Assembly: GCA_046563655.1 (NCBI GenBank)
Contig: CM102285.1
Coordinates: 7,936,001-8,000,000 of the forward strand
Length of the DNA stretch: 64,000 nt
Direction of reading: 5' to 3'
Source of the DNA: Yuukianura sp. NJ FZ-2021
Lineage: Eukaryota
A program made the translations under genes and the position numbers. Below the pieces are notes generated by a model. The model was given only the letters and a program-made list of their open reading frames with translations, was not told the DNA's origin and did not search any database. Below, piece after piece: positions 1 through 64,000 of the stretch (positions are counted from its first letter, which is position 1; every line of letters begins with the position of its first letter).

Positions 1-385
1 CTTTCTTCAAAATTTCATAATTTCCTAAATAGTAAGGAATGAATTTTGGAGTTTGACCTTTCTTGGGTCTTTTTGGAAATTTTAGTTTAACTTTGTCACC
101 AATTCGAAATTCAACTTCTTTCCGTCTTTGATCTTCTCTTTGTTTGTACCTCGCTTGCTCTTTCTCCAAAGATTCTTTAACTAATTTTCTAACAAATAAA
201 ATATCCGAATTTGATCTGAAAGCTCCAGGTTGAGAAATTTCGTACGGAAAATTAGGCTCTCGATTGAAAACTACTCGATAAGGAGTCTGGTGAGTACTCT
301 CTTGTTTAGAAGTATTATAGGCAAACTGTAATTGATCTAAATTTTCATCCCAATTATCATGCATTGTACTAACATAGTGTGAAAC
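1..385 (-). pseudogene. Gypsy integrase C-terminal fragment, same family as element A
   Basis: Minus strand reads VSHYVSTMHDNWDENLDQLQFAYNTSKQESTHQTPYRVVF, a Gypsy integrase C-terminal core. 345-385 matches 2675-2715 with two synonymous differences. Confidence 0.8.
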
Positions 386-573
386 TGTCAGGTGCGGTAG
401 CACCTGTGGTAAGCCCTATCAGTTATCAAGGCTATAAAGCCTAGTGCACACCGTGCACAAGAAGTTAGACAAGGGTTAGACAAGAGTTAGACAAGAGAGA
501 GCAAGCACAATAAACACAAGTTAAGACCAAGCATTAGACCGAGCAACTGTTCTTAACAATGGTGCCGAAAGCC
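386..573 (+). mobile_element. Short LTR (386-558) plus PBS of an incomplete LTR element
   Basis: TGTCA...TAACA ends, TATAAA and AATAAA inside, and three GTTAGACAAG repeats. It is followed by TGGTGCCGAAA (560-570), a tRNA-Phe-type PBS. No partner LTR was found. Confidence 0.65.
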
Positions 574-1092
574 AAGTGAACCGACCTTATTGATAGCTCC
601 CCCCCTGCAGCTTCCGAACTGGAAGTTGTAGGGAGGATTTGTTCAATTCTTATTAAAACACACTAAAAATGGACTTTCCAGAATACTACCGAAATCCACA
701 ATACACACCTGGATACATCAGGATCCCAAGCTCGATTAGGTACGGACAAATCAAAATTACTCAAAATGGAAATCCGGAGCCAAGAAATATCATGACGAAT
801 CAGACTCATCCTGTCATGCAAACGGAATATCAAACGCAAAATTATTTTCGACAACCGCAGTAAGTTCATCATGGACAATACTCTCACCATAATCAACCCA
901 GGAAACGAAATTTCACCTTCAATAAGTTTCGAGGTACCAACCGGAATTTCTCTAAACCCTATCATGAACGGCAGAGGTCAAGGGGCACTCAAATTGAATT
1001 ATTCCGGGAACCACATGATGTTCAATGCAGTCACAGCAAAATAATGCAAAGTCAACCAAAACCGTTACCACCTTTCAGCTATTTTCTGCAGA

Positions 1093-2115
1093 ATGCCCCT
1101 AATACTAAGCAAGCTGTGCTGGACCTTCTCAATTTTAATAAAAAAACCTTCTACGGAACCAGAAATTTTGGACTCAGACGAAGACTCTGATGATGACGAT
1201 GATTGCTACTATTATGTGGTAACACCCCCTGCAAAAACACCATCAATACCACTAGAAACTGACAAAAACGACACCGTCACAATCTCAACACCAGCATCTC
1301 TTAAAATTGATTTGACGAACGAGGAAGCAGACAGACACGAGAACACCACAAACGAGACGATAATTACATTATCCGAAGACTTCAATACCATCACGACCGC
1401 AAACTGCAAAGTGGATGATGAAAATTATGTTGATAAAGCAACTTTTATTGACCACACCAGAAGTCTCGTATCAAATACGGAAACCCACCAACCTTACGAA
1501 ATGATACAGCAATTAACCACGTCGGAACCAGTTCATCTAGTACCACAACAATGGCTACATACACATGTGCAACCAGACAACTGTTGTAACGAGACGAACA
1601 CGACAATAATCTCTTTAATTGATTCAGATTGGAAATGGAAACACCTTCATCTTAACCTCTCCGTGCCCGAACTCAATATTTCATCCGTGATTCAACACCC
1701 CGCTATTCGACTACCAATAGAACAAACATCGTTCATCTCCCCATTGGCTCATTGGTCAGCATTCGGTGTTATCATGCAAGTCCTATTCTTTCTTAGGGCC
1801 ACATGGATTACCTACATCGTTCTCAAAACTGAGTTACGTAACTTCATCATGATGGGAACTATACCGAGTGTACGCGCCTTTGACGTACCAAACTTTGTTG
1901 TCAATCTGATGGACGACTTTCTTCTACTGCTGATCCTAATCACTCTCATCCTCATTCTGATATGCAATTGCAAACCCACACGGAACGCTCATTTGGACCT
2001 ACCACTGCGCTTCTCGAGGACTCAACGTACTGACGTACCTACAGAACCTACACCACGCCCACCAAGACCTGTTCCACCTCGAGCAGAATCCAGAGAAACC
2101 AGCATCTTCTACTAA
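1093..2115 (+). CDS. Unknown ORF (340 aa, acidic/Thr-rich, hydrophobic segments near C-terminus) downstream of the 386-558 LTR
   Basis: Long open frame with no recognisable domain. It may be the frameshifted continuation of 669-863. Confidence 0.35.
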   Translation: MPLILSKLCWTFSILIKKPSTEPEILDSDEDSDDDDDCYYYVVTPPAKTPSIPLETDKNDTVTISTPASLKIDLTNEEADRHENTTNETIITLSEDFNTITTANCKVDDENYVDKATFIDHTRSLVSNTETHQPYEMIQQLTTSEPVHLVPQQWLHTHVQPDNCCNETNTTIISLIDSDWKWKHLHLNLSVPELNISSVIQHPAIRLPIEQTSFISPLAHWSAFGVIMQVLFFLRATWITYIVLKTELRNFIMMGTIPSVRAFDVPNFVVNLMDDFLLLLILITLILILICNCKPTRNAHLDLPLRFSRTQRTDVPTEPTPRPPRPVPPRAESRETSIFY

Positions 2116-3020
2116 TCCCGACTTTCTCAGCATGATGACAAGTTGGCATAATCCAGACTCCACACTTCAGATGCACTTCACTCTTTCGTTTCTAAAGACA
2201 AAAACAACACCATTAGTAGTTGTACACCACTTCAATAGTCTACTTACATGATGTCATCACAGCAGACCTGTCTAAATTCCAAAACGAATTAGATTTATAT
2301 TCACCTATAACTAACACACAACGATTTTAATGGTAGAATCACCTTTTAAAATAATCAACAGATATCCCCTCACAGTTTCGCACAGACACAGGAACCACCT
2401 TGATATGCCTCCTTCCTTGTATAATCCACAGCAAACTTCAAGCACTGCCTGACTCAATTCCCTAAAATACACATCACCTTTTTAGAATATAATAGTATGA
2501 TTTATGATAATATAATAGTGATAACTAAACAATTATTTCACTTATCTGATACGACATTCACCATCTTCACGGTACCACCTACATCACACCAATAGAATAG
2601 AGCTTGCCACGGCACTGGACACGAATAGAAAATTTGAAGATGGAGAGCAAGAAGACGGCTCTACCGTCTCCTAGTCATCCCAATTATCATGCATGGTACT
2701 CACATAGTGTGAAACCATTCTATTAGCAGTGGAATGTAAGCGTTCAGAAAGACCATTTCCTCTAGAATTGTAAGGCGTGACAAAAATATGTTTTATGTTA
2801 TACATTTGACAATAGGTTTTTAAAATATTACTAATATATGGACCACCATTGTCACTTAGTAAAAATTTTATTGAACCCATTCTACAAAAAATCCGTTCAT
2901 GAAAAAACTGTGCTACTGTTTCGGCTGTTTGATCTGGAATCGCTTTAATTTCACACCATTTTGAAAAATGATCAATTGCATTAATAATGAAAACGTTTCC
3001 AGATTCACTTTTCGGAAAAG

Positions 3021-4335
3021 TTTTTTTTTTTTTTTTTTTTATTTATATGTTACTCTCCCTGCGGGCCCGAAGCCCATGGAGAGGGAGTTCGATTCGTTTG
3101 AAATGTAGCTAATAACAAATGTTTAACGTGTGGGGCTGTACAAACTGATAACAAATTTGGGAGAATGATTGATTACAGGAGTTAAGTCGAAAGTATTTAA
3201 ATTTAATAGAACTTATTTCCGTCTTCTTCGTTCTTTGAATTTTTCTTTCATTTCGTCAAGTTTCGCTTGTAGAAGGGATTTGTTGAGATGATCCAATGAT
3301 TCATGATTAACTTCTCCATAATGTTCAGCAACTGCTTTTTTGAAGGCGTCTCGGCCCTGAATTGCTGCTACTTTGAAGGAATGTAATTTGTTGAGTTCTG
3401 TATGACCTCCATTGTGTGCATGATGGTCGGGCTGCTTGTGAGTTGAGTTTGTGACTGGAATTTGCTGATGTTTGGTGGTGAGGGTGTTATGTTTCGTGGG
3501 AGCAGAGTTTGGAAGATGAGAATCTGCATGGGAAGCGAAAAACGTCTTCGATGACTTTCTTGCTTCTTGTGGAGATGTGGAGTTTTGCTGAATGGCGTCT
3601 TGTTGTAGAATTTCGGATGCTGGAGACTTTGAAGGAGCGACTGGGTTGGGGTCAAGGTTTTCATTGAGGATTTGTGGCTGGATAACCTGCTGCGGTTTGT
3701 CCACGAGAGAGGTGAGCTCTCCCTCTCCCGTTGGGTGAAACAATACCTCTTTCTCCACGTGCTTGGCTTCTGAGTGTTCATTCTGGGACTTACTTTTCGT
3801 TCTCTGATGAGGTGGTAAGTCATCGCTGATTCCGATTGCTGATCCCTTAAGCAAATGACATCGACTGAATAACTTTGCTTTTTCTGCATTTGACATTAGT
3901 GACACGGAAATTGTTCTCTTTTTCCCGAAGACACGGACGGAGTGAATTTGAATTTGGAGTTTTAAGTGTCCAAAAATCCATTCCGAAATGGTTGAAACAG
4001 AAACTCGCTCAATTTGTAATCCGTGGATGATCACAGTGGGATTGTCACAGGGTTTTTGTAATGTCACAATTTCCGAGAGCCGTTGCGCAAATTTGTCTTT
4101 TAACCGGTTCAGGTGCAATAGCTCCGAATTTGAAAACTGGTTGCTTTGGAGTAAGGACGTTAGTGAATTAAAGCAAAAATTCGCAATTTCCATTGTGCGA
4201 GACTGGACTGTATAAGTTAGGGATCGAATGGGAAAACAAGAGTCTAAATTCTAGTAAGGGTATAACTTCTAGTGACAAAAGGAAGAGAGCTTAGTGACAC
4301 ACGTCTTAACAGTTTCACGTCTCGAATCGAACTCC
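3021..4335 (-). mobile_element. PolyA-tailed non-LTR retroposon (~1.3 kb) with a single ORF, inserted in element A integrase
   Basis: T20 tract at 3021-3040 (polyA on minus). Target duplication TTTCGGAAAAGTT at 3010-3022 and 4336-4348. GC-rich stem-loop just before the tail. Confidence 0.9.
3213..4193 (-). CDS. LINE ORF1-like protein (CR1/L2-type RRM+CTD-like), 326 aa
   Basis: Motifs VIIHGL, IHSVRVFG and LLKGSAIGISDDL resemble non-LTR ORF1 proteins. The frame is intact and no RT ORF accompanies it. Confidence 0.65.
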   Translation of the reverse strand: MEIANFCFNSLTSLLQSNQFSNSELLHLNRLKDKFAQRLSEIVTLQKPCDNPTVIIHGLQIERVSVSTISEWIFGHLKLQIQIHSVRVFGKKRTISVSLMSNAEKAKLFSRCHLLKGSAIGISDDLPPHQRTKSKSQNEHSEAKHVEKEVLFHPTGEGELTSLVDKPQQVIQPQILNENLDPNPVAPSKSPASEILQQDAIQQNSTSPQEARKSSKTFFASHADSHLPNSAPTKHNTLTTKHQQIPVTNSTHKQPDHHAHNGGHTELNKLHSFKVAAIQGRDAFKKAVAEHYGEVNHESLDHLNKSLLQAKLDEMKEKFKERRRRK

Positions 4336-6730
4336 TTTCGGAAAAGTTCCACAGGTGTCTGTGGAAACAATTTCAAAAATAGTTTCAGGAACTGGAATTG
4401 GTTTTAAAAAGCCGTATCGTTTTTCGTGAGAAAGTTTATTAATTAGGCATGATTGGCATGCGTGAACAAAATTGGACAAATCTCCAGCCATAGTAGCCAA
4501 AAATAGCGCAAAGAAAGTTTATCAAAAGATCGCGAAAACCCTAAATGACCTGAGATAGTTGACTCATGAACCAACTGCATTAGTTCACGCCTGAGGATTT
4601 TAGGAACAACCGCTCTCAGATAACCAAACTTAGTATTATAGAGAATTTTATTTTTAATAATAAATTTGGAATTTACATTTCCTTGAGCCAATTTTTCAAT
4701 TATTTTGATGCAATCGTCATCAATTAATTGCAATTCCGGTAATTGGTCTTCTGAAATATGGAAAACAGGAAACTCTAATTCTTTTTCATCAAATGGATCA
4801 GGAAGAGGTAAACGAGATAAACAATCTGCTAATTTGTTAAAACAGCCTTTTCGATAAACAATTTTATAATCATATTGCTGTAGAATCAAAGCATATCTTG
4901 CTAAACGTGAAGAAGATTCATTTTTAGCAAAATTTAAACCTGAAATCGGCTCATGATCGGTATAAATAGTAAAAAATTTAGAGTCAATGTATGGATGAAA
5001 AACTTGTAAAGCGTGTAAAATAGCGAGATATTCCCGGTCCGTTGTGCTATATTTAACTTGTGTTTTGTTAAGAGTTCGGGAAGAGAAAGCAACGGGTCTC
5101 TCTTTTCCCTTTTCATCTGGTTGAAGTAAGGACGCTCCAATGCCAAACCCAGAACTATCAGTGACGATATTAATGGGTTTGTTTGGATCGTAATGTGCAA
5201 GAATAGGAGCATTAACTAAAGCATTTTTGAGAGAATTAAAAGATTTTTCCTGGGCATCTTCCCATATAAAGTTTTGATCTTTTCGGAGTAACATAGTCAA
5301 AGGCTTTGCCAAATCAGAGTATCTATAAATAAATCTTCGAAAGAAACAGACTGCCCCTAAAAATTGTTGAATTTCCTTAACATTTGTAGGTTTTTTAATT
5401 TCGGAAATGGCTCTAGTTTTTTCCGGATCTACTTCCACGCCATTTTTTGAAACTATAAAACCCAAAATTCGAATTTTGTCCTTCAAAAATTGACTTTTCT
5501 TCACACTAATTTTTAGTCCATACTTCCTAAATCTTTGAAACGCCAATTCTAAGTCCTCGACATGTTGTTCAATTGTGAGATTACTAAAAATTATATCGTC
5601 CAAATAGTTGATTAATCGAGTCCACAAATAATCCATTAATATAATCGCTAAACAGCGGGAATATGCCGCGGGAGCATTGTATAGTCCAAATGGTAATCTC
5701 ACAAATTCAAATAATCCTGACTGGCTTATTAATGCAGTAAGTGGAATGCTTTCTTCTGCCATGGAAATTGCCCAATAACCTTTCTCTCCAAAGTAGAAAT
5801 TTTATTTGCTCTGGATGCAATCCAGTCAAGAATAGATTGGATGTTAGGTAAGGGATATGCATCCTTCACCGTGACCTTGTTGACTGGTCGATAATCGATG
5901 CAAAATCTCGGTTCTGTTTTTACTCCATCTTTGTGACCTCTACGAACAATCACTACTCCACAACCCCATGGAGAGTGTGATGGACGTATAACACCTAATT
6001 CTAGTAAATCCTTTATTTTATTTCTTTCAAACTCTTCTAAATCAGGAGCTTTACGGTAAGGAGAGCGTTTCACCGGTGAGGAATTTTCTAACAACGTTAT
6101 TTTATGTTGATAACATGTGATATTACCAATTTCTCCTGGTTTGGCAAAAACATCTTGATACTTACGTCACAAGTTCTCTAAAAGTTCACGTTCATAAGAG
6201 GTAGCAGTGTTTGAAATTTGAGCAAAAAGGTTTTGAACATGAGTTTCATCATTCAAAACGTCTAATTTTTCGGTAACTTTACTGATTTCCTCAGTTAAAT
6301 TCATGACGTTTTCCTCAACTGGTAAATTTTCAAAACAAATAATATTTGCAATTTTTAATTCAGCAGGAATTAAAATCGCAGTTTTGGAAACATTAAGAAT
6401 TGGAAAATATAAGAATTCTGAGGAATAGTCACTCCTCAACAAAATAGGTGGCATATGAAGTCCCAACTGAACCATTTCATCGCTAATTTCAACGTAATTT
6501 AAATTACTAATTTGGCCAATTAACCTAACTTTAAGTAATTTACTTAACCTAGCTGGCATTACTATCTTTTTTACATTTTGTACAAATGGATCCATTTTTT
6601 TGTGTTTGATCTGCGGAACACGAGAGCTCTGGATATGACGCGTCACTTAACCTAGACTTAACTAAATGGCCATTACTATCATTTTCATTTGTTTTGATTT
6701 GATTATTTTCTTCTTGCGCAATTTGATTTA

Positions 6731-6876
6731 TTTTGAAAAAAAATTCTTGCTTTGGGCTGAAAAACCCCTTGGACTCACTGGTCCGCATCGCATTATTTCC
6801 TGCTTGATGTTTTGAAAAAAAATTCTAGTTTTGGGCTGAAAATCCCCTTGGACTCACTGGTCCGCATCGCATTATT
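6731..6876. repeat. ~79-bp tandem duplication in the PR-RT spacer of element A
   Basis: GGACTCACTGGTCCGCATCGCATTATT occurs at 6771 and 6850, and MRTSESKG is encoded twice. Confidence 0.8.
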
Positions 6877-7742
6877 CTCTTCTTGATTTGTATTGTGCTT
6901 TGAACTTTGTGTATTATTTACTTTCATTTTTTCAAAATTAATTAACTGACATACTAAAATTTTCTGATCAGAAAAGCGTCGCTTAATCTCATTCTTATTT
7001 AAATTATTTTCTAAAAAATCGTTGAGACGAATTGGTTCAATTGGAAGCTCATTCCCACGCCAAGTAATAAATTCTTTTGAAATGTGAAGTGAAATATCTT
7101 GAAACTTACAGAAGTCCAAACCTAATAATAAATCAAACATAAGAGTAGGAACCACATACGCATTAAAATAAATAGTCATATTACTAACTTTAATTTGTAA
7201 CCTACTCCAAGTTTTTACGGCAACTTTTGTTGATCCTATTCCAACCAGAGAAATTGAAAAACTTTCTGTTCCTCAACAAATTTAGGATGATCTAAAGAGA
7301 CTGAACTGCCAGTATCTAAAATTATCTGAGCCATTTTATTATTAACCAATCCATTTAATCTAATTAATCCACCGTTTGTGCCCAGAAGGAATGCATGTTC
7401 ATAATGCATTAATTCAGAGGAGGGGCCTGTGGGAGGACCGCCGGAGGCTGATAATACGTGGTTTGTCCATAAACCACTGGGTTGCTCTGCGAAGCGGACA
7501 CCTGGCCTACCACCACCTGATTGTTGAATCCCGGTCCAACTGGTTGAGCTGGGGCATACTGGTATTGGTTGTATCCCTGGTACGGAGTGTGGTACTGTGG
7601 CCGAGGTCCACGGTACCGCGGTTGCCATTGATTTGGAAAGTGTCGCGGTTGGCCATAACGCTGCCTGGGAGCAAAATTCTGCCGGGGCCGAGGGCCCCGG
7701 GGCATAGAGTTTTTTACTCTACATTCAAAAGTGGAATGAGTA

Positions 7743-7955
7743 TGTGGTGTATTTGGCAATTTAAATAAATGTACTTATTTATTTAATCAGACTTAATCCT
7801 AAACTAAGTGTGTGGTGAGCGGCACTCAAACATTGAGTGTCAAAACTATGTGATTTTTAGAGAGTGGTGGTGACTTAAAAGTAACCGCCACTCTGGACAC
7901 AAAACTTAACTTACGGGGAAGTTGAGACTGCGCTGAAAAGCGCAAATACATTACA
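7743..7955 (-). repeat. 3' LTR of the Mag-like element
   Basis: Direct repeat of 12575-12787, with the PPT adjacent at 7956-7970. Confidence 0.97.
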
Positions 7956-8235
7956 TTTCCTTCCCCTCTAGGAAAAGTCACTTTCCAAAACGTTTTAGGA
8001 ATGGAGAGAGAAGGAAAAGGACCTCAGCATCGTGGTACTTGGTGGGAGCCACTGCTTTGACGTGGAGGTGGACGAGGCCTCCAGCAGCACCAAGGTTTTG
8101 CAAAGACCATCCGCTGAGGGGGTCAAGAAGGCTAACGTAGAGGAAGGGAAGTGGCCTTTCTCTAAGAGGAGGATTACAATTAGAACTGGGTTCTTAATTT
8201 AATCTTGCAAGTATTTACACTAAACCGTTACAATT

Positions 8236-11172
8236 TTAGTTTTTCTTGCCTTTTGCGGCACGCGGAAGGACCGGACGACGTTGAGTCGGTGCAGGGGCTG
8301 GAGTTGCTTCCGGGGAGGTAATCGGACTTTGGTTAGGGGACGGCGTAGTGTAGTCGTCTTCATCCGGAGATTCGTATTCTGAAGATGGTTCGGAATCAGC
8401 ATTTGAGTACTCCGTAGCAAGATGCGGAGTCAGAATCGGAGCAAACGTGTATGGAGACGGGACTTTGGCTGGCGTTTTCGGAGTCAGACTAGACGGTGGA
8501 GTGGACTTAGGGGTTGGTGACGTCACTGGTTTTGCAGTTTCGGAGTTTAACGCCACTTCCTCCTCCTCCAAATTTTGAAACGAAAACGGAGACGTCCTTG
8601 CGTCAAGTAATTGGTCCTGGTGACGACGGTACCTACTATACTCAAACTGGACAACAACAGTTACAGGACCTTTGAATGCCACAATTTCACCTAATGACCA
8701 TTTTGGATAATCTTTTTTGAATGATTTAAACCAAACCCGTTGACCAATGTGAAATTCCCTGTGTCTCGCTCCTTTGTCGAAATTCGACTTCTGACGTTCC
8801 TGCTGAGACGAAACGGTCTGTTTGACGTCAGGACGGAGAAGATCGAAAAGTGAACGTAGACGACGACCTTGGAGTAACTCGCAGGGTGCGACTCCAGTTG
8901 TGACGTGTGGTGTAATCCTGTAGTGGAAAAGGAAATTTTGCACCAAATAATCCAAATCACCTTTGCTTTCGATCGACTTCTTGAAAGTATTGACGAAGTT
9001 CTCTGCTTCGCCATTGGACCGAGGATGGTAAACGGAGCTCGTCGTGTGTTTCACTCCGTTCGACTTCAAGAATTGTACAAATTCGGTTGAAGTGAACTGG
9101 CGTCCGTTGTCTGTGACCACCTGTCTTGGGATACCAAAACGGACAAAACACTCTCGAAATTTCGTAATTAGAGCCTGAGACGTGGAATTAGAGTTCAGAC
9201 AAAATACCTCTGGCCACTTACTATGTGCGTCCACGATCAGCAGCCACATTTTACCTTTGAATGGGCCTGCCAGATCTGCATGGAGACGATGCCAGGGTTT
9301 TTGGGGAAACTCCCAAGGATGAAGTTCGGCTGGTGGTGGATCCTTTGCTGACTCACGGCAGTGTGTACAGCGTTTCGTCACTTGCTCGATGTCAGAATCG
9401 AGTTTTGGCCACCAGAAAAATTCTCGGGCAAGAGATTTCATCTTCACGATTCCAGTGTGAGCAGAGTGTAACTCCTGGAGAAGATTCTCTCGTAGTTTTT
9501 CTGGGATGAGTACCCGAATACCCCATAGGACAACGTTACTGGCAATTGTCAACTCTTCCTTCCGTAGGAAGTATGGGTACACGGGGTCGGTCTTGTCTAC
9601 TTTGTCTGGCCAGCCGTCACGAATGTACCTAAAAACCTGCGATAAAATTTTATCCTTTTTAGCGTACCTCTGGATCTCAGTGGAAGTGATGGTGACGGAT
9701 TCGGTAGCAACTTTCACTGCGTTGACGAGACCTTCGTCGTCATCGTCAAAAGTCACGTCATGACCAGAAGTTGGGAAGCGTGAAAGGGCATCTGCATTCC
9801 CGTGTTCTGTCGTCTTCCTGTAGTGTACGTCGTATGAGAATTGTTGTAGAAACAGACTCCAGCGATGCACACGAATCGCAGCGAAGGACGGAAGTGCCTT
9901 ATTTTTGCCAAAAATGTGCACGAGAGGCTTGTGGTCGGTTACTAGGGTGAAGTGACGGCCTAAAAGATACTTATAAAGTTTCTTGCATCCAAATACAATT
10001 GACAAAGCCTCTTTTTCGATTTGAGAATATTTTTGCTCAGTTTTGGTAAGAATTTTAGACGCGTACGCAATTGGTTTTTCCTTACCATCTGCCATTCTGT
10101 GGAATAGGACAACCCCTAGACCAATACCTGAAGCGTCGCAGGATATCCCAAGGGGCAAATCCTGATTGTACAAAGTGAGAACTTCCGTGGATGACAGTTT
10201 CCGTTTGATTTGATTGAAAATCTTCGTGTGTTGATTGGTCCACTTCCAGTCTACGTCATCATGTGTCAATTTGTAAAGTGGAGCTGAAAATTCTGCGAAA
10301 TTGTCAACAAAACCACGGTAAAAGTTTACCAAACCCAGAAATGAACTCATTTCCTTTTTGTTGGTCGGCTGGGGCATCTCGAGAATCGACTCGACAAGTT
10401 TCGGAGATGCGCAAATTCCGTCTGAGGTCAACCTAAATCCAACAAAATCAACATTTTCCCGCATGAACTCACATTTTTCCCTCTTCAGAAAAAAGTTGCG
10501 GTCTCGCATCCGCGACAGGATGATGCGTAGGGTGTTGAGGTGGGTTGTCTCATCATGCCCCGTGCAGATGACGTCATCCATGTAAGCACCAGCTTTTGGA
10601 ATTCCAGTCAAGAGTCCATCCATGAACTCTTGGAAGATCGATGGAGATGACGAAATGCCTTGTGGAAGGACGTTGTACTGGTATAACCCCTTGTGAGTGT
10701 TGACTACCAAGTACTTTCTGCAACTTTCGTCTACTGGGATTTGGTGGAAGGCGTCAGGACCATCTAATTTGGTGAATTTCTGTCCACCAGAAAGTAAATT
10801 AAACAAATCCTCAGTACGAGCAATTGGATACTGGTTAATGTTCAGTTGGCAATTAACAGTGTTTTTAAAATCGCCTGTGATTCTGACTTTACCATTGGGC
10901 TTTAAAACGCAAACTAGAGGTGAGGCCCAGTCAGAATGTTCAACTTTTGTCAATACTCCTTGACTCACCATTAAATCCAATTGTTCATCCACCTTTGACT
11001 TGAGTGCGAACGGAATTGGACGAGCCTTGAGGAACCTCGGTTGAGCGTCCTCCTTGAGTACAATTTTTGCACGAAAGTCCGTGACTGACCCAGTTGGATT
11101 TTCAAAAACTGTAGAAAATTCAGTTAGTACACTTTCCAGGGTTAAATTTTTCATCATGTTACAATGAGACAA
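8236..11172 (-). CDS. pol: Mag-like RT-RNase H-integrase polyprotein
   Basis: Motifs YMDD, CDAS, LVTDHKPL, HHCC (LHSAHTG...CTHC), HADLAGP, TDNG, SNGEAE and the GPV C-terminal motif. Confidence 0.95.
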   Translation of the reverse strand: MSHCNMMKNLTLESVLTEFSTVFENPTGSVTDFRAKIVLKEDAQPRFLKARPIPFALKSKVDEQLDLMVSQGVLTKVEHSDWASPLVCVLKPNGKVRITGDFKNTVNCQLNINQYPIARTEDLFNLLSGGQKFTKLDGPDAFHQIPVDESCRKYLVVNTHKGLYQYNVLPQGISSSPSIFQEFMDGLLTGIPKAGAYMDDVICTGHDETTHLNTLRIILSRMRDRNFFLKREKCEFMRENVDFVGFRLTSDGICASPKLVESILEMPQPTNKKEMSSFLGLVNFYRGFVDNFAEFSAPLYKLTHDDVDWKWTNQHTKIFNQIKRKLSSTEVLTLYNQDLPLGISCDASGIGLGVVLFHRMADGKEKPIAYASKILTKTEQKYSQIEKEALSIVFGCKKLYKYLLGRHFTLVTDHKPLVHIFGKNKALPSFAAIRVHRWSLFLQQFSYDVHYRKTTEHGNADALSRFPTSGHDVTFDDDDEGLVNAVKVATESVTITSTEIQRYAKKDKILSQVFRYIRDGWPDKVDKTDPVYPYFLRKEELTIASNVVLWGIRVLIPEKLRENLLQELHSAHTGIVKMKSLAREFFWWPKLDSDIEQVTKRCTHCRESAKDPPPAELHPWEFPQKPWHRLHADLAGPFKGKMWLLIVDAHSKWPEVFCLNSNSTSQALITKFRECFVRFGIPRQVVTDNGRQFTSTEFVQFLKSNGVKHTTSSVYHPRSNGEAENFVNTFKKSIESKGDLDYLVQNFLFHYRITPHVTTGVAPCELLQGRRLRSLFDLLRPDVKQTVSSQQERQKSNFDKGARHREFHIGQRVWFKSFKKDYPKWSLGEIVAFKGPVTVVVQFEYSRYRRHQDQLLDARTSPFSFQNLEEEEVALNSETAKPVTSPTPKSTPPSSLTPKTPAKVPSPYTFAPILTPHLATEYSNADSEPSSEYESPDEDDYTTPSPNQSPITSPEATPAPAPTQRRPVLPRAAKGKKN

Positions 11173-11190
11173 ATTTTTGCCACTTTCAAC

Positions 11191-12387
11191 TCAATCCAGT
11201 TTTACCTTCTGCATAAGGTCACGACCAAGCAGAGAAGAACCAGTTGTGACTGGAAACTGGTGTGTCACATTTTGACCATTGTACGAGACTGTCGTAGGTA
11301 ACTCACCCTTTGGTCGAAATGTCACGTCCGGATATCCCTTGAAGACAAGAGTTGACTTTTTCAAAGTCGGAGAACCGAGACTGGCCCAAAAATCCTCCGA
11401 GAGCAGACTGTGCTCACAACCTGTGTCTAATTCAAAGGAATGTGGAACACCATTGACAATTAGACTTACGCACAGTTCCTTACGTTTACCATAGTGGACA
11501 TGATTGACAGACGAGATGTTTGAAACTTTCCCGTGTCCAGAATTGTCACGTTGGGCAGGGACTGACTTGCCCTTTGACCTGCAGAATTTTGCGTAGTGGC
11601 CCTTTTTCCCACACGAGTGACATTCTACGTCCTTCTTGTCACAGTCCTTGGCAGTCGAGTACTTACTGGAACCGCAATTTGGACAATTCTTCTTCTGGTT
11701 GTGGTTTTCCTGTTGGACATTATTAGGTTTCGCTTTTGACTTACTCTTCCATTGACCTTTACCACCCTTCCGTTGAAAAACAGCGTTTACGTTCTCCTCC
11801 TTCTGGTCTGATTTCCCATCACGAATCAGCTGTTGTGATTTAATCGCAAGTTCGTGCGATTGAGCGAGGGAGAGTACGTCGGCAAGGGAAATGTCATCCT
11901 CCTTTGTAAACAGTTGTTTCTGGGCAGCAGCATTGCCTAAACCTAGAATAAACTGGTCACGGAGGCGAGTGTCAAGGCAACATGTAAATTTGCATGTAGT
12001 TGCCAATTTTCGCAATTCGGCCAAAAATTCAGCAACCGACTCACCATGTTGCTGTACCCTTTTCCCGAATTTGAAGCGTTCGGAAATTACCTTAGGTGAC
12101 GGTTTGAAGTGCTTTGAGAGAGTATCGATGAGCACTTGTAGTGATTTTGACGTAGGATCCTCCGGTGAAAGGAGATCCTTGAGGAGCGTGTACGTACGCA
12201 TCCCTAGAGACGAGCAGAAGACGGCCTTACATCTCGTGTCCTGTTCCTTTTCGTCGATACCGTTAGACAGGAGGAAAAATTTGAATAAGTCCGTCCAGTC
12301 GTCAAAGTCATCTTTGTCATGATCAAAGGACGGAACGGAGCCGATGACGTTAACGAACTGAGTCGTTTTAGAAGAGCCAGAAGCCAT
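11191..12387 (-). CDS. gag: Mag-like Gag-protease
   Basis: Motifs ERFKF..R.Q..GES, LRDQFI.GL, CHSCGKKGHYAKFC knuckle, LDTG protease and LLGRD. It is in frame with pol, separated by one TGA. Confidence 0.93.
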   Translation of the reverse strand: MASGSSKTTQFVNVIGSVPSFDHDKDDFDDWTDLFKFFLLSNGIDEKEQDTRCKAVFCSSLGMRTYTLLKDLLSPEDPTSKSLQVLIDTLSKHFKPSPKVISERFKFGKRVQQHGESVAEFLAELRKLATTCKFTCCLDTRLRDQFILGLGNAAAQKQLFTKEDDISLADVLSLAQSHELAIKSQQLIRDGKSDQKEENVNAVFQRKGGKGQWKSKSKAKPNNVQQENHNQKKNCPNCGSSKYSTAKDCDKKDVECHSCGKKGHYAKFCRSKGKSVPAQRDNSGHGKVSNISSVNHVHYGKRKELCVSLIVNGVPHSFELDTGCEHSLLSEDFWASLGSPTLKKSTLVFKGYPDVTFRPKGELPTTVSYNGQNVTHQFPVTTGSSLLGRDLMQKVKLD

Positions 12388-12574
12388 GTTTAACTGTTCC
12401 TCAGATTTAATAAGTTAGCACTTACAAAGATTATGAGGTAAGATTTTGATTGGGGAGAGGTCAATTCAAGTGATTGCAATTACCGTACCCAAAAAAACCG
12501 TGATTACCGTGAATCTTCTGTGTAGCTGTGCCTTCTTCCGTTGACTGATTGATTGGTTAACTAGCCACGCCAAA

Positions 12575-12787
12575 TGTGGTGTATTTGGCAATTTAAATAA
12601 ATGTACTTATTTATTTAATCAGACTTAATCCTAAACTAAGTGTGTGGTGAGTGGCACTCAAACATTGAGTGTCAAAACTATGTGATTTTTAGAGAGTGGT
12701 GGTGACTTAAAAGTAACCGCCACTCTGGACACAAAACTTAACTTACGGGGAAGTTGAGACTGCGCTGAAAAGCGCAAATACATTACA
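12575..12787 (-). repeat. 5' LTR of the Mag-like element
   Basis: Direct repeat of 7743-7955, with the PBS adjacent. Confidence 0.97.
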
Positions 12788-13946
12788 GAGTATTAGTTTT
12801 ATAGTAGTCACAAAATTTGGAATCGCAATTTGCAGCAAAATGCGAATTGGAACCACAAGTGTAACAGGCATTATTTGGTCGCCGATCATTCGATCGGAAA
12901 TTCTGAGGTTTCTGAGATTTAGTCCCTCCTTTTGTGGGATTTTCAGTATGAATTTTAGACAAGTCTTTTTGAGTTTCAATTATATTATTAATCAAAACCG
13001 TTTGGTCCTCAAAAAGTTTTGTTAATTTCGAAATTTCGGGAGAAGATTGCTCAGTGCAGGAATTAACAGAAACGTTATGTTCTAACATATATTGAGTCTC
13101 TGCAATTTTCCGTCCAGTTGAAATAAGTTCATCCACTGTCTTTAAATTTAGGGGATTAATTTTCTCCAAATAATATGGAAGCAGAGACCGAGTGATTTTG
13201 CGAAGCTTAATTGCTTCAGACATTGAAGGGTCATAATCATTACATAGATCTAAATAGGCATACACAAAGTCTTCAAAGGATTCTCCAATCTGTTGCTTTC
13301 TGTCTGTTAACTTCTGTTCAGCGATTTCCTTATTCGCCACAGATTGGAAGGCCCTTTGGAGAGCTTCTGTTAGCTCCGCCCGTGTGATAGTGTCTTCTGG
13401 CTCAGATTCCTTAGAGGAGGCCTTATGTTTTTCTGTCCTATCCTTTCGCAGTTCAGGTACCAAAGGCTGGCACTTGCTGTCAAATAGTTAGGCAATTGCA
13501 TTACCTTAATTTCCGGGGTCCATGAATTGGCAATACTAACCAATTCAAATTGCTGCAACCATTTGTAAGAATCGTCTTTAGGATTGAATTTAGTTGGAAT
13601 AATGCCAACTTTGGTGGGTTTTAACGCCATTTTCTTAGTGGTGCTACTACTAGTAGTGGGAGGACTTTCCATAAATTGTTAAATTGAAAACTTAGAATGT
13701 GGTCTTGGATAATTTCTCCAGAAACCAGTTAACCCCCAGAAAAAAATTTTAGTGGCACGGAAATAAGAGAAAAAACGCTAAACCGAATCCAAAAATTAAA
13801 GTAACGAAAAATGCTAATTCAAAAATAGCACACGTATCCCAATAAAAATCCTCTTTGGAAAATTGTTTATTATTGTTTTCCATGTTGTGTTACTAACTTA
13901 TGAGAAAAAAAAACAAACCAAACAACAAAAAAAAACAGCAGTGGAT

Positions 13947-14414
13947 TCAGAACATGTAATGTCCTGTTCTCTCTTCCAAACGGAAATAATGAATTTGTCC
14001 TACGGAAGAAAAAATGTAGAATTTACTAGTAATTAGCTTACGTTCATCTTTTGAAAGAGAGTTGAAATAGTGAATTGACAGTTGAATTTCGGAAATCTGC
14101 GTTGTTTTTAAAAGTCGTGCTGTTGAACAAGTTAGAACTTTAGGAGTTAAATGAATCAAAAAATATTTCGTGTGAACTCTAGTCCAATGGACTGAATTTG
14201 AAGTCTCAAAACGATGAAAATATAAAGCGGAACTAAGAACTTCAGAATGTTTCAGAAAATGCTTTTGAATTGTGACGCAATTGTTTTGAACTGCTAGTTT
14301 AAGAAACTGATACTTAACACCTCTTGAAATTAATGCTTCATTCCAATTTAAAAAATCTTCATAATTTAAAAATTCAAAGATTTTTTCCAATGAAAATTTG
14401 TCTAATTTGTGCAT
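13947..14414 (-). CDS. Element A accessory ORF 3, F-box-like N-terminus, 155 aa
   Basis: MHKLDKFSLEKIFEFLNYEDFLN resembles the F-box consensus. The C-terminal FNSLSKDERKLITSKF motif is shared with the neighbouring ORFs. Confidence 0.6.
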   Translation of the reverse strand: MHKLDKFSLEKIFEFLNYEDFLNWNEALISRGVKYQFLKLAVQNNCVTIQKHFLKHSEVLSSALYFHRFETSNSVHWTRVHTKYFLIHLTPKVLTCSTARLLKTTQISEIQLSIHYFNSLSKDERKLITSKFYIFSSVGQIHYFRLEERTGHYMF

Positions 14415-14441
14415 TTAAAAGAAATCATTTACCAGAAGGAG

Positions 14442-14905
14442 TTAAAATATCTCTTCAAGAGAGTAAATTGCTTTAAATTCGTATCCGTTTGGAAACTTTT
14501 CGCCTTCGATGAATGAAATTCGAAATTTATTTAGTAAGGAACCTTTCTCCTCGTCCGACAGTCTTTCAAAATTTTCCCTGTAAATTTCAACTGAAGTTAA
14601 AGTGGTAAAATTACATAACTCTGGAATTGAACGTTTTAATCACTAGGAAATCGTTTAAAAAACTCTTCGGATTGAATTAATGTGCAACCAAGACTAGTGG
14701 CTGTTCTCCTGGAAACATAAAAAAGAGTTGGTTCGATTTGGCTTAAAATGTTCGAAAGACGTAGTTGAGCAGTTTCAAAAATTTGATTGAATCGCCTTGA
14801 GAAGGAATCAGAAAACTGTTCAAAACTAATTTTCAAATTTTCCAAATCGTGAAAGTTTAAATAAGAAGGAATTTCTTGCAATGCGTAAAAATTAAGAGTT
14901 TCCAT
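14442..14905 (-). pseudogene. Element A accessory ORF 2, F-box-like N-terminus, one frameshift near 14640
   Basis: Starts METLNFYALQEIPSYLNFHDLENL. An alternative frame continues ...FERLSDEEKGSLLNKFRISFIEGEKFPNGYEFKAIYSLEEIF* to 14442. Confidence 0.6.
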
Positions 14906-14941
14906 TTATTTGATCATTCATAAAGTTATATTTAGGAAACT

Positions 14942-15406
14942 TTATTTAAGGCGTAATTCATACCCAGGTGGTACTAACGTGGAATCAAAGTGACCGCGAA
15001 GATGAAATTTTTGACACAACAAGGAAAGTTCATGTGGCGTTAAATTATGAACAAAAGCTACTGTAGTATTGGCTGCAATAATATTCGATTTTAAGAATAA
15101 TTGTAGGGTGGATTCGAAAGCAAGGTACGCCGGTTGATTGTCTAGAAACTCGGTTTTCTTAAGGAACCTACAATTAGGAGTACGTGAAGTGTCTATTTGA
15201 ATACTGAGTAACAAATCCACATCTAAAATATTATCAAAATGGTGAACAAGTTTGGTATTTAACTGGTGTAAAAAAATTTGAGTCTCATGTAAAAAATTTG
15301 AATATAAAGAAGGTTGTATGTTAACAGCTAATTGCAAATTTAAAATATCCTCAAAACTTAAATTGATCAAAATGTTACGAAGTGGAATTGAAGTGAATCT
15401 GTGCAT
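14942..15406 (-). CDS. Element A accessory ORF 1, F-box-like N-terminus, 154 aa
   Basis: Starts MHRFTSIPLRNILINLSFEDILNL. The C-terminal HNLTPHELSLLCQKF...PPGYEL parallels ORF 2. Confidence 0.6.
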   Translation of the reverse strand: MHRFTSIPLRNILINLSFEDILNLQLAVNIQPSLYSNFLHETQIFLHQLNTKLVHHFDNILDVDLLLSIQIDTSRTPNCRFLKKTEFLDNQPAYLAFESTLQLFLKSNIIAANTTVAFVHNLTPHELSLLCQKFHLRGHFDSTLVPPGYELRLK

Positions 15407-15897
15407 TTAGAGCGACAACTGCTTGAAGAAATCGAGTGACTTGAAAAAATTAGCAAAGACTTGCTGAAAATATAAATATAGAGAAATCAAAAGAAGATAA
15501 GAATAATTAAAGATGAAATGGATGAACACATTACCTTAGTGTTGTTTTGAAAAAACGCAAAAGAGTGTTGAAAGTTAGTTTTGTTTTTTGGAAAAAATCG
15601 TTTGTCACGTTCCTTCTGTGAGTGAGCTTTTTACGCTTTATTTTCACCTAAAAAAATACCCTTATTTTTTATTGCTTGTTTGAGCCATATAAAAAAATAA
15701 AGGTTAAGAAAAAATTTTGAAAAAAGTTAGAGTTCTCCGACGAAAACCATTTTTTTTCTTTGTTAAAAAAAAACCCGTTATGTTGAAAAAAATTTATTAT
15801 TTTCGTTTGAACTTTGTTTTTATTTTAGTGTTAGTTTAAAAAAAACACTCCGATTTCCTCATATAGAAGAAATGGGAGAATCAGCTCGTCCACCAAA

Positions 15898-16233
15898 TGT
15901 TACGTGGCCCTTTCACGTAATAAATGGTGAACATTCGTAAAAAAGATAAGTTGAGAGTAGAATCTTTATTCAGAAAACTTAATGCTAAGGGAAGGGAAAA
16001 AAGTTGGGGTTTCATGGATCGTTAAGGGAAAACCACACGCGAGCCAGAAACTAAGGGGCTGCAGAGTGTAAGTTGAAGTTCAAGCCAAGCTCCGAACCAC
16101 AACTGAAGTGTCCAGTGCTGGACCAACGCTTTTTACGGGCCAGTGCGGCCGGAAAGGAAAGTCAACTTGACGCTATCCTGACCTACCCTAAGACTGAAAA
16201 GGCACTTGGCAACTAGGGGTCAGTTACGTAAGA
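15898..16233 (-). repeat. 5' LTR of element A
   Basis: TGTTACGT...ACGTAAGA near-inverted ends, AATAAA on the minus strand near 15965, and a PBS (TGGTGGACGAG) immediately inside. Confidence 0.7.
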
Positions 16234-19200
16234 TAAGAAAAAAAAGGAAAAAGGGACAACTAAAAAGAGGTGGAATTGAGAATCTAACTTTGGGGACATC
16301 TTGACCCACCTTGTCTTCAAGGGTCCAGTTTCATTCCGGATTCCCTTTGAGTAAGATCTTAAGTAACTACAGTGAAAGTGTTCTAAGCATAACACTGATG
16401 GTCCATCAGTCGACTCCTCCACAATTCTAGTTGTTGGCGTTAAAGCGTTAGCTTTCCGCGACATTATCTTCCAAGACAATTCAATTTCAAAAAAAATATA
16501 ATATTGGCAGTGGTTAACTTTCTCAAGTCCTCTGGAATTGTCAACTTTTCAAACACAACAAAAACTTCCAATTGTCTTCGCTCATAGTATCAACTTCGAC
16601 TCGCGCTCACAAAATCTATTATCGCCATTTCCGTCGCAGTATCAAGTTGCTGAAATGACACCATCTTTAAGTTATCAGCATCCTGTCAGCAACACCTAAC
16701 CTTAGCTAGGGGTTTTCTCTTATTTTTTTACTGCTTCAAGCTAATACAAGCACATGTTGCTGATATGAAGGTATGTATTAGTGCTCGCCAAAAAATATGT
16801 TAAATTCTAATTTTGAAACTGGATTTTTTATCATGTCTTAATTTTAAAAAATGTTTGTGTCAGTGTCAAAGGTCAAGCGAAACACAAGCTTGGAGTAGCT
16901 TTGCTTTAGCATTAATTATTCATTTCCGGAGTTCTGTGACCCCATTGCTTACAGGGCTAATTAGTCATTTCCTAATCAACACTTTTTTAACTTTCAACAA
17001 TATTTGCAAATTTTTTTTAGCGAAAAAAAGTTTTTTAACAAATTTGTTACTATGTATGCTCAAAAATGTGTCAATTAGTCTAATTAACAATTTCTGGTTC
17101 TCACCTGTTCAATTTGATACTCGTGTAATCATTCTCTGCAAAATTTAAAAACAGAAAACTTTCCCGCCAAATTTGAAAAAAAAAATTTTTTGTAAAGAAA
17201 CCACACCCGAAAAAACGTTTTAGAAAAATGACGTCCTTTCCCCCTTTTGTTTTTGGTTAAATGTTGGAGCAATGTTCTTTGTATACATATGGACAATAAT
17301 TCTCCTAATAAGTGGACGATAGCTGAATCCGAAAAGGTCAAAAATGTTACTGCATTGGTTTGGCATACCAGGTGTAGGAACCGGAATCTGCCGGTTGCGA
17401 TCTTTTCTGTTCATCCGAGTCACAACACCACAGATTTATATTGACATGTCCAAACCGTCCGCATCGTGAGCACACAGTAGTTCGTTCTCCAACGACGATG
17501 GTATCATGTGAAGTTGTGGTTTAATATTTGGCGAAAATTTAGCAACAAACGTGACACAGGAACACGAGCAACTGGTTCCATAGACAACGGCGTCAACCTT
17601 GGATCACATCAACGCGTTGATCTTCCTGGCTAGAATAAGATATTATCTCAACTATTATCATTTTAACAAGCAAAGTAACAGATATACTTACGGATATATT
17701 GGTAACTATACGTACGAACAAGAGGGCTGTTAATCCATGTACTTAGTGTAAACATGTACCTAGTGTAACTGAGATTGGACCCATAGAAAAAAAGCTGATT
17801 TCCCCGACTATGTATTTGGCAAGGTTAGTATACTATTGGCAGGGCTATGCTATGAGGGATGACATCCCCCCCGTGCATTCGTCCGCCCATTTTTTAGTAA
17901 ACAGCTAACAAAGACCGTTCAGCGTATCCAGCTTCCTTTGGATGCTGCGATGGAATCTACAGTACCAAACACTTTAAGTAGCTCATCACGGATTTCGGTA
18001 TTTTGTGGTGGGTTAGCCCTCATCTGTCCCAAATGATTCACCAGCCAATCTTCGGCTGCCTTTTCTAAGCTGGAAGGAATAAGCCCCATGTCGTCGGAGG
18101 TAGCCTATTCGCCATCGCTGCGAGCTCCCATTTGACTAAGAAGCGATGTACACACTCGGATTTCGTACCTCCGAATTTCGGAATCGGAAAAGGGACCGAG
18201 ACTCGCTGAGGTAATGGTGGAGTAGGAAAATTCACGACTTTCGATTTTGTTCCTGAGCTGAATCAAGTGAAGTGGTAAGATTTTCCAAAGAGGGTTTTGC
18301 CTGGGGCGCCTGCACGAGGGGGGGGGGGGGTAAGGGTGGGGGTGCTGGTATTATGGACGGCATTACAGGGAACTCTGGAAACGAGAAATTGGATCGGCCA
18401 TGGGAAGGGACAAGTTAGGGAACACAGGAAGCCAGCCTACTATGCACCTACTATGTGGACTAAGCTACATTCGGATATTTTTGTAGACAGCAAGCATATA
18501 AATGTCTATTTTTGATAGTGAAATATTTTCTCACCGTGAAACCGAATGGATTGTGTTTCCCAAGTAAAATCGGAGAAGGCTGTTTTCCCGCTGAAGTGTT
18601 GATAACGTGCGAAACACACTGATTTCCTACTGTCGTCCCGTAGAAATCAAAAGGTTCCGGAATTGTGGCTGTCGATGGTGGTATTGTTAGTGGTGTTACC
18701 GAGAGTGAGGACCAAAGTGATGTAGTTGCCTCAAATCTCAAAATCCAAGTCCGGGTCCCTTGCCCAGGGTGTGGTTTTTGTAACATTTTTCTCCTACTCA
18801 GTTTCGCAAAAGAAACGTAGGTCAGCACGCGCTCACCTCACATTTCCATGGCGTGATCCGACTATCGAGAAGTGCGTTGAGTTTGACGCAGCATGGATGC
18901 TGTAGATCTATACTGGACGATCCCTAGGTGTGGTTCAGTGAACTCTTAATACTTTCCCCGTCTTTGCCTTTTCACTACAAGAGGACATTCATCTCCCCGT
19001 CCTATACTAACTGTAGAACAGAATCTAGTTGCTAAAAAAAATCTTTGCCAAAGTCTGCATGTCAGATTTGAGTGGAGAAACAAACTTTTGAAGCTCTGCC
19101 TTTCCTGGCAAAGTACATGGGGGGAGACTCCATCCTATTGGTTAGTCTCCGCCCGTTCCGGTGCAGGTATATGCTCTTTTTAGTGAAAAGCTTGTGTGAA

Positions 19201-19481
19201 ATGTTCGATTCGCATTGAGTACCACAGTGTAGACTTACCGTCCGGGGGTGATGCATTTTCACACATCTGGTAGTACACGGCTACCATTCCCTTCAATATA
19301 TATGGCAACACGGGAGGAGGGGGATCGTATGTATGCTATAGGAAGTCGACTATATACGCACACAGCGTTGCCAACCCGTGTACCCGAATTTTTTCCCCAG
19401 CTAAAGTTACGCACTCGTCCCGACATGCGTAGTGGTTAATTTTATGATATTACACACTGGGCGTGGTATAGTGTTACCATT

Positions 19482-19864
19482 TGTGAGGGTCTCTTACGGG
19501 GATAAGAGACCTCACACCGGATTGGGTGCCAGCATATGCTCTGTCGAGTTAGGGGAGTATATGCGGAGACCCGGGAGAAAGAGGGCAGTACTCGGATAGA
19601 GGTCCTCCAGTGAGGATCTCTATCCGAGGAAGACTACTCGAGTAGCATTACCGGTATAGTATAGTTGAGAGTCCTACCTGTGATCGAGGGTTTGGTTGTG
19701 GTGAATAAAGATCATCGGTTGGCCTATTCGGAGGAGTTGTCGTGCGTGTTATTGTCCAGCTTGTCGTGAGTCACTGAGCCAGGCCGTTCGGTATGTGGGA
19801 AGACGATGCTCTCCATGAGTCGACATCGGCGTGTGAGGAGACACCTAGGACAGGGATCCCCACA
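19482..19864 (+). repeat. 5' LTR of element C
   Basis: TG...CA ends like the element B LTR, a terminal hairpin, GAATAAAG near 19703, and an adjacent PBS. Confidence 0.8.
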
Positions 19865-20491
19865 TATATGGTCCTATTCGAACCGGATCCTACTATTTTT
19901 TTCAGAAAGGAAGGGAAGTTCGAGTCATCATATACCTAGCGACATGGTGTTTATTACTTTCTTTTCGTTTGCACCGCAGGGGTAAGATAAATATTGCGTT
20001 TTAAACAGTTATTGGCACATAGGCGACATTCGGGTTTGGTTAAGTAGATATTGTCGCAGAAACAACGAAAACACTTACTAACATGATGTTCACGGCTGTG
20101 CTCAAATGAGGAAAACAGCATGAGGCAATGGCGACAATATAAACATACGGTAGTCTTATGTTTTTCAAATTCTTCGATGTTTTTCATATTACTGCCACAA
20201 CTGTTACAGTGGTTACAGCCGGCAAAGCGTTGCTTCTTCTCCTTATCGGTGGTTAAATGCTTCTTCTTCTCAGACAACTAAGATCAATAGTTAGGGGTTT
20301 TCAATCCTAGGTTGCGTTAAAGAGGAAATAGAGGCATCTTACCGTGAAACCATGCTGAGAACACATAGGAGCTGCAGGCTAGGGCGTGAACATCGGAAGC
20401 GCTGACACAAAAAGCACGCTCACAGCCACACCGTTGGTCCACTCGTTCTGTTGGGTCGTGAGAAATTACATGATCTTCGAATTCGGCGGCG

Positions 20492-23400
20492 CACATTGGT
20501 TTATGGTATAGGACTGGAGACGCCAAAACTCAGAACCTCGTAATAATGTTTAAATATGGTTAAATATTGATGTTAAGCGTATTTTGACATAGCTTACACC
20601 TTGACGCGACCTTTAACCTTTCACTAACATGTATGATATTCAAAGCTTTACGAAATGGGTAGGCATGTCTTATGTCGTTCGAAAAATTATATACAGGAGA
20701 GTTTACTAGTTCGTATTTTACACCTCGTCACTATTGACATTCGGCCTCGTGGCCTTGTGACAATACGCAAATTTAAATTCAAGAAATTTTTTAGTAAATT
20801 GGTAAATTTATGAAATTGAAAAATTAAGAAAATTTAAAAAACTACGAACGACAATTCACATCCCGTCCTCCCCATCAGAAATCTCCAGATCGTCCAAATA
20901 AAGTATGGTTTCCGGTAGCCCAGTACAATCCTCCTGTTCATCATCTTCCAGTTCGTCCAACACAACTTCAAACGGAGCCGACAGCAACTTTTTAACCTCT
21001 TCCGGAAGGGGTGCGTGTTTCTGCTTTCGAATCCTTTTATCCAAACTGAATGAAGAAATAATTGGATCGGATGAATCTAACACTCGATTGAAAACGTCCA
21101 TCAAGTTCGCAGTTCTACTTTGTCTTCTGGCATGGGATATGCGAAACTTCTTGTAGACTTTATTCTGTCCCTCAGATGCTTCTTCCCCCATCATTCCTAG
21201 CGAAAGTAAGCTATTGATGATGATTTCCTTTCCGTGAATCAGAATCTAGAAGCAAAGCATAAAGTTGTGTTAGTAAAATCACTTTAAACTTTACATCTGC
21301 GAGTTGTATACCTTGTGGACAGAAGAGGGCATTGGGTACCATGAATAATTGTCGACATACTTCTGAGCAGTATTTTTACAGAACGCTCCAAATGAGATTG
21401 GATCAATCGGCAACTGGCAAGACAGAGCAATCAAAATCGTACGGAAGGCAAATACAAGATCGGGATTCAATCCTAAAATTAGTTAGGATAAGTTGCGATA
21501 ATAAGAACAAATTTCGGTCATTTATTTTTATGTGTTATCGATTACCAGTGATTTCAGCGAATTTCCTTGAATCCTTAAACACACGCCGAGCCGTGTTGCC
21601 ATCGTTTGTTGATCCAGCTCCTCCTGGTTTAGGACGGTCAACCTTAGTTCCGAGCTGGGTCCAAAGTTCCTTTTGAATTTGAGCTTTTCGTGCTCCAAGT
21701 GATCCCTTCGGAGCATGCCACTTTTTCAAGTGTAGTCGGTATGAGATTTTCAGGAGACATTCCATAAGTCTTATCCAGGCGTGAAGGGGACTGATTCCAT
21801 ATTTGAGGGTTCCCGGCGCCGGATCAAATATTTCACTGTCAATGTTGCTCAAATCGTTGAATTGCTTCGGGGTGGCTTTACATATTGGACAATTTTGCAT
21901 GGAGGAAGTGTTTGTCAGAATGCTTAACACCTTCCCATCAATTAGTGTCATGGAAAGTGAAAAGTTGACAAGGACCTTTGTTCTCCCCAGAAATACTTCA
22001 AATGTCTTTAACGCTGATATTTTTCCATCCATTGTTGCCTTTTCTTTGAGAATGTGGTCCTTTGACTCCTTTACAAATTCAATTTTGATGGGTCTGCAGT
22101 ACCGCACGGATTGGGGTGTTTGGTTACTCCAAAGAATTGATCCATCTTCACCCACTAATCGCAAGGGAATCATAGTTGTAGCAAACAGGCTTTCGTCAGA
22201 AACACTTTCGGATTCAAATCTTTGTTTGAACTGGGACTGCCCGCTACTACCATCGAATCCCCATGAACAAATTAGTGTTGCGGCGCAGGTTTTTTGACGT
22301 CTTGCCTCTACGTGCTGAGTAATAACTTCCTCTTGAAGTGTGCAAATCCTTTTTGCTGTGTGGCTCATTAGAGCCTGAAGATCCGACTCAGCTAAATGCT
22401 CTGACACATTTAGTTTACTTGGAGGAGGTCTGCATTCCGATTTCGCAGCAAGAACTTGGTGATAAGGGGGATAAATGTCTGCCTTCTTCCTAATAGCCCC
22501 TGACCTTAGAGCAGTGTATTGCTCTTTTGATAGTGAGAGGTCCAGTATCAAAGCCAACGCTTCCTCCACTGAATAGCGTGACACACCTTCCGTTGGACCG
22601 AACAACCTCTTCCTGATTTTAGTGGGGCGACTTGGGCTGCGGTTGGCTTCACTTAGAACCGATGCTAGGTCTCGTTTTCCTGACGCATAGGCTGAGTGCC
22701 CCGCTGCAGCAACAAGTAAGGTTGTCCCAGTTCCTTGGTCTGATAGCTCTTCACTCAATCTTTTCGCATCTCTTTGCTTAGACCTGACACTTTTTTCGTC
22801 AAAAGGTATCGGCGGACGGCCCCCACTGACGTTTCTGTGACGCTCAGGGACATTGACAAGCGGGTGCTCGACCTATCGAATAAAAACCTTACATAAAGAC
22901 ACCGCGTAGTCTGGGAAATAATATTTAGTAAAATTACTCGCCTTGAATTCTAGATTTAGCCATTCTCCATTTTTAGCCTGGAACCTCTGCCTGTTGTAAG
23001 AGGACGCCTTAAACCGCACAGTGAAGTTGCCATGTAAGCTTCTAATTCTTGAAAACAATGCGTAACTTTTGTCTTGGCTGATGTACGTCTTGTCAATGTG
23101 TAGTTCGTTAAACAACCAGTCCAATGCAGCTTTTGAATCCTCGGTTTTCTTTCCAGTTTCAAATTGAGAGCAAATGTCACCATTCGTAAACGTCATGCCC
23201 GTTGCCATTGTAACCTAAAGTTGTGAATAATCATAATTCATAACGTGTCTAACGTGTAAAACTTATACTTGAAAATACTCAGACTTAAACTTAAAACTTA
23301 AATCTGAAAGCAACGGACGAAAAAGAATATTGACTTAAGTTAATTACATTTGAAATTACCTTTTTTCAAGATGAGTTTGATCTTCGGTTTCGATTGTTGT

Positions 23401-23854
23401 GGGAATTCACGTGTGACACTTGAAAACACAATTTAACATGTAAAAACAACTTTTAACTCCACACGAAGTGAGAAAAGTAAGTTTGATTTGACCTTTGTCT
23501 TTTTCGAATTTTTTTTGAGATAGTCAACTTTCAATAGCTATAGGGAGTACAATTGTTGACAGTCGGTGGCAGTCGGATGGGCTTTTGAACATCATGTCCT
23601 ATAGAATGGTTTGGTATTGTGATCTTTCATGAAAGTCTTAAATCTTTACAAACATTCCTTATGATAGAAAGTTACTATACCCGTAATGTAATTTTCAAAG
23701 TTCCCCGTCCCCTCCTGAACCCAAACATTTATGAATCATCTTGCCCTTTTCCACAAAAATGCCTTCGCATATGACCATTGTCTTAGGCATAAAACGAAAC
23801 TAAAACAGGAACATTAGTTTTGGCGTCGCAACCCCTATAACATAAACCAATGTG
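20492..23854 (-). mobile_element. Complete Transib DNA transposon, 3363 bp
   Basis: Imperfect 39-bp TIRs beginning CACATTGGTTTATG, GC-rich 5-bp TSD CGGCG (20487-20491 and 23855-23859), and a RAG1-core-like transposase. Confidence 0.96.
20856..23208 (-). CDS. Transib (RAG1-like) transposase, 4 exons
   Basis: GRP..F..KS.RSK motif, WGFDGSSG (D), IDGK (D), CPIC, SPLHAWIR, GSTNDGNTARR, WYPMPSSVHK/ILIHG and EEASE (E). Introns at about 22873-22941, 21476-21546 and 21247-21311. Confidence 0.92.
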
Positions 23855-26800
23855 CGGCGGTGTACTTGAGGCGTTCCCTGGTAATACTGAGATTCAATAG
23901 TTTTTCGTCATGCAGCTCGGCGACACATAAGCCACAATGAAATAGTCCAACTTCGGTTATGGGATCCGTCAGTAAATCTTGGGGAAAATACCCTGAAAAT
24001 CATAACTCTTTTACGACATTACTGGAATATTGTAAGTTTCTATCAAAAACGCACGAGTTTCTGCTTTGGGCAGTCTTAGAGTGTCATAGTTTCCATTAGC
24101 ATCAGTCCAACGGCTGCGCACATAACCCTCTCCTTCGTCATTCAGGGTAGTCTCGAACTTGTCAATTGCGGTTGAGTTAGCCATTTTGTTGCACTCCATG
24201 ATCCATCCGCTATAAAAGTTAAAAATCATTTAGGAATGGAGTTAAATAAAACTATCGCTTCTCCAAATTAAGGCACTCAGAACAAGTATACCCGGTCACA
24301 TAAAAGCGGCGACACGTCAAACTAGAATTTAATATCTCGCATCTGATATCAAAAGTACAATGGCCATCAAGCAACTGCAATAGGATATATTCTCTTTACA
24401 ACATATTATTTTTCTTACTGCGACGCTTTGGTCTTTATCCCTTTTCAACTTACCAATTGTTTGAGTCGCGGGTCCTCTAAATACTCAATAAGTGTTTCAT
24501 TGGCTTCACTCATAAGCCCTTCACCGATGGGAATTAACTTCTTACAATTCGCGATTTGATTATCGGCATATTGAGCAATGGGATCCACCATACCCTACAA
24601 AATAACGAACTAGAGATTTTAAGACTAGAGGATTCCATTTTTTTCCGGTAGAATTTTTTTTTAAAGTAACTCGACTTGGTTAGTAAGGTTAGCATTGGAT
24701 AAATCAGCCCCAACACTGAGATATAGTCAATGGCAGGGTTCCACGAACTCGACCGGACAAGCGAAAATCTGCATCTTTAAGGCGATTGCTTGAAAGCACT
24801 ACTCAGCGATTCTAACGCGCTCAATCAGAACATCGTTCAATAACCACTAAAGAATACCAGTTGGGATTATAGCAATAATTACACCTTCGGCGTTTAGAAA
24901 ACTTACATTGAAACAATCAATGATGTCGAAACGGTTCCGTTTCTCCTCCGTCTTCGGGAACTTCTCGCTGAACCAATGGCACAGTAAATTCAAGAAGAAG
25001 TAGAGCTCGGAGTTGGAGACGATGGCGGCTTTGAAAAAGCTTATGACGTTCGGATCCCGGAACTACAAAATAACATACATTACTCCCAACACTCATGTAA
25101 TTCGACCAGGGCTACTATTTGAAGACATACTGTAATTCTCCAGTTTTCTGCAGTGAACGTTGTTTTTAATTTGTTGAAAAAAGTTTGTCCAAGCTCGACA
25201 GTCAGCCCTTGTAAACGCCAGTCGCTTAAAAACGGCATATAATCCCAGGGGGTGTTTCCACGCTTTAACTTCAGTCGATCGTGTTGCCATGTATCCACTA
25301 CGTTGTCGATGGTGCCTTGTAGTTCTTTCAAGGCCAATCGGTGGGCACGGATATCATGGGTTGAGCGGGATGGGCCAGCTTGGGTGGACTCGTGGACGTT
25401 CGATGTCTCATTAACTGTCGGGTACTGTTTTCTTTGGGCTTTGGTGGAACATTAGGGCCCTTCACTTGGAACGGGAGAGCTCGACAGAACCTCGACAGTC
25501 TCGGGAACTGGAGACAAGGCAACACTGGCGGGAGAGTTCGGCGTCGAAGAGGAAAGTAGATTAGTAACGGGGGCATTTTCCGTTTCCTCGTCGGAACTCG
25601 AGTAGATACGAAGCGCCTTCCGCTTCCGTCCACGCTGAGTTCCCGTGGTAGGTTTGTTTGAGATCGGAAGGACTGTTGTCTTTGTTCGTGTGGAACGTTT
25701 TGACTGACGCGGAGTAGATCGTCTCGAAGTGCCCCTTTTAGATCTCAAACTGCCAACCAACATGCGGGAAATCGATGGACGGTGACTCGAGGACAGAGGA
25801 GTAAACGTGTGAATCGCAATGTCCGTAGTGGGGGACACTTCGGGGATTAGAGGCTCTGCCGTTTGTACTATAGTATCGGTAGCGCCTTCGAGGACAACAG
25901 CATTTATAGTAGCAAACTCCGTGACGGATACAGGATGATCATATGAATTAACGGAGGCGTAGTAAGGTGACACGGGATCGGGGGACACAATATTGTCACA
26001 TATTTCATTTAAAGTTATTTGGACGGTATTTTCCAGAGCATCATTCGTTTCAGAGGCACTTAGCAGTAGGTGCGCATTCGACGTGTCAGAGGCGCTTAAT
26101 AGTATGTTGTCGTTGGGGGATTCATTGTTAACATCCGGAGTGACGGGCTCGCAGAGGGGATTGTAGGTAAAAGTCATTAACTCTGGAAATTCATTCCTAA
26201 AGTCGGTATTTCTGTTGTTACTTTTCTGACTTGAAGTTCCGGGTAAGTTAGCGTCCTCTGCTTCCGGGCTGGTAGCCACATAACCAACAAACACGTCTCT
26301 GGAATTGCAATCCTCCATCGCCGTGTTCATAGGGGGAACACTTTCACTGAGCTCTTGGGGATTCATTTGGGCTGTCCACTAAAAGAATTTTTTTTCATAC
26401 AAGTGACTAATTACGTACCGTCGTGCGAATCACGCTGTAAAAGGCTTTTGTATAACTTGTACAGTTGGTAATAGGTAGCTTGTACTTTCACTTGCACTTT
26501 AGATTAGTAACTACCACTTGCACACAGTGGCGACATTGTGTGTTGCAGGGGTTAAGGCTACTTTCACTTTACGCACAGGAACACTTGAATTTGCTAAATC
26601 TGATAATTGGATGGATGAAATTAGCTAAAATTCAGAACTACAGAACATACCCCTTAGCACTCTACTGTGAATTTAGGACCTTATACCCTCCTACACTCTA
26701 CTTATGAGTTTTTTCAAATTTTGGAAAATTTAAATTTTCGCGCCATTTCAACTGGTCGGATTTTCTGTTAAAAATGTACCCTACTTATTGTCCTGACCTC

Positions 26801-29800
26801 TGTGACCTACCTATTGACCTTTCTAGAAGAATTAAGGGCTGAATGGAAGGATCTCAGAAGAACCTCCATTGAAACGGGGTGAATCTTCGAATCTTAAAGT
26901 ATCCAGAAAACCTTTGCTCTAATGAAAACTATTGGCAATTCTCTCAAAATTACCAATAGCCGAGGCCCCCTGGCCTCTGCGGGTCTAACACCCGCTCACC
27001 CCTCGCGACCTGATACTTTGACCCTTCCGGGCCCTTAAGCCTATCCTAACTGTCTGAGATCAAAAGATGTGGAGGAGCCGGAATCAGCGGGCCTATTTGT
27101 GGCTATGTGACACCACCTTTGACCTTTGGTGGCACCTAACCCGATCGGTCCTACGCATTGACCTAGCTTCCCATCTTAATGAAATAAATGTGACTGGCCC
27201 TAGCTATTAAGTCAATGGAAAGAATAGCTGTTCAATTACCTCTTCTGCTACAGAAGAATCCTTAAAGGCTGAAATCCGGTGTGGACTATATAGAGGATGA
27301 AGCCAACAGCAACAGCAGAATAATAGTTTGTAGAATTTATTTTTCCCAAGAAAAGACGAAGTGACCTTCACCGTTATAATAGTTTCTGGAAGAAATCTTA
27401 ACTTGAAAATGACTTTACATAGTCTCTAACAAGAAAGCTAATTTATGATTGACTTTTAAGAAGTTTGGAAAGAAAGCTAACCTAAGACTGACTTGTTCCT
27501 AACAGATCTTCCACTAGTATTTATAACCTAGATCTTGACCCACGCTATCCTCAAGGTTTGACCGCCCTTGGCAACACCCTTGGGATTCAAGTCTGATCAG
27601 ACGTTAATGACCAGGATTTATGATCAAATTCAGTCATTAATGTCTGATATCAGACAAAGTTGCGATCGTATGCAAATTGATAACTTGTTAATTTATATTA
27701 CTAAATTTATTACTAAAAAAAAGTGTTCAACAAGTGTAGAACTTGTTGAGCAAGTTACTTTGTTACTTCAGCCTTTTTCCTATCTGTAAGTTACAAAGAT
27801 CATTTCCCATAAATCTTTGCAAAAAGTGACTTTATCAATTTGCATACTCGTCTTCTAATCTCTAATTTTGGGATTAATTAAACATTAACGTTGGTCTGAT
27901 TTTGACTCATCCCGAAATTCACGGAATTCGGGATAATTCAAAATCCGACGTTACAATGTGCAACTCTTGCAACTCGTATAAAACTAACCTTGCCGATCCA
28001 GTAAACGCCATGACCTATAATTTGACGCCATGACCAGTGTAGACATTGTTTTTGGTTGGTGACACCACCGGAGTACAATGGGGTCAACAGGGGTCACAAA
28101 TCCCTTGAGTAAATTAATATTATAGTAAAATCGAGGGGTTCCGCGCTACCTCGTGAGAATTTGAGAAGTAATGAGAAAAAAACTACTCGAGTGAAGGAAC
28201 TGCTGACAGAACTGAGGGATGGTCATAAATGAGCTAACCAATTTTGAGCTCATTTCCTTAGGCTTGAGCCTTTTTTCTAAGTTTATTTAAAGGCAGGAGA
28301 GAAAATATGAACAAATGGAAAAATGCTTGCACTAAATTATTTACAAGTTAAATTCCCCGCCATTCACTGCTTTCAAAGTGATTTCTATTGTTTTCAACCT
28401 TTCCAAAGCAGGAAATATTCAAAACGTGACAATTAAATTTAGATTGGTGGTTTGATTCCGAGGAGTTGCGTAAATGTTGCATTGTCGTCAATGTTCCTGT
28501 CCCAGAATGAATTTGTCGGAGGGTGGACATGAGATGCTGTGCGTCGGCAAAGGTACAAATTGCCAAGGACAATTACAATGCTAAACCCAGCATCATCCAG
28601 ATTTTGCTGTCGGAGGTCGACGACTTTTTCGGGTATGTCAAGGGGCAACTGCTTCCAATGATTGATGATGGAATACGGACAGGAGACTTGGTGTTGAAGG
28701 CGTATCGTGGAGAAGTAATTCCGAAACCAACATTTGCGGGTCTCTGGGATGGCGGACTGTACATGGCGGATTCTGTACGGCTGCGTCTGTGCACAATTCA
28801 CTTGGTCGGGCGCTGCTACCAGTTTTATTTGAATAATCCAGTGTCGGGGTCAATGTACCCGGGATAATTTGGTACGTCATAACATGGCTACATCCACTGG
28901 TTTCTTGGTTGCCATTAATTTAGATTTTTGATTCTAGGGTACAAGATTGTGTTGAGTCGTCAGGAACTAGAGGCGCTCATCAAGATTCTAGGGGAGATCA
29001 AGGCCAAATGTCCCTGTTTCGATGTAGATTGACAGGCCATTGACTCAACAGTGTACGATGTTGAAACCATCTGAAATCTGTTACTTTACGTTGAACTGGA
29101 AATAAACTTTCCACATTTTTTTTAATAAAAACTTAAATATAAAACCGAATTTGAGTTGTTTGACATCCCGGTATCGAGACGTTCGAGAGAGATGAGTTGA
29201 GTAGCGGAGCTCTAACTTTTCAGTCGACGGGCGGGCTGGTGGACGCACGCTGATGGTGACACCCACGGTATCGAGACGCTGGAGAGAGGAGATTGACCTA
29301 ATGTGGTAAGCCACGATGGTCGCTAGATGATCCACCTTCGTAGTGGAGAGAGATGGTGATGGTGATGAGACTGGAACTTGTCGTCACCCCGACATGAATT
29401 TGGCCTAGACTGGCTGCCAGGGCTTGGAATTTTAAGAATGTGATTTCTTAAAATAAGAATGTTGTGGACTGGAGGTGTCAAGGACTGAGCAGAGGAACAT
29501 GAAGTTCGAGAGAGGTGATGGTAACTTCCGTCGTTGTGAATTCGACGACTGGTCACATGGGTGACATGATGTAAAGTTACCTCTGAGTAATGGTGAAGTG
29601 TGAAGATGAAGAGTGGTTTGGAGTGGCGGTCGATTTCCCACTGATGGACGACGAGGTCAAGGGTCAAATCAGCTGCTCCAACGTCCACTTTCACACCATG
29701 AGATGGTTACTGAGAACTGGTCACTTTGTCACTGGTGGAGAGGCGAGGGAGTAACTTTTGATTATTCGGAAAATTATGTTCATTTAGAAATGAACTTTTA

Positions 29801-32800
29801 GGAAATAAATTCGGACAAAAACCAAGATGGAAAATCCGAATAAATCAGGGCTTTTAACTTTTAGTTTAATTAACAGGACGTTAATTAGTAGTAAACAAAA
29901 TTAGCTAATTAAGGAGGTCGATAGGTCAGGAAACTAGAAAGAGGCATGGCACCGTACAGTTCTAGTTCCAAAACGACTCTGACGAAACAAGAAGAGACAG
30001 AAAGACAGAGCCTTAACTAACTGCGTAGTTAAGAATTGGGTGATGCAATTTTAGAGAGCGGCTTTGCGCATGACACAAAGCGGGAAATTTAAACCAAAAA
30101 CAGGGTCTAAAATTAAGAGTAAATTTAACCAAAAGAGGGGGTTACAAATCTAGAAAATACAAGAATTGACAGCGTGAATTCTGTAAACATACTTTTTTTT
30201 TCTATGAGTAATGAATTCCCTCGTTATGTGTTTTTTTTGCTACATTTGCTTGGTTTATAAAACTGTGCACACTATCTAGTGAAAAACTCACAGTTTGGAT
30301 TGCACTGTCCTCACATCGGATGTGTCAAACCATTACACGCGGCTTCATAATTCTGTCTACATAGAACCCTGATGTGTACGCTTGTCCATCTCCCCCGCTG
30401 CATTCTAGTGTGATTTGTGCAGTTATTGCGTTGGTGCCGTTGTGCCTCCTTCTCTTTGTTTGCAGACTTGAATCGGCTTCGCAATTGGGGAAGCGCGCCA
30501 TGGCTAGTAGTAACTTCATCCGAAAGAAAAAGCTCCATGTTCAAAGTTTCCAGAAGTGTCCAAATCCTCATTCTCCGTTTGGGGTTGTGCCTGGCAGTCA
30601 TTTTTGTGTTTCGGAGTAGGGTGGTCATGTTTAAAAGATTCAAATTCGTAGGTGTATGTGTAGATCAAAATCGTCCTTTCCAAGGGGGAATGCATCAGTT
30701 TTTGCGAGAGGATTTTCCTTGGTCTGAATTTCACGCGATGATGATGGTGAATCCATGTTTTGTCCATTCCCGCCCACAGGAGACCATATTATTTTATTTG
30801 CCTAAAATGTTAGCAAAAATTAGGTTCGCCTGAAGTTAATTCAAGAAAATAATACCGAAAAAAACAATAATAAATTAACTGTATTGACAAGCCATGCGTT
30901 GTTGTCTTTGGACTAACCTGGTGCGGAGGTTTGCCATGAAAAGTCTCAGGCAAAAGCCACGAAAAGAAAACTTGTTATTCATTGAAACGATGTTGTCATT
31001 CATTTTGTTCATCGTGGCAAGGAATATGTCCGTCCATCAAACTCGCCCATTTTCAACGATGTTGTTGAAGGTGATTCTTCGTTTTTTGATTTCCGTTTCC
31101 CGCCGCAAGTGTTTGGGACGTCAGTTGAGGTCATGAGGAGCCATCGGTTGAGTAAGTTCTAAGGGTGCCAGTGTCTCTGACCTCAATACAACATACGTAT
31201 AGACGTTCGAATCTGCATTTACTATGTGAACTTACTTATATAAAGTAGATCAGCGGTGCAACAAGGCTCATATATTTTGCCAATGAATCTCCTTCATTCC
31301 TAATTATTAATTTTTTAAACTAACCCTGCACAAAGTGTGTAGCTGGTCCAAAATCCAGTAAAAGGTGCTCATCAAATCCATCGTATTGGTATTCCAGTTT
31401 ATGGGTAGACGTAATATACTTCTGTACAGTTACGTCCTCCCAATAGGTAGTGCTGTTGGTTGACTTTTTCAAGTATTCCGCAGCTCCTTTGGCCTATATC
31501 ACAAAACATTTTTTGTACGCCCAAATCTCCTCAACATTATTTTATACTTTTGAATATATAGTTCTTATAGTCGTTAAAAAGGATTCATTACCTCAACTAA
31601 ACCTGATCTTACAGATAAAAGCATACAGGCATCCAATCCGTAAACGAACTGTGTGTCCTCAAACCCGTAAACACGTGTGTGTTGAACTCGTTTGGTTTTG
31701 GCGTTTTTTATCTATTTAATTTTTTAGTATCCAGTGGTTTCTTGAAAATCGTAGTAGCTTCGAACTGTTGAGTGTTTACATTGTACCGGGTTCCTATTGA
31801 AACAACCCTCCCAAGAGATTCCATGTGGATAATATGAGCAACAGCAAATGGCCCAACGCAGAAAAGAATATGCACCCATGTAATCCACTAGCAAGGCATG
31901 ACGAAACTGATTTGGCGGAATTCGCGTATATTTGATTCATGGAATGTTATTCAGTTGAACACCGTACTGCTTAGAATTCGTTTAGTGTTCTGCATTGTAT
32001 TTTCATTGATTCCCTGACAACTCTTACAGTTACAAATCTTACAAAAACAGGCCTGAAAAATATATTCAACCTAAAACCTAAACATAGAAAATAATTAATA
32101 TAAATATTTTTTACATCTCTGATAGTGTAAGATTTGTAACTGTAAGATTTGTAACTGTAAGATCTATCGCCTCACCATTTTCATTTATACTATAACTATA
32201 CCACAACTGTATATTCCAGTTTCACTTTACTTCATATACATTTAATGTATTAACAATTTAATTAGAAATAATGTACATAAGAAATTAGAACTATCGTATT
32301 TTGTAAACTGCAAAACGTTTAAAAGATGTGTATTAGGTTTTGCCAGTGTTGTTTTGTCATACGAAATTATTCAATTATCTGTAAAGGCTCCAAACGATTT
32401 CCAACGGAATAGTTTTTTTTTAATATATATTTGACTGCTTTTATAATTTTTTGTTCATTTATTAATATAAACATCCAAATAATGTAATAATAACTAATTA
32501 ATGTTAAAAGAATGTCAACTGAATTAAAATATAGGGCTTGGGTGCGTTGTGGTGTTTTGCAACTTATTTCTCAAGAAACCCCCCATACTTCTTATATAAG
32601 AAGTGAGATAAGGAAATGGACGAGCCACAGGTATGCTCGTGAGTTACAGCCGAATTTTGACCCAAGCCTTACAAAGCTGTTTTGCGCTGAAATTTCTTCC
32701 ATCTCAGTTCAGTAGTAGTTTTCTGCCGATCCCTGTCTTATTTATCGTTTTCCGCTATTTTATCTTATGTGCATTTACACTGGGTTTTTATTTTAAAAAT

Positions 32801-33670
32801 CGTTCGGTTTAAAAACAATGGTTTAAATAAATGACTTAAACCATACACGCCCTGATATTAAGGTTGTATGATATTAATTGGTATTGGATTATAGGTTAAC
32901 TATTGGGATTACCTAGTATATGGGAAACTTAAATCTTACAGATTCTGTATTTTATTTCTTCAAATTGTTCGACTTAATTGTAATCGGTTGGTAATAGAAA
33001 ACAGTAATAAAGCGAGAATAAGTAGCGATTTGCACTTTTAGACGTAAACCGTGTTTATTTTTTGGTTTCAAGATACCAGTTGTAGTTTATAATTTTTTAT
33101 TAAAAACATCCAAGCTTTCGGACTAGAACTCTCTCCTTCTTCGGCGAAAAACTTAGAAAAATTTAAGAAAAACTGGAGTGAAAAATTTTTGAGTAAAAAA
33201 AATTCAAGGAGTTATTGGTTGACGGAAAACGTTTTTATTATGACTATAAAGCCATTACGCAAAACGCAAGTTCATTGTTAAAAAAAAAAACTACATACTC
33301 TAGTTAATTTAATTAGGTTATGAGACGCGACAGCTCCAGGAGCGGGAAGCACTAATGCAATTCAAACTTTATTTTGAGCGGTTTCTCTTTTGTCTTTTCT
33401 ATTTGTTAGGAGACCCAACCAAGTTTTCGTTCACTCACTCTCACTCAAACTAGGTTGGGACGAATTCCCTCTCTCTCACCTCCAATGCAGAGGAGATAGG
33501 AAAAAAGAAGAATCTTCTTTTTTGAGCGGGGGCATTTGTAGCAAAACGCGAAGTATGATGGACATTATATTGATGCATGTTCTTTAATGTAATTTCTCAT
33601 CGAGTGGCACAAACTTTACAGCGATTATTAATTAGTTGCACTAACCCGTACTGCCCCACTTTCTCAAAGA

Positions 33671-34131
33671 TTTTCTAACTCCAGAAAGTTTTCAAACTAC
33701 ACAGTTGGTGCTTTTAGACAACCTTTAAAATGACCTCTACAAAAGTTGTTAAGCTCGATTGGAGGATTATTTTTTGTAATTTGACCTATGAACCTGTGAC
33801 CGTTATTAGGGGTCATAGGTCAATTTGAAGGTCAAACCAAAAAAGAAACTTTTCATATTTTTTAACGAATTCACCAGTAATACGTCTAAACGAACAAGTT
33901 GTATTCTAGAAGAATGATTTTCTGACCTTTTCGGGTCACGGAGATCATCGGGATCATGAAAACGATCGTTTAAGCAACAAGTATGGAAAAAAATTCTTTT
34001 TCGTTTTACCTTCAAAGTCACAGGACAAAAAATAATGTTCTCATCGAGCTGAAGAACTTTCGTAGAGGTCATTTTAAAGGTTGTCTGATTGCATAAACTC
34101 TATACTTTGAAAAATTTTCGGACGTTAGAAA
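33671..34131. repeat. Degenerate foldback/MITE-like element with ~105-bp imperfect inverted arms
   Basis: AGACAACCTTTAAAATGACCTCTAC (near 33716) is reverse-complemented near 34061-34086, with flanking similarity extending on both sides. Confidence 0.7.
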
Positions 34132-34164
34132 ATTAGTGCACAAATTTTATTTGCCCAAAGAGTA

Positions 34165-34366
34165 GAGGGTAGGATAGTATATTCGGCCTATATATTGTTA
34201 GCCCTCCGAAAAACGGTACGTCAGTTTTTGTCGTTTTATTGATGTTTTTGCTGTTGAAATTTTGTCGCTAGTTTGTTATCTGACATTTTCTAGGTTTGCC
34301 ATATCTGAGGGACTCTTTTTTCGGAGGGCTAAAACTAAATTGGCCACAAAGTACGATCCTACCCTC
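34165..34366. mobile_element. MITE-like element with ~55-bp imperfect TIRs, flanked by TA
   Basis: GAGGGTAGGAT...TAGCCCTCCGAAAAA pairs with TTTTTCGGAGGGCTA...ATCCTACCCTC, with TA on both sides. Confidence 0.65.
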
Positions 34367-34655
34367 TACTCCAAAAATCACAGCGAGAAAGTCGTGAGTT
34401 GCGATGGTTCATGTGGGGTTGAGATGGGAGGAAAAGTGAAGGGAAGTCGGACGGAGTACTTTTCTATTCTGCCTGTTCTGTTCGTCCAGGTCTCAGTCAA
34501 TCCCAGTTCCCAGCTCAACCAAGCTCCAATTTTCAAGATCAAAGCAAAATAAAATACGACCACTATTTTATCGTTATCACTTTGGATTCGCAGACACTTA
34601 ACGACTAACGGTATTGAGTGACAGCTTATATTACTTTGCTGAATTCTAGGAAATC

Positions 34656-36851
34656 ATGGAGGGCAACTTTTTCGACATCATACCCAGTTACTACGCCAGG
34701 ATTTTTCCTGCTCATCTCATTCATCAATGGCTATCTTATGAACACGGTAATTATAAACCAAAATTTCAATAGTTAACCATATCATATCCAGATTTAGAAT
34801 TTTGATTTGAATTTCAAGAACAAATTAAGTTAAAATGGTCCAGGAATGATGGAGGGAAATTATTATACAGTGTCAGTGTCTTTAAATACATTTTTCTTCC
34901 CAAAGGCTTACTGTGGGGTTGTAGCTCAGTGGTAGAGCGCTCGCTTCGCATGTGAGATGTCGTGAGTTCAACCCTCACCAACTCCAAAGTCGTGGTTGAT
35001 TTTTTTTATTGCTGCTTATTTGTACCTTTATTGTTTTTTATTTTGCGGTTTGAAATATTTAGGCACTTTTTAAGCATGGGGCATTTGTACTAATTATAAA
35101 TGGAAAGCTCTATGATAATGATAATTTGTATTTTTTGATTCCACAGACGATGATGACTGCGAAAAGGCAATTTTCGCGCACCGGGAGTTTTCGTTTGTTC
35201 TTCCCGGGGACATGTACATTCGCTACCAATCTTTTGAAAATGAAGCAGAATTAGCTAGGAAACTACAAAATAGGACGCCAGAGAAAATCGACATTGGAGC
35301 TGTCTATAATTCATGTCCAAAGACAAGTAAAGGCAATCCGGAGTTTCAACCAGTTCAAAAAGAGTAAATAATTTACTCTTATTAATTCACTTTATTGGTT
35401 AACCAACGTTCTCTGCTTTTTGGCTGTCGAAATCAACAGATAAAAATTCAATTTTATCTAGATTCGTTCTGGATATCGACTTGACTGACTACGATGACAT
35501 CCGTACTTGTTGCAGTAAAGCCGATGTTTGTCCAAAATGTTGGAAGTTTATGGTGGTAGCGGTGGAGATTTTGGATGTGGCTTTGAGGAGTAAGTGACAA
35601 ATGATCAAGTTTTAACCCACCGTAACTGTGTACTATCACTTATTTTGTTTGTGTATATTTTTCTAAAGTCATTATTTTGCAGAGGATTTTGGCTTCAAGC
35701 ACCTTCTCTGGGTCTTCAGTGGACGTCGTGGAATTCACTGCTGGGTTTGCGATCAACACGCTCGCTTCCTTGACACTTCTGCGCGTTCCGCCATTATCGA
35801 ATACCTTAGTGTGCGTGAGAATAACGATATTCAACAAAAATTTCGTATTACTCATTACTCTACTCACCCGATTGGTTTACTTTATAGGTGGTCCATGGAG
35901 GCGAAAACCAAGCCAAGAAGGTTACCCTCACCGACCATATCCATCCTTCTCTTCAGTATGTTTAACATGATATGAATCATTTCTTTATTTACCAAACAGA
36001 AACGAGAAATAATTTTCTGTATTTATTTCGATCCTCAGGCGAGCCTTGAATATCATAGACAAATACTTTGAAACGATTTGTATTGAAGAGCAAAAGGTTT
36101 TCGACGATGTCAAGAACCTAGGAATGTTACCGCCAGAGCTAAAGCCTAAAGTGTTGCGGGAAGAGGGAAGCCAAAAAAGGTGGGATGCCATTCAACGTTG
36201 GGTTGCGGACATGGTAGGTAACCAACCGTTTAAGAATTGCTTCAAATCGATCTCTATGATAAGGCTGTATTCTTTCTAACACTATAGCATCATGACAAAA
36301 ATATTAGAAGCTGGAAGGTGTCGAAAATTATGGAGGAACTGAAGTTGCAGTTTTGCTATCCAAGACTCGACGTCAACGTTTCAATTGGGCTGAATCACTT
36401 GCTCAAAGCTCCATTCTGTGTCCATCCCAAAACCGGCCGCATTTGTGTTCCGTTCGATCCGAAGAAAATTCGAGACTTTGATATTTCTAAAGTACCAACA
36501 GTACAGTGAGTGTTCACTCGTATTTGTTGCTTTTTTTGAGTCTGAGTTATGAACCAATGCTTGAAATTCTTATTTTTGTTGATTTTTAGTAAAGTGATGG
36601 GTGAAATCAATGCCTTCGTCGCTTCGAACAGTGAGTCAGTGGACATTCCGGATTGGGAAAAAACATCAGTCAAACCTTACATGAAAGTCTTCACTGCTTT
36701 CGTCAATGACTTCAAACGCAGTTCTCTAAAAAGTAATGGAAAGGTTTCGAACGGCGACGGTGAGTTAACGCTTTTCTAATTTATACTTTTTGAGTTGGGT
36801 TGGACTAATATTACCTAAGATGCAGAATCATATGACACGGAATTCGAGTAG
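34656..36851 (+). CDS. PRIM1: DNA primase small (catalytic) subunit, multi-exon
   Basis: Exons encode [57 protein letters not shown] and [31 protein letters not shown], separated by GT-AG introns. Confidence 0.95.
34915..34986 (+). tRNA. tRNA-Ala (CGC), inside PRIM1 intron 1
   Basis: Cloverleaf with GGGGTTG/CAACTCC acceptor stem (G3:U70), D arm GCTC-AGTGGTA-GAGC, anticodon loop TTCGCAT and T arm GTGAG-TTCAACC-CTCAC. A T-run terminator follows near 35000. Confidence 0.93.
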
Positions 36852-37947
36852 GACATTATTTTTCACTTTCTCCGAGATTAATATTGAGTGCCGAAATACC
36901 AGTTACGGCGTGTGTACATTTTCGCGACACTACATTGATATTTAATCCTGTTCATACAGAAAGAAAACGACTTTTCTTTTCAACACAATGTTTTCTTTTA
37001 TTACAGCAATGAGTACGGAATTCTGAGCATTTGGTGTTGGACGCTGTCTTCGAATGTTTTTTCACGACCCGACCGTTTTCTAAAATTGTTCAAGATCAAA
37101 TATTCTGAAACTATCCCCCTGTGTCATTTCCATCCATACCCTGATCTTATTTACTGCTGTGCATTGTCACGAAAAATTAAGACTTTTTGCATTTTGAATA
37201 AACTATACAACAAGGAATACTTTTAGAAAACCAAAGTATCGGTTTCTTAATTTCTAGTAGATCAGCAAGAGATGTTACAAGTTTAAGATCAACTCAAGAT
37301 TTATTTTGAGTATGTATTTCCCATCTGAAGTGCACAATTGCACTATCACTTAATTCAAAATTGTTCTCGAAGACGTTTTTGTAAATTACAGTCAGCATAA
37401 AAAGCGCATAGGCTAGTAGCGTCGGCTCGGAATTCATGAATTAGCCATTCGGCACACTTTGTAAGTAACTCAACTAGTATTAGTATTCTAGTTAGATTGC
37501 ACTTTGCACCGTTGATTTCTCGATTGAATTTGGAACTTGAAAGCATGGATTTGTCTATCTTCCATTTTCGATTTTTTTTGGAAATTATAAAACAGTGTTA
37601 TTAATAAAATTTTGCACACGCTAGTTTTTCCAAGGCATATTCTGTAGTAATTCTTGATCCCTGTATGCAATCAGATTTGTTGGAGGGTTCCAATTTCAAT
37701 TGTACAGTGAAAATTCGGAACTAAAGTCCATGACTTTAACATGTTTAGACTATTATTAGATGGACTTTTTTTAGTATTCTAATTTCAGTGCAAGCTATAA
37801 TTTCAAGTGGACAATACTAATCGGTAGAAGTTGGTAGAAAATGTAAAGAATTAATGGCAAGAGCTAAGTTTCGCTAAATAGTGACGTATATCTGTTTGTG
37901 ACTTGATTTCTAAATATTATACCAAATTACTTCTTGAGGCCTTTCTC

Positions 37948-38980
37948 CTAAGAAATCGTACAACAACCGCAACAAGATTTCGGATAATCGGGAAAGTAGA
38001 TGTAATTGTCAACACCGAACATGTAAAAGTTTCCGCTTTTGTCCTTCCAGTTGTACTTCACCTCGGCGATTCGAATCATTTCCACACTTTGTTTCTGCAA
38101 AAGAAACGTAAAACGATAAAGTTAATTAAAAGTCTGAGGTATTTCAGTACTATGCAACAGTTAGCTAACCTGTTCCCGAATAGCTCCATTTGGCATAACA
38201 GCCTTTAGCTGTTTGTCAATAAGGTTTTGCGACGTCGTGTTTATCGCTTCATCTGGAAAGTTTGTTATTGGGCGGACACGACTTCCTTTTTCATTTACTA
38301 CTTCGATTCCCGAGCATTTCTTGGTCAAATACTTACTCGGAATGGCTGTTTCGGCACTGGCGAAGTCATCTTTCAGAATATCCCTGCATTTTAGTTTTAA
38401 CAGAAATCCAGCATTATTAGACTCAAAAAGTTTGAATCGCAATGGACAAGAAGAAAAAAATCCGAAACACCGGATTGATACATACGGCCTAATCTAAGCA
38501 TTCCGCGAATTCATGTTAATTTCCGTTTTTTTAACAAAATGTGTACCCACCATTTGACGATAAGCTTGAGGTATGTGAAGAGCTGGCGCTTTCCTTTGCA
38601 AGTTTTGCAGGTTTCCATCCCTGTTCCTGTGCATTTCGTGCATCTAACATATTATTTACGTAAATTTAGTTTACGTCTAATATTAAACGTCAGTTTTTTT
38701 TACAGAGGATGATTTTTTACCTTGAACGACCGGTACCAGTGCAGTCTTTGCACTGCTCGGACATTCGCGTTCCGGAGCCATCGCACCATGTACATTTCAC
38801 CTAGAGAAGTAATCGATATTGATAATTGGTTTCACCTACTTATTAAATTCAGCTTCAGCATAAGCCAAATATTTACCCCGCCCATTCCAGTACAAGTGGA
38901 ACAACGTGTATTTCCATTTCCTACACACGAGTGACATGGTTTCCCATCTTACCATTCGTGTATATTTTGTGAATATCTGG
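37948..38980 (-). pseudogene. SSUH2-like gene, 3' half (separated from the 5' half by element B)
   Basis: Exons carry repeated CxxCxGxG (CHSCVGNG, CSTCTGMG, CTWCDGSG, CKDCTGTG, CTKCTGTG, CKTCKGK), V.PI..FP...IN..S..L and terminal DYPKSCCGCCTIS*. There is an in-frame TAA near 38950. Confidence 0.82.
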
Positions 38981-38997
38981 AATATTTCTTAACTAAA

Positions 38998-39344
38998 TGT
39001 GGGGACTTTCTCCTCGTGACCTCCACATGTCAACATGGCTCAAGAGAGACATCCTCTGTCTGCATCCCGGACGGCCTGGAACACTACACCTCAATCTGAC
39101 CTCGGCATCTCCACCTCTAATAACGTCTCTCGCTCTCTCTCTCCCAAATAGGCAACACACTCTTTATTCACACTCTCAATACCCTGAGCTCTAGAAGGAA
39201 CCTCAGCTGCACGTAAGCCTGTTCCTCGGGTAGAGATCCTCTCACGAGGACCTCTACTCGAGTACTCTCCCTCTCACTCCTCTCATCCTCCTCTTCTCTA
39301 CCTCTATCATAGTGAGGACTCCTACCCCCATAAGAGGCCTCACA
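38998..39344 (-). repeat. 3' LTR of element B (347 bp)
   Basis: TGTGGGG...CCTCACA ends, purine-rich GAACAGGGGGTGTG on the minus strand at 39345-39358, and AATAAA on the minus strand near 39163. Confidence 0.9.
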
Positions 39345-39618
39345 CACACCCCCTGTTCAGCTGAGAATCCTGCACGATACTCTTTACACATCTAAAATGT
39401 TAGGGTTAATGATGTTAGATGGATTGCCAAAAAAAAAAGTTTTGTTCGTTAAGTTTTGTATTTTTGTATTGGATTTTCGTAATGCATTCTAAAAGTAACT
39501 ACATTTATGTATAAGACCATGAAAGGTCTAACTAGGGAAATATCTCCCGACTACACAATGATAAATGCTAGATGATCAATCAACTACAAGTAAGAGTTAA
39601 TGTGTTAAGGCGTGGCTA

Positions 39619-40647
39619 TTAGACGATGGTGGAGTTGACACAACGGCCGACTTGGATCCCCAGAAGGGACATATGAGTTTCCGCTTGACCTCGGTGCAAA
39701 ATCTCGTCAAATTCGTTGGTAAGGGGAAGAAAGTCTGACGTTCCGATGAGGGTGGAAGAAGTCCGATTAGTAGTCCAGACTAAACGGACGTAACTCAAAC
39801 GTCTGCCACAAACTGGTTCGGTGAACATTGATGAGATGAAGAGAGCCAGAGATGGGCAGCGAATAAACGTTTCCCCTAACAAACAGGTTTGATTATTATA
39901 AATTTTGTGATCGCATGGGAGTTCCTTATCAAAAATCCTGTATTTCGGTCCCCATACAATTGTAGAATCGATCATGTCGCAAACCTCAGCGTCAACTGTA
40001 CACGGCATTAATGTGCGCATGTGCGTGACTAAAATGTTCCTTGCTTGCGTAACGACAAACTCACGAACAGTCAGATAGTAATTGACGACTTCACTGGTGA
40101 TGGTGGTGGGCCATTTGTACCATGTCACAGGCGTACGGGAGGTACCGTAGGTAGAGGTGTTGAGCTGTAAAAGAGGTGTTCCCTGTGGATCCCGGTAGGT
40201 CATTGCCAACATTTGACATTCCCGTGGAGTCATGTGTTCCAAGCGTCTAGTCTCAAAAGGGTAATAAATACCGAAAAAGTAAAGTGTTTTGGATTGAAAA
40301 GTTACTTCCCGTTGACATTCCAATGCTTGGTATGGGCGCCGGAGATCTTCAACGGTGTGAATATCCATAGTAACGAGTGCTTCTGGTTTGGTTGAGGAAC
40401 TAAGCGAGCACGTAGTTGGCGCATCCCGTAGGGTATACAAAAGTCCTAAGGTCCAATGTGATCGTTGTTCCTCTACCATGAAGGGATACTTGTCCATCGA
40501 GAGTTGTTCGGACGCTTGTCCCTGAACTTTCTTAAGGGTCACATTGGATGGAGAAACAGCCGTAATTTGAAGCAATTGAGCATCAGTCCATTGGGCAGAC
40601 GTTGCCACTACGGTGAAAGTTAGTATCGTTAGTACCGAAAGCATCAT
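39619..40647 (-). CDS. Env paralog 4: predicted secreted, anchorless homolog of the Env N-terminal half
   Basis: Signal peptide MMLSVLTILTFTVVATSA. LECQREV..YFFG, TPRECQM, YKWPTT..EVVNYY, TIVW and IRCPSL align by eye with Env. No TM helix. Confidence 0.85.
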   Translation of the reverse strand: MMLSVLTILTFTVVATSAQWTDAQLLQITAVSPSNVTLKKVQGQASEQLSMDKYPFMVEEQRSHWTLGLLYTLRDAPTTCSLSSSTKPEALVTMDIHTVEDLRRPYQALECQREVTFQSKTLYFFGIYYPFETRRLEHMTPRECQMLAMTYRDPQGTPLLQLNTSTYGTSRTPVTWYKWPTTITSEVVNYYLTVREFVVTQARNILVTHMRTLMPCTVDAEVCDMIDSTIVWGPKYRIFDKELPCDHKIYNNQTCLLGETFIRCPSLALFISSMFTEPVCGRRLSYVRLVWTTNRTSSTLIGTSDFLPLTNEFDEILHRGQAETHMSLLGIQVGRCVNSTIV

Positions 40648-40743
40648 GTTGTCACTGCAAAGACGAAAAAACATGAAATTAGTAAAACCCAATCCACACA
40701 TTATAATAAGGACTACTGAAGCTTATTCGTTAATGCCTTAAAC

Positions 40744-41985
40744 CTATTTCCTAGGATAAAGCCCTTCATCCACCCGCCTGGCGGTGTTATTTTGCATTAA
40801 ACTAGTTACATCAAACGTTTCGACATCGTCAGAATCATCCCACTCTGTAGGTCGCTTCTTAGGAGTATTTGTTGCCGGATCCGCGTTATCTATGTAAAAT
40901 GCTGTATAGTTAGCCAAATTGAGAATAGTTTGGACTCTATTCGTTATTTGTCGTGTAAAAGGATGTACCGTTCTTTGTCCTGTAAGTTCACAGGAACCAA
41001 TATGCAAGATTTTAAGAAAACTTGCTTTACCCCACTTAATACTGTGAAAAAGATGTTGGAAATTCATTTCGATGTGAAACGTTTGCTTTGTGTTAATCGT
41101 ATTGGTCTCCACCTCCTCCAAACCTTCCTCCGTCTCAATGATACTGCGGGAAACGCCCAGTGATGTCCCACATTCCTCAACAGAAGAATTATAGTAGTCC
41201 GTAATACTAATAGCCAAATCTGGACACACTAACTGAAGTGGATTCAAAAAACAGTTGGACGCCACCCGTTTCTTCAGAGAGCATGTAGTATTTTGGAGTC
41301 CAGGGAAACGCCATACGAGTAAACCACGTTGAGTCCAACATGAAGAAGCTTTGAAGGCACAAGGCTCTTCTAGATCTGGCAATTGTGTAGCGCGGATATA
41401 TCCCGAATAAGGGTCATGCTGAATGGTTACTAAGGAGATGTAATAATTAATAATGCGCACTCCCCACGGCTCAGATCGTCCAAATTGCGTATCGTTCGAA
41501 ATAAGATAGTTTCGCGTGGCGATCGTAGTTTCGTTAATGATGGACATTGGATATCCGTCCGGGTCAGTTCGAGTCAAGTGCATATGAATACACTTGCTAG
41601 GCGTAAGTGCCTTAGGAAACATGGTAACATTAGTAGTGAAAGTCTTAGCGTGCTGTGGATTATGGTACAATTCCTTCACTTCTAAGGCACAATGATATCC
41701 TTGCGTATAAAGACTTGGCGCGATTCCACTCCAAAGGGCTACTGAAATCATCGCCGAATCTTTAAGGTCATAAGGACAACTTTCGGGTCGAGTTCGTAGC
41801 ATCCCCAACGTCCATACCCGAGTAAGATTAGAAGGAGGTAGCAAGTCCGGTGTTTCAAGTTGTGTCAATTTAGTAAGGCGTGCCATTTGGTCAAATTCGG
41901 TAGTAATGGTTCGCAATTCCGCTAGTCCCGGAAGAACATGGTGGGTGAAAAAGACGAAAGTCATAGTCAGAGGAGACAGAAGCAT
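40744..41985 (-). CDS. Env paralog 3: predicted secreted, anchorless
   Basis: Hydrophobic N-terminus. GYHC, TPSKCIHM, DPDG, IINYY, C....SSC, LLVW, LVCPDL, CGTSLGVS and NFQHLF align with Env. No TM helix. Confidence 0.85.
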   Translation of the reverse strand: MLLSPLTMTFVFFTHHVLPGLAELRTITTEFDQMARLTKLTQLETPDLLPPSNLTRVWTLGMLRTRPESCPYDLKDSAMISVALWSGIAPSLYTQGYHCALEVKELYHNPQHAKTFTTNVTMFPKALTPSKCIHMHLTRTDPDGYPMSIINETTIATRNYLISNDTQFGRSEPWGVRIINYYISLVTIQHDPYSGYIRATQLPDLEEPCAFKASSCWTQRGLLVWRFPGLQNTTCSLKKRVASNCFLNPLQLVCPDLAISITDYYNSSVEECGTSLGVSRSIIETEEGLEEVETNTINTKQTFHIEMNFQHLFHSIKWGKASFLKILHIGSCELTGQRTVHPFTRQITNRVQTILNLANYTAFYIDNADPATNTPKKRPTEWDDSDDVETFDVTSLMQNNTARRVDEGLYPRK

Positions 41986-42035
41986 TATTGAGCTGTAAAG
42001 AAACACAAAGGTAAAGAACTTTGACGTGAGTCCCA

Positions 42036-43124
42036 CTAACATCCCCCCAACTGTTTCACTTGAAGAAAAGTGTTAGTAGTTTCTTTTAACTGTGACACTA
42101 ACGTGTGAAATTCTGAGTCAACCAAAAACTGGGTAGAATTAGAGTAGGTTACTAAAGATTCTGGAGTCGTAGTTATTTTCACTAATTTCTGTTCCGTCAA
42201 CTGTGTGTCTACTTGATGCGGCAAAATGTAACGTCGGGAGTGAGGACAATAGATCATGGTGGGTGAAACAAAACACATAAAATCAGTATATGCTGTATAT
42301 TGACATAGGTGACCATTCGGAGGATCCAGTTCCTTCTGTAAAAGAAATCCATTTAACAGAGTACACACTGGTTGCCCAAAGTAACAGGAGTTGTCCGTTA
42401 GATACAAGTCCGTATTAACAATTTTTTGAGAAACAGGGTCCACATTGAGATTAAGTTTTTGCACATGATAGTCCACAAACATATTATCCTCACTGGGTAA
42501 AAAACGGGAGTTCAGATACGGATTTTTGTCTTGATAAGTAGTGCGGCGCTGGGGGTCTAACCATGTGGATGAAATGGCCCACTTAGAGTGAGGTACCGGT
42601 AAGTTAAAATATCCAAAAAATGTAGAAAACGGTGAAATTGGAGTTAGTAGGCGGCCGTGAGGATCCATTTTGTGTAATATCATCTGATAACAATCTTCCA
42701 GAGTGAAATTTTGATTAAGATAAACTCGACCATAATCATAATGAAACGTTGAGGATGCTCCTATCCGTGTCGAAGCATATTTGTGGATGGATGATCTGGT
42801 ACTTGTACATGCATAGGCCTCACGTGGGTTGCCATGAGTTCCTTTTAACTGAAACTCCACAGATACCAAAAGTGTTTCTTCCATTTTCACTACCTGAGGA
42901 TGACGATGTGGACTTAAGTACCCGATCACCCACCGATGAGAAGAAGGAAGTGGTCTCACAAACCTACTGTCACTATTCCACATAGCGCGGTCACCGTCAT
43001 TAGACACAGTCGCTTTGGTAAATGTATTGAGATTGGTAGGCACAGGAGGAGAAGGTCTCAAACTCATCGAGTGAGAGACTGTTGAAAATGAAAGTAGTAT
43101 TGCGAGAGTAATTTGCCACTCCAT
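42036..43124 (-). CDS. Env paralog 2: predicted secreted, anchorless, most divergent
   Basis: Signal peptide MEWQITLAILLSFSTVSHS. AYAC, TLEDCYQM, DPHG, VDYH, C.....VC and IYCP keep the Cys spacing of the other paralogs. Confidence 0.78.
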   Translation of the reverse strand: MEWQITLAILLSFSTVSHSMSLRPSPPVPTNLNTFTKATVSNDGDRAMWNSDSRFVRPLPSSHRWVIGYLSPHRHPQVVKMEETLLVSVEFQLKGTHGNPREAYACTSTRSSIHKYASTRIGASSTFHYDYGRVYLNQNFTLEDCYQMILHKMDPHGRLLTPISPFSTFFGYFNLPVPHSKWAISSTWLDPQRRTTYQDKNPYLNSRFLPSEDNMFVDYHVQKLNLNVDPVSQKIVNTDLYLTDNSCYFGQPVCTLLNGFLLQKELDPPNGHLCQYTAYTDFMCFVSPTMIYCPHSRRYILPHQVDTQLTEQKLVKITTTPESLVTYSNSTQFLVDSEFHTLVSQLKETTNTFLQVKQLGGC

Positions 43125-43204
43125 AGTCAGTAAAAGAGTACCAATTTTGAAAAGTCGTAACAAGATTTTGTTGTTTTTAGAGATTGTAACGTATCAAGAG
43201 GATG

Positions 43205-45733
43205 TTATGCTGGACGCGGGATGCCACTCCAAATGAAACCGTCCCCTTGAATGTACGGCTCGGTGAAGACTGAAGAGGGTGCCGTCGGTACCAATTGGTA
43301 TGAAGGGACACGAGTTTCCACAGAGGCCCTTAAAGGCATAACGGTGGGCGGAGCGTATCTCGGAAGGTTCGTAGAAGGTTGAAGTTCGGAAGTAAGTAAA
43401 GGAGGTTGCGAAGGTAACGTGCTCGGTCGTTCGATTAAAGGAAGCATTGTCATGTCATGTCTATTCATTGGCGGTTCAAGTAATGGCGCTTGCTGTGTGC
43501 GGTGAAATATGCGTGCCACACCCGGTAAGCGTTGGTATAAGGGCCGCCAAAATTTCAACAAAAGGACAAAGATGACCACTAGAACTGCTATTGTGAGGAG
43601 TCCAGCCAAAAATTTAAGGGTAAATTCTTTAATGGGGTCGATTGCCCAACCTCGAATAACATTCCGAACTTCCAACTGTTCCGCTGTCAACGGTTTTCCT
43701 TTAATTTTTGAACGAATTATATTGTCAATCGCTTTAGGTGCCTGAACTTGACGAAAGATGGCCATAACTGAATCAGAAGTTGTGATGTGTTTAAGAGCAA
43801 TTGACCCTGGACTATTAAAACTGATTTCAGCCATAGGTTGATTAGGGATTGAATTTTGGATTGGCAACGGAATAGTCGGCAAACGGACTTTAATGGTAGA
43901 AACATTGTTTAATAAAATACTCGTGTCATCGTCAATGTTGAAATAGAACGGTGGAACTTCATCACAAGGAGCCAATTCAGGTTCCAACACAATTTGATGG
44001 GACAACGCATTCATGTAGCCTTGCATCTTCTGGTGTTGGTACATGAAAACCACAGGCATATTTCGAGTACAATTGTCTCGTGATGGTTGAACAAAATGGT
44101 AAGAGTCAATTTGAGTACATGCTTTAAGTGATAATGCATCTCCGGATAAAGTAGCTAAATACCGATGATCACGTAACAACATTCTTGTGATGACATTCGG
44201 AATTTTATTTTCAGTAAGATAAGTACTGATATCCAAAAGTTGCCGTTGATTAAGGCATACTTGTTGCACCAAATTCTGAATCGCATAAGTGACATTCGCT
44301 CGAACCATATCATGCAAATACTGAAACTTTGCATTTGTCTCCGCGGCTGACATAAGTGTTGCTTGCGTTGGGAAAGTGCGTTGTCTACCTTGTGTAAGTT
44401 GACGAAAAACGTCTTCTTCGCGACCTTGGTAGAGTATCTGCGTATTTTGTTTTCGCTGGTCATTAACGTTAGATGACGAACCCGCAATGGATTCTTTCTC
44501 CCGAACGGAGAACGTTGGCCTCTCGGTGACAGAAGTTGAAAGAGGTTGGATTAAAATAGGTGTAGGCAGACGCATTGGTAAATGTGTTAAATTAGGATGA
44601 TTTGGCGGAGTGTCAATCGGAATTGGGTCATGACCTAAAGTCTGTTCCGCCTCCGTGACCCATGTTGGTGGTTGTTCCGTGGAAGTTTCAACCGAGGTCG
44701 TTATAGGAACCCGTTCTTTCGATACTTCCACAATCCCTTGGAAACCTGGCGCTTTAGGCCTGTTTTGTATTTGTTGTAACAAAGTCTCATCATCCGTTTC
44801 AATCAAATGACGCTTTTGTTTTCTCCCCCCGACACTCGATTTCAGACGGGTTAGAGCTTCGAACGTTGAGGTGGTATCCACGGAAAACGGAAAGATGTTT
44901 TCACGCTCTGGAGTAAACATCACCCCTTGAGTGCTAATCCCCATTTTGTATCCACACAAATCGATTTCATGTACCCCCGAAATACTATAGGATAATTCAG
45001 GACAGGATAGTTGAACATCATTGGTTAACAAGCATTGAGTCGTGGCAGAAGGTTGAAGACGACAAGTTTGAAATAAAGTATGTGTCCAAATCAAAACTGA
45101 TTCACCCGTACTAGGACAAGAATTATCCGTAGCTGGGCAGTTTGCCGTCAATGGAATAGGTGCCATTACCGTTTGATCCAAATTGTTTGCGGAAATCGTA
45201 ATTGCTGAATAATAGTAGTTGGTCACCTCTCTCTCAATTGTTTTAGGCCAAACATAATCTATTTCGACTTTTTCCGTAGTACCCCAAGTATTGTCCAGTA
45301 ATAACGTCATTTGTTTTTTATTTGGAGCCAATTGTTCCTCGACCATTCGCCTACACTCTTCTGCTGATACTTTTACTGGCGTTTCTTGAGACGATCTCGA
45401 ATGACTTCCCCAAAAGAAGAATGAGCGAACCTCCGAATTGCGAACAGCGCGACAATGAAATCCTTTTATAGCATCCATATTGGGGTTCTCAGCCCAAATG
45501 GTAAGGGTAACGACTTTGGTTTCCGTTCGTAATTCCTCTATTTCACAGGAAGGCATCGTTGGTAACCGATACAGTAACGCCCTGCTGGTTTCATCACAAT
45601 ACCAGAGGTGCGGCATTTTTGGTTTTAAGGATCCAAAATACAAACGATAGAGATTCAATTCCTCGAGAGTAGGTTGTGCCGTTGTCATCATGACCAAAAG
45701 AAAAGAGATGGCAAAGACAAATCCAGACGCCAT
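43205..45733 (-). CDS. env: Envelope glycoprotein, class III fusion protein-like (herpes gB/rhabdovirus G/chuvirus-like)
   Basis: Signal peptide, GFHC..FFFWG..VSAEEC segment, basic site RKQKR, long helix NAKFQYL...QVC, gB-like GDALSLKAC..C...PV motif, TM helix FLAGLLTIAVLVVIFVLLL and a Pro-rich tail. Confidence 0.85.
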   Translation of the reverse strand: MASGFVFAISFLLVMMTTAQPTLEELNLYRLYFGSLKPKMPHLWYCDETSRALLYRLPTMPSCEIEELRTETKVVTLTIWAENPNMDAIKGFHCRAVRNSEVRSFFFWGSHSRSSQETPVKVSAEECRRMVEEQLAPNKKQMTLLLDNTWGTTEKVEIDYVWPKTIEREVTNYYYSAITISANNLDQTVMAPIPLTANCPATDNSCPSTGESVLIWTHTLFQTCRLQPSATTQCLLTNDVQLSCPELSYSISGVHEIDLCGYKMGISTQGVMFTPERENIFPFSVDTTSTFEALTRLKSSVGGRKQKRHLIETDDETLLQQIQNRPKAPGFQGIVEVSKERVPITTSVETSTEQPPTWVTEAEQTLGHDPIPIDTPPNHPNLTHLPMRLPTPILIQPLSTSVTERPTFSVREKESIAGSSSNVNDQRKQNTQILYQGREEDVFRQLTQGRQRTFPTQATLMSAAETNAKFQYLHDMVRANVTYAIQNLVQQVCLNQRQLLDISTYLTENKIPNVITRMLLRDHRYLATLSGDALSLKACTQIDSYHFVQPSRDNCTRNMPVVFMYQHQKMQGYMNALSHQIVLEPELAPCDEVPPFYFNIDDDTSILLNNVSTIKVRLPTIPLPIQNSIPNQPMAEISFNSPGSIALKHITTSDSVMAIFRQVQAPKAIDNIIRSKIKGKPLTAEQLEVRNVIRGWAIDPIKEFTLKFLAGLLTIAVLVVIFVLLLKFWRPLYQRLPGVARIFHRTQQAPLLEPPMNRHDMTMLPLIERPSTLPSQPPLLTSELQPSTNLPRYAPPTVMPLRASVETRVPSYQLVPTAPSSVFTEPYIQGDGFIWSGIPRPA

Positions 45734-45845
45734 GGAGACAATAGGATTGAAGTAACTTCTAAAATAAGCATGCACTAAAGTAAGCAAGTGAAGACTAATA
45801 CCTCATCGAACCTTAGGTTCTGTAGCGACCGAAAAGGACGAAGAC

Positions 45846-48800
45846 TTATCCCCATTCATACTCATCCAGCCAGCGAGGGGGTTTGCGCGAGCGTGCTGAG
45901 CGTGTGGGGACTTCATTGGAAGGGATAGGGAAAGGACCGGCGTCATCAGCCTCAGCCTCCTCCCCCTCCCGAATGGGAGAATCCATCGTCGGAGTCTGGG
46001 GTTCGTGCCCCTGAGATTCCCGAGTGAAAGTTGGCAGATCTTTCTCTACTGCCAAACCATGTTTTTCAGCCCAAATGGAGAGTAACTCGCGATGTTGGCG
46101 TAGAAACTGGAAAACCCGTGGCTTATCCGTACTTCGCTGTATTACCGCCACCAGCACGCCAAAGATGGACACATATATTTTCGTATGTAGCGAGATGAGC
46201 AAAATCAAGAATATAAGAAATTCTTCCCAATGGTCTCCGAGAATCGCCAAGGAATGCGTGAGGAGTTGATTTTTAAAGAGCAGCATATTGTCCGTCAAAG
46301 ATTCGGACTCAACAAAATGGACCCATAAACCAGAAGGTTCAAGAATTTGAGCGTTACTTTGACATACTGGTGTCAGTTTGCCCGTAAAGCCTGGTGATTC
46401 ATCGATCAGAATAACATCAGTTAGGGAAAATTCCTGACAAGTGTGGAGGATTCGTTCAACGGAGCTGTCTTTACCGAGAATTATGGCTTTAATTACATAA
46501 ATTTGCAGCAAAGTATTAACGTTATTTAAAATCTGTGTGTTCCATGCCACTGTAGACTGCAAAAAATCCAAAATCAAATCATAATGATGAATCTCGTCAA
46601 GAAAAGTCTCCTCACTAACTAGTATATCCGCAAACTCGACATCAGGTGCACTCCGCTCATCAATCAATCGCATGCGCTTCGTTTGTGTAAGGAATTTACG
46701 ATTAGAAGTCAAACATTCAACCCGATACGTTGTGGGATTGATCTGTTCGAGGACTCTATATTCGCCATAATAATACGGAGTCCACTTTTTTGGAAACCCT
46801 TCAGTAGTCTTTCGAGGATACGTAAGTCTAACTTTAGAACCAATTTCATACGAGACCGTACTACTATACTTCTCCGCTTTGCGTTGCTGAAGAAGTTGTT
46901 GATGGGCAATCGCTTGTCGTACATCTCCCCATAGCTGCTGAATCGTCTTTTGTTTTTTAGACATCTCACTAGTGAGTACTTGAGTATGAAAAGTGTATGG
47001 TAACCGTGGCTGAAAGCCCATAAGAACCGAGAAAGGACATTGAAATTTCAAAAGTTTCAACGGAGCCGTATTAATACAAAACATGAGGGTAGGGATGTAT
47101 TGCACCCAATCTGTTCCATGATCATTAACAAAACTACGAATAATGGTGTGAAAAGTTGAATTGCTTCTTTCCGAAATCGCGTTGCCTGTTTTGGAATAAT
47201 AACAAACAAATCGAATCCTGGTACCAAAAAGTTTACTATGAGATTTAAGAAAAGTAGAGATGTAGCCTGGACCATTGTCACAGATTATAATTTTGGGTGA
47301 CGAAAACTTAAGAAAAACTTCCTTTTCCAGAAAATGAGCAATATCTTGTCCCGTCGTTGTTTTAAGCGGAACTATGATTTGGTACTTTGAGAGTAGACAC
47401 ACGGCGTTAATAATATATTTATAACCGTTACTTTCTTTAAATGGACCACATATATCGGTACTAATGATTTCCATTGGATGACTCGGAATTGGAAGTGACC
47501 CCATGGTGGCCGAAGCCTTTCCGTAATGGCGCTTCATACGGCCACATATTTCGCAATTCAAAACAAAAAGTGCTACGTCTTTCTTCATGGATGGCCACGC
47601 AAAGTGTCGAAACATTCGATAATAAGTTTTAGTAAAACCCATATGACCACTTAGTGGAGATTCATGTGCCTCTGCCAGTATAGTATTACGTAAGACCTTA
47701 GGAACAAAAATACGCGATATACCCATTTTCATGTCGTATAAAATATCGTTCTTAAGGATATATCGTGCTTTAAATTTAGGATCAGGCGTATTCAGACTTA
47801 GCCTTATTCGAATAGCTTCTTCGTCTGCCATCTGAAGCTGTTTCCAATCCAAATCGTCCTCCTGTCTACGCCACCCATCCTCTCGTTTATCATAATTTTT
47901 ATCAAAGAGAATTGTCATGATGGAAGACGAATTATACTGCTGTAATTCAACATCGTCATGAAACTCTTGATGTAAAGGGGTCCTGCTCAAATAATCCGGC
48001 AATTCCATAGTTTCACCTGTTTTGTATTTGATGACAAAATTAAAGTCTAATAAATAAGTAGCCCAAAGAATGATCTGCCTACTAACACGTTTGCATGGAG
48101 CGAGAAATTCTTTAATTTGGGAAATTGGTTCATTGTCTGTGAATACTGTGAACTTTATGCCGAGAAGATAAATGTGGAAGACTTTACACGCTATAGTAAT
48201 AGCAAGCAGTTCCCTCATGTACGCCGGCATGTTTCTTTGTGCTTTGGTTAGAGTACCTGAGTGGTAGGCACATGGCACTTCGACATCTTTGTCCACTAAT
48301 TGCATCAAACAACAACCAATCCCGTACGCACTAGCATCCGTATATACTCTCGTTTCCCGAGAGGATTGGAACCAGTGTAATAGCGGTGGAGATGTTAGCA
48401 AACTGCGTAACTGATCAATAATAGCAAAATGTTGGTTTTCCAAGACAAATTTTTGATCTTTTTCTAATAATTTGTATAGTGGTTGGCAAATAATAGACAA
48501 ATCGGGAATACTACGGCGAAACCAGTTAACTGCCCCTAGAAAGCGCATTAATTCTTTAGGTGAAACAGGGTAAGGAATATTCCTGACGGCTTCTAATTTT
48601 GTCGGATCTTGTTGAATACCCTCTCTACTAATGTACATCCCTAAAAGCTTAATTTGTGTGTAGCCAAAGTGACTCTTATGGACTGAAAGCTTAACTCCAT
48701 ATTCACGTAGTCGAATAAACGTCTTACGTAAATGTTCCAGATGGTCCGCGAATGAATTAGAGCCAAAACACAAATCATCCAAGTAAATTGCGACAGATTC

Positions 48801-50396
48801 GTACAGGATAGAACCAAGACATAAATGCAAAGATCTCACAAAACTCGCGGGCGCATCGCGAAGGCCAAACGGTAAAATTTTATATTGAAAATTTCCAAAA
48901 TATGTCGTAAATGCTGTATACTTCCGAGAATCTGGATGTAAAGGGACATTATGATATCCTTTACTGATGTCCGCGACACTCAGAAATTGATGTCTTGTTC
49001 TTAGCCATTCCAAAATTGTCTCTACCCCAATTAAAGAGAATTCAACAGGTTCACATTGCGCATTTATGTCCCCATAATCAACACACATCCTATAAGTTTT
49101 CGTTCCATCACCTGTTGTTATACCGTTTTTAACCATGACGGTGCGAGATAGAAAATTGGAGTTGCTTGGTTCAATCTTATCTAGTTTTAATAACTCCTGG
49201 ATGGTTGCATTTTCAGCATCCATAGCTTCTTTATTCCGCCGAACCGGTTGATGGCGAAACGGTTTAGCATTTGGCTTTAAAACGATGTGATGAACATAAT
49301 CTTTGATAACACCGATCTCACCCTTATAAGAAAAAACATCATTATACTGTCGTAATAGTAAACGCAATTGATCTTGCTGTTCAGGATCCAACTCGGGATT
49401 AATACGAGCATACAATGAGTGTAAGTGATTCTCGTAGTCACCCTGAGTGAGTCCCTTAAAATTGTATTCCTCCCATGGTTCGCGAAAAGTAACTTTCTTT
49501 GAACCATTTCCTGCAACACCGTGTGGTTCCTTGTCCGTCGGCTGAGTATCTGCCAATCGTGGAGAATTTGGAACAGTAGGAGAAGAATCTACATCGTTAT
49601 GACCAAGCTTCGTCTCCTGATCCAACATCGGAAAAACTGACTTGTAAGAAATGTGATCTGCATCGGATTGACCAGACACGATCGCCTGTCCCTCCTGCTT
49701 GTAAGAAGTGTGACCTGCGTCTGCGTGACCAGGCACTATCGCCTGTACACGAGCGGAAAACTTCTCTGGTAAACACGTACTATTCATCTCAACTCTGGTT
49801 CCCTCATCATCTGTAGTATTTTGTGACTTATCATTAAATATGGTGGAACTAAGGTGCTGAGTCCTTTCATGCATGGAAACAGCATCTTTTTCCTGGTCCC
49901 CGGCCGAGGAAACTATATCTAAAACTGTAGTGTCTACTGAATAAATTCTCTGGTTTGCAGAATGGTTCAACTCGGGAAACTCTATCCCTCCGACATCATC
50001 CGTAGGAACCACAGGGAAAGTTGTATTACCAATAGTGACAGCCTGAGTGGCTAGATCAATTTTGACTTTATGTTTACGTAAGAAATCCATACCCAAAAGT
50101 ACCCGGGGAGGACAATTATCCACCACTAACAACTCATGATCTGCCTGAAAACCTGGAAGATGAATAGAGACTTGGATTTTACCCGCCGGAACTATTTTAG
50201 TTGCACCGATTCCCGTGAGTGTAACACTATGGCTGAGTTTGTTAAGTCTCGTAGTGTCCACTAAAGAAGAATCGATTAAGGATGCCTGAGCACCCGTATC
50301 TAATAAGATGAGCGTTGAGTAATTATTAATTGTCCCATTAATTTTGAGTAATTCAGTACCTGTAATATGAAAAACACACTGTTGTTGAGAGTTCAT
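45846..50396 (-). CDS. pol: Pol polyprotein (PR-RT-RH-IN plus C-terminal extension), 1516 aa
   Basis: Motifs LLDTGA, RMCVDY, LPFGL, YLDD, YTDAS, HHCC (HESPLSGH...CEIC), STDICGP, CDNG and SERSN. The frame is uninterrupted and overlaps the gag stop (ATGA). Confidence 0.97.
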   Translation of the reverse strand: MNSQQQCVFHITGTELLKINGTINNYSTLILLDTGAQASLIDSSLVDTTRLNKLSHSVTLTGIGATKIVPAGKIQVSIHLPGFQADHELLVVDNCPPRVLLGMDFLRKHKVKIDLATQAVTIGNTTFPVVPTDDVGGIEFPELNHSANQRIYSVDTTVLDIVSSAGDQEKDAVSMHERTQHLSSTIFNDKSQNTTDDEGTRVEMNSTCLPEKFSARVQAIVPGHADAGHTSYKQEGQAIVSGQSDADHISYKSVFPMLDQETKLGHNDVDSSPTVPNSPRLADTQPTDKEPHGVAGNGSKKVTFREPWEEYNFKGLTQGDYENHLHSLYARINPELDPEQQDQLRLLLRQYNDVFSYKGEIGVIKDYVHHIVLKPNAKPFRHQPVRRNKEAMDAENATIQELLKLDKIEPSNSNFLSRTVMVKNGITTGDGTKTYRMCVDYGDINAQCEPVEFSLIGVETILEWLRTRHQFLSVADISKGYHNVPLHPDSRKYTAFTTYFGNFQYKILPFGLRDAPASFVRSLHLCLGSILYESVAIYLDDLCFGSNSFADHLEHLRKTFIRLREYGVKLSVHKSHFGYTQIKLLGMYISREGIQQDPTKLEAVRNIPYPVSPKELMRFLGAVNWFRRSIPDLSIICQPLYKLLEKDQKFVLENQHFAIIDQLRSLLTSPPLLHWFQSSRETRVYTDASAYGIGCCLMQLVDKDVEVPCAYHSGTLTKAQRNMPAYMRELLAITIACKVFHIYLLGIKFTVFTDNEPISQIKEFLAPCKRVSRQIILWATYLLDFNFVIKYKTGETMELPDYLSRTPLHQEFHDDVELQQYNSSSIMTILFDKNYDKREDGWRRQEDDLDWKQLQMADEEAIRIRLSLNTPDPKFKARYILKNDILYDMKMGISRIFVPKVLRNTILAEAHESPLSGHMGFTKTYYRMFRHFAWPSMKKDVALFVLNCEICGRMKRHYGKASATMGSLPIPSHPMEIISTDICGPFKESNGYKYIINAVCLLSKYQIIVPLKTTTGQDIAHFLEKEVFLKFSSPKIIICDNGPGYISTFLKSHSKLFGTRIRFVCYYSKTGNAISERSNSTFHTIIRSFVNDHGTDWVQYIPTLMFCINTAPLKLLKFQCPFSVLMGFQPRLPYTFHTQVLTSEMSKKQKTIQQLWGDVRQAIAHQQLLQQRKAEKYSSTVSYEIGSKVRLTYPRKTTEGFPKKWTPYYYGEYRVLEQINPTTYRVECLTSNRKFLTQTKRMRLIDERSAPDVEFADILVSEETFLDEIHHYDLILDFLQSTVAWNTQILNNVNTLLQIYVIKAIILGKDSSVERILHTCQEFSLTDVILIDESPGFTGKLTPVCQSNAQILEPSGLWVHFVESESLTDNMLLFKNQLLTHSLAILGDHWEEFLIFLILLISLHTKIYVSIFGVLVAVIQRSTDKPRVFQFLRQHRELLSIWAEKHGLAVEKDLPTFTRESQGHEPQTPTMDSPIREGEEAEADDAGPFPIPSNEVPTRSARSRKPPRWLDEYEWG

Positions 50397-51658
50397 GGAT
50401 GTGCCCTGTTGAGTGAGTTGATCAAGGGGTTCACTGGATTCCCCGGACGGCCCCCTTCCGTCGCCTCGGGTTGTGCGTTTTTTAAATACTTACAGTTTTC
50501 TGTACTGTGTGTAGTACTATTATGATGTGTGCAAAATTGCTGTTTTTTGCGTGGACGTTGAGCTGCTGTAGGCTGCATACGACAAGCTTCCGTAGAATGG
50601 GTATCGGTGCGATGCGTTGTGCAATAAGTGTCCTCTAAACAATTTGAAGCTAGGTGACCCGGTCTAGCACAACGGAAACAGGTCAAAGTGCTACATTTAG
50701 ATGCAATATGCCCCGGCTGTCCACAGCGATAGCATCGCATGGGACCTTGACCCCTACGTTGCGTTCCACCAGCCTGAGAGTTCTGTGTGAACATCTGAGA
50801 ACCCTGATACAAGTTTGGGTCTCGAACTAGTGAAGTATCCTGTATGAATTGCTGCAAATTAGGATATAACGCTGGAGGTTGTGTCGCTGCCGCGTTGACA
50901 AAAGTAACTGTGTCGGTATTACTCGCCCTAGTCACATTTGCCATTGCTTGTTCCAAAGCAAACACATCTCTCTGATGTGTCAACATGGATGTAGCCTCCT
51001 GTATCGTCTTACCAATTGTAATAAACTGGTCTATTGTTTGCGGATTGAGCAGTGCCATCTGCTGTAAGTACGAAGGCCGCAGATTCCGAATCAAGTATTT
51101 CAACTTACGAGATTCGCTAAGTGTCGGATCCAGTTGTTGTAAAATGTTCAATAAGTCGTACGTATACGACTCAATTGACTCATCCACCCGTTGCTTACGG
51201 TTTTGCGCTTTATCCTCCGTAGCAATTGAATCCACAGCTCCAAAGATTTTAAGGAAAGCTGCTCGTAATTGGTCAAAACCTACTACCGCCGTTTGTTGCG
51301 GACTTTGGAGCCGTAATTGCTCCAGGTAATTGATGAACCAATCTTCCGCAACCTTTTCCAAGGAAGCGGGTAAAAATAAACCCCAATTCGCTTTGGGTAA
51401 ACGGTTCGCCATTGCCGCGATCTCCCATTTGACAAGGAATCGATAGGCACATTCGTCTTTTCCTCCCGCAAATTTAGGAAAAGGCACGGTGACCCTTTGT
51501 GACGCTGCCAAGCCTCGCGGCTGTAAGGCTCCTTGAACTCTTGCCGCTGAGGCAGTCATAGCCGGAGCTGGGATAAGTGTGGGAAGAGGAGGTGCAGGTG
51601 GAGGTGTAGCTGGATTTAAGTTAACTATATCCTCTAAGTCATCCAAATCATTCATCAT
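50393..51658 (-). CDS. gag: Gag, 421 aa, with two CCHC knuckles and two C-x2-H-x4-H-x4-C motifs
   Basis: Motifs FPKFAG, L...A..WF, RKQRVDESI, CYRCGQPGHIASKC, CFRCARPGHLASNC, CTTHRTDTHSTEAC and CTHHNSTTHSTENC. Confidence 0.95.
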   Translation of the reverse strand: MMNDLDDLEDIVNLNPATPPPAPPLPTLIPAPAMTASAARVQGALQPRGLAASQRVTVPFPKFAGGKDECAYRFLVKWEIAAMANRLPKANWGLFLPASLEKVAEDWFINYLEQLRLQSPQQTAVVGFDQLRAAFLKIFGAVDSIATEDKAQNRKQRVDESIESYTYDLLNILQQLDPTLSESRKLKYLIRNLRPSYLQQMALLNPQTIDQFITIGKTIQEATSMLTHQRDVFALEQAMANVTRASNTDTVTFVNAAATQPPALYPNLQQFIQDTSLVRDPNLYQGSQMFTQNSQAGGTQRRGQGPMRCYRCGQPGHIASKCSTLTCFRCARPGHLASNCLEDTYCTTHRTDTHSTEACRMQPTAAQRPRKKQQFCTHHNSTTHSTENCKYLKNAQPEATEGGRPGNPVNPLINSLNRAHP

Positions 51659-53346
51659 GTTCTGTATGTGTAATTTGTACCCTCAATCACCAAATGAACG
51701 AGGTATTATTAAAGAAAAATATTGGTGTTTGTTCAATAAAAGTGAAAAATGATTACTCACGTTTGATGTTAAAAGAAATCCAATTAACAATGATTCAAGC
51801 CGCCGCCGTAGTCGTGGTGCGTCCACAAAAGATAGTTCAATAAGGAGAGTTATTGTCTTAAACAATCAACGAATGTCGTAGGTAGTAAAAATGAAAAGAC
51901 TTGTAATTGTTCTTTAACTTTAGTACAATGGATAAAGTAAAAATGTCTGATCCAACTCCGTCCACTGTCAGACGCGTACTCCCCCGGATGCCTTCTACTA
52001 CTTCCCTTAATATTCCTTTGTACTGTGTATGCAAAAAGGGAACACGCACGAGGCAAGGCCAAAAAGCGTAACGCAATGGCGTCTAAAGGCAATGACCGAT
52101 GAACTACTCCACGTGCCAACTTGTGTGGAAAATGAAAGTGTATTGAGTCCAATTTGGTTGTTTGTGTGTTGCTGCTCCATTTCCAATGGTATAGGAGTGA
52201 ACTCCGCCCTTACTGGGAAGGATGTTGTAACCACACCCATACCGGTGAACATATTCAACTAACTCCTCCCATACCGTTGGAGCTGGTTAAGACTAGTGTT
52301 GTTTTAGTATGTTTAAAAATAAACCTCGTCCAGGCCCAAGATGTCGAAAAATCATCCACACCCAAAGAGATGAAAAGTCATCCACACCATATATGGCAAC
52401 CATGGAGCGGATGGTTTACATGGTGTGATGTATCCATGATCCTCAACGTAATCTCCACACTATTGTCTTTCGCTTATACTATTCCAAATGCATCTACCCC
52501 TTGGACTACCAACGCATATGCGTAATGTAGTGCAGGGACAGTACGCACTTTTCGCCCGGCGGATCAGTCTCCATCGTCCTAAAGGGGTGCAGTTGCAGCT
52601 GATACTTTCTCTCTTAACACCAATTTATAGTAAAAATAAGTGCAAAAAGAAACTAAATACTAATCGTGATATATGCTTGTGTCAGTTTTAATTGAAGACT
52701 CTCGTTTGCCAAAACCCGTACATCATAGTAGATGGTATCCAGGGATAATCACAGTGAAAGTGAACGGACATTCTAGTGATGTAATCTGCCCTATGCCATG
52801 CTGTAAAGGAAGTGTCCTTTATGTAAGTACAACAAACTGAGTTTGTCGCATTAAAGCATGAATTAAAAGCAATGTGATTCGTACTTTTAAACTACTATTC
52901 GCAGTAGATGTGTTAGATAAGCGTGAAACTACGTACTCAAAATTGTTTATTAAAAAAATAGCAACGCTGTGCCCCTCAGACCAAAGCATGAAGATACCGT
53001 GTGTTAGACGAAAATCTGTACTTCATCAGTGTAATCAATTGACTCATTACTAAACCATGAGGGTATTTCTAGGCTCATTTCGCTTTGAATAACGTACCGA
53101 GATTAAGAACTGGAAAGGTTTACAAAAAATCGTTTTATTCGTGTTTTGCAAATATGATATTACTGATCGAAAAAAAATGATTTAAAACGGTATCCTTTCC
53201 TTCTATCACACCGTATAAAAAATGCTAATTTATAATTTGATTTTGTTTTCTTTATTTGATAGTTCTCACGTCAACACCTAACCGCATTTTTTCACTATTG
53301 ATTGTAAAACGTTCAAATCCTATCGAAGGTGGAAGAAGATAGCAAC

Positions 53347-56122
53347 ATGGAAAACTCTGCTAATGGTAACGAAAGTGAACATGAACTCGAAAATACTGTA
53401 TTAACAACCCCACGCGACTTGTTTATGGGACATTGCAGTTTCCTCCCCAATGCATCTAACAATACTAACGGTAATTCAATCAATGAAATGGAGGCTAACT
53501 CGAATGGAGACGGTTTTACCGATTTAATTATAGTTTTGTCCCCTGTTCCTCATTATGAAGATCTAACCCCAGATCCTGAACCGTTACAATCACCAACTGC
53601 TTACGAAATGGCCACGGAGTGTGAAATGCCTATGATCCCAACGAATCCAACTTTGGCTGACGTTCAAGACCCCGCTGTCCACTCTCCGCCTACCGAAACT
53701 GCCGATGTTGTACCCGCTGGAGACGCTGGAGTGAGAATCATGAACCCTACGCCATCTACCTCCCGATTAATCGTGGATAGTTTAAAATCAAAAAACCAAA
53801 ACCGTAGCACTCCCAAACCCTCTCCAAAACGCAAACGAGCCAACAAACGAGCTTCTGGAATCCGGTCTCCTCACTGTGTCGTATCGGACCCCGATGACGT
53901 ACTCCCCTCGTCAAGCGTATCCACTCGGGATCCGACTCCTCGTAGTTGCAAAACGACCAACCGACGTTACTACCATATTTATACCAGTTCGGAAGATGAT
54001 CCTGAAAGTGAGCCCGAAGTCCTCTCCTCGCCAAGATCGTCCCGTGCCGGGTCTCCGAATCCTTCCCTGGATGATTTTCCCTCTACTCCAAATGCTGGTT
54101 ATCAGACCGCCTTGTCTTATTTACAGCTGACTATTGCGAATGTTCTGAAAATGTGGCATCATGACCAATACAAAGCCAAACGAGGCAAAACTCGATGGGA
54201 ATTCACAGACGACGTCCGAAATTGTCGAGCCGAGGGGTTAACTGTGGAGCTCGGGCACACTTTCTTCAAGGGTCTGAAAGAGACGTTTAAACCTAGAACC
54301 TGGAAAGTTGTTGTATGTAATGAACACTTTTTATGAACAAGAATGGTAAGAATCTAATGTCCCTAACCGATGTCAACCCTTAGTTACAGGATCCCCAAGT
54401 GGTGTCCTTCTTTAAAGCCAGCTTAGAGTCTCTGGATGAGAAAAGTTACTTTTTGAATATGCTCTGCCATTGGATAATTGAGCTGTTCCCTGGAACCACA
54501 GCGAGACGCAATCGAACCGACATTATTGATTGTTTTAATGTAAGTTGTTAACGAGTAGTGATTAGAACATGCCGTCTAACATTCTTTGTGTTATTTGTGT
54601 ATTCCAGTGGATCCTTAGGTATGACCTCGTGACCCAAGTCGAGCTGGCGGAATGGTGTTTTCGTGCTATTTCGCAAAATTTACAATTAGGAACCGGCCGT
54701 AACCGTTTTCATGATGCCGAATTTGATTACATCTTTGTGCTAGGACCAATCTATCCTATGTTGACTCGAATTGTGACTACCGAGGTAAAAGCAAATATCC
54801 TTATGTTGAGCATATTCAATTGATAAATCTCCAACTTGCAGGGAATGACGGATCCGCTCGCGCAATTTGTGGATCTTCAAATTACCAGTTGTAAGCAGGG
54901 AATGGCCGCAGGTAATGCCGTTATGTCCCCCGCCACTGAGAGCCTGATTGAGTATGCGGAAGATCCCCGTGTGAAGCAAATCGTAAGTTCAATACCCTTC
55001 CCTCACACGTGCTCCCCTAATAGAGACAACCATTTCTGTGTTCTATTTTTAGTTGCTTTCTGGGCGAGGTTTGTTTGACATAAAATGCGAAATTCTAAAT
55101 CCCAATTCGTCTTGTCGTTTCTTTTTTGTCACTGGGTATTTTATGATTTTTTATATTATTTGATTTGCTTTTTTCACCATGTTTTTATCGTTACTGACTG
55201 CGATTCATAATCATAGGGGCTGGATCTTAAAGTGTAAAGACATGGACCACACCGACGCCATCGCTAAGTTTGAGAAATCCCTTGAGGAAGGTGGTGAGGG
55301 GTATATTCGGACGCGGTGGACTGACGGTCAAGGGAACCCGGATACTCTAAGACTGCCCAAATGTGAAACAAGTAAGATCAGACTGTTATTCGAAAAACCA
55401 AAGTCGTGTTCAAAATGCTAACCTCTCAAACTATGTAATTTAAGGATTTTTCCCCCAAGATCTACTAACTTCCCCGACAATCGAGACAGGGCGTTACTAT
55501 TGTGGAATATGCCAGGCCGAGCTGCATGATCAGAAGATACTAGATCCAAAACTAATCAAAACCCTTGTAAAATACACGAGTGAGGAATTCCTAGCCCATG
55601 TTCATGCGCACAACCCTATTGACCGCATCGATCAACGTTGCGGCTGTTACCGCTCCCTTTGGGTGTCTGCGAGAGATGTCCATGCTCGGAGTTGTTCGTC
55701 TTGCGTATGTTATCAACACGGTTTTAGTGTAAGTGACTATCTTCTACTATGAACCTACACCCTTCAAAACTAACGAAAATCTGCCTTATGAATTATAGGT
55801 TCGTTCCAAGGCTTTCCATTTGACTTCCGAGCGAGAACGAAAACAAAAACATGCCGGCTGTAACTTTTGCAACCTCTGTGGGCGTAACATGAAGAGTATT
55901 GAAGAGTTAGAAAATCATACGTTACACAAATGTAAAGCTTGTCGCCATTGCGAGTTATCTTTTTCTTCTATTGGTGAAAGTCGTGAGGATCATAAGACCA
56001 AATGTTTCCGCTGCTATTGTGGTAATGTATATGAGACCCCAGATGCTTGTCGTTTGTGTATCGTAACTTGTTTAAAACGAAACATTTACCTTACTCCCGA
56101 TGATGTAAATCGAAAACGTTGA
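53347..56122 (+). CDS. Antisense 8-exon accessory gene of element B (~761 aa; disordered N-terminus with basic NLS-like patch, Cys/His-rich C-terminus)
   Basis: Exons 53347-54312, 54384-54539, 54608-54784, 54842-54982, 55053-55135, 55217-55371, 55445-55728 and 55799-56122 join via GT-AG introns into a 2286-nt open frame. A homolog lies at 19954-26366. Confidence 0.85.
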
Positions 56123-56192
56123 GTTTGTAAATAAATTTTGTCGTGTGTGTACTTACGTGTTGTCTTCGTTCCAACTTTACCATCAAAAAGGG

Positions 56193-56212
56193 ATCCGGTT
56201 CGAATAGGACCA
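56193..56212 (-). promoter_or_regulatory. Primer-binding site of element B, tRNA-Tyr-like
   Basis: TGGTCCTATTCGAACCGGAT lies 4 nt inside the LTR and resembles the complement of the tRNA-Tyr 3' end (TGGTCCTTCGAGCCGGAT). Confidence 0.8.
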
Positions 56213-56216
56213 GATA

Positions 56217-56492
56217 TGTGGGGACTTTCTCCTCGTGACCTCCACATGTCAACATGGCTCAAGAGAGACATCCTCTTTCTGCATCCCGGACGGCCTGGAA
56301 CACTACACCTCAATCTGACCTCGGCATCTCCACCTCTAATAACGTCTCTCGCTCTCTCTCTCCCAAATAGGCAACACACTCTTTATTCACACTCTCAATA
56401 CCCTGAGCTCTAGAAGGAACCTCAGCTGCACGTAAGCCTGTTCCTCGGGTAGAGATCCTCTCACGAGGACCTCTACTCGAGTACTCTCCCTC
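56217..56492 (-). repeat. 5' LTR of element B, lacking its outer ~71 bp
   Basis: Matches 38998-39273, then switches abruptly to host exon sequence at 56493. Confidence 0.93.
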
Positions 56493-57399
56493 GATGCTTG
56501 ATGTTCCTGGAATATGAATTTCTTTTTTGCCAACTGAAAACGAAGACGAAGGATGGACTTCCAGGTCCCATGGTCCTGGAAGTGGTCCACCGGACGGGCC
56601 GTCCATTTTCTGCGTTGTGTATGGCTCAAACTCCCAAACTGTTTCTCTTTTCTCTGTGCTAGAGGTCAAGTTGTACTGGAAATAAGAGAATTACTAGTTT
56701 ACAGAATGTTCAGCAATTCGATTCTAATGCTTTTTTTAAAATTAGGTTAGCGGTAACCTTGAACCCGCTTTTCATTTTGATGTCTTCGAAAGTTATGCCT
56801 TCAAGTTTGCCACGGCAGAATTTCTTGTCAGCGTATTTCTCCAAGGCAGTTCTGATTTCATCTTCAGTTGCTGCCGCAGCGGCTGGCAGCAGAGGACGAC
56901 TTTCATCGGTTTGAAAATCACCTTGGTCCTTACCATCCATGAAATAAGGATTCGTCGGAGGCTGGATTGCTAAAAACAAATTGAACATTTTAGTTCTAAT
57001 TTTCGAATTTTAGAACTCATGCGTTTTTCTTGCGTTTTTACTTGGAGCCAAGGATGAATCAATGTAACCCGGTAGGCTGGAACCATGGAAGTTAAAGCCT
57101 ATGTCGCCAGCTCCTCCCTGAGTCGGAACTGGTGGCGCGCTGCTTGCATTTGCTGTCCACTGCTGCTGTTGACCTATAGGTGCAAATCCATCTTGCGGCG
57201 GATAGGCGTTTTGTTGTCCCTGCGGTTGCCACATTCCAGCGGAACCCTGGTTGAAATTCGGTTGACCCGTGGGATACTGGACGGAATTTGGACCAGGCGG
57301 CGGATATGGGGAGTTGCCTTGTGGTGGATATGGAGTCTGGCCATAATTCGGATTTTGATTAGGCGGGTACGGCGCGGCATTTTGACCGGACGGATACAT
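56493..57399 (-). pseudogene. SSUH2-like gene, 5' half, truncated mid-exon by element B
   Basis: Pro/Gln-rich N-terminus, TEDEIRTAL, and EKRETVWEFEPY...DGP..GPLPGPWDLEV...F...IPGTSSI typical of SSUH2 homologs. Introns are GT-AG. Confidence 0.8.
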
Positions 57400-59253
57400 T
57401 TCTTCCTGGACCAAGCGTTCCTCTTCCTTCGTAGGCAAAAGAGCCCTTAAAAGTGGTGAATTATGATATAGAATTTCACAATTGAATTTATAGCATTTCG
57501 GTGACTTAAAAAAACTACACAAACTGTTGGTAAAAGTACTAGGTGAAAGCAGAGTAGTCGACAGTAGTATACGATTAATTTGTAATTTGCTAAACTAATC
57601 ATAAGTAAGACTCATATTTGCTTCGTTGCGATAACTTACTTACGAGTTCTAAAAGAGTAGATTTACTGGAGTACCAAACCGTATTATTGTTGACCAAGCG
57701 CACTCCCGGAAGATCGCTGTTAAACGTTAACCTACTTTGAAATACTTTGGGAGTGGCTGGAAATCGTAAATGGCGGATGGAGTGGAATACACTCGTCACT
57801 GGTAAGAGTCCTTAAAGTTTATAAATAGATTCTGGTGATCTGAACAAATTTACACGCAGCAACAGCAGACAGACAGAGCATTTTCGTGCACTACTCAACC
57901 ACTTCTGGAAACCCAAAATTTGCAGAATGCTTTGTTCTCCAATTTTTTAGTTACTTGAGTGAAAAAAAACATAATTGCATAAACGCCAAGGCCATCGTCT
58001 TCGTCACGCAATTTGACATCCACCATACGCCCAAAACTGCTGGCTCGCACCATTATATCATCATTTGGATCTGACAAAGACCGCACTTCTGCCTGGAATT
58101 ATTACTAAGTACATCCTTTGTATAAGTTTGGACTGTACGTACAAAATAGTGAGAGACTCGCGCATTTATTCGGAGAGTTTTGTTTATTTTCGGAAGTGGA
58201 ACAGGGGAAGCATACGTGATGGGACGGTTAGATTCTGTTCAGCTTTAGCATCCTAAAAGTAGTTACGTGGTTCGCTTTAGGACTTTCACCACTTTCCACT
58301 TTCAAAATTTCCAACTTGAACCTATAAGTTCAAGTTGGAAATATAGTTGAAAATATAGTTTTTTTTTATAGTATGTCTGACATAATGTCAGGCGTTAAAC
58401 GAGTTAACTAGAAGCGTCAGAGTAGAATGCTTTCACTTATATTTTCCTAAAGCCGTTCACTGAGAAAGGCAAAAGAGAAAGTGCCGAGGTGAATGTCAAA
58501 AGGCTTCTAATGTACCCAATTAGAATTAATTTATCTTAATTATATATTAAATATATTATATGCATTAAATATATACATTAAATATATAGGTTATATAACA
58601 GTTATTATAAGGTGAAAGTTAAGGACCGGCAAGGCTATAATTAAAACGATTGTTCTGATAAAATCAATCAAAGCAATCGAAAAAAAATTGTCATTTTGGA
58701 ATAAATATACTAATAAGGAATAGATTTTCTGAAATTTTTTCCTACAAGGTCAACGGTGCAACTGTAAGCCATATTTGAAAAAAATGATGCTGAGTGAGTT
58801 TTAATTTTTGTTAGATGTGAATTTGAAACTTTCTACATAAGTATAAACGTCATTTGAAGAAGAAGTTAGACTTGGAGTGAATGTGACTTGTTTTATTTAA
58901 TTTTAAGTAATGAAACATAAACTTAGGTTAATATGTATTTACCTAATGTATTTAGTAAAGTGATGAAGAACTAAAGTCTAAATGCATAAACTACTAAAAA
59001 AAAGATGAGATCATGAATTACACCTAAAATTAGTTCAACCAACAATTGTTTGCTGGTTTTATAATATTATATTGCTTGTTTTAGGAAAAGAGAGCTTCTG
59101 ATCGAATGTTTCTTTGTACTTGCATTTCTTCTACGTTTATGAGTACCAGGAATGTTTCGTTTTGACAAGGGTTTTGAACATAATTAGCCAACTACACCAC
59201 AAAGTAACGGAAGGTTCTAATGAGGTTGTCACAATTTGAACACTGACTTTTTT

Positions 59254-61534
59254 TCAGACAAAGATACGTTCCCGTTCCTTTCCGCTGGATTTGCTTCTGG
59301 ATCTTCGGCCACTACCGCTCACACTGCTACTTTCGCAAGCACTTCCCTTACTTCTGTGTCCGCGATCTTGAGGACCAACGTTGGCACAGGAATCAAACCC
59401 ATCTTCACTGGGAAACCTCACGTTGTCACCGGATCGCTGGAAATAGGCCATTGAGAACTCCTTGTAGTGATCGCTCAAGCTTGAGTCAGAAAATGTTTTC
59501 TCGAGCTTCGCTGGAACTGGAGTACTGTTTGATTTGGAAGCGGGAACGGTGCCTCCGGAAGGCGCCGTGCCGCTTCTTGTCGACGGAAGCGTTTTGCTTC
59601 TGTGATTCATACTGCAATGCTGCTTCTCAGCTTGTGTCGCCGCTGCACCGTAAGCGCTCTTGATAGGTGTACCGCTTGAGGTGAAGTGTCTTCGTCCATA
59701 ATCATCCAGATTGTCCGTTTTTGGCAGCATCGTGTGGTAGGTGGGTGCGACGTAGTTGTAGACGACCTTGACCTTAGACGCGTCACCACTGTGTTTCTGT
59801 GCTTTGTAGTAATTCTGACCATGTGAACATTGGCTGGGGATATGGTGGTTGTGGTGGTGGGGGTGCGCTACACTTGTAGTGGAAGCAGTGGATGCCCTAG
59901 GTTGACATCCTTCTTTTGTACTGGAATTTGGGAAGTATCCGTAACCATACCCATAGCCATACCCTCCGAACGACTTGGTTGTACCTGTACTGATCAAACT
60001 GTCCCAGGAAACGGGCTTCACCGAATCACATTTATCAGTGTAGATTCTGTGGAACTGGTTGGACCCAGAGTCTGGTCCCGAAGATGCTGCTCCTCCCGGG
60101 TACTGATGAAGATCTCGGCTGCTCTGACACTTCCTGTAAGACTTCTGTAAGCCATAGGACTCTGATTTCATAGAACTACCAGCGCCACCGCTGCTACCAG
60201 ACTTCTCTGACGGCAGTTTGACAGACTTTGAACGTTGCTGAATGACATGTTGGAGCTTGGCTTCCTCAATGTCCGAATTGGGCTGAATGATTGAAATGGT
60301 GGCGGTTGATGGTACTGGATTGACTACAACTAGACTTGGAATTTCATGATCCTTATTCTTCTTGTCTTTAGAAATTGGTGGGCAGAAGCAGCACACGCTG
60401 GAAGCAGCGGCGGATAGACAAGGACCACCAAGCCCTCCAGCCCCGTTACACATAGACGTTTTCCCGTAATTTCCCGCCAAAATTTCCTTCTCCCGAGAAT
60501 TCAACTCTTCCAGCTCCCGATACTTGTCTTGAAGCTTCTTTTGTAAATGAACGTAGCGCATATGTAACTCCACCTACAGCATATAAAAGACAGATAGATA
60601 GAAGACAACATATAAAAGCGTTCTTCTTTCTCTTCCAAATTGCCACGCCTTCAATCGAAAATTATAAAATACAGCGAATGGTGTACAAGCGTAAAAATAT
60701 GATGTACATAACTTGAAATCGCGCTAATTTGAACAATTACAATTTGCAATTACTCCAAACTGTACCTTTCTAGCTCGTTCATCAGATACGACGACCATTT
60801 TCAAGGTTGTGGGGCACTTCCGAATGAAGCTCACTAGAGACTTGTGCTCAACTCGAGCCATATTTTGTCCGTTAATTGAAAGGATCACGTCCCCTGTAGA
60901 ATTAAATTCAATGAATAATTCAATTTCATTTTTGAATTAGGAAATTATCTGAAAGGAGAAAAGAGTTTCGTTTCTTGTGGTGAAAGCTTAATCCTAAGCA
61001 CCATTCGCTAAACTTGCCTTCCTTGAGACCTGCGCTAGAAGCAGCACCATTCTTTTCAACTGCGTTGACGTACGTTATGAAGTCGGTTTCACGGTGCCCG
61101 TGCTTGTACCGAACGCCGTAACTCTACAAAACGTTAACACGAATGAGAACGTTTGAATTAAAAAAAATCAATCAGGACAAGAAAAATTGGAGCTCCACAC
61201 TTGGTGGAATTCAGAGCATAATTTTTAGAAAATTGTTCAAGCGCGCATTTACTTACTTGCAGAGTAAACCCAAAGGATCCATTTTGTCTTTCGATTAGCA
61301 CAAGGCGTCGTTTCGACTCAGACTCACCAAATATCCATAAGCCCTTCGTATCCTGCGTAAAAATCGTTGAATTATAAATTATGTATCGTTGAAACTTGTT
61401 TGTAGAATCTAGAGCCAAGAATTAATTAAATACATTCTTAATTCCACCTTTTGCAAAAAATCAGGATACGTTGTAGCTGCTGATGTGGACGGGAGTGATG
61501 AATTTTCAGTTCCACTCCCTCCACAGACTTCCAT
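59254..61534 (-). CDS. Tamalin/GRASP/CYTIP-like PDZ scaffold protein, multi-exon (start uncertain)
   Basis: PDZ domain RRLVLIERQNGSFGFTLQ/SYG...TYVNAVEKNGAASSAGLKEG/DVILSING, then coiled coil RKVELHMRYVHLQKKLQDKYRELEEL, and a C-terminal PDZ-ligand-like RIFV. Confidence 0.85.
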
Positions 61535-64000
61535 CCGTCAAATACCAGAGTTCTTGCTAATTTTGTTGACCCTACATGCAGAATTATTGTTAAGTTATGA
61601 ACGATTACTATGCGTAAGGCCTGCGATGACGAGTATTGATTCAAATCAAGTTTGCTCCACTTTCACTCCACAGAAAAGGATGAAAGTTAAAGGGTTTGTG
61701 CAGGTGAAAGCACGCAGTGCGAAAACTCGACTTTCCCGAATCTCGGATTCGGTCTTATGTTCGTAAAACACCAAGAAGCTAAACCAAACACCCTGACCCT
61801 GATTCCCGCCTTTCAAAAAAATGTACCCCGACTTAATCAATTTCTTTGAGGTTAAAATTAAGGTGATAAAAATTTTCAAGTTAATATTTCTAATAAGATA
61901 ACTAGATATGTATCTTGTTCAGTAGCGTCCTGGCGCTACATTCTCCACAAGTAGTCCCATCTTTTGTTTGGCACAAAGTTAGGAGGATCCGCTAGATTCT
62001 CCACACTTTATGTGCACCCAAATTCTCCAAAATTTGTCCTAACTTTAGAGCTGCTAATTATTGAGCCTAACTCAATCCCAACTCACTTTGACACTCGTTT
62101 TCTTGAAAAAAATATACGAAATGCAGTCCCTTGGGTGATTTTAGCAGAAGAATACCGTCGAAAAGGATTACAACGGCAAGATTATAAAGCAATTTAATGG
62201 AACTACTACTTAATAAATTCTGGGGCGAAGGCCCAGCAGGCATGCGTAGCATGCTGGTTCATTTTTTATGTTAATTCTTACCGTAAAATAAAAATAGCTT
62301 ATCGTTGCCCCTAACAACTGTGGCGCGTTATTTTTGATACAGCCCCACTGTGCGGTTTATGGTATTAACTTGACGTATTTTTTTCTGCTTTGTAGCGCAT
62401 AAGTTCTTGTATAAAATAATGTGGCAAGTACTGAAACAAATAATTACCCAGGAAGATAAACGTCGGCACTGACATTTGCGCTTCCTGTGAAATGTTTTCT
62501 AATCATACTGAATTCGAGACGGCGCAAGACATGAATGAACTGCATGAACTAACAAACGCTTGGTTACTAATATAAAATAGTTATAGAGCAAAGTATAGAA
62601 AAACAGCTGCTTTTTATTACGTTTTTAAATTCACAATGTTATACAGGAATGAAAATCATATAATGTACAGATCATTGTATTTTTCAATCACTATGTTTTG
62701 TTTTGTAAGCGTTTAGTTTCATTTTATAATATTGTTTGGACAGTTCAAAGGGTCAATTATGTAGTTATTTACGTTTTGCATGTTCAGGGGACAATCAAAC
62801 ACCTCAAACGGTGCTTATAAAATTATGATAACTGTTGTAGTTGTTATGCCTAAGCCTATACAGAAAGAAAGCAGAAGGCATTGGTGCAACGGAATTGGAA
62901 ACAACGGAAACGGAAGCTGAACACAACGAAAAGTGCCGACCGCTAAGTGCAATAAAAAGTTTAGGAATTTGAGCTGGATTTTTGAACTTCAATTTGTAAA
63001 GAAAAGTTGATCTTTTTGCGTACTGAATTGAATTGAATTAGTGTTTTTAGATTTTAGAACGATACGAAAAGGGCGAGGAGTAGCTCATTGGCTAGATATT
63101 TGAATTTTTCAGTGAATTATCTCATCGCTCATCAGCTGGAGATTCTCTACGTTCGATTCCATCTGACCTGTACAACCCAGGGAAAGGGATTACGACAACG
63201 AAGGAACAGCAACCGACCAAGAGGGCCTGACAGCATAAACATGTAAGCGGTTAATAACACTAATTACTTTTTACTTGTAAGCAACTGATTGATGATATCG
63301 ATGGCTGTGGGGTGGAGGTGTAGATTGGGGCAAGTGTCAATAAGTGAAAATTTTCTAACGTAAGTACAAATCCCATGCTTTCCCATGTATTGAAAATTGG
63401 GTTGAAGTAAACTTGGGTTCCGCGCCTGTCCCCGCCCGTTCAAATTTTCGCGCTGCCTCCATTGTACCCACCCAGTGTCCCCACCGGATGGATACATTTG
63501 TCCCCACCACAACCAAAAACAGTACATCCACCTAGCGTCAATACAGTAACCTCTGAATTCAATCTGGCAACGTTTTTTTTTCCTTTTTGATTTGGTAAAT
63601 CCTGTTATATTTTCCCGCGCCGAAGGCGCGGCATTAGGTCTCTGGTAAAGCACGCAATACTGATTACGTCTGCAGGTTTAACTTATTGAGTTTCGCTCGA
63701 TCTTTCGCAATCGAATGCTCTAGGAAGTGTAAAGATGTAGACATAAATATCATCAAACTGCTTCGTCACTGATCAAGTTGCTCTACATTCTAACGAACAA
63801 CGTAAAATGTTTAAGGCTAGTGTAAAATGGTTTAGAATTTGCGCAGTTCTTTTGTATTTTCTTCGTGTTCATGTAGGTAGGTCGTGTCGTGTGCATCAGT
63901 ATATTAGTGGCAGTTGAGGCTTGTACTATGCTTTTAGAAGTTTATTTTGTAAAAAAAAATGGAGGGAATTAAGTAGTGTGTGTATGAAAAAAGAAGATGT

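Follow-up and report, generated by a model that had tools for sequence, protein, structure and literature searches.

Three tandem open reading frames (ORFs) lie ahead of gag in a Gypsy element of Yuukianura sp., and they raise the question of whether a retrotransposon carries genes that give it access to a host ubiquitin ligase. Counter-defense by invertebrate retroelements is largely open, and few accessory genes have been characterized. We analyzed a 64,000-nucleotide stretch of DNA (the window; G000:C3:7936001-8000000) within a 98.7-Mb genome. The original prediction, drawn from the letters of the window, described the ORFs as an amplified family of F-box-like proteins that may target host silencing proteins for ubiquitination.

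A cassette of three related ORFs precedes gag

The host element is a degenerate Gypsy element of ~22 kb, insertions included, that lies on the minus strand and carries an env of the gB/chuvirus type; the Ty3/gypsy class of its POL is based on domain order and Pfam. Its 5′ LTR (TG...CA; 15898..16394, minus strand) is identical at 480 of 513 positions (94%) to the 3′ LTR found left of the window (G000:C3:7930089-7930600), and a PBS-like site starting with TGG lies 2 nt beyond the 5′ LTR (15882..15895, minus strand). In the sense of the element, the next features are ORF A (14942..15406; 154 amino acids [aa]), ORF B (14442..14905), ORF C (13947..14414; 155 aa), a 44-codon hydrophobic ORF overlooked by the original prediction and expected to encode a single-pass membrane protein (13749..13883), and the 5′ part of gag (12788..13630), all on the minus strand. 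The three larger ORFs were correctly placed between the PBS-like site (15895-15882) and the gag ATG (13630), and the cassette has the same sense as gag and pol. In all, 23 ATGs and four ORFs precede gag.

The gag gene is frameshifted and interrupted by a nested, younger Gypsy element that is unrelated to its host (7742..12787, minus strand; LTRs 99.5% identical, 5-bp TSD). The remainder of gag and a fragmented pol follow (2674..7741, minus strand), with protease, RT, RNase H, and integrase in the order PR-RT-RH-IN, interrupted by further insertions. Left of the window come the integrase tail, a fragmented env that scores above the Pfam cut-off for PF24664 (Monjiviricetes fusion), a post-env ORF, and the 3′ LTR; no clean TSD was seen at the ends of the element. 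Because gag is frameshifted, insertions are nested, and ORF B is broken, we regard this copy as dead. Two insertions occupy the integrase region: one (window 345-2715) is flanked by 41-bp direct repeats and has a 356-aa plus-strand ORF with hydrophobic stretches, and the other (window 3213-4250) carries a 345-aa ORF. Neither ORF had a Pfam match at the cut-off.

As predicted, the cassette consists of three homologous sense ORFs of ~155 codons, of which A and C are open and B has a single frameshift, near 14640. The break in B is bridged without gaps by contigs from two DNA runs (X1 record 4 and X2 record 9) and therefore is not an assembly slip, with the qualification that both runs derive from a single sample and could be the data from which the assembly was built. 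When the bases of the region were shuffled, one ATG-initiated ORF of ≥150 aa appeared in 2 of 2000 shuffles and two such ORFs in none. The mutual homology of the ORFs held up as well: global alignment scores were reached by at most 2 of 2000 shuffles (A-C, 1; A-B, 2; B-C, 0), with the three paralogues diverged to 20 to 30% identity and A and C only about 20% identical.

The N-terminal pattern L/F-x4-L-x2-I-x3-L-x3-D-x2-N is present in all three window ORFs, and the N-terminal 28 residues are the best-conserved stretch of the cassette family. The C-terminal motif L[ST]xxExxL[LI]xxKF, said to be common to the three, is exact in two of them, while B is one residue off. A PxGYE motif had also been noted; it is found in window ORFs A and B but in none of the three open orthologues on C5 described below, and we rejected it as a family motif.

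Cassette relatives accompany related elements

A DNA search of the genome found the cassette once; relatives emerged by protein search. There are 39 gag matches in the genome, and the 5 with ≥76% identity represent four elements, all of which carry cassette relatives upstream of gag. Within this set of close gag relatives, to which the systematic count applies, the claim of an amplified accessory family kept in other copies is borne out in 4/4 elements.

In the C5 element (C5:2113094-2134389; LTRs 98.3% identical, pol interrupted by a nested insertion), all three ORFs are open, are ordered as in the window, and show 31 to 36% identity to their window counterparts. Window ORFs A and C are orthologues of C5 ORFs A (31%) and C (36%), and both parts of window ORF B align to C5 ORF B. 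Between the two elements, gag, integrase, and env are 71 to 83% identical. In the C3b element (C3:5186304-5205978), B and C are broken and A is not detectable; at C1:797-801 kb, A, B, and C are all broken, and C1:4.75 Mb holds a fragment. The small membrane ORF is also present in the C5 and C3b elements. The post-env ORF, basic and then serine/acidic rich (L002:5106-6297 and L027:4199-5470), is conserved in three elements, with 27% identity between the window and C5 and a dN/dS of 0.27 (C5 versus C3b); no family match to it was found. About 0.5 kb outside the C3b 5′ LTR is an inhibitor-of-apoptosis-like ORF with BIR plus RING (L028:6521-7222; G000:C3:5206521-5207222).

A profile search of 1.84 billion proteins returned three hits, of which P0003 (E = 8e-4) is the single true outside homologue; P0001 and P0002 were dropped as repeat-protein artifacts. 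With P0003 as the query, window ORF B was recovered genome-wide (E = 2.2e-4). In a word-index protein search, query A1 gave 0/1107 candidates, and query P0003 found only itself among 59. P0003 lies on a metagenome contig (L096) that carries, in order, two tandem cassette relatives, a small hydrophobic ORF similar to the membrane ORF of the window, and a gag that shares 49% identity with that of C5. Since this contig starts 200 bases before its first ORF, a third cassette ORF is possible there. A scan of viral contigs with C5 gag as the query found nothing.

The cassette ORFs are under purifying selection

We estimated dN/dS by NG86 with 95% bootstrap intervals. Pairs of B and C gave values of 0.28 (0.15 to 0.51), 0.25 (0.14 to 0.43), and 0.36 (0.21 to 0.63); one B pair gave 0.56 with an interval of 0.29 to 1.09. 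The corresponding value for gag was 0.10, and comparisons with L096 were saturated and uninformative. The values of about 0.25 to 0.36 between closer copies, with intervals below 1, indicate that these are real accessory genes, and constraint in other family copies was what the original prediction had put at stake. The cassette ORFs form a family of accessory genes that is under selection and specific to one lineage of env-carrying Gypsy elements.

In the protein tree, window A groups with C5 A (support 93/94) and window C with the C5 and C3b C ORFs (88/95). This grouping places the triplication before the split of the two families. The two L096 ORFs group together (100/98), and window B has no resolved placement; judging by these sequences, duplication probably occurred more than once in the history of the cassette. 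Between C5 and C3b, dS is 0.42 to 0.52 in the cassette and the post-env ORF versus 0.05 to 0.11 in gag, integrase, and env. The accessory flanks exceed the core 4- to 10-fold in synonymous divergence, which suggests module exchange by recombination between flanks and core.

The N terminus resembles half of an F-box

The F-box reading of the original prediction stood in part. The N terminus resembles F-box helices 1 and 2 above chance, with residues ~4 to 24 of the cassette proteins aligning to them, but the Pfam cut-off, the LP proline, and the V[CS]xxW motif were all missed. The expected match to a Pfam F-box HMM failed: the best score was 14.3 bits against a cut-off of 20.5, and window ORFs A, B, and C had no F-box hit. 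The best cassette relatives reached 13 to 14 bits over positions 3 to 26 of the Pfam profiles (PF00646/PF12937), and an F-box entry appeared for just one of the 11 alignment members (E = 0.099) and, in the fragment scan, for 3 of 11 queries (E of 0.04 to 0.06).

In the host genome itself, F-box matches number at least 150, a count from the 150 candidates scored out of 165. There are four Skp1 genes, which contain introns and whose C-terminal exon is 93 to 97% identical to animal Skp1, pointing to an animal host. We built a host F-box profile from 43 of 60 returned host loci after removal of duplicates, one row (L123) being read on the wrong strand. Many of its rows carry intron sequence where the LP part would be expected; the profile therefore tests helices 1 and 2 and helix 3 but hardly the proline. 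Cassette profile A4 matched it with a probability of 74.8% and a score of 28.2 over 20 columns. The controls scored lower: no more than 14.3 in 200 column shuffles, 10.4 on reversal of the profile, and 10.2 once the first 30 columns had been removed. The match spans only about 20 of 43 columns and corresponds to an amphipathic helix pair.

With the host F-box HMM (null2 correction off), 7 of 11 cassette ORFs or fragments scored above all 300 shuffles, and the N-terminal register was identical in 11/11 sequences. Window ORF A and L096 ORF1 were weak, their scores being reached by 20 and 28 of 300 shuffles, respectively. The cassette ORFs took the top four places among 251 background ORF chunks, and in the reverse search host F-box frames came first among 5271 peptides, weakly (E of 0.08 to 0.6). 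Nematode F-box clusters appeared in the ESM Atlas at 0.90 to 0.91; this likeness is weak, with a recognition score of 2084, below the reliability bar, and 105 to 116 of 256 features shared.

Position by position, L1, I9, L13, and the helix 2 acidic residue followed by a hydrophobic one are kept in 8/8 cassette sequences. The proline at position 2 is found in none of the eight and an acidic residue at position 4 in two; V[CS]xxW entering helix 3, common in the host F-box rows, is likewise absent from all eight. By sequence, then, the cassette proteins resemble half an F-box and fall outside the family by the Pfam cut-off.

Predicted structure

AlphaFold2 models, built on alignments of 11 to 12 sequences, were obtained for C5 ORF B (pLDDT 89.7, pTM 0.81) and window ORF C (pLDDT 88.1, pTM 0.79). 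Both begin with two short helices and a long one, after which come a hairpin, short helices, and another three strands; a fold of three N-terminal helices plus a small alpha/beta part is thus confidently predicted. In Foldseek searches, neither the C5 ORF B model (against the PDB and viral sets) nor the window ORF C model (against the viral set) had a match at E ≤ 0.001. The best VIA-align matches (Z of 6.7 with an rmsd of 1.8 over 49 aligned residues and Z of 6.3 with an rmsd of 2.4 over 52) were generic helical bundles covering residues 1 to 52; among the best 50 rows per model no F-box motif was recognizable, and the C-terminal part was barely covered. Two candidates were rejected: 9o4k_D, as structural support for an F-box, because the chain is Skp1 (ASK1) and not the F-box chain, and ThsA, the best PDB sequence match (E = 0.11).

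Possible roles of the cassette proteins

The reading that we put forward, tentatively, is that the cassette products are truncated, proline-less F-box adaptors of SCF. Helices 1 and 2 are the predicted docking site for host Skp1, and the alpha/beta part that follows them would capture a host protein for delivery to the SCF ubiquitin ligase; Skp1 binding, Cul1 engagement, and substrate capture are steps that we infer. The deep divergence of the paralogues, with both parts kept, would fit different substrates or different host Skp1 paralogues. That the targets are silencing proteins, as originally proposed, is speculation. It is quite improbable that the full scenario holds, in which the lineage encodes an expanded family of SCF adaptors, each joining a proline-less half F-box to a new fold for substrate binding, and uses them to degrade host proteins that act against transposons. 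Adaptors of this kind would be an invertebrate counterpart of lentiviral Vif/Vpx.

A serious alternative, itself short of an even chance, is that the F-box likeness is convergent or vestigial and that the amphipathic helix pair belongs to a new small fold acting independently of Skp1, in RNA export, transcription, or direct binding antagonism of a host factor, like MDG1 sORF1. The three missing F-box signature features, the unreached Pfam cut-off, and the confident single-chain models (pLDDT 88 to 90) fit such a regulator, for which small regulatory ORFs upstream of gag offer a precedent in the available part of a preprint (bioRxiv 10.1101/2025.03.14.642691). Against it stands a similarity that starts at the start codon in the right register, is reciprocal, withstands the shuffle, reversal, and real-ORF controls, and falls in the stretch that the family conserves best.

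Rather unlikely is a role as a Skp1 competitor, in which complexes poor in Cul1 would displace F-box proteins of the host or stabilize the cassette proteins themselves. A pure decoy would need neither a conserved C-terminal part of ~100 residues nor three deeply diverged paralogues, yet the pattern of loss is suggestive: the hydrophobic positions are kept, and the missing proline (0/8) and acidic residue (position 4 in 2/8) are the F-box contacts to Cul1 described in the cited sections of PMC3237615. According to the same sections, loss of the proline lowers Cul1 binding for Skp2 and Fbxo4 but not for beta-TrCP, which binds Cul1 without the proline contact, through Skp1 alone, a point against the competitor reading. 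The host F-box matches and Skp1 genes counted above would give a competitor ample partners, and polerovirus P0 uses Skp1 binding mainly for its own stability (PMC6593998, in the part consulted).

That the frames have no function, being mere open frames in a long leader or host DNA that was captured and is now decaying there, is highly improbable and largely refuted by the selection data: the broken window B in a dead element, the absence of A from C3b, the fragmentary C1 copies, and the unexplained translation of gag behind so many ATGs would suit it, but for most close pairs dN/dS is below 1 with an interval that excludes 1, the frames have remained open although identity is down to 30 to 36% and synonymous sites are saturated, and the same layout recurs in another organism's element.

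With the adaptor reading as with its rivals, the cassette is a selected, fast-diverging, and apparently repeatedly duplicated set of genes that has no database homologue outside its lineage and has Skp1 as a candidate partner. If the Skp1 link is true, a retrotransposon would be hijacking a ubiquitin ligase, which offers a route to host restriction factors; otherwise, the cassette would represent a new small fold.

Comparison with known systems

The HSV/gB-type errantiviruses (Chary and Hayashi, eLife 2026, PMC13524379) have the same LTR-gag-pol(PR-RT-RH-IN)-env layout and a class III env, whereas the element studied here additionally carries four ORFs ahead of gag and one behind env. The terms "F-box," "accessory," and "upstream of gag" are absent from the main text of that paper; its supplements, like those of the MDG1 preprint below, could list such ORFs.

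MDG1-group retrotransposons of Drosophila likewise have one or more soluble small ORFs, a small membrane ORF, and gag in this order, with low dN/dS, but lack the env that the host element carries (bioRxiv 10.1101/2025.03.14.642691, here and below from the part available). MDG1 sORF1 is single and ~110 aa long and is described there with no mention of F-boxes, in contrast to three ORFs of ~155 aa here. MDG1 sORF2 has 63 to 107 aa and a polybasic tail (≥3 K/R within 15 residues after the helix); the membrane ORFs of the present elements fall short of this sORF2/FAST-like pattern, having 44 to 47 aa and a helix followed by 0, 0, and 2 basic residues.

In poxviral ANK/PRANC proteins, too, only helices 1 and 2 are recognizable, the proteins are multicopy in a mobile genome, and F-boxes of two helices bind Skp1 and SCF (PMC4353913, cited sections). 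There the F-box is C-terminal, behind ankyrin repeats, and its Skp1 binding is proven, whereas the cassette match is N-terminal and proline-less and its binding is predicted; Pfam scans found no ankyrin in the cassette ORFs. Polerovirus P0 is likewise a small 5′-proximal viral ORF with an F-box-like motif but needs LPxx(L/I) (PMC6593998, cited sections), and LP at the motif start occurs in 0/8 cassette ORFs.

A literature search, with most subscription papers outside its scope, returned no account of F-box accessory ORFs or of a Skp1 link in LTR retrotransposons and nothing on transposon-encoded F-box silencing suppressors in gypsy or on F-box capture between Polintons and retrotransposons.

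Other elements in and near the window

A Polinton/Maverick-like element (G000:C3:7456818-7473764) has 97% identical terminal inverted repeats and an integrase, its other genes being named by eye. Its 257-aa ORF (L070:5169-5939) has an LP-type F-box-like start (PF00646, 15.6 bits, below the cut-off) and 14 further genome matches (E < 0.001); a scan of viral contigs with this ORF as the query found nothing. The ORF and the cassette proteins align colinearly over the stretch between the F-box start and the KF motif, but the pairwise likeness is not significant, the profile probability is 0.3%, and shuffles attained the score in 3 of 100 cases (in 1 of 100 when the C-terminal part was compared). 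We treat possible homology between the two as a lead only. Were the full scenario of expanded SCF adaptors true, this subsignificant likeness would mark one adaptor family common to retroelements and DNA elements.

Within the window, a transposase-like ORF of 445 aa (21535-22872, minus strand), which by eye we take to be Transib/RAG-like, lies between inverted repeats (20487-20530 and 23816-23859) and had no Pfam match at the cut-off. A young Gypsy element (38997-56492, minus strand) has 277-bp LTRs that are 99.6% identical and open gag and pol. Four tandem ORFs follow its pol (865, 385, 442, and 367 aa); the first matches PF24664, and two of the other three were matched by an env query. Similar post-pol clusters occur at C5:3.62 Mb, C3:5.72 Mb, C10:0.93 Mb, C4:10.11 Mb, and C3:8.14-8.19 Mb.

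Follow-up and report, generated by a model that had tools for sequence, protein, structure and literature searches.

The window, by which we mean the whole 64-kb stretch of DNA analyzed here, carries on its minus strand an LTR element of 17,496 bp (38997-56492). The element is bounded by direct repeats of 277 nt lying 17,219 nt apart, the 5' LTR at 56216-56492 and the 3' LTR at 38997-39273 (both minus strand), which are 99.64% identical over 277 nt by blastn and differ in alignment by a single mismatch (39058 G against 56277 T on the plus strand). The 5' LTR contains a stable hairpin at about 56481-56444 and an AATAAA on the minus strand near 56388-56383. A polypurine tract (PPT; 39274-39306, minus strand) lies immediately upstream of the 3' LTR, and 3 nt past the 5' LTR is a 22-mer beginning with TGG that resembles a primer binding site (PBS; 56191-56212, minus strand). 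This 22-mer is identical in a diverged copy in the same window (copy B, described below); its complement cannot be read as the 3' end of a tRNA, it matches none of the PBS strings in the supplement of Chary & Hayashi (PMC13524379), and by eye it does not match the sole tRNA gene in the window. The LTRs read GAGGG...CACA(T) and do not have TG..CA ends, and no target-site duplication was identified, the flanks (..CTAA/LTR and LTR/GATGC..) having no common 4-6-nt repeat; these flanks are repeats themselves, which may hide such a duplication.

With ATG starts, the standard code and a minimum length of 120 aa, exactly seven ORFs overlap positions 38500-57000. Six are on the minus strand: gag (50393-51658, 421 aa), pol (45846-50396 from its ATG, 1516 aa), env (43205-45733, 842 aa), E2 (42036-43124, 362 aa), E3 (40744-42042, 432 aa) and E4 (39619-40701, 360 aa). 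The seventh, an ATG-start ORF of 329 codons, is on the plus strand at 53347-54336; about 0.005 ORFs of this length are expected by chance in 17.5 kb at 42% G+C (stop-codon frequency 3/64). Only one full copy of the element was seen; a further pair of LTRs, at 7742-7955 and 12574-12787 of the window, bounds a different element of 5,046 bp. A preliminary description of this DNA had called the element young, with LTRs differing at one position, fully open, complex in organization and some 3.5 times the size of the other LTR element, and all of this is borne out by the LTR difference of 1 in 277 positions, the seven uninterrupted ORFs, the genes beyond gag, pol and env, and the two lengths. It also counted four env-like ORFs and an open antisense gene. 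The four are indeed open and related to env, but only one is a full env and the other three are N-terminal paralogues; the antisense ORF is likewise uninterrupted, but is only exon 1 of a much larger gene. The element is probably an intact, recently inserted Ty3/gypsy (Metaviridae) retrovirus-like element of the group bearing a glycoprotein B (gB)-type env, with a complex, ambisense genome; it may also be infectious, as the preliminary description proposed.

The gag product contains a Ty3_capsid domain and two zf-CCHC domains (Pfam), together with an LYPNL motif. The pol frame is open from 50489, that is, 97 nt into gag, and its ATG is at 50396. Where this gag/pol overlap of 97 nt begins, the gag frame contains the slippery sequence UUUAAAAAAC (50477-50486, minus strand), a heptamer that is a putative -1 frameshift site, downstream of which no stable RNA structure was found (z +1.16). 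Five Pfam stretches in pol (19-107, 432-588, 657-785, 898-956 and 972-1065) follow the order protease, RT, RNase H and integrase (PR, RVT_1, RNase H, Integrase_H2C2 and rve); the DTG, YLDD, HHCC and D,D,E catalytic strings are present, and a C-terminal extension of about 250 aa after the integrase is kept in related loci. Ranked among solved structures only, pol is closest to Ty3 (7q5b, 1e-76; 4ol8, 4e-56), followed at a distance by foamy virus (4e-26) and MLV-type enzymes (1e-19); the retroviral enzymes also rank below a caulimovirus polyprotein. By these sequence comparisons the element is a member of Ty3/gypsy (Metaviridae) outside Retroviridae: it possesses two direct LTRs, the PR-RT-RNase H-IN order and an RT/IN nearer, among solved structures, to Ty3 than to Retroviridae or BEL/Pao, its RT/IN is not of the retroviral lineage, and the Ty3/gypsy trait of a short target-site duplication with TG..CA LTR ends was not found. 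The earlier designation as a retrovirus, taken in its taxonomic sense, does not hold, pol being nearest to Ty3 among solved structures.

The env product comprises a signal peptide (residues 1-20), a fusion-domain half, a multibasic RKQKR site (304-308) followed by a variable linker, a central helix from about residue 467, a transmembrane segment (TM, 701-734) and a tail with YQLV and PTAP motifs. Pfam detects Monjiviricetes_fusion (2.9e-13, residues 466-714), Glycoprotein_B (8.4e-5) and, weakly, Rhabdo_glycop_FD (E 0.01, residues 89-142), in agreement with the earlier statement that this env is not of the baculovirus F type. Among 1.84 billion representatives, 141 relatives were found at E<=1e-3. 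At E<=1 the family profile found 54 sequences in the PDB, the best of them human cytomegalovirus (HCMV) gB (7kdd, 5.7e-9); an Epstein-Barr virus (EBV) gB structure scored 4e-8 and rhabdovirus G chains 0.003-0.008. The gB matches cover profile positions of about 290-457, and the HCMV gB alignment begins at the basic cleavage site of env and takes in the central helix. The domain III central helix and the crown, domain IV, are homologous to those of gB, and judged by these matches env belongs with herpesvirus gB among the class III fusion proteins. The conserved FFxG and Y.WP motifs are, from their position, probably the two hydrophobic fusion loops, and Env would act as a membrane fusogen. Two environmental copies that are 98.4% identical show 23 synonymous and 6 non-synonymous changes among the 939 codons of env.

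Ty3/gypsy elements with a gB-type env are already in print and are widespread in metazoans (Chary & Hayashi, eLife 2026, PMC13524379), so that a different env alone makes no new lineage, and the distinct lineage that the preliminary description had read from env is not upheld. That paper uses "errantiviruses" in a wide sense, counts several near-identical copies within one genome as evidence of recent activity, and includes a collembolan "C2" group with Fcan_1, Scur_5 and Yper_2. In common with its elements, ours possesses the gag-pol-env order, a Ty3/gypsy pol and a gB-like env ectodomain with signal peptide and TM, all three genes being intact. By eye, env also shares domain I-II motifs with the collembolan group (xFFF/WG, Y.WPKT, NYY/F and IS.NN.D, and further CP....LIW, CRL, SCP.L and QG..FTP; PMC13524379), and the nearest published env sequences look collembolan. 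Three ORFs only are annotated in that study, and regions over 10 kb were dropped; its text and seven supplementary files make no mention of antisense genes, extra ORFs or env paralogues. Subtraction of coordinates in the supplement gives about 9.7 kb between the LTR ends for Fcan_1 and about 9.6 kb for Scur_5 (PMC13524379). The present element is some 8 kb longer, a difference made up of E2-E4 and the antisense gene, suggesting, as far as the published coordinates extend, that these extra genes are not general to the group. No description of this additional 8 kb was found in the literature searched; thus, what is known is a gB-type env on Ty3/gypsy elements, and what we have not found described is the E2-E4 array together with an intron-containing antisense gene.

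E2, E3 and E4 all have signal-like N-termini and no membrane anchor. They correspond to the part of env that begins with the signal peptide, takes in the fusion domain and reaches the central helix, of which only the first turns are included; the variable linker, the crown, the anchor and all further parts of the trimer core are missing. E2, which has an N-terminal signal-like segment and no TM, and E3, whose start overlaps the E2 stop and whose C-terminal tail is acidic, have both lost the fusion-loop motifs; E4 keeps both of these hydrophobic motifs and stops at the conserved Cys where the central helix begins. Identity to env is 13-25%. Seven of the 15 invariant columns in a four-way alignment of env, E2, E3 and E4 are Cys, and six Cys columns are nearly invariant across 26 sequences. 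Comparison of the short-protein profile with the env profile by hhalign gave a probability of 100 (E 1.3e-73) and aligned the C-terminal motif of the short proteins to the start of the env central helix. The short-paralogue profile alone had no PDB match, and E4 itself no Pfam match. As the alignments indicate, E2, E3 and E4 are secreted-type paralogues of the N-terminal half of env.

The array is seen in one relative only, the environmental contig L002, with L001 as its near-identical partial copy; L003, L004 and L005 end too early to show it. The env of L002 (938 aa, about 33% identical) is followed by ORFs of 344, 367 and 339 aa, all open, whose best matches are E2, E3 and E4, respectively, at 23-30% identity. 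In an ML tree of 32 rows, support was 100/99 for the env N-domains, 98/94 for an E4 clade (7 rows), 98/95 for an E3 clade (4 rows) and 97/95 for E2 plus E3, while the two E2 rows, on long branches, were joined at only 86/78. Database proteins of 337-362 aa match E3 end to end (P0095, 7e-53; P0131, 6e-39), and others match E4 end to end (P0118, 3e-40; P0090, P0061, P0057 and P0071); relatives of E2 are few (4 matches). In an alignment of E4 with eight further rows (A4), the FF of loop 1 and the W of loop 2 are kept in nine of nine; six of these E4-type rows fall in the E4 clade of the tree, and P0075, P0126 and P0069 lie outside its sampling. Both motifs are lost in all three E3-type rows. Each paralogue groups with its positional counterpart in L002, indicating that the array is old and has been maintained.

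Herpesviruses encode entry glycoproteins beside gB, namely gH/gL, gD and gp42. The element likewise encodes several glycoproteins besides a fusogen whose match to gB starts at the basic cleavage site and extends past the central helix; unlike the herpesvirus partners, which are unrelated proteins, its extra glycoproteins are paralogues of the N-terminal half of the fusogen. We hypothesize that E2-E4 bind or trigger Env. They would be secreted or particle-associated glycoproteins that partner Env during entry, binding the receptor or serving as a trigger, with a division in which E4 would keep membrane-seeking loops and E2 and E3 would do without them. We give this proposal slightly less than an even chance and prefer it to receptor interference, which we regard as the less probable of the two. 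Under interference, secreted or ER-resident fragments of the fusogen would occupy the receptor or poison incoming Env, shielding the colonized cell or germline from superinfection without helping entry. Signal-like N-termini without an anchor, the absence of most of the trimer core, and the loss of the hydrophobic fusion loops from E2- and E3-type proteins would all fit such factors, and there is precedent in that the vertebrate truncated env products Refrex-1, suppressyn and Fv4 block receptors. However, E4-type proteins keep the membrane-seeking loops, and the long retention of three distinct paralogue types is better explained by a division of labor in the element's own cycle.

The antisense ORF belongs to a predicted gene of eight exons on the plus strand (53347-56122), with exons at 53347-54312, 54384-54539, 54608-54784, 54842-54982, 55053-55135, 55217-55371, 55445-55728 and 55799-56122. 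Its seven GT..AG introns are 57-81 nt long, the joined exons form 761 codons without a stop, and an AATAAA at 56130 lies 8 nt past the stop codon. The gene occupies the 4.5-kb leader between the PBS and gag. Its product is rich in Cys and His, has no Pfam match and found no relative in any sequence search. Copy B (19574-26378, plus strand) is a diverged and decayed version of the LTR, PBS and antisense gene, lying in the opposite orientation to the element; it contains two in-frame stops and is interrupted between 20484 and 23856 by an insertion of 3.4 kb. Its flanks have no similarity to those of the element, which indicates separate insertions. The antisense regions of the two copies align in ten collinear blocks (486 codons), with mismatches at codon positions 1, 2 and 3 of 146, 134 and 291 (chi-square p 3.8e-18), in blocks chosen by tblastx protein similarity, a choice that somewhat favors third-position differences. 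All ten blocks are stop-free in the element and nine of ten in copy B. At the homologous splice places copy B has AG in 7 of 7 cases and a clear GT in 6 of 7, whereas intron sequences do not align and differ in length; LTRs and coding blocks are about 60-76% identical. Exon blocks, reading frames and predicted splice sites of the antisense gene have thus been kept between two independently inserted copies.

We predict that transcription of the gene starts within the element and heads for the 5' LTR, and that the transcript is spliced and receives its poly(A) tail shortly past the stop codon. The introns of the gene would outlast retrotransposition, since the genomic RNA carries them in antisense orientation. 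That the product is a nuclear Cys/His-rich regulatory protein is a conjecture to which we give well under an even chance. Could the gene instead be a passenger, acquired from the host or as a fragment of some other mobile element, lodged in the leader and of no service to the element? Spliceosomal introns like those of a cellular gene, the lack of similarity to any viral or transposon family, its decay in copy B, and published relatives of about 9.6-9.7 kb that have no space for it would suit a passenger. We nonetheless consider this improbable, as the gene occupies the same place beside the PBS in two independent insertions, shows third-position bias in its exons and kept splice sites despite divergence to about 60-76% identity, and as a useless 4.5-kb load in the leader would be expected to be lost; in the sequences searched, no copy of the gene in the host turned up.

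It is highly improbable that E2-E4 are functionless, decaying tandem duplicates of env, open merely since this copy is young: their strong divergence from env (13-25% identity) and the scarcity of E2 relatives are what decay would produce, but L002 has the same three types, open and in the same order at 23-30% identity, the separate clades include further full-length short proteins from other sources, and the six Cys columns have stayed nearly invariant in 26 sequences. Contiguity was assessed against runs of contigs from one sample. One 9,854-nt contig (run X1) matches 40792-50645 without a difference, and one diverged contig (X3) spans gag into antisense exon 1 (50551-54077). Other contigs join the flanks without the element, but 54-57 nt to the left of the LTR; with the flanks repeated, these joints do not provide a clean empty site. 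An assembly join of two or more elements with LTR-like ends in common is the least probable explanation of all, since, although none of the listed contigs spans the whole stretch, one X2 contig links 50057 back to 42662 and no target-site duplication was found, the 9.85-kb contig matches E3 through pol exactly, the diverged contig carries gag and the antisense gene together, joints between the flanks stop exactly at 56492/56493, the LTR-PBS-antisense-gene join is independently present in copy B, and the pol-env-E2 join recurs in L001 and L002.

The proposed gene order is 5' LTR, PBS, eight-exon antisense gene, gag, -1 frameshift, pol, env, E2, E3, E4, PPT and 3' LTR. The 4.5-kb leader contains 62 AUGs. 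An xxGTAAGT at 56151-56156 (minus strand), the sole match to this splice-donor consensus on the element's sense strand, is a candidate major splice donor, and it is possible, at rather less than even likelihood, that the gag-pol mRNA loses the leader through a splice joining 56156 to an AG immediately ahead of the gag AUG. The 1.7 kb separating the starts of gag and the antisense gene (51659-53346) contain no conserved ORF and are a possible site of one or more internal promoters. One speculative reading would join a multi-glycoprotein, herpesvirus-like entry machine to an ambisense genome and a spliced-out leader; taken as a whole, we think it doubtful. An arthropod-type Metaviridae lineage would have triplicated and specialized the N-terminal half of its own gB-type fusogen, and a spliced antisense zinc-finger regulator would fill the leader, its introns protected by lying opposite to the genomic RNA. 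The gag-pol message would be made by splicing out the same 4.5-kb leader, in which case genome RNA and gag mRNA would be different molecules.

Several known systems share parts of this organization. HBZ of HTLV-1 is a spliced antisense accessory gene of a complex retrovirus that starts in the 3' LTR. The present element also has accessory genes beyond gag, pol and env, one of them predicted to be spliced and on the opposite strand; unlike HTLV-1, its pol is Metaviridae-like and its antisense gene has an internal start and is read in the direction of the 5' LTR, and there is no sequence similarity. Antisense additional ORFs are described in a review for maize Grande (gene23), rice RIRE2, Silene Retand, Phaseolus PvRetro13 and Botrytis Boty (brtn) (PMC7264820). 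As described there, these have in common with our gene, itself a conserved coding gene antisense to gag-pol inside an element, an unknown origin, a suspected nuclear or regulatory role and a promoter of their own. The plant and fungal ORFs sit between pol and the 3' LTR, whereas ours lies between the 5' LTR/PBS and gag; ours has seven introns, a word absent from the text of that review; and ours sits in what is, from its env relatives, most likely an animal element. Fusogens of kinds known from unrelated viruses also occur in LTR retroelements of other groups, namely the hookworm Atlas virus with its phlebovirus-like Gc, a class II fusogen (PMC9094657), and mosquito BEL/Pao elements carrying a chuvirus glycoprotein (PMC7642597); the abstracts of these two papers mention neither a paralogue array nor an antisense gene.

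Ty3/gypsy elements carrying env are now regarded as an ancient and widespread link from retrotransposons to viruses, yet they have been described as simple three-gene units. The element described here shows that some Ty3/gypsy elements reached the gene complexity of the "complex" retroviruses by a route of their own, in which partial duplication of the fusogen gave rise to three long-lived accessory glycoproteins and a regulator-like gene was added on the other strand. Pipelines that keep gag, pol and env alone, or that drop long candidates, will miss such genes. The element provides a natural system for studying the division of a class III fusogen into working modules, the origin of accessory glycoproteins, and the ways in which a retroelement can carry a gene with introns.

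Direct repeats of 277 nt at 38997-39273 and 56216-56492, the sole family of long direct repeats returned by a repeat search of 37000-58500, bound a minus-strand Ty3/gypsy-type element of 17,496 bp. These two LTR copies differ by a single base (39058 versus 56277), and the element region contains exactly seven ORFs of at least 120 aa with an ATG start, six on the minus strand and one on the plus strand, all of which are open. The other LTR pair in the window, a set of identical 214-nt repeats, bounds a complete Ty3/gypsy element of 5,046 bp (7742-12787) whose ORFs encode Ty3/gypsy pol and protease. The preliminary description, which reported LTRs differing at one position, seven open genes and an element about 3.5 times the size of a second element in the window, was therefore correct. 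On the minus strand the order of features is the 5' LTR, 3 nt, a 22-nt string beginning with TGG, a 4.5-kb leader, gag, pol, four env-related ORFs, a purine-rich tract, and the 3' LTR. The LTR begins with GAGGG rather than TG, the PBS-like 22-nt string had no tRNA match, and no target-site duplication was apparent by eye at the flanks. Rfam at gathering scores yielded no match over 38900-56600, and a tandem-repeat search also returned none. Within its first 50 nt the LTR folds into a highly stable hairpin, both in the element (56444-56481 and 39225-39262; -28.1 kcal/mol, z -4.35) and in copy B, a diverged, decayed, and inverted second copy of the LTR, PBS, and antisense-gene region (19591-19628; -31.5 kcal/mol, z -7.10), with folds as good in 0 of 200 shuffles each. 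By eye, its stem carries at least one G-C to A-U change on both sides between the diverged copies.

The contiguity of the element was assessed with contigs from three DNA runs of one sample in one study, compared over those parts of 38000-57500 that the contigs covered. A 9,854-nt contig is identical to 40792-50645, as are the pieces listed for that interval, and contigs diverged by 2-8% cover the E4 region (39323-40484) and the gag-leader-LTR region (50551-56250); one contig, diverged by approximately 7%, spans gag to antisense exon 1 (50551-54077). Since the diverged contigs lie at the ends and the identical ones within 40792-50645, the diverged relatives may share mainly the element ends. 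Other contigs join 38939 or 38942 straight to 56493, and thus the right end of the element is exact. The left joint of these contigs lies 54-57 nt outside the LTR, in flanks that are repeated, so the site they represent may be paralogous instead of an allele lacking the element. Motifs of the type CTGGAATAT occur in both flanks (38943-38996 and 56493-56530), which belong to a repeated family, and several contigs that enter from the left flank pass into other sequence beyond 38992-38997. Additionally, a 522-nt contig from run X2 joins 49679-50057, in the protease region of pol, back 7396 to 42662-42796 in the E2 gene; possible sources of this joint are a rearranged copy, a junction of the circle type, and a contig artefact.

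The base plan of the element is of a known kind. Pfam searches identified a Ty3-type capsid match and two CCHC knuckles in gag, and, in pol, the order protease, reverse transcriptase, RNase H, integrase zinc domain, and integrase core, with the catalytic strings DTG, YLDD, HHCC, and D,D,E. Among solved structures, those of Ty3 are closest to pol (1e-76 and 4e-56), followed by a caulimovirus polyprotein, foamy viruses, and MLV-type enzymes. The pol frame is -1 relative to gag and is open 97 nt into it, and UUUAAAAAAC stands in the gag frame where this overlap starts; the 96 nt after the slippery site, examined for a frameshift stimulator, are not more stably folded than shuffled sequences (z +1.16; 180 of 200 shuffles folded as well). 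In the linker that connects protease to reverse transcriptase lies a 49-nt imperfect tandem duplication (84% identity; 49641-49746) that encodes a repeated QAIV.G..DA.H.SYK peptide. Beyond the integrase, pol carries a C-terminal extension of about 250 aa (residues ~1235-1516; 45846-46690) that has no Pfam match, includes a hydrophobic segment near 1393-1420 and a basic R..R..P.W.DY end, and is kept in the environmental contig loci L001, L003, and L004. A fragmented Ty3/gypsy element at 2680-7379 has a reverse transcriptase-RNase H region 34% identical to that of the element's pol. Adjoining copy B in the opposite orientation, a minus-strand gag fragment at 17946-18208 is 50-74% identical to gag residues 54-146, and is a third remnant of the element's family in a transposon-rich stretch.

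In Pfam, the 842-aa env product is matched by Monjiviricetes_fusion (2.9e-13) and by herpesvirus Glycoprotein_B (8.4e-5), with a further, weak match to the rhabdovirus fusion domain. HMMER, run in full over 1.84 billion representatives, returned 141 relatives at E<=1e-3, of which the best full-length proteins are 32-35% identical; a word-index homologue search returned no relative (3832 candidates), and none of 68 pattern matches in viral contigs was confirmed. When a family profile built from 30 of the 141 relatives was searched against the PDB, it matched gB of HCMV (5.7e-9) as well as that of EBV and other herpesviruses, in an alignment that takes in the basic cleavage site and the central helix; rhabdovirus G matched over the fusion domain at 0.003-0.008. 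Env, presumably the fusogen, starts with a signal peptide and carries RKQKR at 304-308, followed by a variable linker, a transmembrane segment spanning 701-734, and a tail in which YQLV and PTAP occur. Ty3/gypsy elements with a gB-type env have been published (Chary & Hayashi, eLife 2026; PMC13524379), and domains I-II of the env of the collembolan elements in that supplement resemble those of the env described here motif by motif, as judged by eye. Between two environmental loci, L001 and L002, 23 synonymous and 6 non-synonymous differences among 939 env codons point to purifying selection in that lineage.

The leader (51659-56215) contains 62 ATGs and no ORF longer than 81 aa on the sense strand; its plus strand presents a string of ORFs in changing frames. 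Copy B (approximately 19574-26378) retains the LTR, the PBS-like string, and the leader, and tblastx of the element against it revealed ten collinear plus-strand blocks of 41-86% amino-acid identity, with 146, 134, and 291 mismatches at codon positions 1, 2, and 3 over 486 block codons (p 3.8e-18). Seven GT..AG intervals, each 57-81 nt long, link the blocks; the donor is GTAAGT, GTATGT, or GTAAGA in five of them, and GTAAAA and GTATTT in the remaining two. Joining the eight predicted exons gives 761 stop-free codons, with AATAAA 8 nt past the stop. At the homologous splice places copy B has AG in all seven cases and a clear GT in six; the interval sequences themselves are unalignable and of unequal length. 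The exon model also receives weak support from other diverged contigs: among the differences listed for them in 55204-55442, seven lie in predicted introns and the two exonic ones are both at third positions. The flanks of the element and copy B are unrelated, so the two are separate insertions, the antisense gene having moved with the element. Copy B is dead: its exon-1 homologue and block 3 each contain a stop, and its exon 7 is split by a 3.4-kb insertion. This insertion (20530-23856) contains a 445-codon stop-to-stop frame on the minus strand (21535-22872) without a Pfam match.

The predicted antisense protein is rich in S, P, T, and N over its first third, which contains KRKRANKR, and the 19 Cys and 12 His of its last 200 residues are spaced in C2H2- and C2HC-like fashion. 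The antisense ORF and seven leader ORF pieces gave nothing above noise against Pfam; word-index searches returned no relative of exon 1 (1229 candidates) or, among longer proteins, of exon 8 (9 candidates), and none of ten exon 8 matches in viral contigs was confirmed. Transcription of this gene would start in a 1.7-kb spacer and head to the LTR, and its introns would survive reverse transcription, presumably because that process copies the other strand. On the sense strand, the single consensus GTAAGT of the whole element lies about 35 nt past the end of the PBS-like string (GTAAGA in the equivalent region of copy B), an ACAG stands 3 nt ahead of the gag AUG, and upstream of env, E3, and E4 there are pyrimidine-rich AG sites. 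This arrangement suggests that the leader may be spliced out of the mRNAs and retained in genomic RNA only.

Downstream of env, the short paralogues E2, E3, and E4 (362, 432, and 360 aa) can be aligned over the first third of Env and have its cysteines. None gave a Pfam match above noise, and their profile matched nothing in the PDB below E 0.43; in a profile-profile comparison, a 26-row alignment of the short proteins matched the env family with probability 100 (E 1.3e-73), skipping the env linker and placing their end motif, F..L....IQ...C, where the env central helix makes its first turns. They have hydrophobic N-termini, 2-8 N-glycosylation sequons, and 8-12 cysteines, and lack a C-terminal anchor. 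We compared E4 and the eight rows below it in one alignment with three E3-type rows and E2; six of these nine E4-type rows fall in the E4 clade of the tree described below, P0075, P0126, and P0069 being absent from that tree. All nine still carry an aromatic-FF-G/F/P motif plus a W (WP in six) where env has FFFWG and YVWPK; both positions are hydrophilic in all three E3-type rows, and E2 shows an insertion. We infer, from where they lie and from the analogy to gB and rhabdovirus G, that the FFFWG- and YVWPK-type motifs would be the fusion loops of domain I.

The array itself is old. In BLASTP against the 141 env relatives, end-to-end relatives of similar length were found for E3 (P0095 and P0131) and E4 (P0118, P0090, P0061, P0057, and P0071), at about 28-30% identity and from short environmental contigs. 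A scan of metagenome contigs with an 8-row alignment returned five related loci, of which L003, L004, and L005 lie on contigs that end before the array could show. On L002, a 938-aa env lies between the end of pol and three ORFs (344, 367, and 339 aa) that match E2, E3, and E4 best, respectively, and L001 is a 98.4%-identical copy of it, cut within the E2-like ORF. Over L002 3745-8214 the spacings of the short paralogues are 200, 87, and 330 nt, compared with gaps of 80, -7, and 42 nt in the element, and approximately 700 nt separate the last of them from the contig end. In a maximum-likelihood tree of 32 rows, all env N-domains form one clade (100/99), E4 groups with the third L002 ORF and five short database proteins (98/94), and E3 with the second L002 ORF, P0095, and P0131 (98/95); the two E2 rows, on long branches, pair at 86/78, and this pair is sister to the E3 clade (97/95). 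Judged from these clades and the gene order of L002, the E2-E4 duplications are thus older than the split of two lineages with only about one third identity between their env proteins, and all three types are still open.

Collembolan relatives with mapped LTRs are approximately 9.6-9.7 kb in length (PMC13524379), about the size of the present element minus its leader gene and E2-E4. The pipeline of that study sought three ORFs and dropped candidates above 10 kb, and its text and seven supplementary files make no mention of antisense genes, extra ORFs, or paralogues. Antisense ORFs are known from plant and fungal LTR elements, where they lie between pol and the 3' LTR; introns go unmentioned in a review of such elements (PMC7264820). 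In literature outside subscription journals, covered mostly through titles and abstracts, we found no env-paralogue array or intron-bearing antisense gene in an animal LTR element. The short proteins E2-E4 would be exported or particle-borne and act with Env at entry; alternatively, they may block entry in cells that the element has already colonised.

What the first reader, a model, noticed from the sequence alone, without database searches (positions are those of the whole stretch)
40647..56156. Splice acceptors just upstream of gag and three env ORFs, and a donor just after the PBS
Seen on the minus strand: CAC|GTAAGT at 56156, about 60 nt inside the 5' LTR. Candidate acceptors are CATACAG|AACATG (AG 51662-3, gag), TTATTTTAG (45759-60, 25 nt before the env ATG), TTTCTTTACAG|CTCAATAATG (41993-4) and TTTTTTCGTCTTTGCAG|TGACAACATG (40655-6). 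No clear acceptor precedes paralog 2. Inference: one donor feeds a nested set of subgenomic mRNAs, and even gag-pol may be translated from a spliced RNA that removes the 4.5-kb leader holding the antisense gene.
Basis: partly seen in the sequence, partly recalled or inferred. Interest (0 to 1): 0.7.

Follow-up and report, generated by a model that had tools for sequence, protein, structure and literature searches.

The report
Spliced envelope cassette in gypsy retroelement
A retrovirus-like jumping gene in an arthropod genome probably makes its several envelope-type proteins from separately spliced messengers, and because a backwards-facing, intron-containing gene fills the space before its capsid gene, even the capsid message seems to need a route of its own, though not the exact splice first proposed.

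Summary
All five motifs are at the stated places, in a young 17.5-kb Ty3/gypsy element with a gB-type env and three shorter paralogues. The env acceptors hold up. They rank 16, 7 and 1 of 972 sense-strand AGs, and a distant metagenomic relative has an AG 0-1 nt before all four of its env start codons. The gag acceptor does not: it ranks 342 of 972, below all 28 training acceptors. The donor at 56156 is strong but has no counterpart in a sister element in the window, and it would put out-of-frame upstream ORFs over env1 and env3; donors at 56094/56089 or 51760 fit as well or better. The 519 nt before gag are ATG-free, the longest such gap in the window. That points to a separate gag-pol 5' UTR (internal promoter, another acceptor or an IRES), not the 56157-51661 junction. 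No RNA data could be tested. The scan reported the four-acceptor cassette before on other DNA of this genome (e1-7468604).

The parts
56217..56492 (-). 5' LTR remnant (276 nt; lacks about the first 71 nt of the 3' LTR copy); AATAAA at 56387; five ATGs at 56327-56247
   Evidence: 1 mismatch in 276 nt to the 3' LTR; ATG list; AATAAA
56191..56212 (-). Primer-binding site, tRNA-Tyr-like with a 2-nt insertion
   Evidence: the same in sister element B; tRNA-Tyr 3' ends in PMC13524379 supplement file 2; the assignment is my comparison by eye
56151..56159 (-).
   Evidence: rank 3 of 990; no GT counterpart in element B
56084..56097 (-). Alternative LTR-proximal donors (first intron bases 56094 and 56089), inside the last exon of the antisense gene
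   Evidence: 56089 rank 1, 56094 rank 45 of 990; 56094 aligns with B's 19982 (rank 3 of 246); both put upstream ATGs in frame with env1, env3 and env4
53347..56122 (+). Antisense gene: 8 exons (53347-54312, 54384-54539, 54608-54784, 54842-54982, 55053-55135, 55217-55371, 55445-55728, 55799-56122), 7 GT-AG introns of 57-81 nt, 761 aa, Cys/His-rich C-terminus; AATAAA at 56130
   Evidence: one open frame after splicing; 4 of 4 internal exons measured have the same length in B; dN 0.34 vs dS about 3 over 273 codons; no Pfam match at cut-off for 7 pieces
51659..52177 (-). 519-nt ATG-free stretch directly before gag; candidate 5' UTR; holds moderate acceptors at 52083 (0.9), 52023 (-0.1) and 51918 (0.7)
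   Evidence: longest ATG gap on either strand of the window; 2 of 2000 shuffles ATG-free; AG scores
51755..51763 (-). Gag-proximal donor (first intron base 51760), 79 or 99 nt before the AGs at 51682 and 51662
   Evidence: rank 5 of 990; two similar donors 88 and 171 nt before the ATG of a related gag fragment (18451, 18534)
51662..51668 (-).
   Evidence: score -4.1, rank 342 of 972, below all 28 leave-one-out training scores
50393..51658 (-). gag, 421 aa
   Evidence: zf-CCHC above cut-off, Ty3_capsid below cut-off
50477..50486 (-). Slippery run for -1 frameshifting into pol
   Evidence: the pol frame opens at a stop at 50492, 31 codons before the pol ATG; no stable downstream fold
45846..50396 (-). 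pol, PR-RT-RH-IN
45759..45775 (-). env1 acceptor (45759), with a second good AG at 45775
   Evidence: ranks 16 and 14 of 972; an ATG at 45771 follows 45775
43205..45733 (-). env1, 842 aa, signal peptide and transmembrane helix, class III (gB-type) fusogen
   Evidence: Monjiviricetes_fusion 49.1 bits; about 30% identity to Folsomia 'Envelope glycoprotein B' P0011; hydropathy
42036..43124 (-). env2, 362 aa, signal peptide, no transmembrane helix; no acceptor found
   Evidence: best match is the second ORF of L003; AG scores
41993..42012 (-). env3 acceptor
   Evidence: rank 7 of 972; 21 of 1000 shuffles
40744..41985 (-). env3, 413 aa from ATG 41985 (an in-frame ATG at 42042 overlaps the env2 stop)
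40655..40678 (-). env4 acceptor
   Evidence: rank 1 of 972; 8 of 1000 shuffles
39619..40647 (-). env4, 342 aa from ATG 40647 (in-frame ATG at 40701 upstream)
38998..39344 (-). 3' LTR, about 347 nt, TG...CA, purine tract before it
   Evidence: start inferred from the LTR start of element B (19482)

Best explanation
The element is an env-bearing Ty3/gypsy retrotransposon that expresses its glycoprotein cassette by alternative 3' splice-site choice. One upstream exon is spliced to an acceptor just before each env start codon, giving nested mRNAs that share the 3' LTR end. Each is translated from its own ATG and signal peptide (inferred, about 0.75). The full-length LTR-to-LTR RNA is mainly the packaged genome, because an intact 8-exon antisense gene fills its leader (gene shown; the consequence is inferred). 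Gag, and Gag-Pol by -1 frameshifting, come from a separate message whose 5' UTR is the ATG-free 519 nt before gag. Most likely it starts at an internal promoter back-to-back with the antisense gene (0.4), in which case 51760 is a natural common donor. My odds for the donor that feeds env: 56094/56089 0.35, 51760 0.3, 56156 0.2, other 0.15. env2 has no recognisable acceptor in this copy, and its route is open.
For: Ranks of env acceptors. L003, 23-32% identical per env paralogue, has an AG 1, 1, 0 and 0 nt before its four env ATGs. Shuffle test over 11 env-type starts, misses included: Fisher p 2e-6; without the two starts I picked by eye, p 1.3e-4; this element plus L003 only, p 4.6e-4. Starts right after the acceptors open with hydrophobic signal peptides. 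Leader of 4558 nt with 62 ATGs and an open 761-aa antisense gene, dN 0.34 vs dS about 3. ATG-free stretch. Donor 51760 at host intron length from the gag AGs. Spliced env mRNA is usual for insect ERVs (PMC12992720, passages). Internal promoters are shown in Oikopleura Tor elements (PMC4402516, passages).
Against: No junction was observed. The matrix rests on 28 homology-inferred sites. Equally high acceptor scores occur in coding DNA with no role: 12 of 319 ATGs have a site scoring 3.4 or more within 40 nt, and 9 of the 12 are not ORF starts. env1 alone is not significant (118 of 1000 shuffles), nor are L003 env1 (440) and env3 (106). The T-rich tracts of env3 and env4 also read as hydrophobic codons from upstream in-frame ATGs. 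env2 lacks an acceptor here although L003 has one. No promoter was identified; the only TATA-like box I saw by eye (52628) has 14 ATGs between it and gag. A second ATG gap of 507 nt elsewhere in the window has no known role. The related gag fragment has ATGs 38 and 69 nt upstream. Strong donors after the LTR in both this element and B keep the LTR-exon models alive.
Confidence: 0.5

Rival explanations
1. One reading: the donor at 56156 feeds 51662 (gag-pol) and all env acceptors.
For: Donor rank 3 of 990; the splice joins ATGs 56255 and 56183 in frame to gag. An AG 3 nt before the ATG resembles the env layout in L003. The leader must be bypassed. Some true sites in the training set score poorly too (lowest -3.3).
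Against: Gag acceptor below all 28 training sites; 528 of 1000 shuffles do as well. The donor is absent from element B. Out-of-frame upstream ORFs overlap env1 by 43-137 nt and env3 by 92 nt. The ATG-free 519 nt is left unexplained.
Confidence: 0.12
2. All messages start in the LTR, but the env donor is 56094 or 56089, adding a short leader peptide as in ZAM. Gag-pol is spliced to an acceptor at 52083-51918, so the ATG-free stretch is a 5' UTR exon.
For: 56089 ranks 1 of 990. 56094 aligns with B's strong donor 19982, and each has an open ATG in phase 2 upstream (56183; 19944, 38 nt). All three env acceptors share one phase. 52083 lies near the 5' edge of the ATG-free stretch and scores within the training range (6 of 28 score at or below it). 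A short peptide exon upstream of gag is described for ZAM and Beagle (PMC12992720).
Against: The GT at 56094 is forced by a Thr codon of the antisense gene, and 5 of the 10 codons around it differ silently (read). Offsets in relatives (1, 1, 0, 0, 37, 2, 27 nt) share no phase. 56089 has no GT in B. Three acceptors share a phase by chance 1 time in 9.
Confidence: 0.2
3. Gag is made from the unspliced genomic RNA by internal ribosome entry or shunting onto the stretch before gag. LTR-proximal donors serve env splicing and suppression of the 5' poly(A) site.
For: IRES elements are reported for some errantiviruses (PMC3383448, passage). U1 binding at a major donor suppresses 5' LTR polyadenylation in foamy viruses (PMC3694450, abstract); 56156 lies 231 nt past AATAAA 56387. 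This keeps translation and packaging on one RNA.
Against: No IRES evidence was obtained. An IRES need not be ATG-free over 519 nt (inference). The model leaves the donor at 51760 without a role.
Confidence: 0.2
4. The env ORFs are not spliced: they have small internal promoters, or are read by leaky scanning and stop-restart from one polycistronic env message, and the acceptor motifs are T-rich chance.
For: Tor3b/4b env mRNAs come from internal promoters without splicing (PMC4402516). The env2 stop overlaps an in-frame env3 ATG at 42042. env2 has no acceptor.
Against: Acceptor strength exceeds shuffles that keep composition. In L003 the acceptor TAG is an in-frame stop directly before the ATG of env3 and env4, so those tracts are non-coding. 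Intergenic gaps in L003 are 86-330 nt with no overlap.
Confidence: 0.2

Closest known systems
HSV/gB-type env-carrying Ty3/gypsy 'ancient errantiviruses', including Collembola_Entomobryomorpha_Fcan_errantivirus_1 (Chary & Hayashi, eLife 2026, PMC13524379; abstract, part 1 of section 6, passages, 3 supplement look-ups)
   Same: LTR-PBS-gag-pol-env layout, Ty3/gypsy pol order, gB-type env with signal peptide and transmembrane helix; about 30% identity to a Folsomia gB-type env.
   Different: Four env-type ORFs, a 4.56-kb leader with an 8-exon antisense gene, 17.5 kb in all. The paper's main text has no 'splic', 'paralog', 'tandem' or 'antisense'. Its LTR search looked 3 kb beyond gag and env and capped LTR distance at 14 kb, so these ends would be missed.
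Drosophila insect ERVs (gypsy, ZAM, Beagle, springer, idefix subclades; PMC12992720, passages)
   Same: env from a spliced subgenomic mRNA; in ZAM and Beagle from a short peptide exon upstream of gag.
   Different: One F-type env and one acceptor; the passages read mention no spliced gag. Here up to four acceptors, a class III env, and env ORFs with their own ATG.
Oikopleura Tor elements (PMC4402516, passages)
   Same: Env-bearing LTR elements whose env mRNA is either spliced from the LTR or made from an internal promoter: a precedent for both routes weighed here.
   Different: There gag and pol start in the LTR and only env uses the internal promoter; here the separate route concerns gag-pol.
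Plant LTR retrotransposons with antisense additional ORFs (Grande, RIRE2, Retand; PMC7264820, passages)
   Same: A conserved antisense ORF with its own promoter inside the element.
   Different: Mostly between pol and the 3' LTR; the review has no occurrence of 'intron'. Here the gene lies before gag and has 7 introns.
Complex retroviruses (HIV-1, foamy viruses; PMC3694450 abstract, the rest recalled)
   Same: Works like them: a donor near the PBS and nested acceptors, one per downstream gene.
   Different: Not Retroviridae: gypsy-type pol and class III env. In those viruses gag is read from unspliced RNA (recalled; PMC7912102 listing).

Membership tests
Ty3/gypsy (Metaviridae) LTR retrotransposon | Direct LTRs with TG...CA ends, PBS and purine tract | tested here: met
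   the 5' LTR copy is truncated at its outer end and no target-site duplication is visible
Ty3/gypsy (Metaviridae) LTR retrotransposon | pol domain order PR-RT-RH-IN with gypsy-type domains | tested here: met
Ty3/gypsy (Metaviridae) LTR retrotransposon | RT phylogeny within Metaviridae | not tested
   no RT tree was built
gB-type env-carrying errantiviruses (Chary & Hayashi) | Intact gag, pol and env with signal peptide and transmembrane helix | tested here: met
gB-type env-carrying errantiviruses (Chary & Hayashi) | env homologous to HSV/gB-type ENV | tested here: met
   PF24664 above cut-off, PF00606 below cut-off; E 8e-76 to Folsomia P0011
gB-type env-carrying errantiviruses (Chary & Hayashi) | Five-domain trimeric fold and cysteine-bridge class | not tested
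   no structure was predicted
Elements with spliced subgenomic env mRNA | Acceptor signal before env, conserved in relatives | tested here: met
   3 of 4 env ORFs here; AG 0-1 nt before 4 of 4 ATGs in L003, 2 of the 4 significant singly
Elements with spliced subgenomic env mRNA | Observed splice junction | not testable with these tools
   no RNA holder listed
   56156 is not kept; B has a strong donor at the place of 56094, but antisense coding can explain it
Retroviridae (complex retroviruses) | Retroviral pol and class I env | tested here: not met
   gypsy-type RNase H and integrase families, class III env

The most novel reading that the evidence does not exclude
A gypsy-type element whose packaged genomic RNA codes for nothing directly. 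An intron-containing antisense gene fills the leader, its introns surviving reverse transcription because they face backwards. Every sense protein, Gag-Pol included, is made from an LTR-started spliced message: five or more nested mRNAs from one leader exon.
Probability: 0.35. Interest if true: 0.72.

Novelty: new variant of a known kind. Interest (0 to 1): 0.5.

Why it matters
Spliced env mRNA is ordinary for env-bearing gypsy elements. A conserved cassette of four env-type genes, mostly with one acceptor each, would be an independent route to the gene-expression plan of complex retroviruses outside Retroviridae. The leader raises the sharper question: if the genomic RNA cannot be scanned to gag, the element must separate its translated and packaged RNA pools. 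How packaging then picks the right RNA is an open question for LTR elements. One long-read cDNA experiment would decide among four named routes. I found no description of this layout in paper searches (listings only); most subscription journals are outside that library.

Tried and rejected
RNA test: no RNA holder listed for 39000-48900, so no reads were laid. No whole genome is held, so copy number and other copies were not examined. Word-index protein searches found nothing for env1, gag or the last antisense exon. Viral contigs gave no relative for gag, env, the PBS pattern or the antisense exon. The four metagenome loci contain no gag or leader, and their records are not searchable, so the gag question has no outside comparison. 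L002 was left out of the combined tests as 99% identical to L003. The region before the related gag fragment (18200-19480) does not align with this leader (best E 0.23-1.7); the fragment is decayed, so its motifs are weak evidence. env2 acceptor candidates rejected: 43210 (-10.4), 43270 (-2.8), 43119 (-3.7, after the ATG) and 43079 (1.5, but the next ATG has no signal peptide). A pol acceptor at 50406 was rejected (rank 254 of 972). The RNA after the slippery run folds no better than shuffles (183 of 200 do as well). One donor of the training set was off by one base and corrected; donor ranks come, except 'rate' and B-side scores quoted. The ESM Atlas gave only generic zinc-finger look-alikes for the last antisense exon, at low recognition. 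Scan look-ups returned nothing. Two of the 17 Collembola rows of the eLife master table were not seen, and its other supplements were only term-searched.
Full report
What the element is. The finding lies in a 17.5-kb LTR element on the minus strand. The LTR copies differ at 1 of 276 shared bases, so the insertion is young. The 5' copy lacks about the first 71 nt and no target-site duplication is visible. Inside are gag (421 aa), pol in Ty3/gypsy order, and env1 (842 aa, Monjiviricetes_fusion). Three shorter ORFs, env2-env4, are related to env1's N-terminal part directly or through one another. The named relative among ten env homologues looked up is Folsomia candida 'Envelope glycoprotein B'. 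Earlier scan notes call the host springtail-like (not tested by me).

The motifs. All five are at the stated coordinates. The donor lies 61 nt past the end of the 5' LTR, not inside it. To ask whether they exceed chance I built weight matrices from introns inferred by homology in this window: 28 acceptors (7 and 7 from two copies of the antisense gene described below, 14 from three host genes) and 25 donors. None is confirmed by RNA. Among 972 sense-strand AGs of the element, the env4, env3 and env1 acceptors rank 1, 7 and 16; the gag acceptor ranks 342 and scores below all 28 leave-one-out training scores. In 1000 composition-preserving shuffles of each upstream 100 nt, the observed score was reached 8, 21, 118 and 528 times; env2 has no AG within 40 nt. 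High scores also occur inside coding DNA: 9 of the 12 ATGs with a site of 3.4 or more are not ORF starts. A single score therefore proves little.

Relatives. A metagenome scan gave four loci. L003 carries the same four-gene cassette; each ORF here matches best the ORF at the same position there, at 23-32% identity. An AG stands 1, 1, 0 and 0 nt before its four ATGs. Shuffles reached those scores 440, 30, 106 and 27 times in 1000. L001 and L004 add three starts (32, 3 and 25 of 1000), two of which I picked by eye. Over all 11 env-type starts, misses included, Fisher's p is 2e-6; without the two hand-picked ones 1.3e-4; for this element and L003 alone 4.6e-4. L002 was left out as 99% identical to L003. 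This is good indirect support for one acceptor per env gene. An earlier scan note (e1-7468604) reached the same idea on a related element 135 kb away; I could not see its DNA, and it may rest on the same relative, so it is not independent support.

The leader. Seven GT-AG introns of 57-81 nt give one open frame of 761 codons from 53347 to 56122, with AATAAA at 56130. The four internal exons I measured have the same lengths in B, and 273 aligned codons give dN 0.34 against dS near 3. The gene is thus under purifying selection and fills the leader to within 34 nt of the proposed donor. Its introns can survive reverse transcription because they face backwards (inference). The protein has no Pfam match at cut-off and no homologue in one search; its Cys/His-rich end suggests a nucleic-acid-binding regulator (inference). 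With 4558 nt and 62 ATGs before gag, scanning from a cap in the LTR cannot be the route to Gag.

The donor. 56156 ranks 3 of 990 GTs, 56089 ranks 1, 51760 ranks 5 and 56094 ranks 45. B has no GT at the place of 56156 or 56089. Its strong donor 19982 aligns with 56094, but a Thr codon of the antisense gene forces that GT. Six ATGs lie in the LTR exon, and four are open to 56156. But all four overlap env1 out of frame and two overlap env3. With 56094 or 56089, two join env1, env3 and env4 in frame. The relatives' offsets share no phase, so this may be chance. A donor soon after the PBS is present in both elements and fits retroviral practice, including suppression of the 5' poly(A) site (PMC3694450, abstract). 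The evidence does not single out 56156.

The route to Gag. The 519 nt directly before the gag ATG contain no ATG. It is the longest gap on either strand of the window (1022 and 1067 ATGs), and 2 of 2000 shuffles match it. A 507-nt gap with no known role also exists, and the related gag fragment has no such gap. It fits a scanned 5' UTR. It also holds a strong donor at 51760, 79 or 99 nt before the two AGs nearest gag, near the length of host introns; the related, decayed gag fragment has two such donors within 171 nt of its ATG. I favour an internal promoter back-to-back with the antisense gene (0.4), then IRES or shunt (0.25), an LTR exon spliced to 52083-51918 (0.2), and the 56157-51661 junction (0.15). 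No promoter was located, so these are judgements. Gag-Pol most likely arises by -1 frameshifting: the pol frame opens at a stop at 50492, just before a slippery run in the gag frame, although no stimulatory fold was found. An in-frame 134-nt intron (50493-50360) is a minor alternative.

Comparison with what is known. Spliced env mRNA is the rule in Drosophila insect ERVs, with a short peptide exon upstream of gag in ZAM and Beagle (PMC12992720, passages). Oikopleura Tor elements use splicing or an internal promoter for env (PMC4402516, passages). IRES elements are mentioned for some errantiviruses (PMC3383448, passage), and spliced messages for rotifer ORF3s (PMC5408684, passage). Plant elements have antisense ORFs, mostly after pol (PMC7264820, passages). 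Spliced gag messages of plant copia elements (listings only) cut within or after gag by my recollection, which is a different arrangement. Searches listed no element with four env paralogues or an intron-containing antisense gene before gag.

Verdict. Spliced nested env messages are likely (about 0.75). Some bypass of the leader for gag-pol is close to required, but the named gag junction is the least supported of four routes. This is a new variant of a known kind; the cassette was noted before on other DNA of this genome, while the 8-exon antisense gene and the ATG-free stretch did not turn up in my scan look-ups. Interest 0.5.

Noticed in passing
window 19482-26366 (+): Sister element B: LTR, PBS and the same antisense gene (about 60% aa identity in the exons compared), interrupted by an insertion; no gag, pol or env found after it.
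   Followed up: partly
window 20487-23859: Insertion with 44-nt inverted ends (86% complementary) and a 277-aa ORF that looks like a Transib/RAG1-type transposase (name recalled; no Pfam hit at cut-off), inside B's antisense exon 7.
   Followed up: no
window 50360-50493 (-): The second-best donor (50493) and second-best acceptor (50360) of the element flank the gag-pol overlap; a 134-nt intron would fuse gag to pol in frame. It would drop the first protease residues, and the -1 frameshift signature is present, so I give it about 0.1.
   Followed up: partly
window 17946-18401 (-): Decayed gag fragment, 67% nt identity to this gag, with donor-like sites at 18451 and 18534 and an acceptor-like AG at 18375.
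   Followed up: partly
window 56493-57400 and 37948-38997 (-): The element sits in a host gene with CxxCxGxG repeats (SSUH2-like, name recalled), in the same orientation. The outer part of the 5' LTR, apparently some host sequence and any target-site duplication are missing at the left junction: a deletion or an assembly fault.
   Followed up: partly
window 39619-43124 (-): env2-env4 have signal peptides but no transmembrane helix and match only the N-terminal part of env1, so they look like secreted pieces of the fusogen; each matches best the same-position ORF in L003.
   Followed up: partly
window 7742-12787 (-): A separate intact-looking gypsy element with identical 214-nt LTRs, nested in older retroelement debris (about 300-13400).
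   Followed up: no
window 13947-15406 (-): Two related ORFs of about 155 aa with similar N-termini and no Pfam hit at cut-off, near gag-like debris; perhaps accessory genes of another element.
   Followed up: no
window 34914-34987 (+), 35100-36800 (+), 59254-61400 (-): Host tRNA-Ala(CGC), primase small subunit and a PDZ-domain gene; introns of the last two were used as splice-site training examples.
   Followed up: partly
L001 8687, L004 1277: Signal-peptide-like starts right after the best-ranked ATG-linked acceptor of each contig; their frames stay open only 65 and 50 codons.
   Followed up: partly
window 52200-52400 (-): Short repeated GT-rich motifs between the TATA-like box at 52628 and the ATG-free stretch; possible factor-binding sites.
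   Followed up: no

Follow-up and report, generated by a model that had tools for sequence, protein, structure and literature searches.

Within the 64-kb window, by which we mean the whole stretch of DNA analysed here, we found an eight-exon gene that is probably an accessory gene of a large env-carrying Ty3/gypsy-type LTR element, situated antisense in the 4.5-kb leader that separates its primer-binding site from gag. The gene spans positions 53347–56122 of the plus strand and its exons total 2280 nt, i.e. 759 codons plus stop, compared to the ~761 codons given by the first-pass annotation, whose eight-exon, seven-intron GT-AG architecture is borne out. The spliced frame is stop-free across all eight exons, all seven introns are of the GT-AG type (77, 68, 57, 70, 81, 73 and 70 nt in order) and retention of any single one of them leads to a stop codon in the frame.

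Exon 1 (53347..54312, 322 codons) encodes about 240 N-terminal residues of low complexity, rich in S, P and T and including a basic KRKR-type stretch, followed by roughly 85 residues that are conserved in a second copy of the gene found in the window, hereafter copy C. Exon 2 (54390..54539, 50 codons) ends with DIIDCFN directly before the donor gtaagt, as it does in copy C, and is followed by exon 3 (54608..54784, 59 codons), exon 4 (54842..54982, 47 codons, 141 nt in both copies), exon 5 (55053..55135, 83 nt), which ends in phase 2 at VTG, and exon 6 (55217..55371, 155 nt), which ends in phase 1 at ETR. Exon 7 (55445..55728, 284 nt) contains the motifs CxxC...H...H and CxC...H...C, while exon 8 (55799..56122, 107 codons plus TGA) encodes 12 Cys residues with a spacing resembling tandem C2HC/C2H2 fingers. 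The C-terminus had been described as packed with CxxC/H motifs, and its last 199 residues indeed comprise 19 Cys and 12 His. A second in-frame acceptor for intron 6 is located at 55489, 45 nt into exon 7; the corresponding 744-aa model was set aside, as copy C retains the 15 intervening codons as coding, making 55444/55445 the better exon 7 boundary. By eye, the host introns next door to the element are also short, measuring about 70–80 nt.

The carrier, referred to as element A, is a 17.5-kb Ty3/gypsy-type LTR element with gag, pol and env on the minus strand and the antisense gene on the plus strand. The gene sits between the primer-binding block on the 5' LTR side and gag, and the LTR pair encloses all of these parts; mapping of LTRs, ORFs and Pfam domains thereby confirmed its original placement inside an LTR element, opposite gag-pol. 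Both LTRs read on the minus strand. The 3' LTR (38997..39348) is about 351 nt long with the ends TGTG...CACA and is adjoined by a purine run on the same strand (about 39349–39358, ...AACAGGGGG), whereas the 5' LTR (56216..56492) is short of approximately 76 nt at its outer (U3) end when compared to the 3' LTR and to the LTR of copy C. The shared part of the two LTRs (38997–39273 and 56216–56492) is identical at 276 of 277 aligned positions. The sequences flanking the two LTRs differ and, with the outer part of the 5' LTR lost, no target-site duplication is readable around element A; the individual copy is defective in this respect, which does not speak against the family assignment. The primer-binding-site-like block (56191..56215, minus strand), of the form TGG..., lies within a few nt of the inner LTR border, and the sole tRNA gene in the window (Ala-CGC, 34914–34987) does not match it.

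The minus-strand gag (50393..51682, ATG near 51659) encodes a Ty3 capsid-like protein with two CCHC knuckles, for which Pfam returned zf-CCHC at E 3.7e-11 and Ty3_capsid at 23.6 bits, the latter under its cut-off of 29.1. It is followed on the same strand by pol (45846..50489) with protease, reverse transcriptase, RNase H and integrase in Ty3/gypsy order (gag-asp_proteas/RVP 50–144, RVT_1 463–619, RT_RNaseH 710–816, Integrase_H2C2 929–987, rve 1003–1096). A search for this pol in metagenome contigs gave 26 pattern matches, none of which was confirmed. Downstream of pol, env (43205..45802, minus strand) encodes a class III, gB-like fusion glycoprotein matching PF24664 Monjiviricetes_fusion with 48.9 bits (cut-off 27) and Glycoprotein_B with 22.5 bits, under its cut-off of 43. 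Three extra minus-strand ORFs of 385, 442 and 367 aa with signal-peptide-like starts occupy 39619..43193; the 442-aa and 367-aa products are weakly alike, and the latter also weakly resembles the N-terminal part of env. With its LTR pair, pol order, gag knuckle and env, element A fits Ty3/gypsy elements (Metaviridae) with an envelope gene. A spacer (51683..53346) separates gag from the antisense gene, and on the sense strand the 4529-nt leader contains no ATG-started ORF longer than 81 aa despite its 62 ATGs.

Copy C (19954..26366, minus strand) follows the same eight-exon plan, with its ATG at 26366 and its stop ending at 19954. Its LTR (19482–19864) and primer-binding-like block (19866–19890) lie on the plus strand, inverted relative to element A, and 24 of the 25 nt of the block are identical to its counterpart. 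The distance between gene stop and primer-binding block is likewise similar, amounting to 68 nt in A (56122 to 56191) and about 65 nt in C. The gene itself is disabled in copy C: stops and frame changes interrupt its reading frame, one donor site has been lost and exon 7 harbours a 3.36-kb transposon. This Transib-like DNA transposon (20492..23854, minus strand) features a 5-bp duplication, inverted ends starting with CACATTGG... and a weak RAG1 match, and is not part of the antisense gene. Neither gag nor pol was found on the expected side of copy C, and a gag fragment in its vicinity (18208..17946) is oriented the wrong way to belong to it. Copy C had been introduced as a divergent element harbouring the same gene in the same position; gene and position relative to LTR and primer block stand, but what is left is a dead fragment of LTR, primer-binding block and gene rather than a whole element.

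The two copies agree in the position and phase of all seven introns, which confirms the matching boundaries already noticed at DIIDCFN/gtaagt, VTG (phase 2) and ETR (phase 1). Exons 3, 4, 5, 6 and 8 have equal lengths in A and C (five of the seven comparable exons), whereas all seven introns differ in length. Exon DNA is 0.55–0.67 identical compared to 0.49–0.54 after shuffling, with only exon 1 (0.49 vs 0.49) and exon 3 (0.55 vs 0.54) at shuffled identity; introns range from 0.46 to 0.60 vs 0.45 to 0.56 when shuffled. Across 232 ungapped codons, amino acid identity is 0.56, pS 0.725 and pN 0.287 (pN/pS 0.40), with identities of 0.70/0.71/0.46 at codon positions 1/2/3, while the larger set of 703 aligned codons gives pS 0.79 and pN 0.38. 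The two shifted frames yield pN/pS values of 1.39 and 0.98 and contain 13–27 stops. A dN/dS-type comparison of the copies, as suggested at first pass, thus reveals constraint (pN 0.29 vs pS 0.73) in this frame only. In exon 8, all 12 Cys and four of the six His are invariant between the copies. Judging from these patterns, the antisense gene has evidently been shaped by purifying selection on the protein it encodes, in two lineages that are, by the same substitution counts, deeply diverged with synonymous sites near saturation. Conservation within the family is thereby described from two copies, one of them a dead fragment.

The N-terminal half of the predicted product is disordered; its middle domain is conserved, and it also has four or five zinc-finger-like Cys/His modules. 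The KRKR-type basic stretch in the disordered half resembles a nuclear import signal. Exon 8 displays the spacing C-x2-C-x12-13-H-x3-4-H/C in two units plus one Cys4 cluster, kept between the copies, which we name C2HC after the usual definition of this class. Family, fold and library searches were performed with single-exon translations instead of the spliced 759-aa protein, and barely covered the middle domain (end of exon 1 to exon 6). At E ≤ 0.01, Pfam assigned no family to the six exon translations submitted (exons 1–4, exon 7 from the first full codon of the first model, and exon 8). Relaxing the threshold to E ≤ 10 for four conserved pieces including exon 6 returned only noise, all on exon 8 (EPF, DUF6686 and zf-C2H2_4 at E 0.51), and bZIP, TRP28 (PF04195) and PMD were without match in the exon-wise Pfam scans.

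A PDB sequence search with exon 8 retrieved C2H2 fingers weakly, at E 0.012–0.09. The profile of exon 8 from both copies found a single match among 1.84 billion representatives (E 1.5e-4), a repetitive, many-fingered zinc-finger protein that we rejected as a homologue of the antisense gene. Searches for homologues of whole exon 1, of exon 1 residues 236–322 and of exon 8, conducted against longer proteins only, gave no match, and the exon 8 profile produced 108 pattern matches in metagenome contigs and 182 in viral contigs with none confirmed in either set. By Atlas feature score, exon 8 reached 0.93 to C2H2 clusters, which, like the PDB and profile matches, serves as a lead only, and the best score of exon 7 was 0.85, below lead level. 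The fold predicted for exon 8 from the two-row alignment was unusable at a pLDDT of 43.6. The first-pass annotation had proposed a nuclear regulator or anti-silencing factor; this was not borne out by any significant domain, the hints being the KRKR-type stretch and the finger-like spacing. Our guess, which we rate as less likely than not, is a nuclear protein that binds nucleic acid or chromatin and thereby tunes the transcription or silencing of its own element.

Candidate transcription signals flank the gene on both sides. A TATA-like box on the plus strand (53214..53222, TATAAAAAA) may represent its core promoter, containing the single TATAAA within 650 nt upstream of the antisense ATG, 133 nt before it. 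At the other end, the candidate poly(A) signal AATAAA (56130..56135, plus strand) is found 8 nt past the stop and 55 nt before the primer-binding block, and is the sole one on this strand within 53201–56216; in copy C, an AATAAA overlaps the stop codon of the gene. Promoter, splicing and polyadenylation of the antisense gene are all predictions. We also observed a GTAAGT at 56156, 35 nt after the primer-binding block, and an ...ACAG just before the gag ATG. One might speculate that these delimit a sense-strand intron whose removal would excise the leader; by eye, the GTAAGT donor is not conserved in copy C.

Other origins of the gene were weighed against its role as an accessory gene. A cellular gene might have been captured as DNA, in reverse orientation, to be carried along as a passenger without service to the element, in line with its intron-rich build, short introns like those of the neighbouring host genes, promoter-like and poly(A)-like signals of its own and the known capture of genes by LTR elements (PMC7264820). 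Decay would be expected of such a passenger, yet pN is 0.29 with synonymous sites near saturation in two lineages and its place by the primer-binding block is unchanged between A and C. As captured genes are described to occur typically in one or a few copies only (PMC7264820), and since exon-wise protein searches, admittedly a weak point, found no cellular homologue, we consider this origin unlikely. It appears more doubtful still that a local rearrangement or assembly join placed a host gene between a piece with LTR and primer block and a piece with gag-pol-env and LTR. The truncated 5' LTR, the target-site duplication that is not demonstrable for A and the reduction of C to LTR, primer-binding block and gene next to a wrongly oriented gag fragment would be compatible with such a join, but the LTRs of A differ at one of 277 positions, as those of one young insertion would. 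Furthermore, order and spacing of LTR, primer block and gene recur in a copy that is only 55–67% identical in most exons, which calls for co-mobilisation rather than two coincidences.

An independent transposon carrying the gene and inserted into both elements had been named at first pass as the finding that would overturn the proposal. The window is transposon-rich and a Transib-like transposon did enter copy C, but in A the gene is bordered neither by terminal inverted or direct repeats nor by duplications, and the longest inverted pair (28 nt, 75%) lies inside the gene and not at its flanks. Given that the exon-wise scans detected no transposase-like Pfam match and that insertion at the same spot and in the same orientation in two diverged elements is unlikely in itself, we find this origin hardly credible. 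The locus could alternatively act as RNA only, with antisense transcription giving rise to double-stranded or small RNAs that damp the element and the reading frame being incidental. Antisense non-coding retroelement transcripts are known, with a damping role proposed (PMC7264820, PMC10186651), and the transcript would overlap the sense leader. The codon-position pattern, a pN/pS of 0.40 in this frame alone, invariant cysteines and conserved intron phases and exon lengths render an incidental frame very improbable, although an RNA role may exist on top of the protein role.

As an accessory gene of the element, it would be transcribed after integration from an internal promoter of its own, located in the spacer next to gag and presumably marked by the TATA-like box at 53214. 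The transcript would head for the 5' LTR, terminate at the AATAAA at 56130 just short of the primer-binding site and be spliced seven times. Splice sites are directional, and antisense introns are therefore not removed from genomic RNA; the assertion that introns survive reverse transcription when antisense follows from this established principle. In the genomic sense RNA, the seven introns would read CT...AC and escape recognition by the spliceosome, so that reverse transcription would copy them unaltered and pass them on to every new copy. Spread would continue only from elements with a working gene, and selection would act on the gene for this reason. The antisense mRNA, covering 2.9 kb of the leader, should form double-stranded RNA with the genomic RNA, a cost for which this mechanism does not account. 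In its fullest form, our interpretation is that the gene has been kept since before the split of two near-saturated lineages, is the most intron-rich one known to pass through the RNA genome of an LTR element and encodes an orphan zinc-finger-like nuclear factor needed for expression control or escape from silencing, which we judge to be plausible while falling somewhat short of probable.

Protein genes opposite gag-pol-env are best compared with the antisense genes of deltaretroviruses, namely HBZ of HTLV-1 and APH-2/3/4, which start in the 3' LTR, reside at the 3' end, give spliced and unspliced mRNAs and encode nuclear transcription regulators (PMC10186651). HBZ carries a bZIP domain (PMC10186651), whereas the gene described here is situated in the 5' leader, 14 kb from the 3' LTR and directed towards the 5' one, depends on an internal promoter, possesses seven introns and in the exon-wise scans matched neither bZIP nor any other Pfam family. 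The analogy to HBZ that had been drawn consequently holds for the orientation against gag-pol-env but not for a 3' LTR start or a bZIP domain, and remains conceptual. Antisense ORFs in Ty3/gypsy elements are also described for plants, where Grande gene23, RIRE2 and Retand aORFs are antisense family-wide, have their own promoter and occupy the region from pol to the 3' LTR; for the Grande product, which is nuclear, a regulatory role is suspected but unproven, and many plant aORFs carry TRP28 (PF04195) or PMD domains (PMC7264820, PMC11963269, PMC4408406). Our gene differs from these by its position between primer-binding site and gag, its carrier with a gB-like env, its seven introns and the lack of a TRP28 or PMD match. 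The word "intron" does not occur in the main text of two reviews on these plant elements (PMC11963269, PMC7264820).

Element A itself resembles the metazoan gB-env Ty3/gypsy elements ("errantivirus" in the broad sense) in its LTRs, CCHC gag, PR-RT-RH-IN pol and class III fusogen env (PMC13524379), and goes beyond their plan by three glycoprotein-like ORFs and the antisense gene, totalling 17.5 kb. The main text of that survey describes gag-pol-env alone and does not contain the word "antisense" (PMC13524379). Carriage of an intron through the replication cycle of an LTR element has a precedent in Ogre and other intron-bearing LTR elements (cited in PMC4408406). The intron of Ogre is on the sense strand between gag-PR and pol and is spliced from the element's own RNA, while those of element A run antisense as parts of a gene distinct from gag-pol-env. 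In the full-text literature, subscription-only papers and supplements aside, we found no LTR element for which an antisense gene rich in introns has been described between primer-binding site and gag. Antisense accessory genes as such are already known; a seven-intron version within the 5' leader of a Ty3/gypsy element with env is undescribed in the literature searched.

Antisense accessory genes play a central part in deltaretrovirus persistence, plant LTR elements contain antisense ORFs whose role is still unknown, and the leader of LTR elements is usually treated as non-coding. For genome annotation, the present case is a warning that spliced genes may easily go unnoticed within repeat-masked retroelements or be mistaken for host genes. 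If the gene is indeed a conserved accessory gene of the element, it would show that a complete split gene of the host type can travel stably with an LTR element through reverse transcription, that element-level selection is able to preserve it, and that the leader can house a regulator.

The leader of element A, a 17.5-kb Ty3/gypsy-type LTR element (38997–56492), extends over 4529 nt from the primer-binding block to gag, and its sense strand contains 62 ATGs, yet no ATG-started ORF longer than 81 aa. For the opposite strand, the first-pass annotation had described a stop-free frame joined by seven short GT-AG introns, which is borne out by our gene model: eight plus-strand exons (53347–54312, 54390–54539, 54608–54784, 54842–54982, 55053–55135, 55217–55371, 55445–55728 and 55799–56122) sum to 2280 nt, corresponding to 759 codons plus TGA. 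All seven introns are bounded by GT...AG, measure 57–81 nt and introduce a stop codon if any single one of them is retained, while a CTRAY-type motif was seen by eye 20–35 nt ahead of the AG in six of the seven. Intron 6 features two in-frame acceptors 45 nt apart (55445–55489), each with a CTAAC-type motif about 20 nt ahead of it (TGCTAAC and TACTAAC). The acceptor at 55489 was set aside as the sole boundary, because the 45 nt upstream of it are kept as conserved coding sequence in copy C, the diverged second copy of the gene, which makes 55444/55445 the likelier boundary; alternative use of both acceptors could possibly yield two isoforms differing by 15 aa. One TATAAA, the only one in the 650 nt preceding the antisense ATG, is found at 53214, 133 nt 5' of that ATG, and the sole AATAAA on the gene's strand at 56130, 8 nt past the stop codon and 55 nt short of the primer-binding block, so that the predicted transcription unit is entirely internal and ends before the LTR.

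The LTRs of element A form a direct repeat pair (38997–39273 and 56216–56492) differing at one of 277 aligned positions. A primer-binding block beginning with TGG (56191–56215) lies a few bases inside the right-hand LTR edge and a purine run adjoins the left-hand LTR, which identifies the minus strand as the sense strand and the right-hand LTR as the 5' LTR. A tRNA-Ala (CGC) gene at 34914–34987 was rejected as the primer source, as its 3' end mismatches the block. Minus-strand gag (51682..50393) shows a Ty3 capsid-like match and two CCHC knuckles, and is followed by pol (50489..45846), whose domains run protease, RT, RNase H and integrase, and by an 865-aa env (45802..43205) scoring 48.9 bits (cut-off 27) against PF24664, a family of class III fusion glycoproteins. 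Pol extends about 290 aa past the integrase and an SH3-like region (residues ~1260–1547; 45846–46700, minus strand), an extension for which no family match was found. Downstream of env, three further minus-strand ORFs of 385, 442 and 367 aa (39619–43193), each with a hydrophobic signal-like start, returned no Pfam match. Weak similarity links the 442-aa ORF to the 367-aa ORF, which additionally resembles env in its N-terminal portion (residues ~75–310), at about 22 % identity and E 1e-7 to 5e-7; the 385-aa ORF shows no such similarity to either ORF or to env. The three may be paralogues arrayed in tandem within one element and encoding secreted glycoproteins.

Alignment of both LTRs with that of copy C defines a full LTR of about 351 nt with TGTG...CACA ends. 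As the 5' LTR of element A lacks its outer ~76 nt and adjoins an apparent host exon, no target-site duplication is readable; the element is young yet not without defects. The adjoining open frame resembling a host exon (56493–57600, minus strand, and 38900–38996) is preceded by a P/Q/Y-rich N-terminal exon, with introns of about 70–80 nt, and element A seems to have landed within a host gene, an event coupled with the loss of the ~76 nt. Repeated hairpin-forming motifs, GAGATCCTC...GAGGACCTC and GTGAGG...CCTCAC, occur in the outer LTR part (39230–39345 and 19490–19640) and are common to element A and copy C, although the LTR middle cannot be aligned. Elsewhere in the window, a compact Ty3/gypsy element without an extra gene (7742–12787; gag, PR, RT, RH and IN on the minus strand) carries a 214-nt LTR pair of ~100 % identity (a rounded figure), and further pol fragments lie at 2–7400. 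Two small minus-strand ORFs of 155 and 154 aa (13947–14414 and 14942–15406), neither with a Pfam match, look paralogous by their similar N-termini (MH..D/T..SL..I...L..ED.LN).

A tblastn search with the spliced product revealed only one other copy in the window, copy C (26366 to 19954, minus strand), with 31–61 % amino acid identity per block. Beside its stop codon lie a primer-binding-like block identical to that of element A at 24 of 25 nt and a diverged LTR (19482–19864; partly alignable, 76–87 %) in the same order as in element A. The gene's shared place and its matching exon boundaries, both claimed in the first-pass annotation, were thus recovered, with intron positions and phases agreeing for seven of seven introns. 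Exons 3, 4, 5, 6 and 8 are equal in length in the two copies, every intron is unequal. Exon DNA identity amounts to 0.55–0.67, with exon 1 at 0.49 (shuffled 0.49–0.54), exons 1 and 3 being no higher than shuffled values, and intron identity to 0.46–0.60 (shuffled 0.45–0.56). Copy C is dead: exon 1 carries an in-frame stop as well as a frame change, exon 3 a stop and frame changes next to a lost intron 3 donor, and exon 7 a frame change and a 3363-nt Transib-like DNA transposon (20492–23854) with a 5-bp duplication and CACATTGG... inverted ends. A 129-aa ORF of this transposon weakly matches RAG1 (E 0.0098); its 445-aa ORF has no Pfam match. Neither gag nor pol was found on the expected side of copy C. 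An isolated gag fragment (18208..17946, minus strand) 1.3 kb from its LTR, 50–74 % identical to gag of element A, was ruled out as part of copy C as it stands by its wrong relative orientation, and would be what is left of a third copy, or else the sign of an inversion. Copy C, called an element in the first-pass annotation, is consequently only a fragment that comprises LTR, primer-binding block and gene.

The substitution comparison that the first-pass annotation had proposed was performed on those four of the equal-length exons that align without gaps (232 codons), giving an amino acid identity of 0.56, a pS of 0.725, which is near saturation, and a pN of 0.287, with codon-position identities of 0.70, 0.71 and 0.46. 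Shifting the same DNA by one or two bases abolished the contrast (pN/pS 1.39 and 0.98) and introduced 13–27 stops. All 703 aligned codons gave a pS of 0.79 and a pN of 0.38. Both the pN/pS contrast and the codon-position pattern indicate that the frame was protein-coding for most of the long separation of the two copies. Such a history argues against a frame that arose by chance and against a gene acting at the RNA level only, and constraint over that separation likewise speaks against a short-lived passenger. Nor is the gene a nested independent transposon, whose own termini should surround it: in element A it is bracketed by neither inverted nor direct repeats, the leader's longest inverted pair (28 nt at 75 %) falls within the gene, and no transposase-like family was matched. 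The observation of the antisense gene is real and statistically solid, and its reading as element-borne is well supported, from two copies.

Regarding the predicted protein, residues 1 to ~240 are low-complexity and S/P/T-rich, featuring a basic KRKR-type stretch, which we take to resemble a nuclear import signal, and an acidic Ser-rich motif, both of which recur in copy C. A conserved middle region (residues ~240–560) is spread over exons 1–6. The C-terminus is indeed packed with Cys motifs as first described, the last 199 residues containing 19 Cys and 12 His. Exon 7 encodes one CxxC...HxxxH and one CxC...H...C unit, and exon 8 two C-x2-C-x12-13-H-x3-4-C units and a Cys4 cluster, with 12 of 12 Cys and four of six His invariant between the copies. 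True zinc fingers are nevertheless a candidate at lead level only: Pfam zf-C2H2_4 matched at E 0.51, PDB C2H2 fingers at E 0.012–0.09, and the sole match among 1.84 billion representatives was one many-fingered protein (E 1.5e-4). In the Atlas feature comparison with C2H2 clusters, exon 8 scored 0.93 and exon 7 scored 0.85, and the fold prediction for exon 8 alone was unusable (pLDDT 43.6). No homologue of the antisense gene was found by any route, with single exons as queries, which means nothing found rather than uniqueness, repeat-borne genes often being missing from protein sets.

Deltaretroviral antisense protein genes start in the 3' LTR and yield spliced antisense mRNA, HBZ of HTLV-1 being a bZIP protein (PMC10186651). 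Antisense additional ORFs (aORFs) are described as common between pol and the 3' LTR of plant Tat/Retand/Grande elements, often with TRP28 or PMD domains and of unknown function (PMC7264820, PMC11963269, PMC4408406). A recent metazoan survey reports Ty3/gypsy elements with env of gB type, and the word "antisense" is absent from its main text (PMC13524379). A rotifer extra-ORF paper uses it only for small RNAs (PMC5408684), a giant-transposon review not at all (PMC6431247), and neither describes such a gene. Full-text literature searches turned up no multi-intron antisense gene located between primer-binding site and gag. By analogy, the gene of element A would work like an antisense retroviral accessory gene, the originally proposed likeness to HBZ being one of concept; in position, promoter source and domain, it differs from the HBZ class as well as from the plant aORF class.

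Splice sites are strand-specific, and retrotransposition reporter cassettes employ the same antisense-intron logic in mirror image. The antisense introns read CT...AC in the genomic RNA and are left in, so reverse transcription would carry them into each new insertion. After integration, an internal promoter in the gag-adjacent spacer would drive the antisense gene, whose transcript would be spliced seven times and polyadenylated just short of the primer-binding site. This mRNA would base-pair with the sense leader over 2.9 kb and should attract RNA silencing, for which the model holds no explanation, and the 4.5-kb leader with its many ATGs is a poor template for gag translation. Both difficulties would disappear if a sense-strand intron ran from GTAAGT at 56156 to an ...ACAG just 5' of the start codon of gag; by eye, this donor is not conserved in copy C. 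Acting in trans, and perhaps within the nucleus, the product may influence how the element itself is transcribed or silenced, or its state of chromatin. Its assignment as a nuclear regulator is tentative, whereas we consider it probable that the antisense gene is an element-borne, selected and separately expressed accessory gene.
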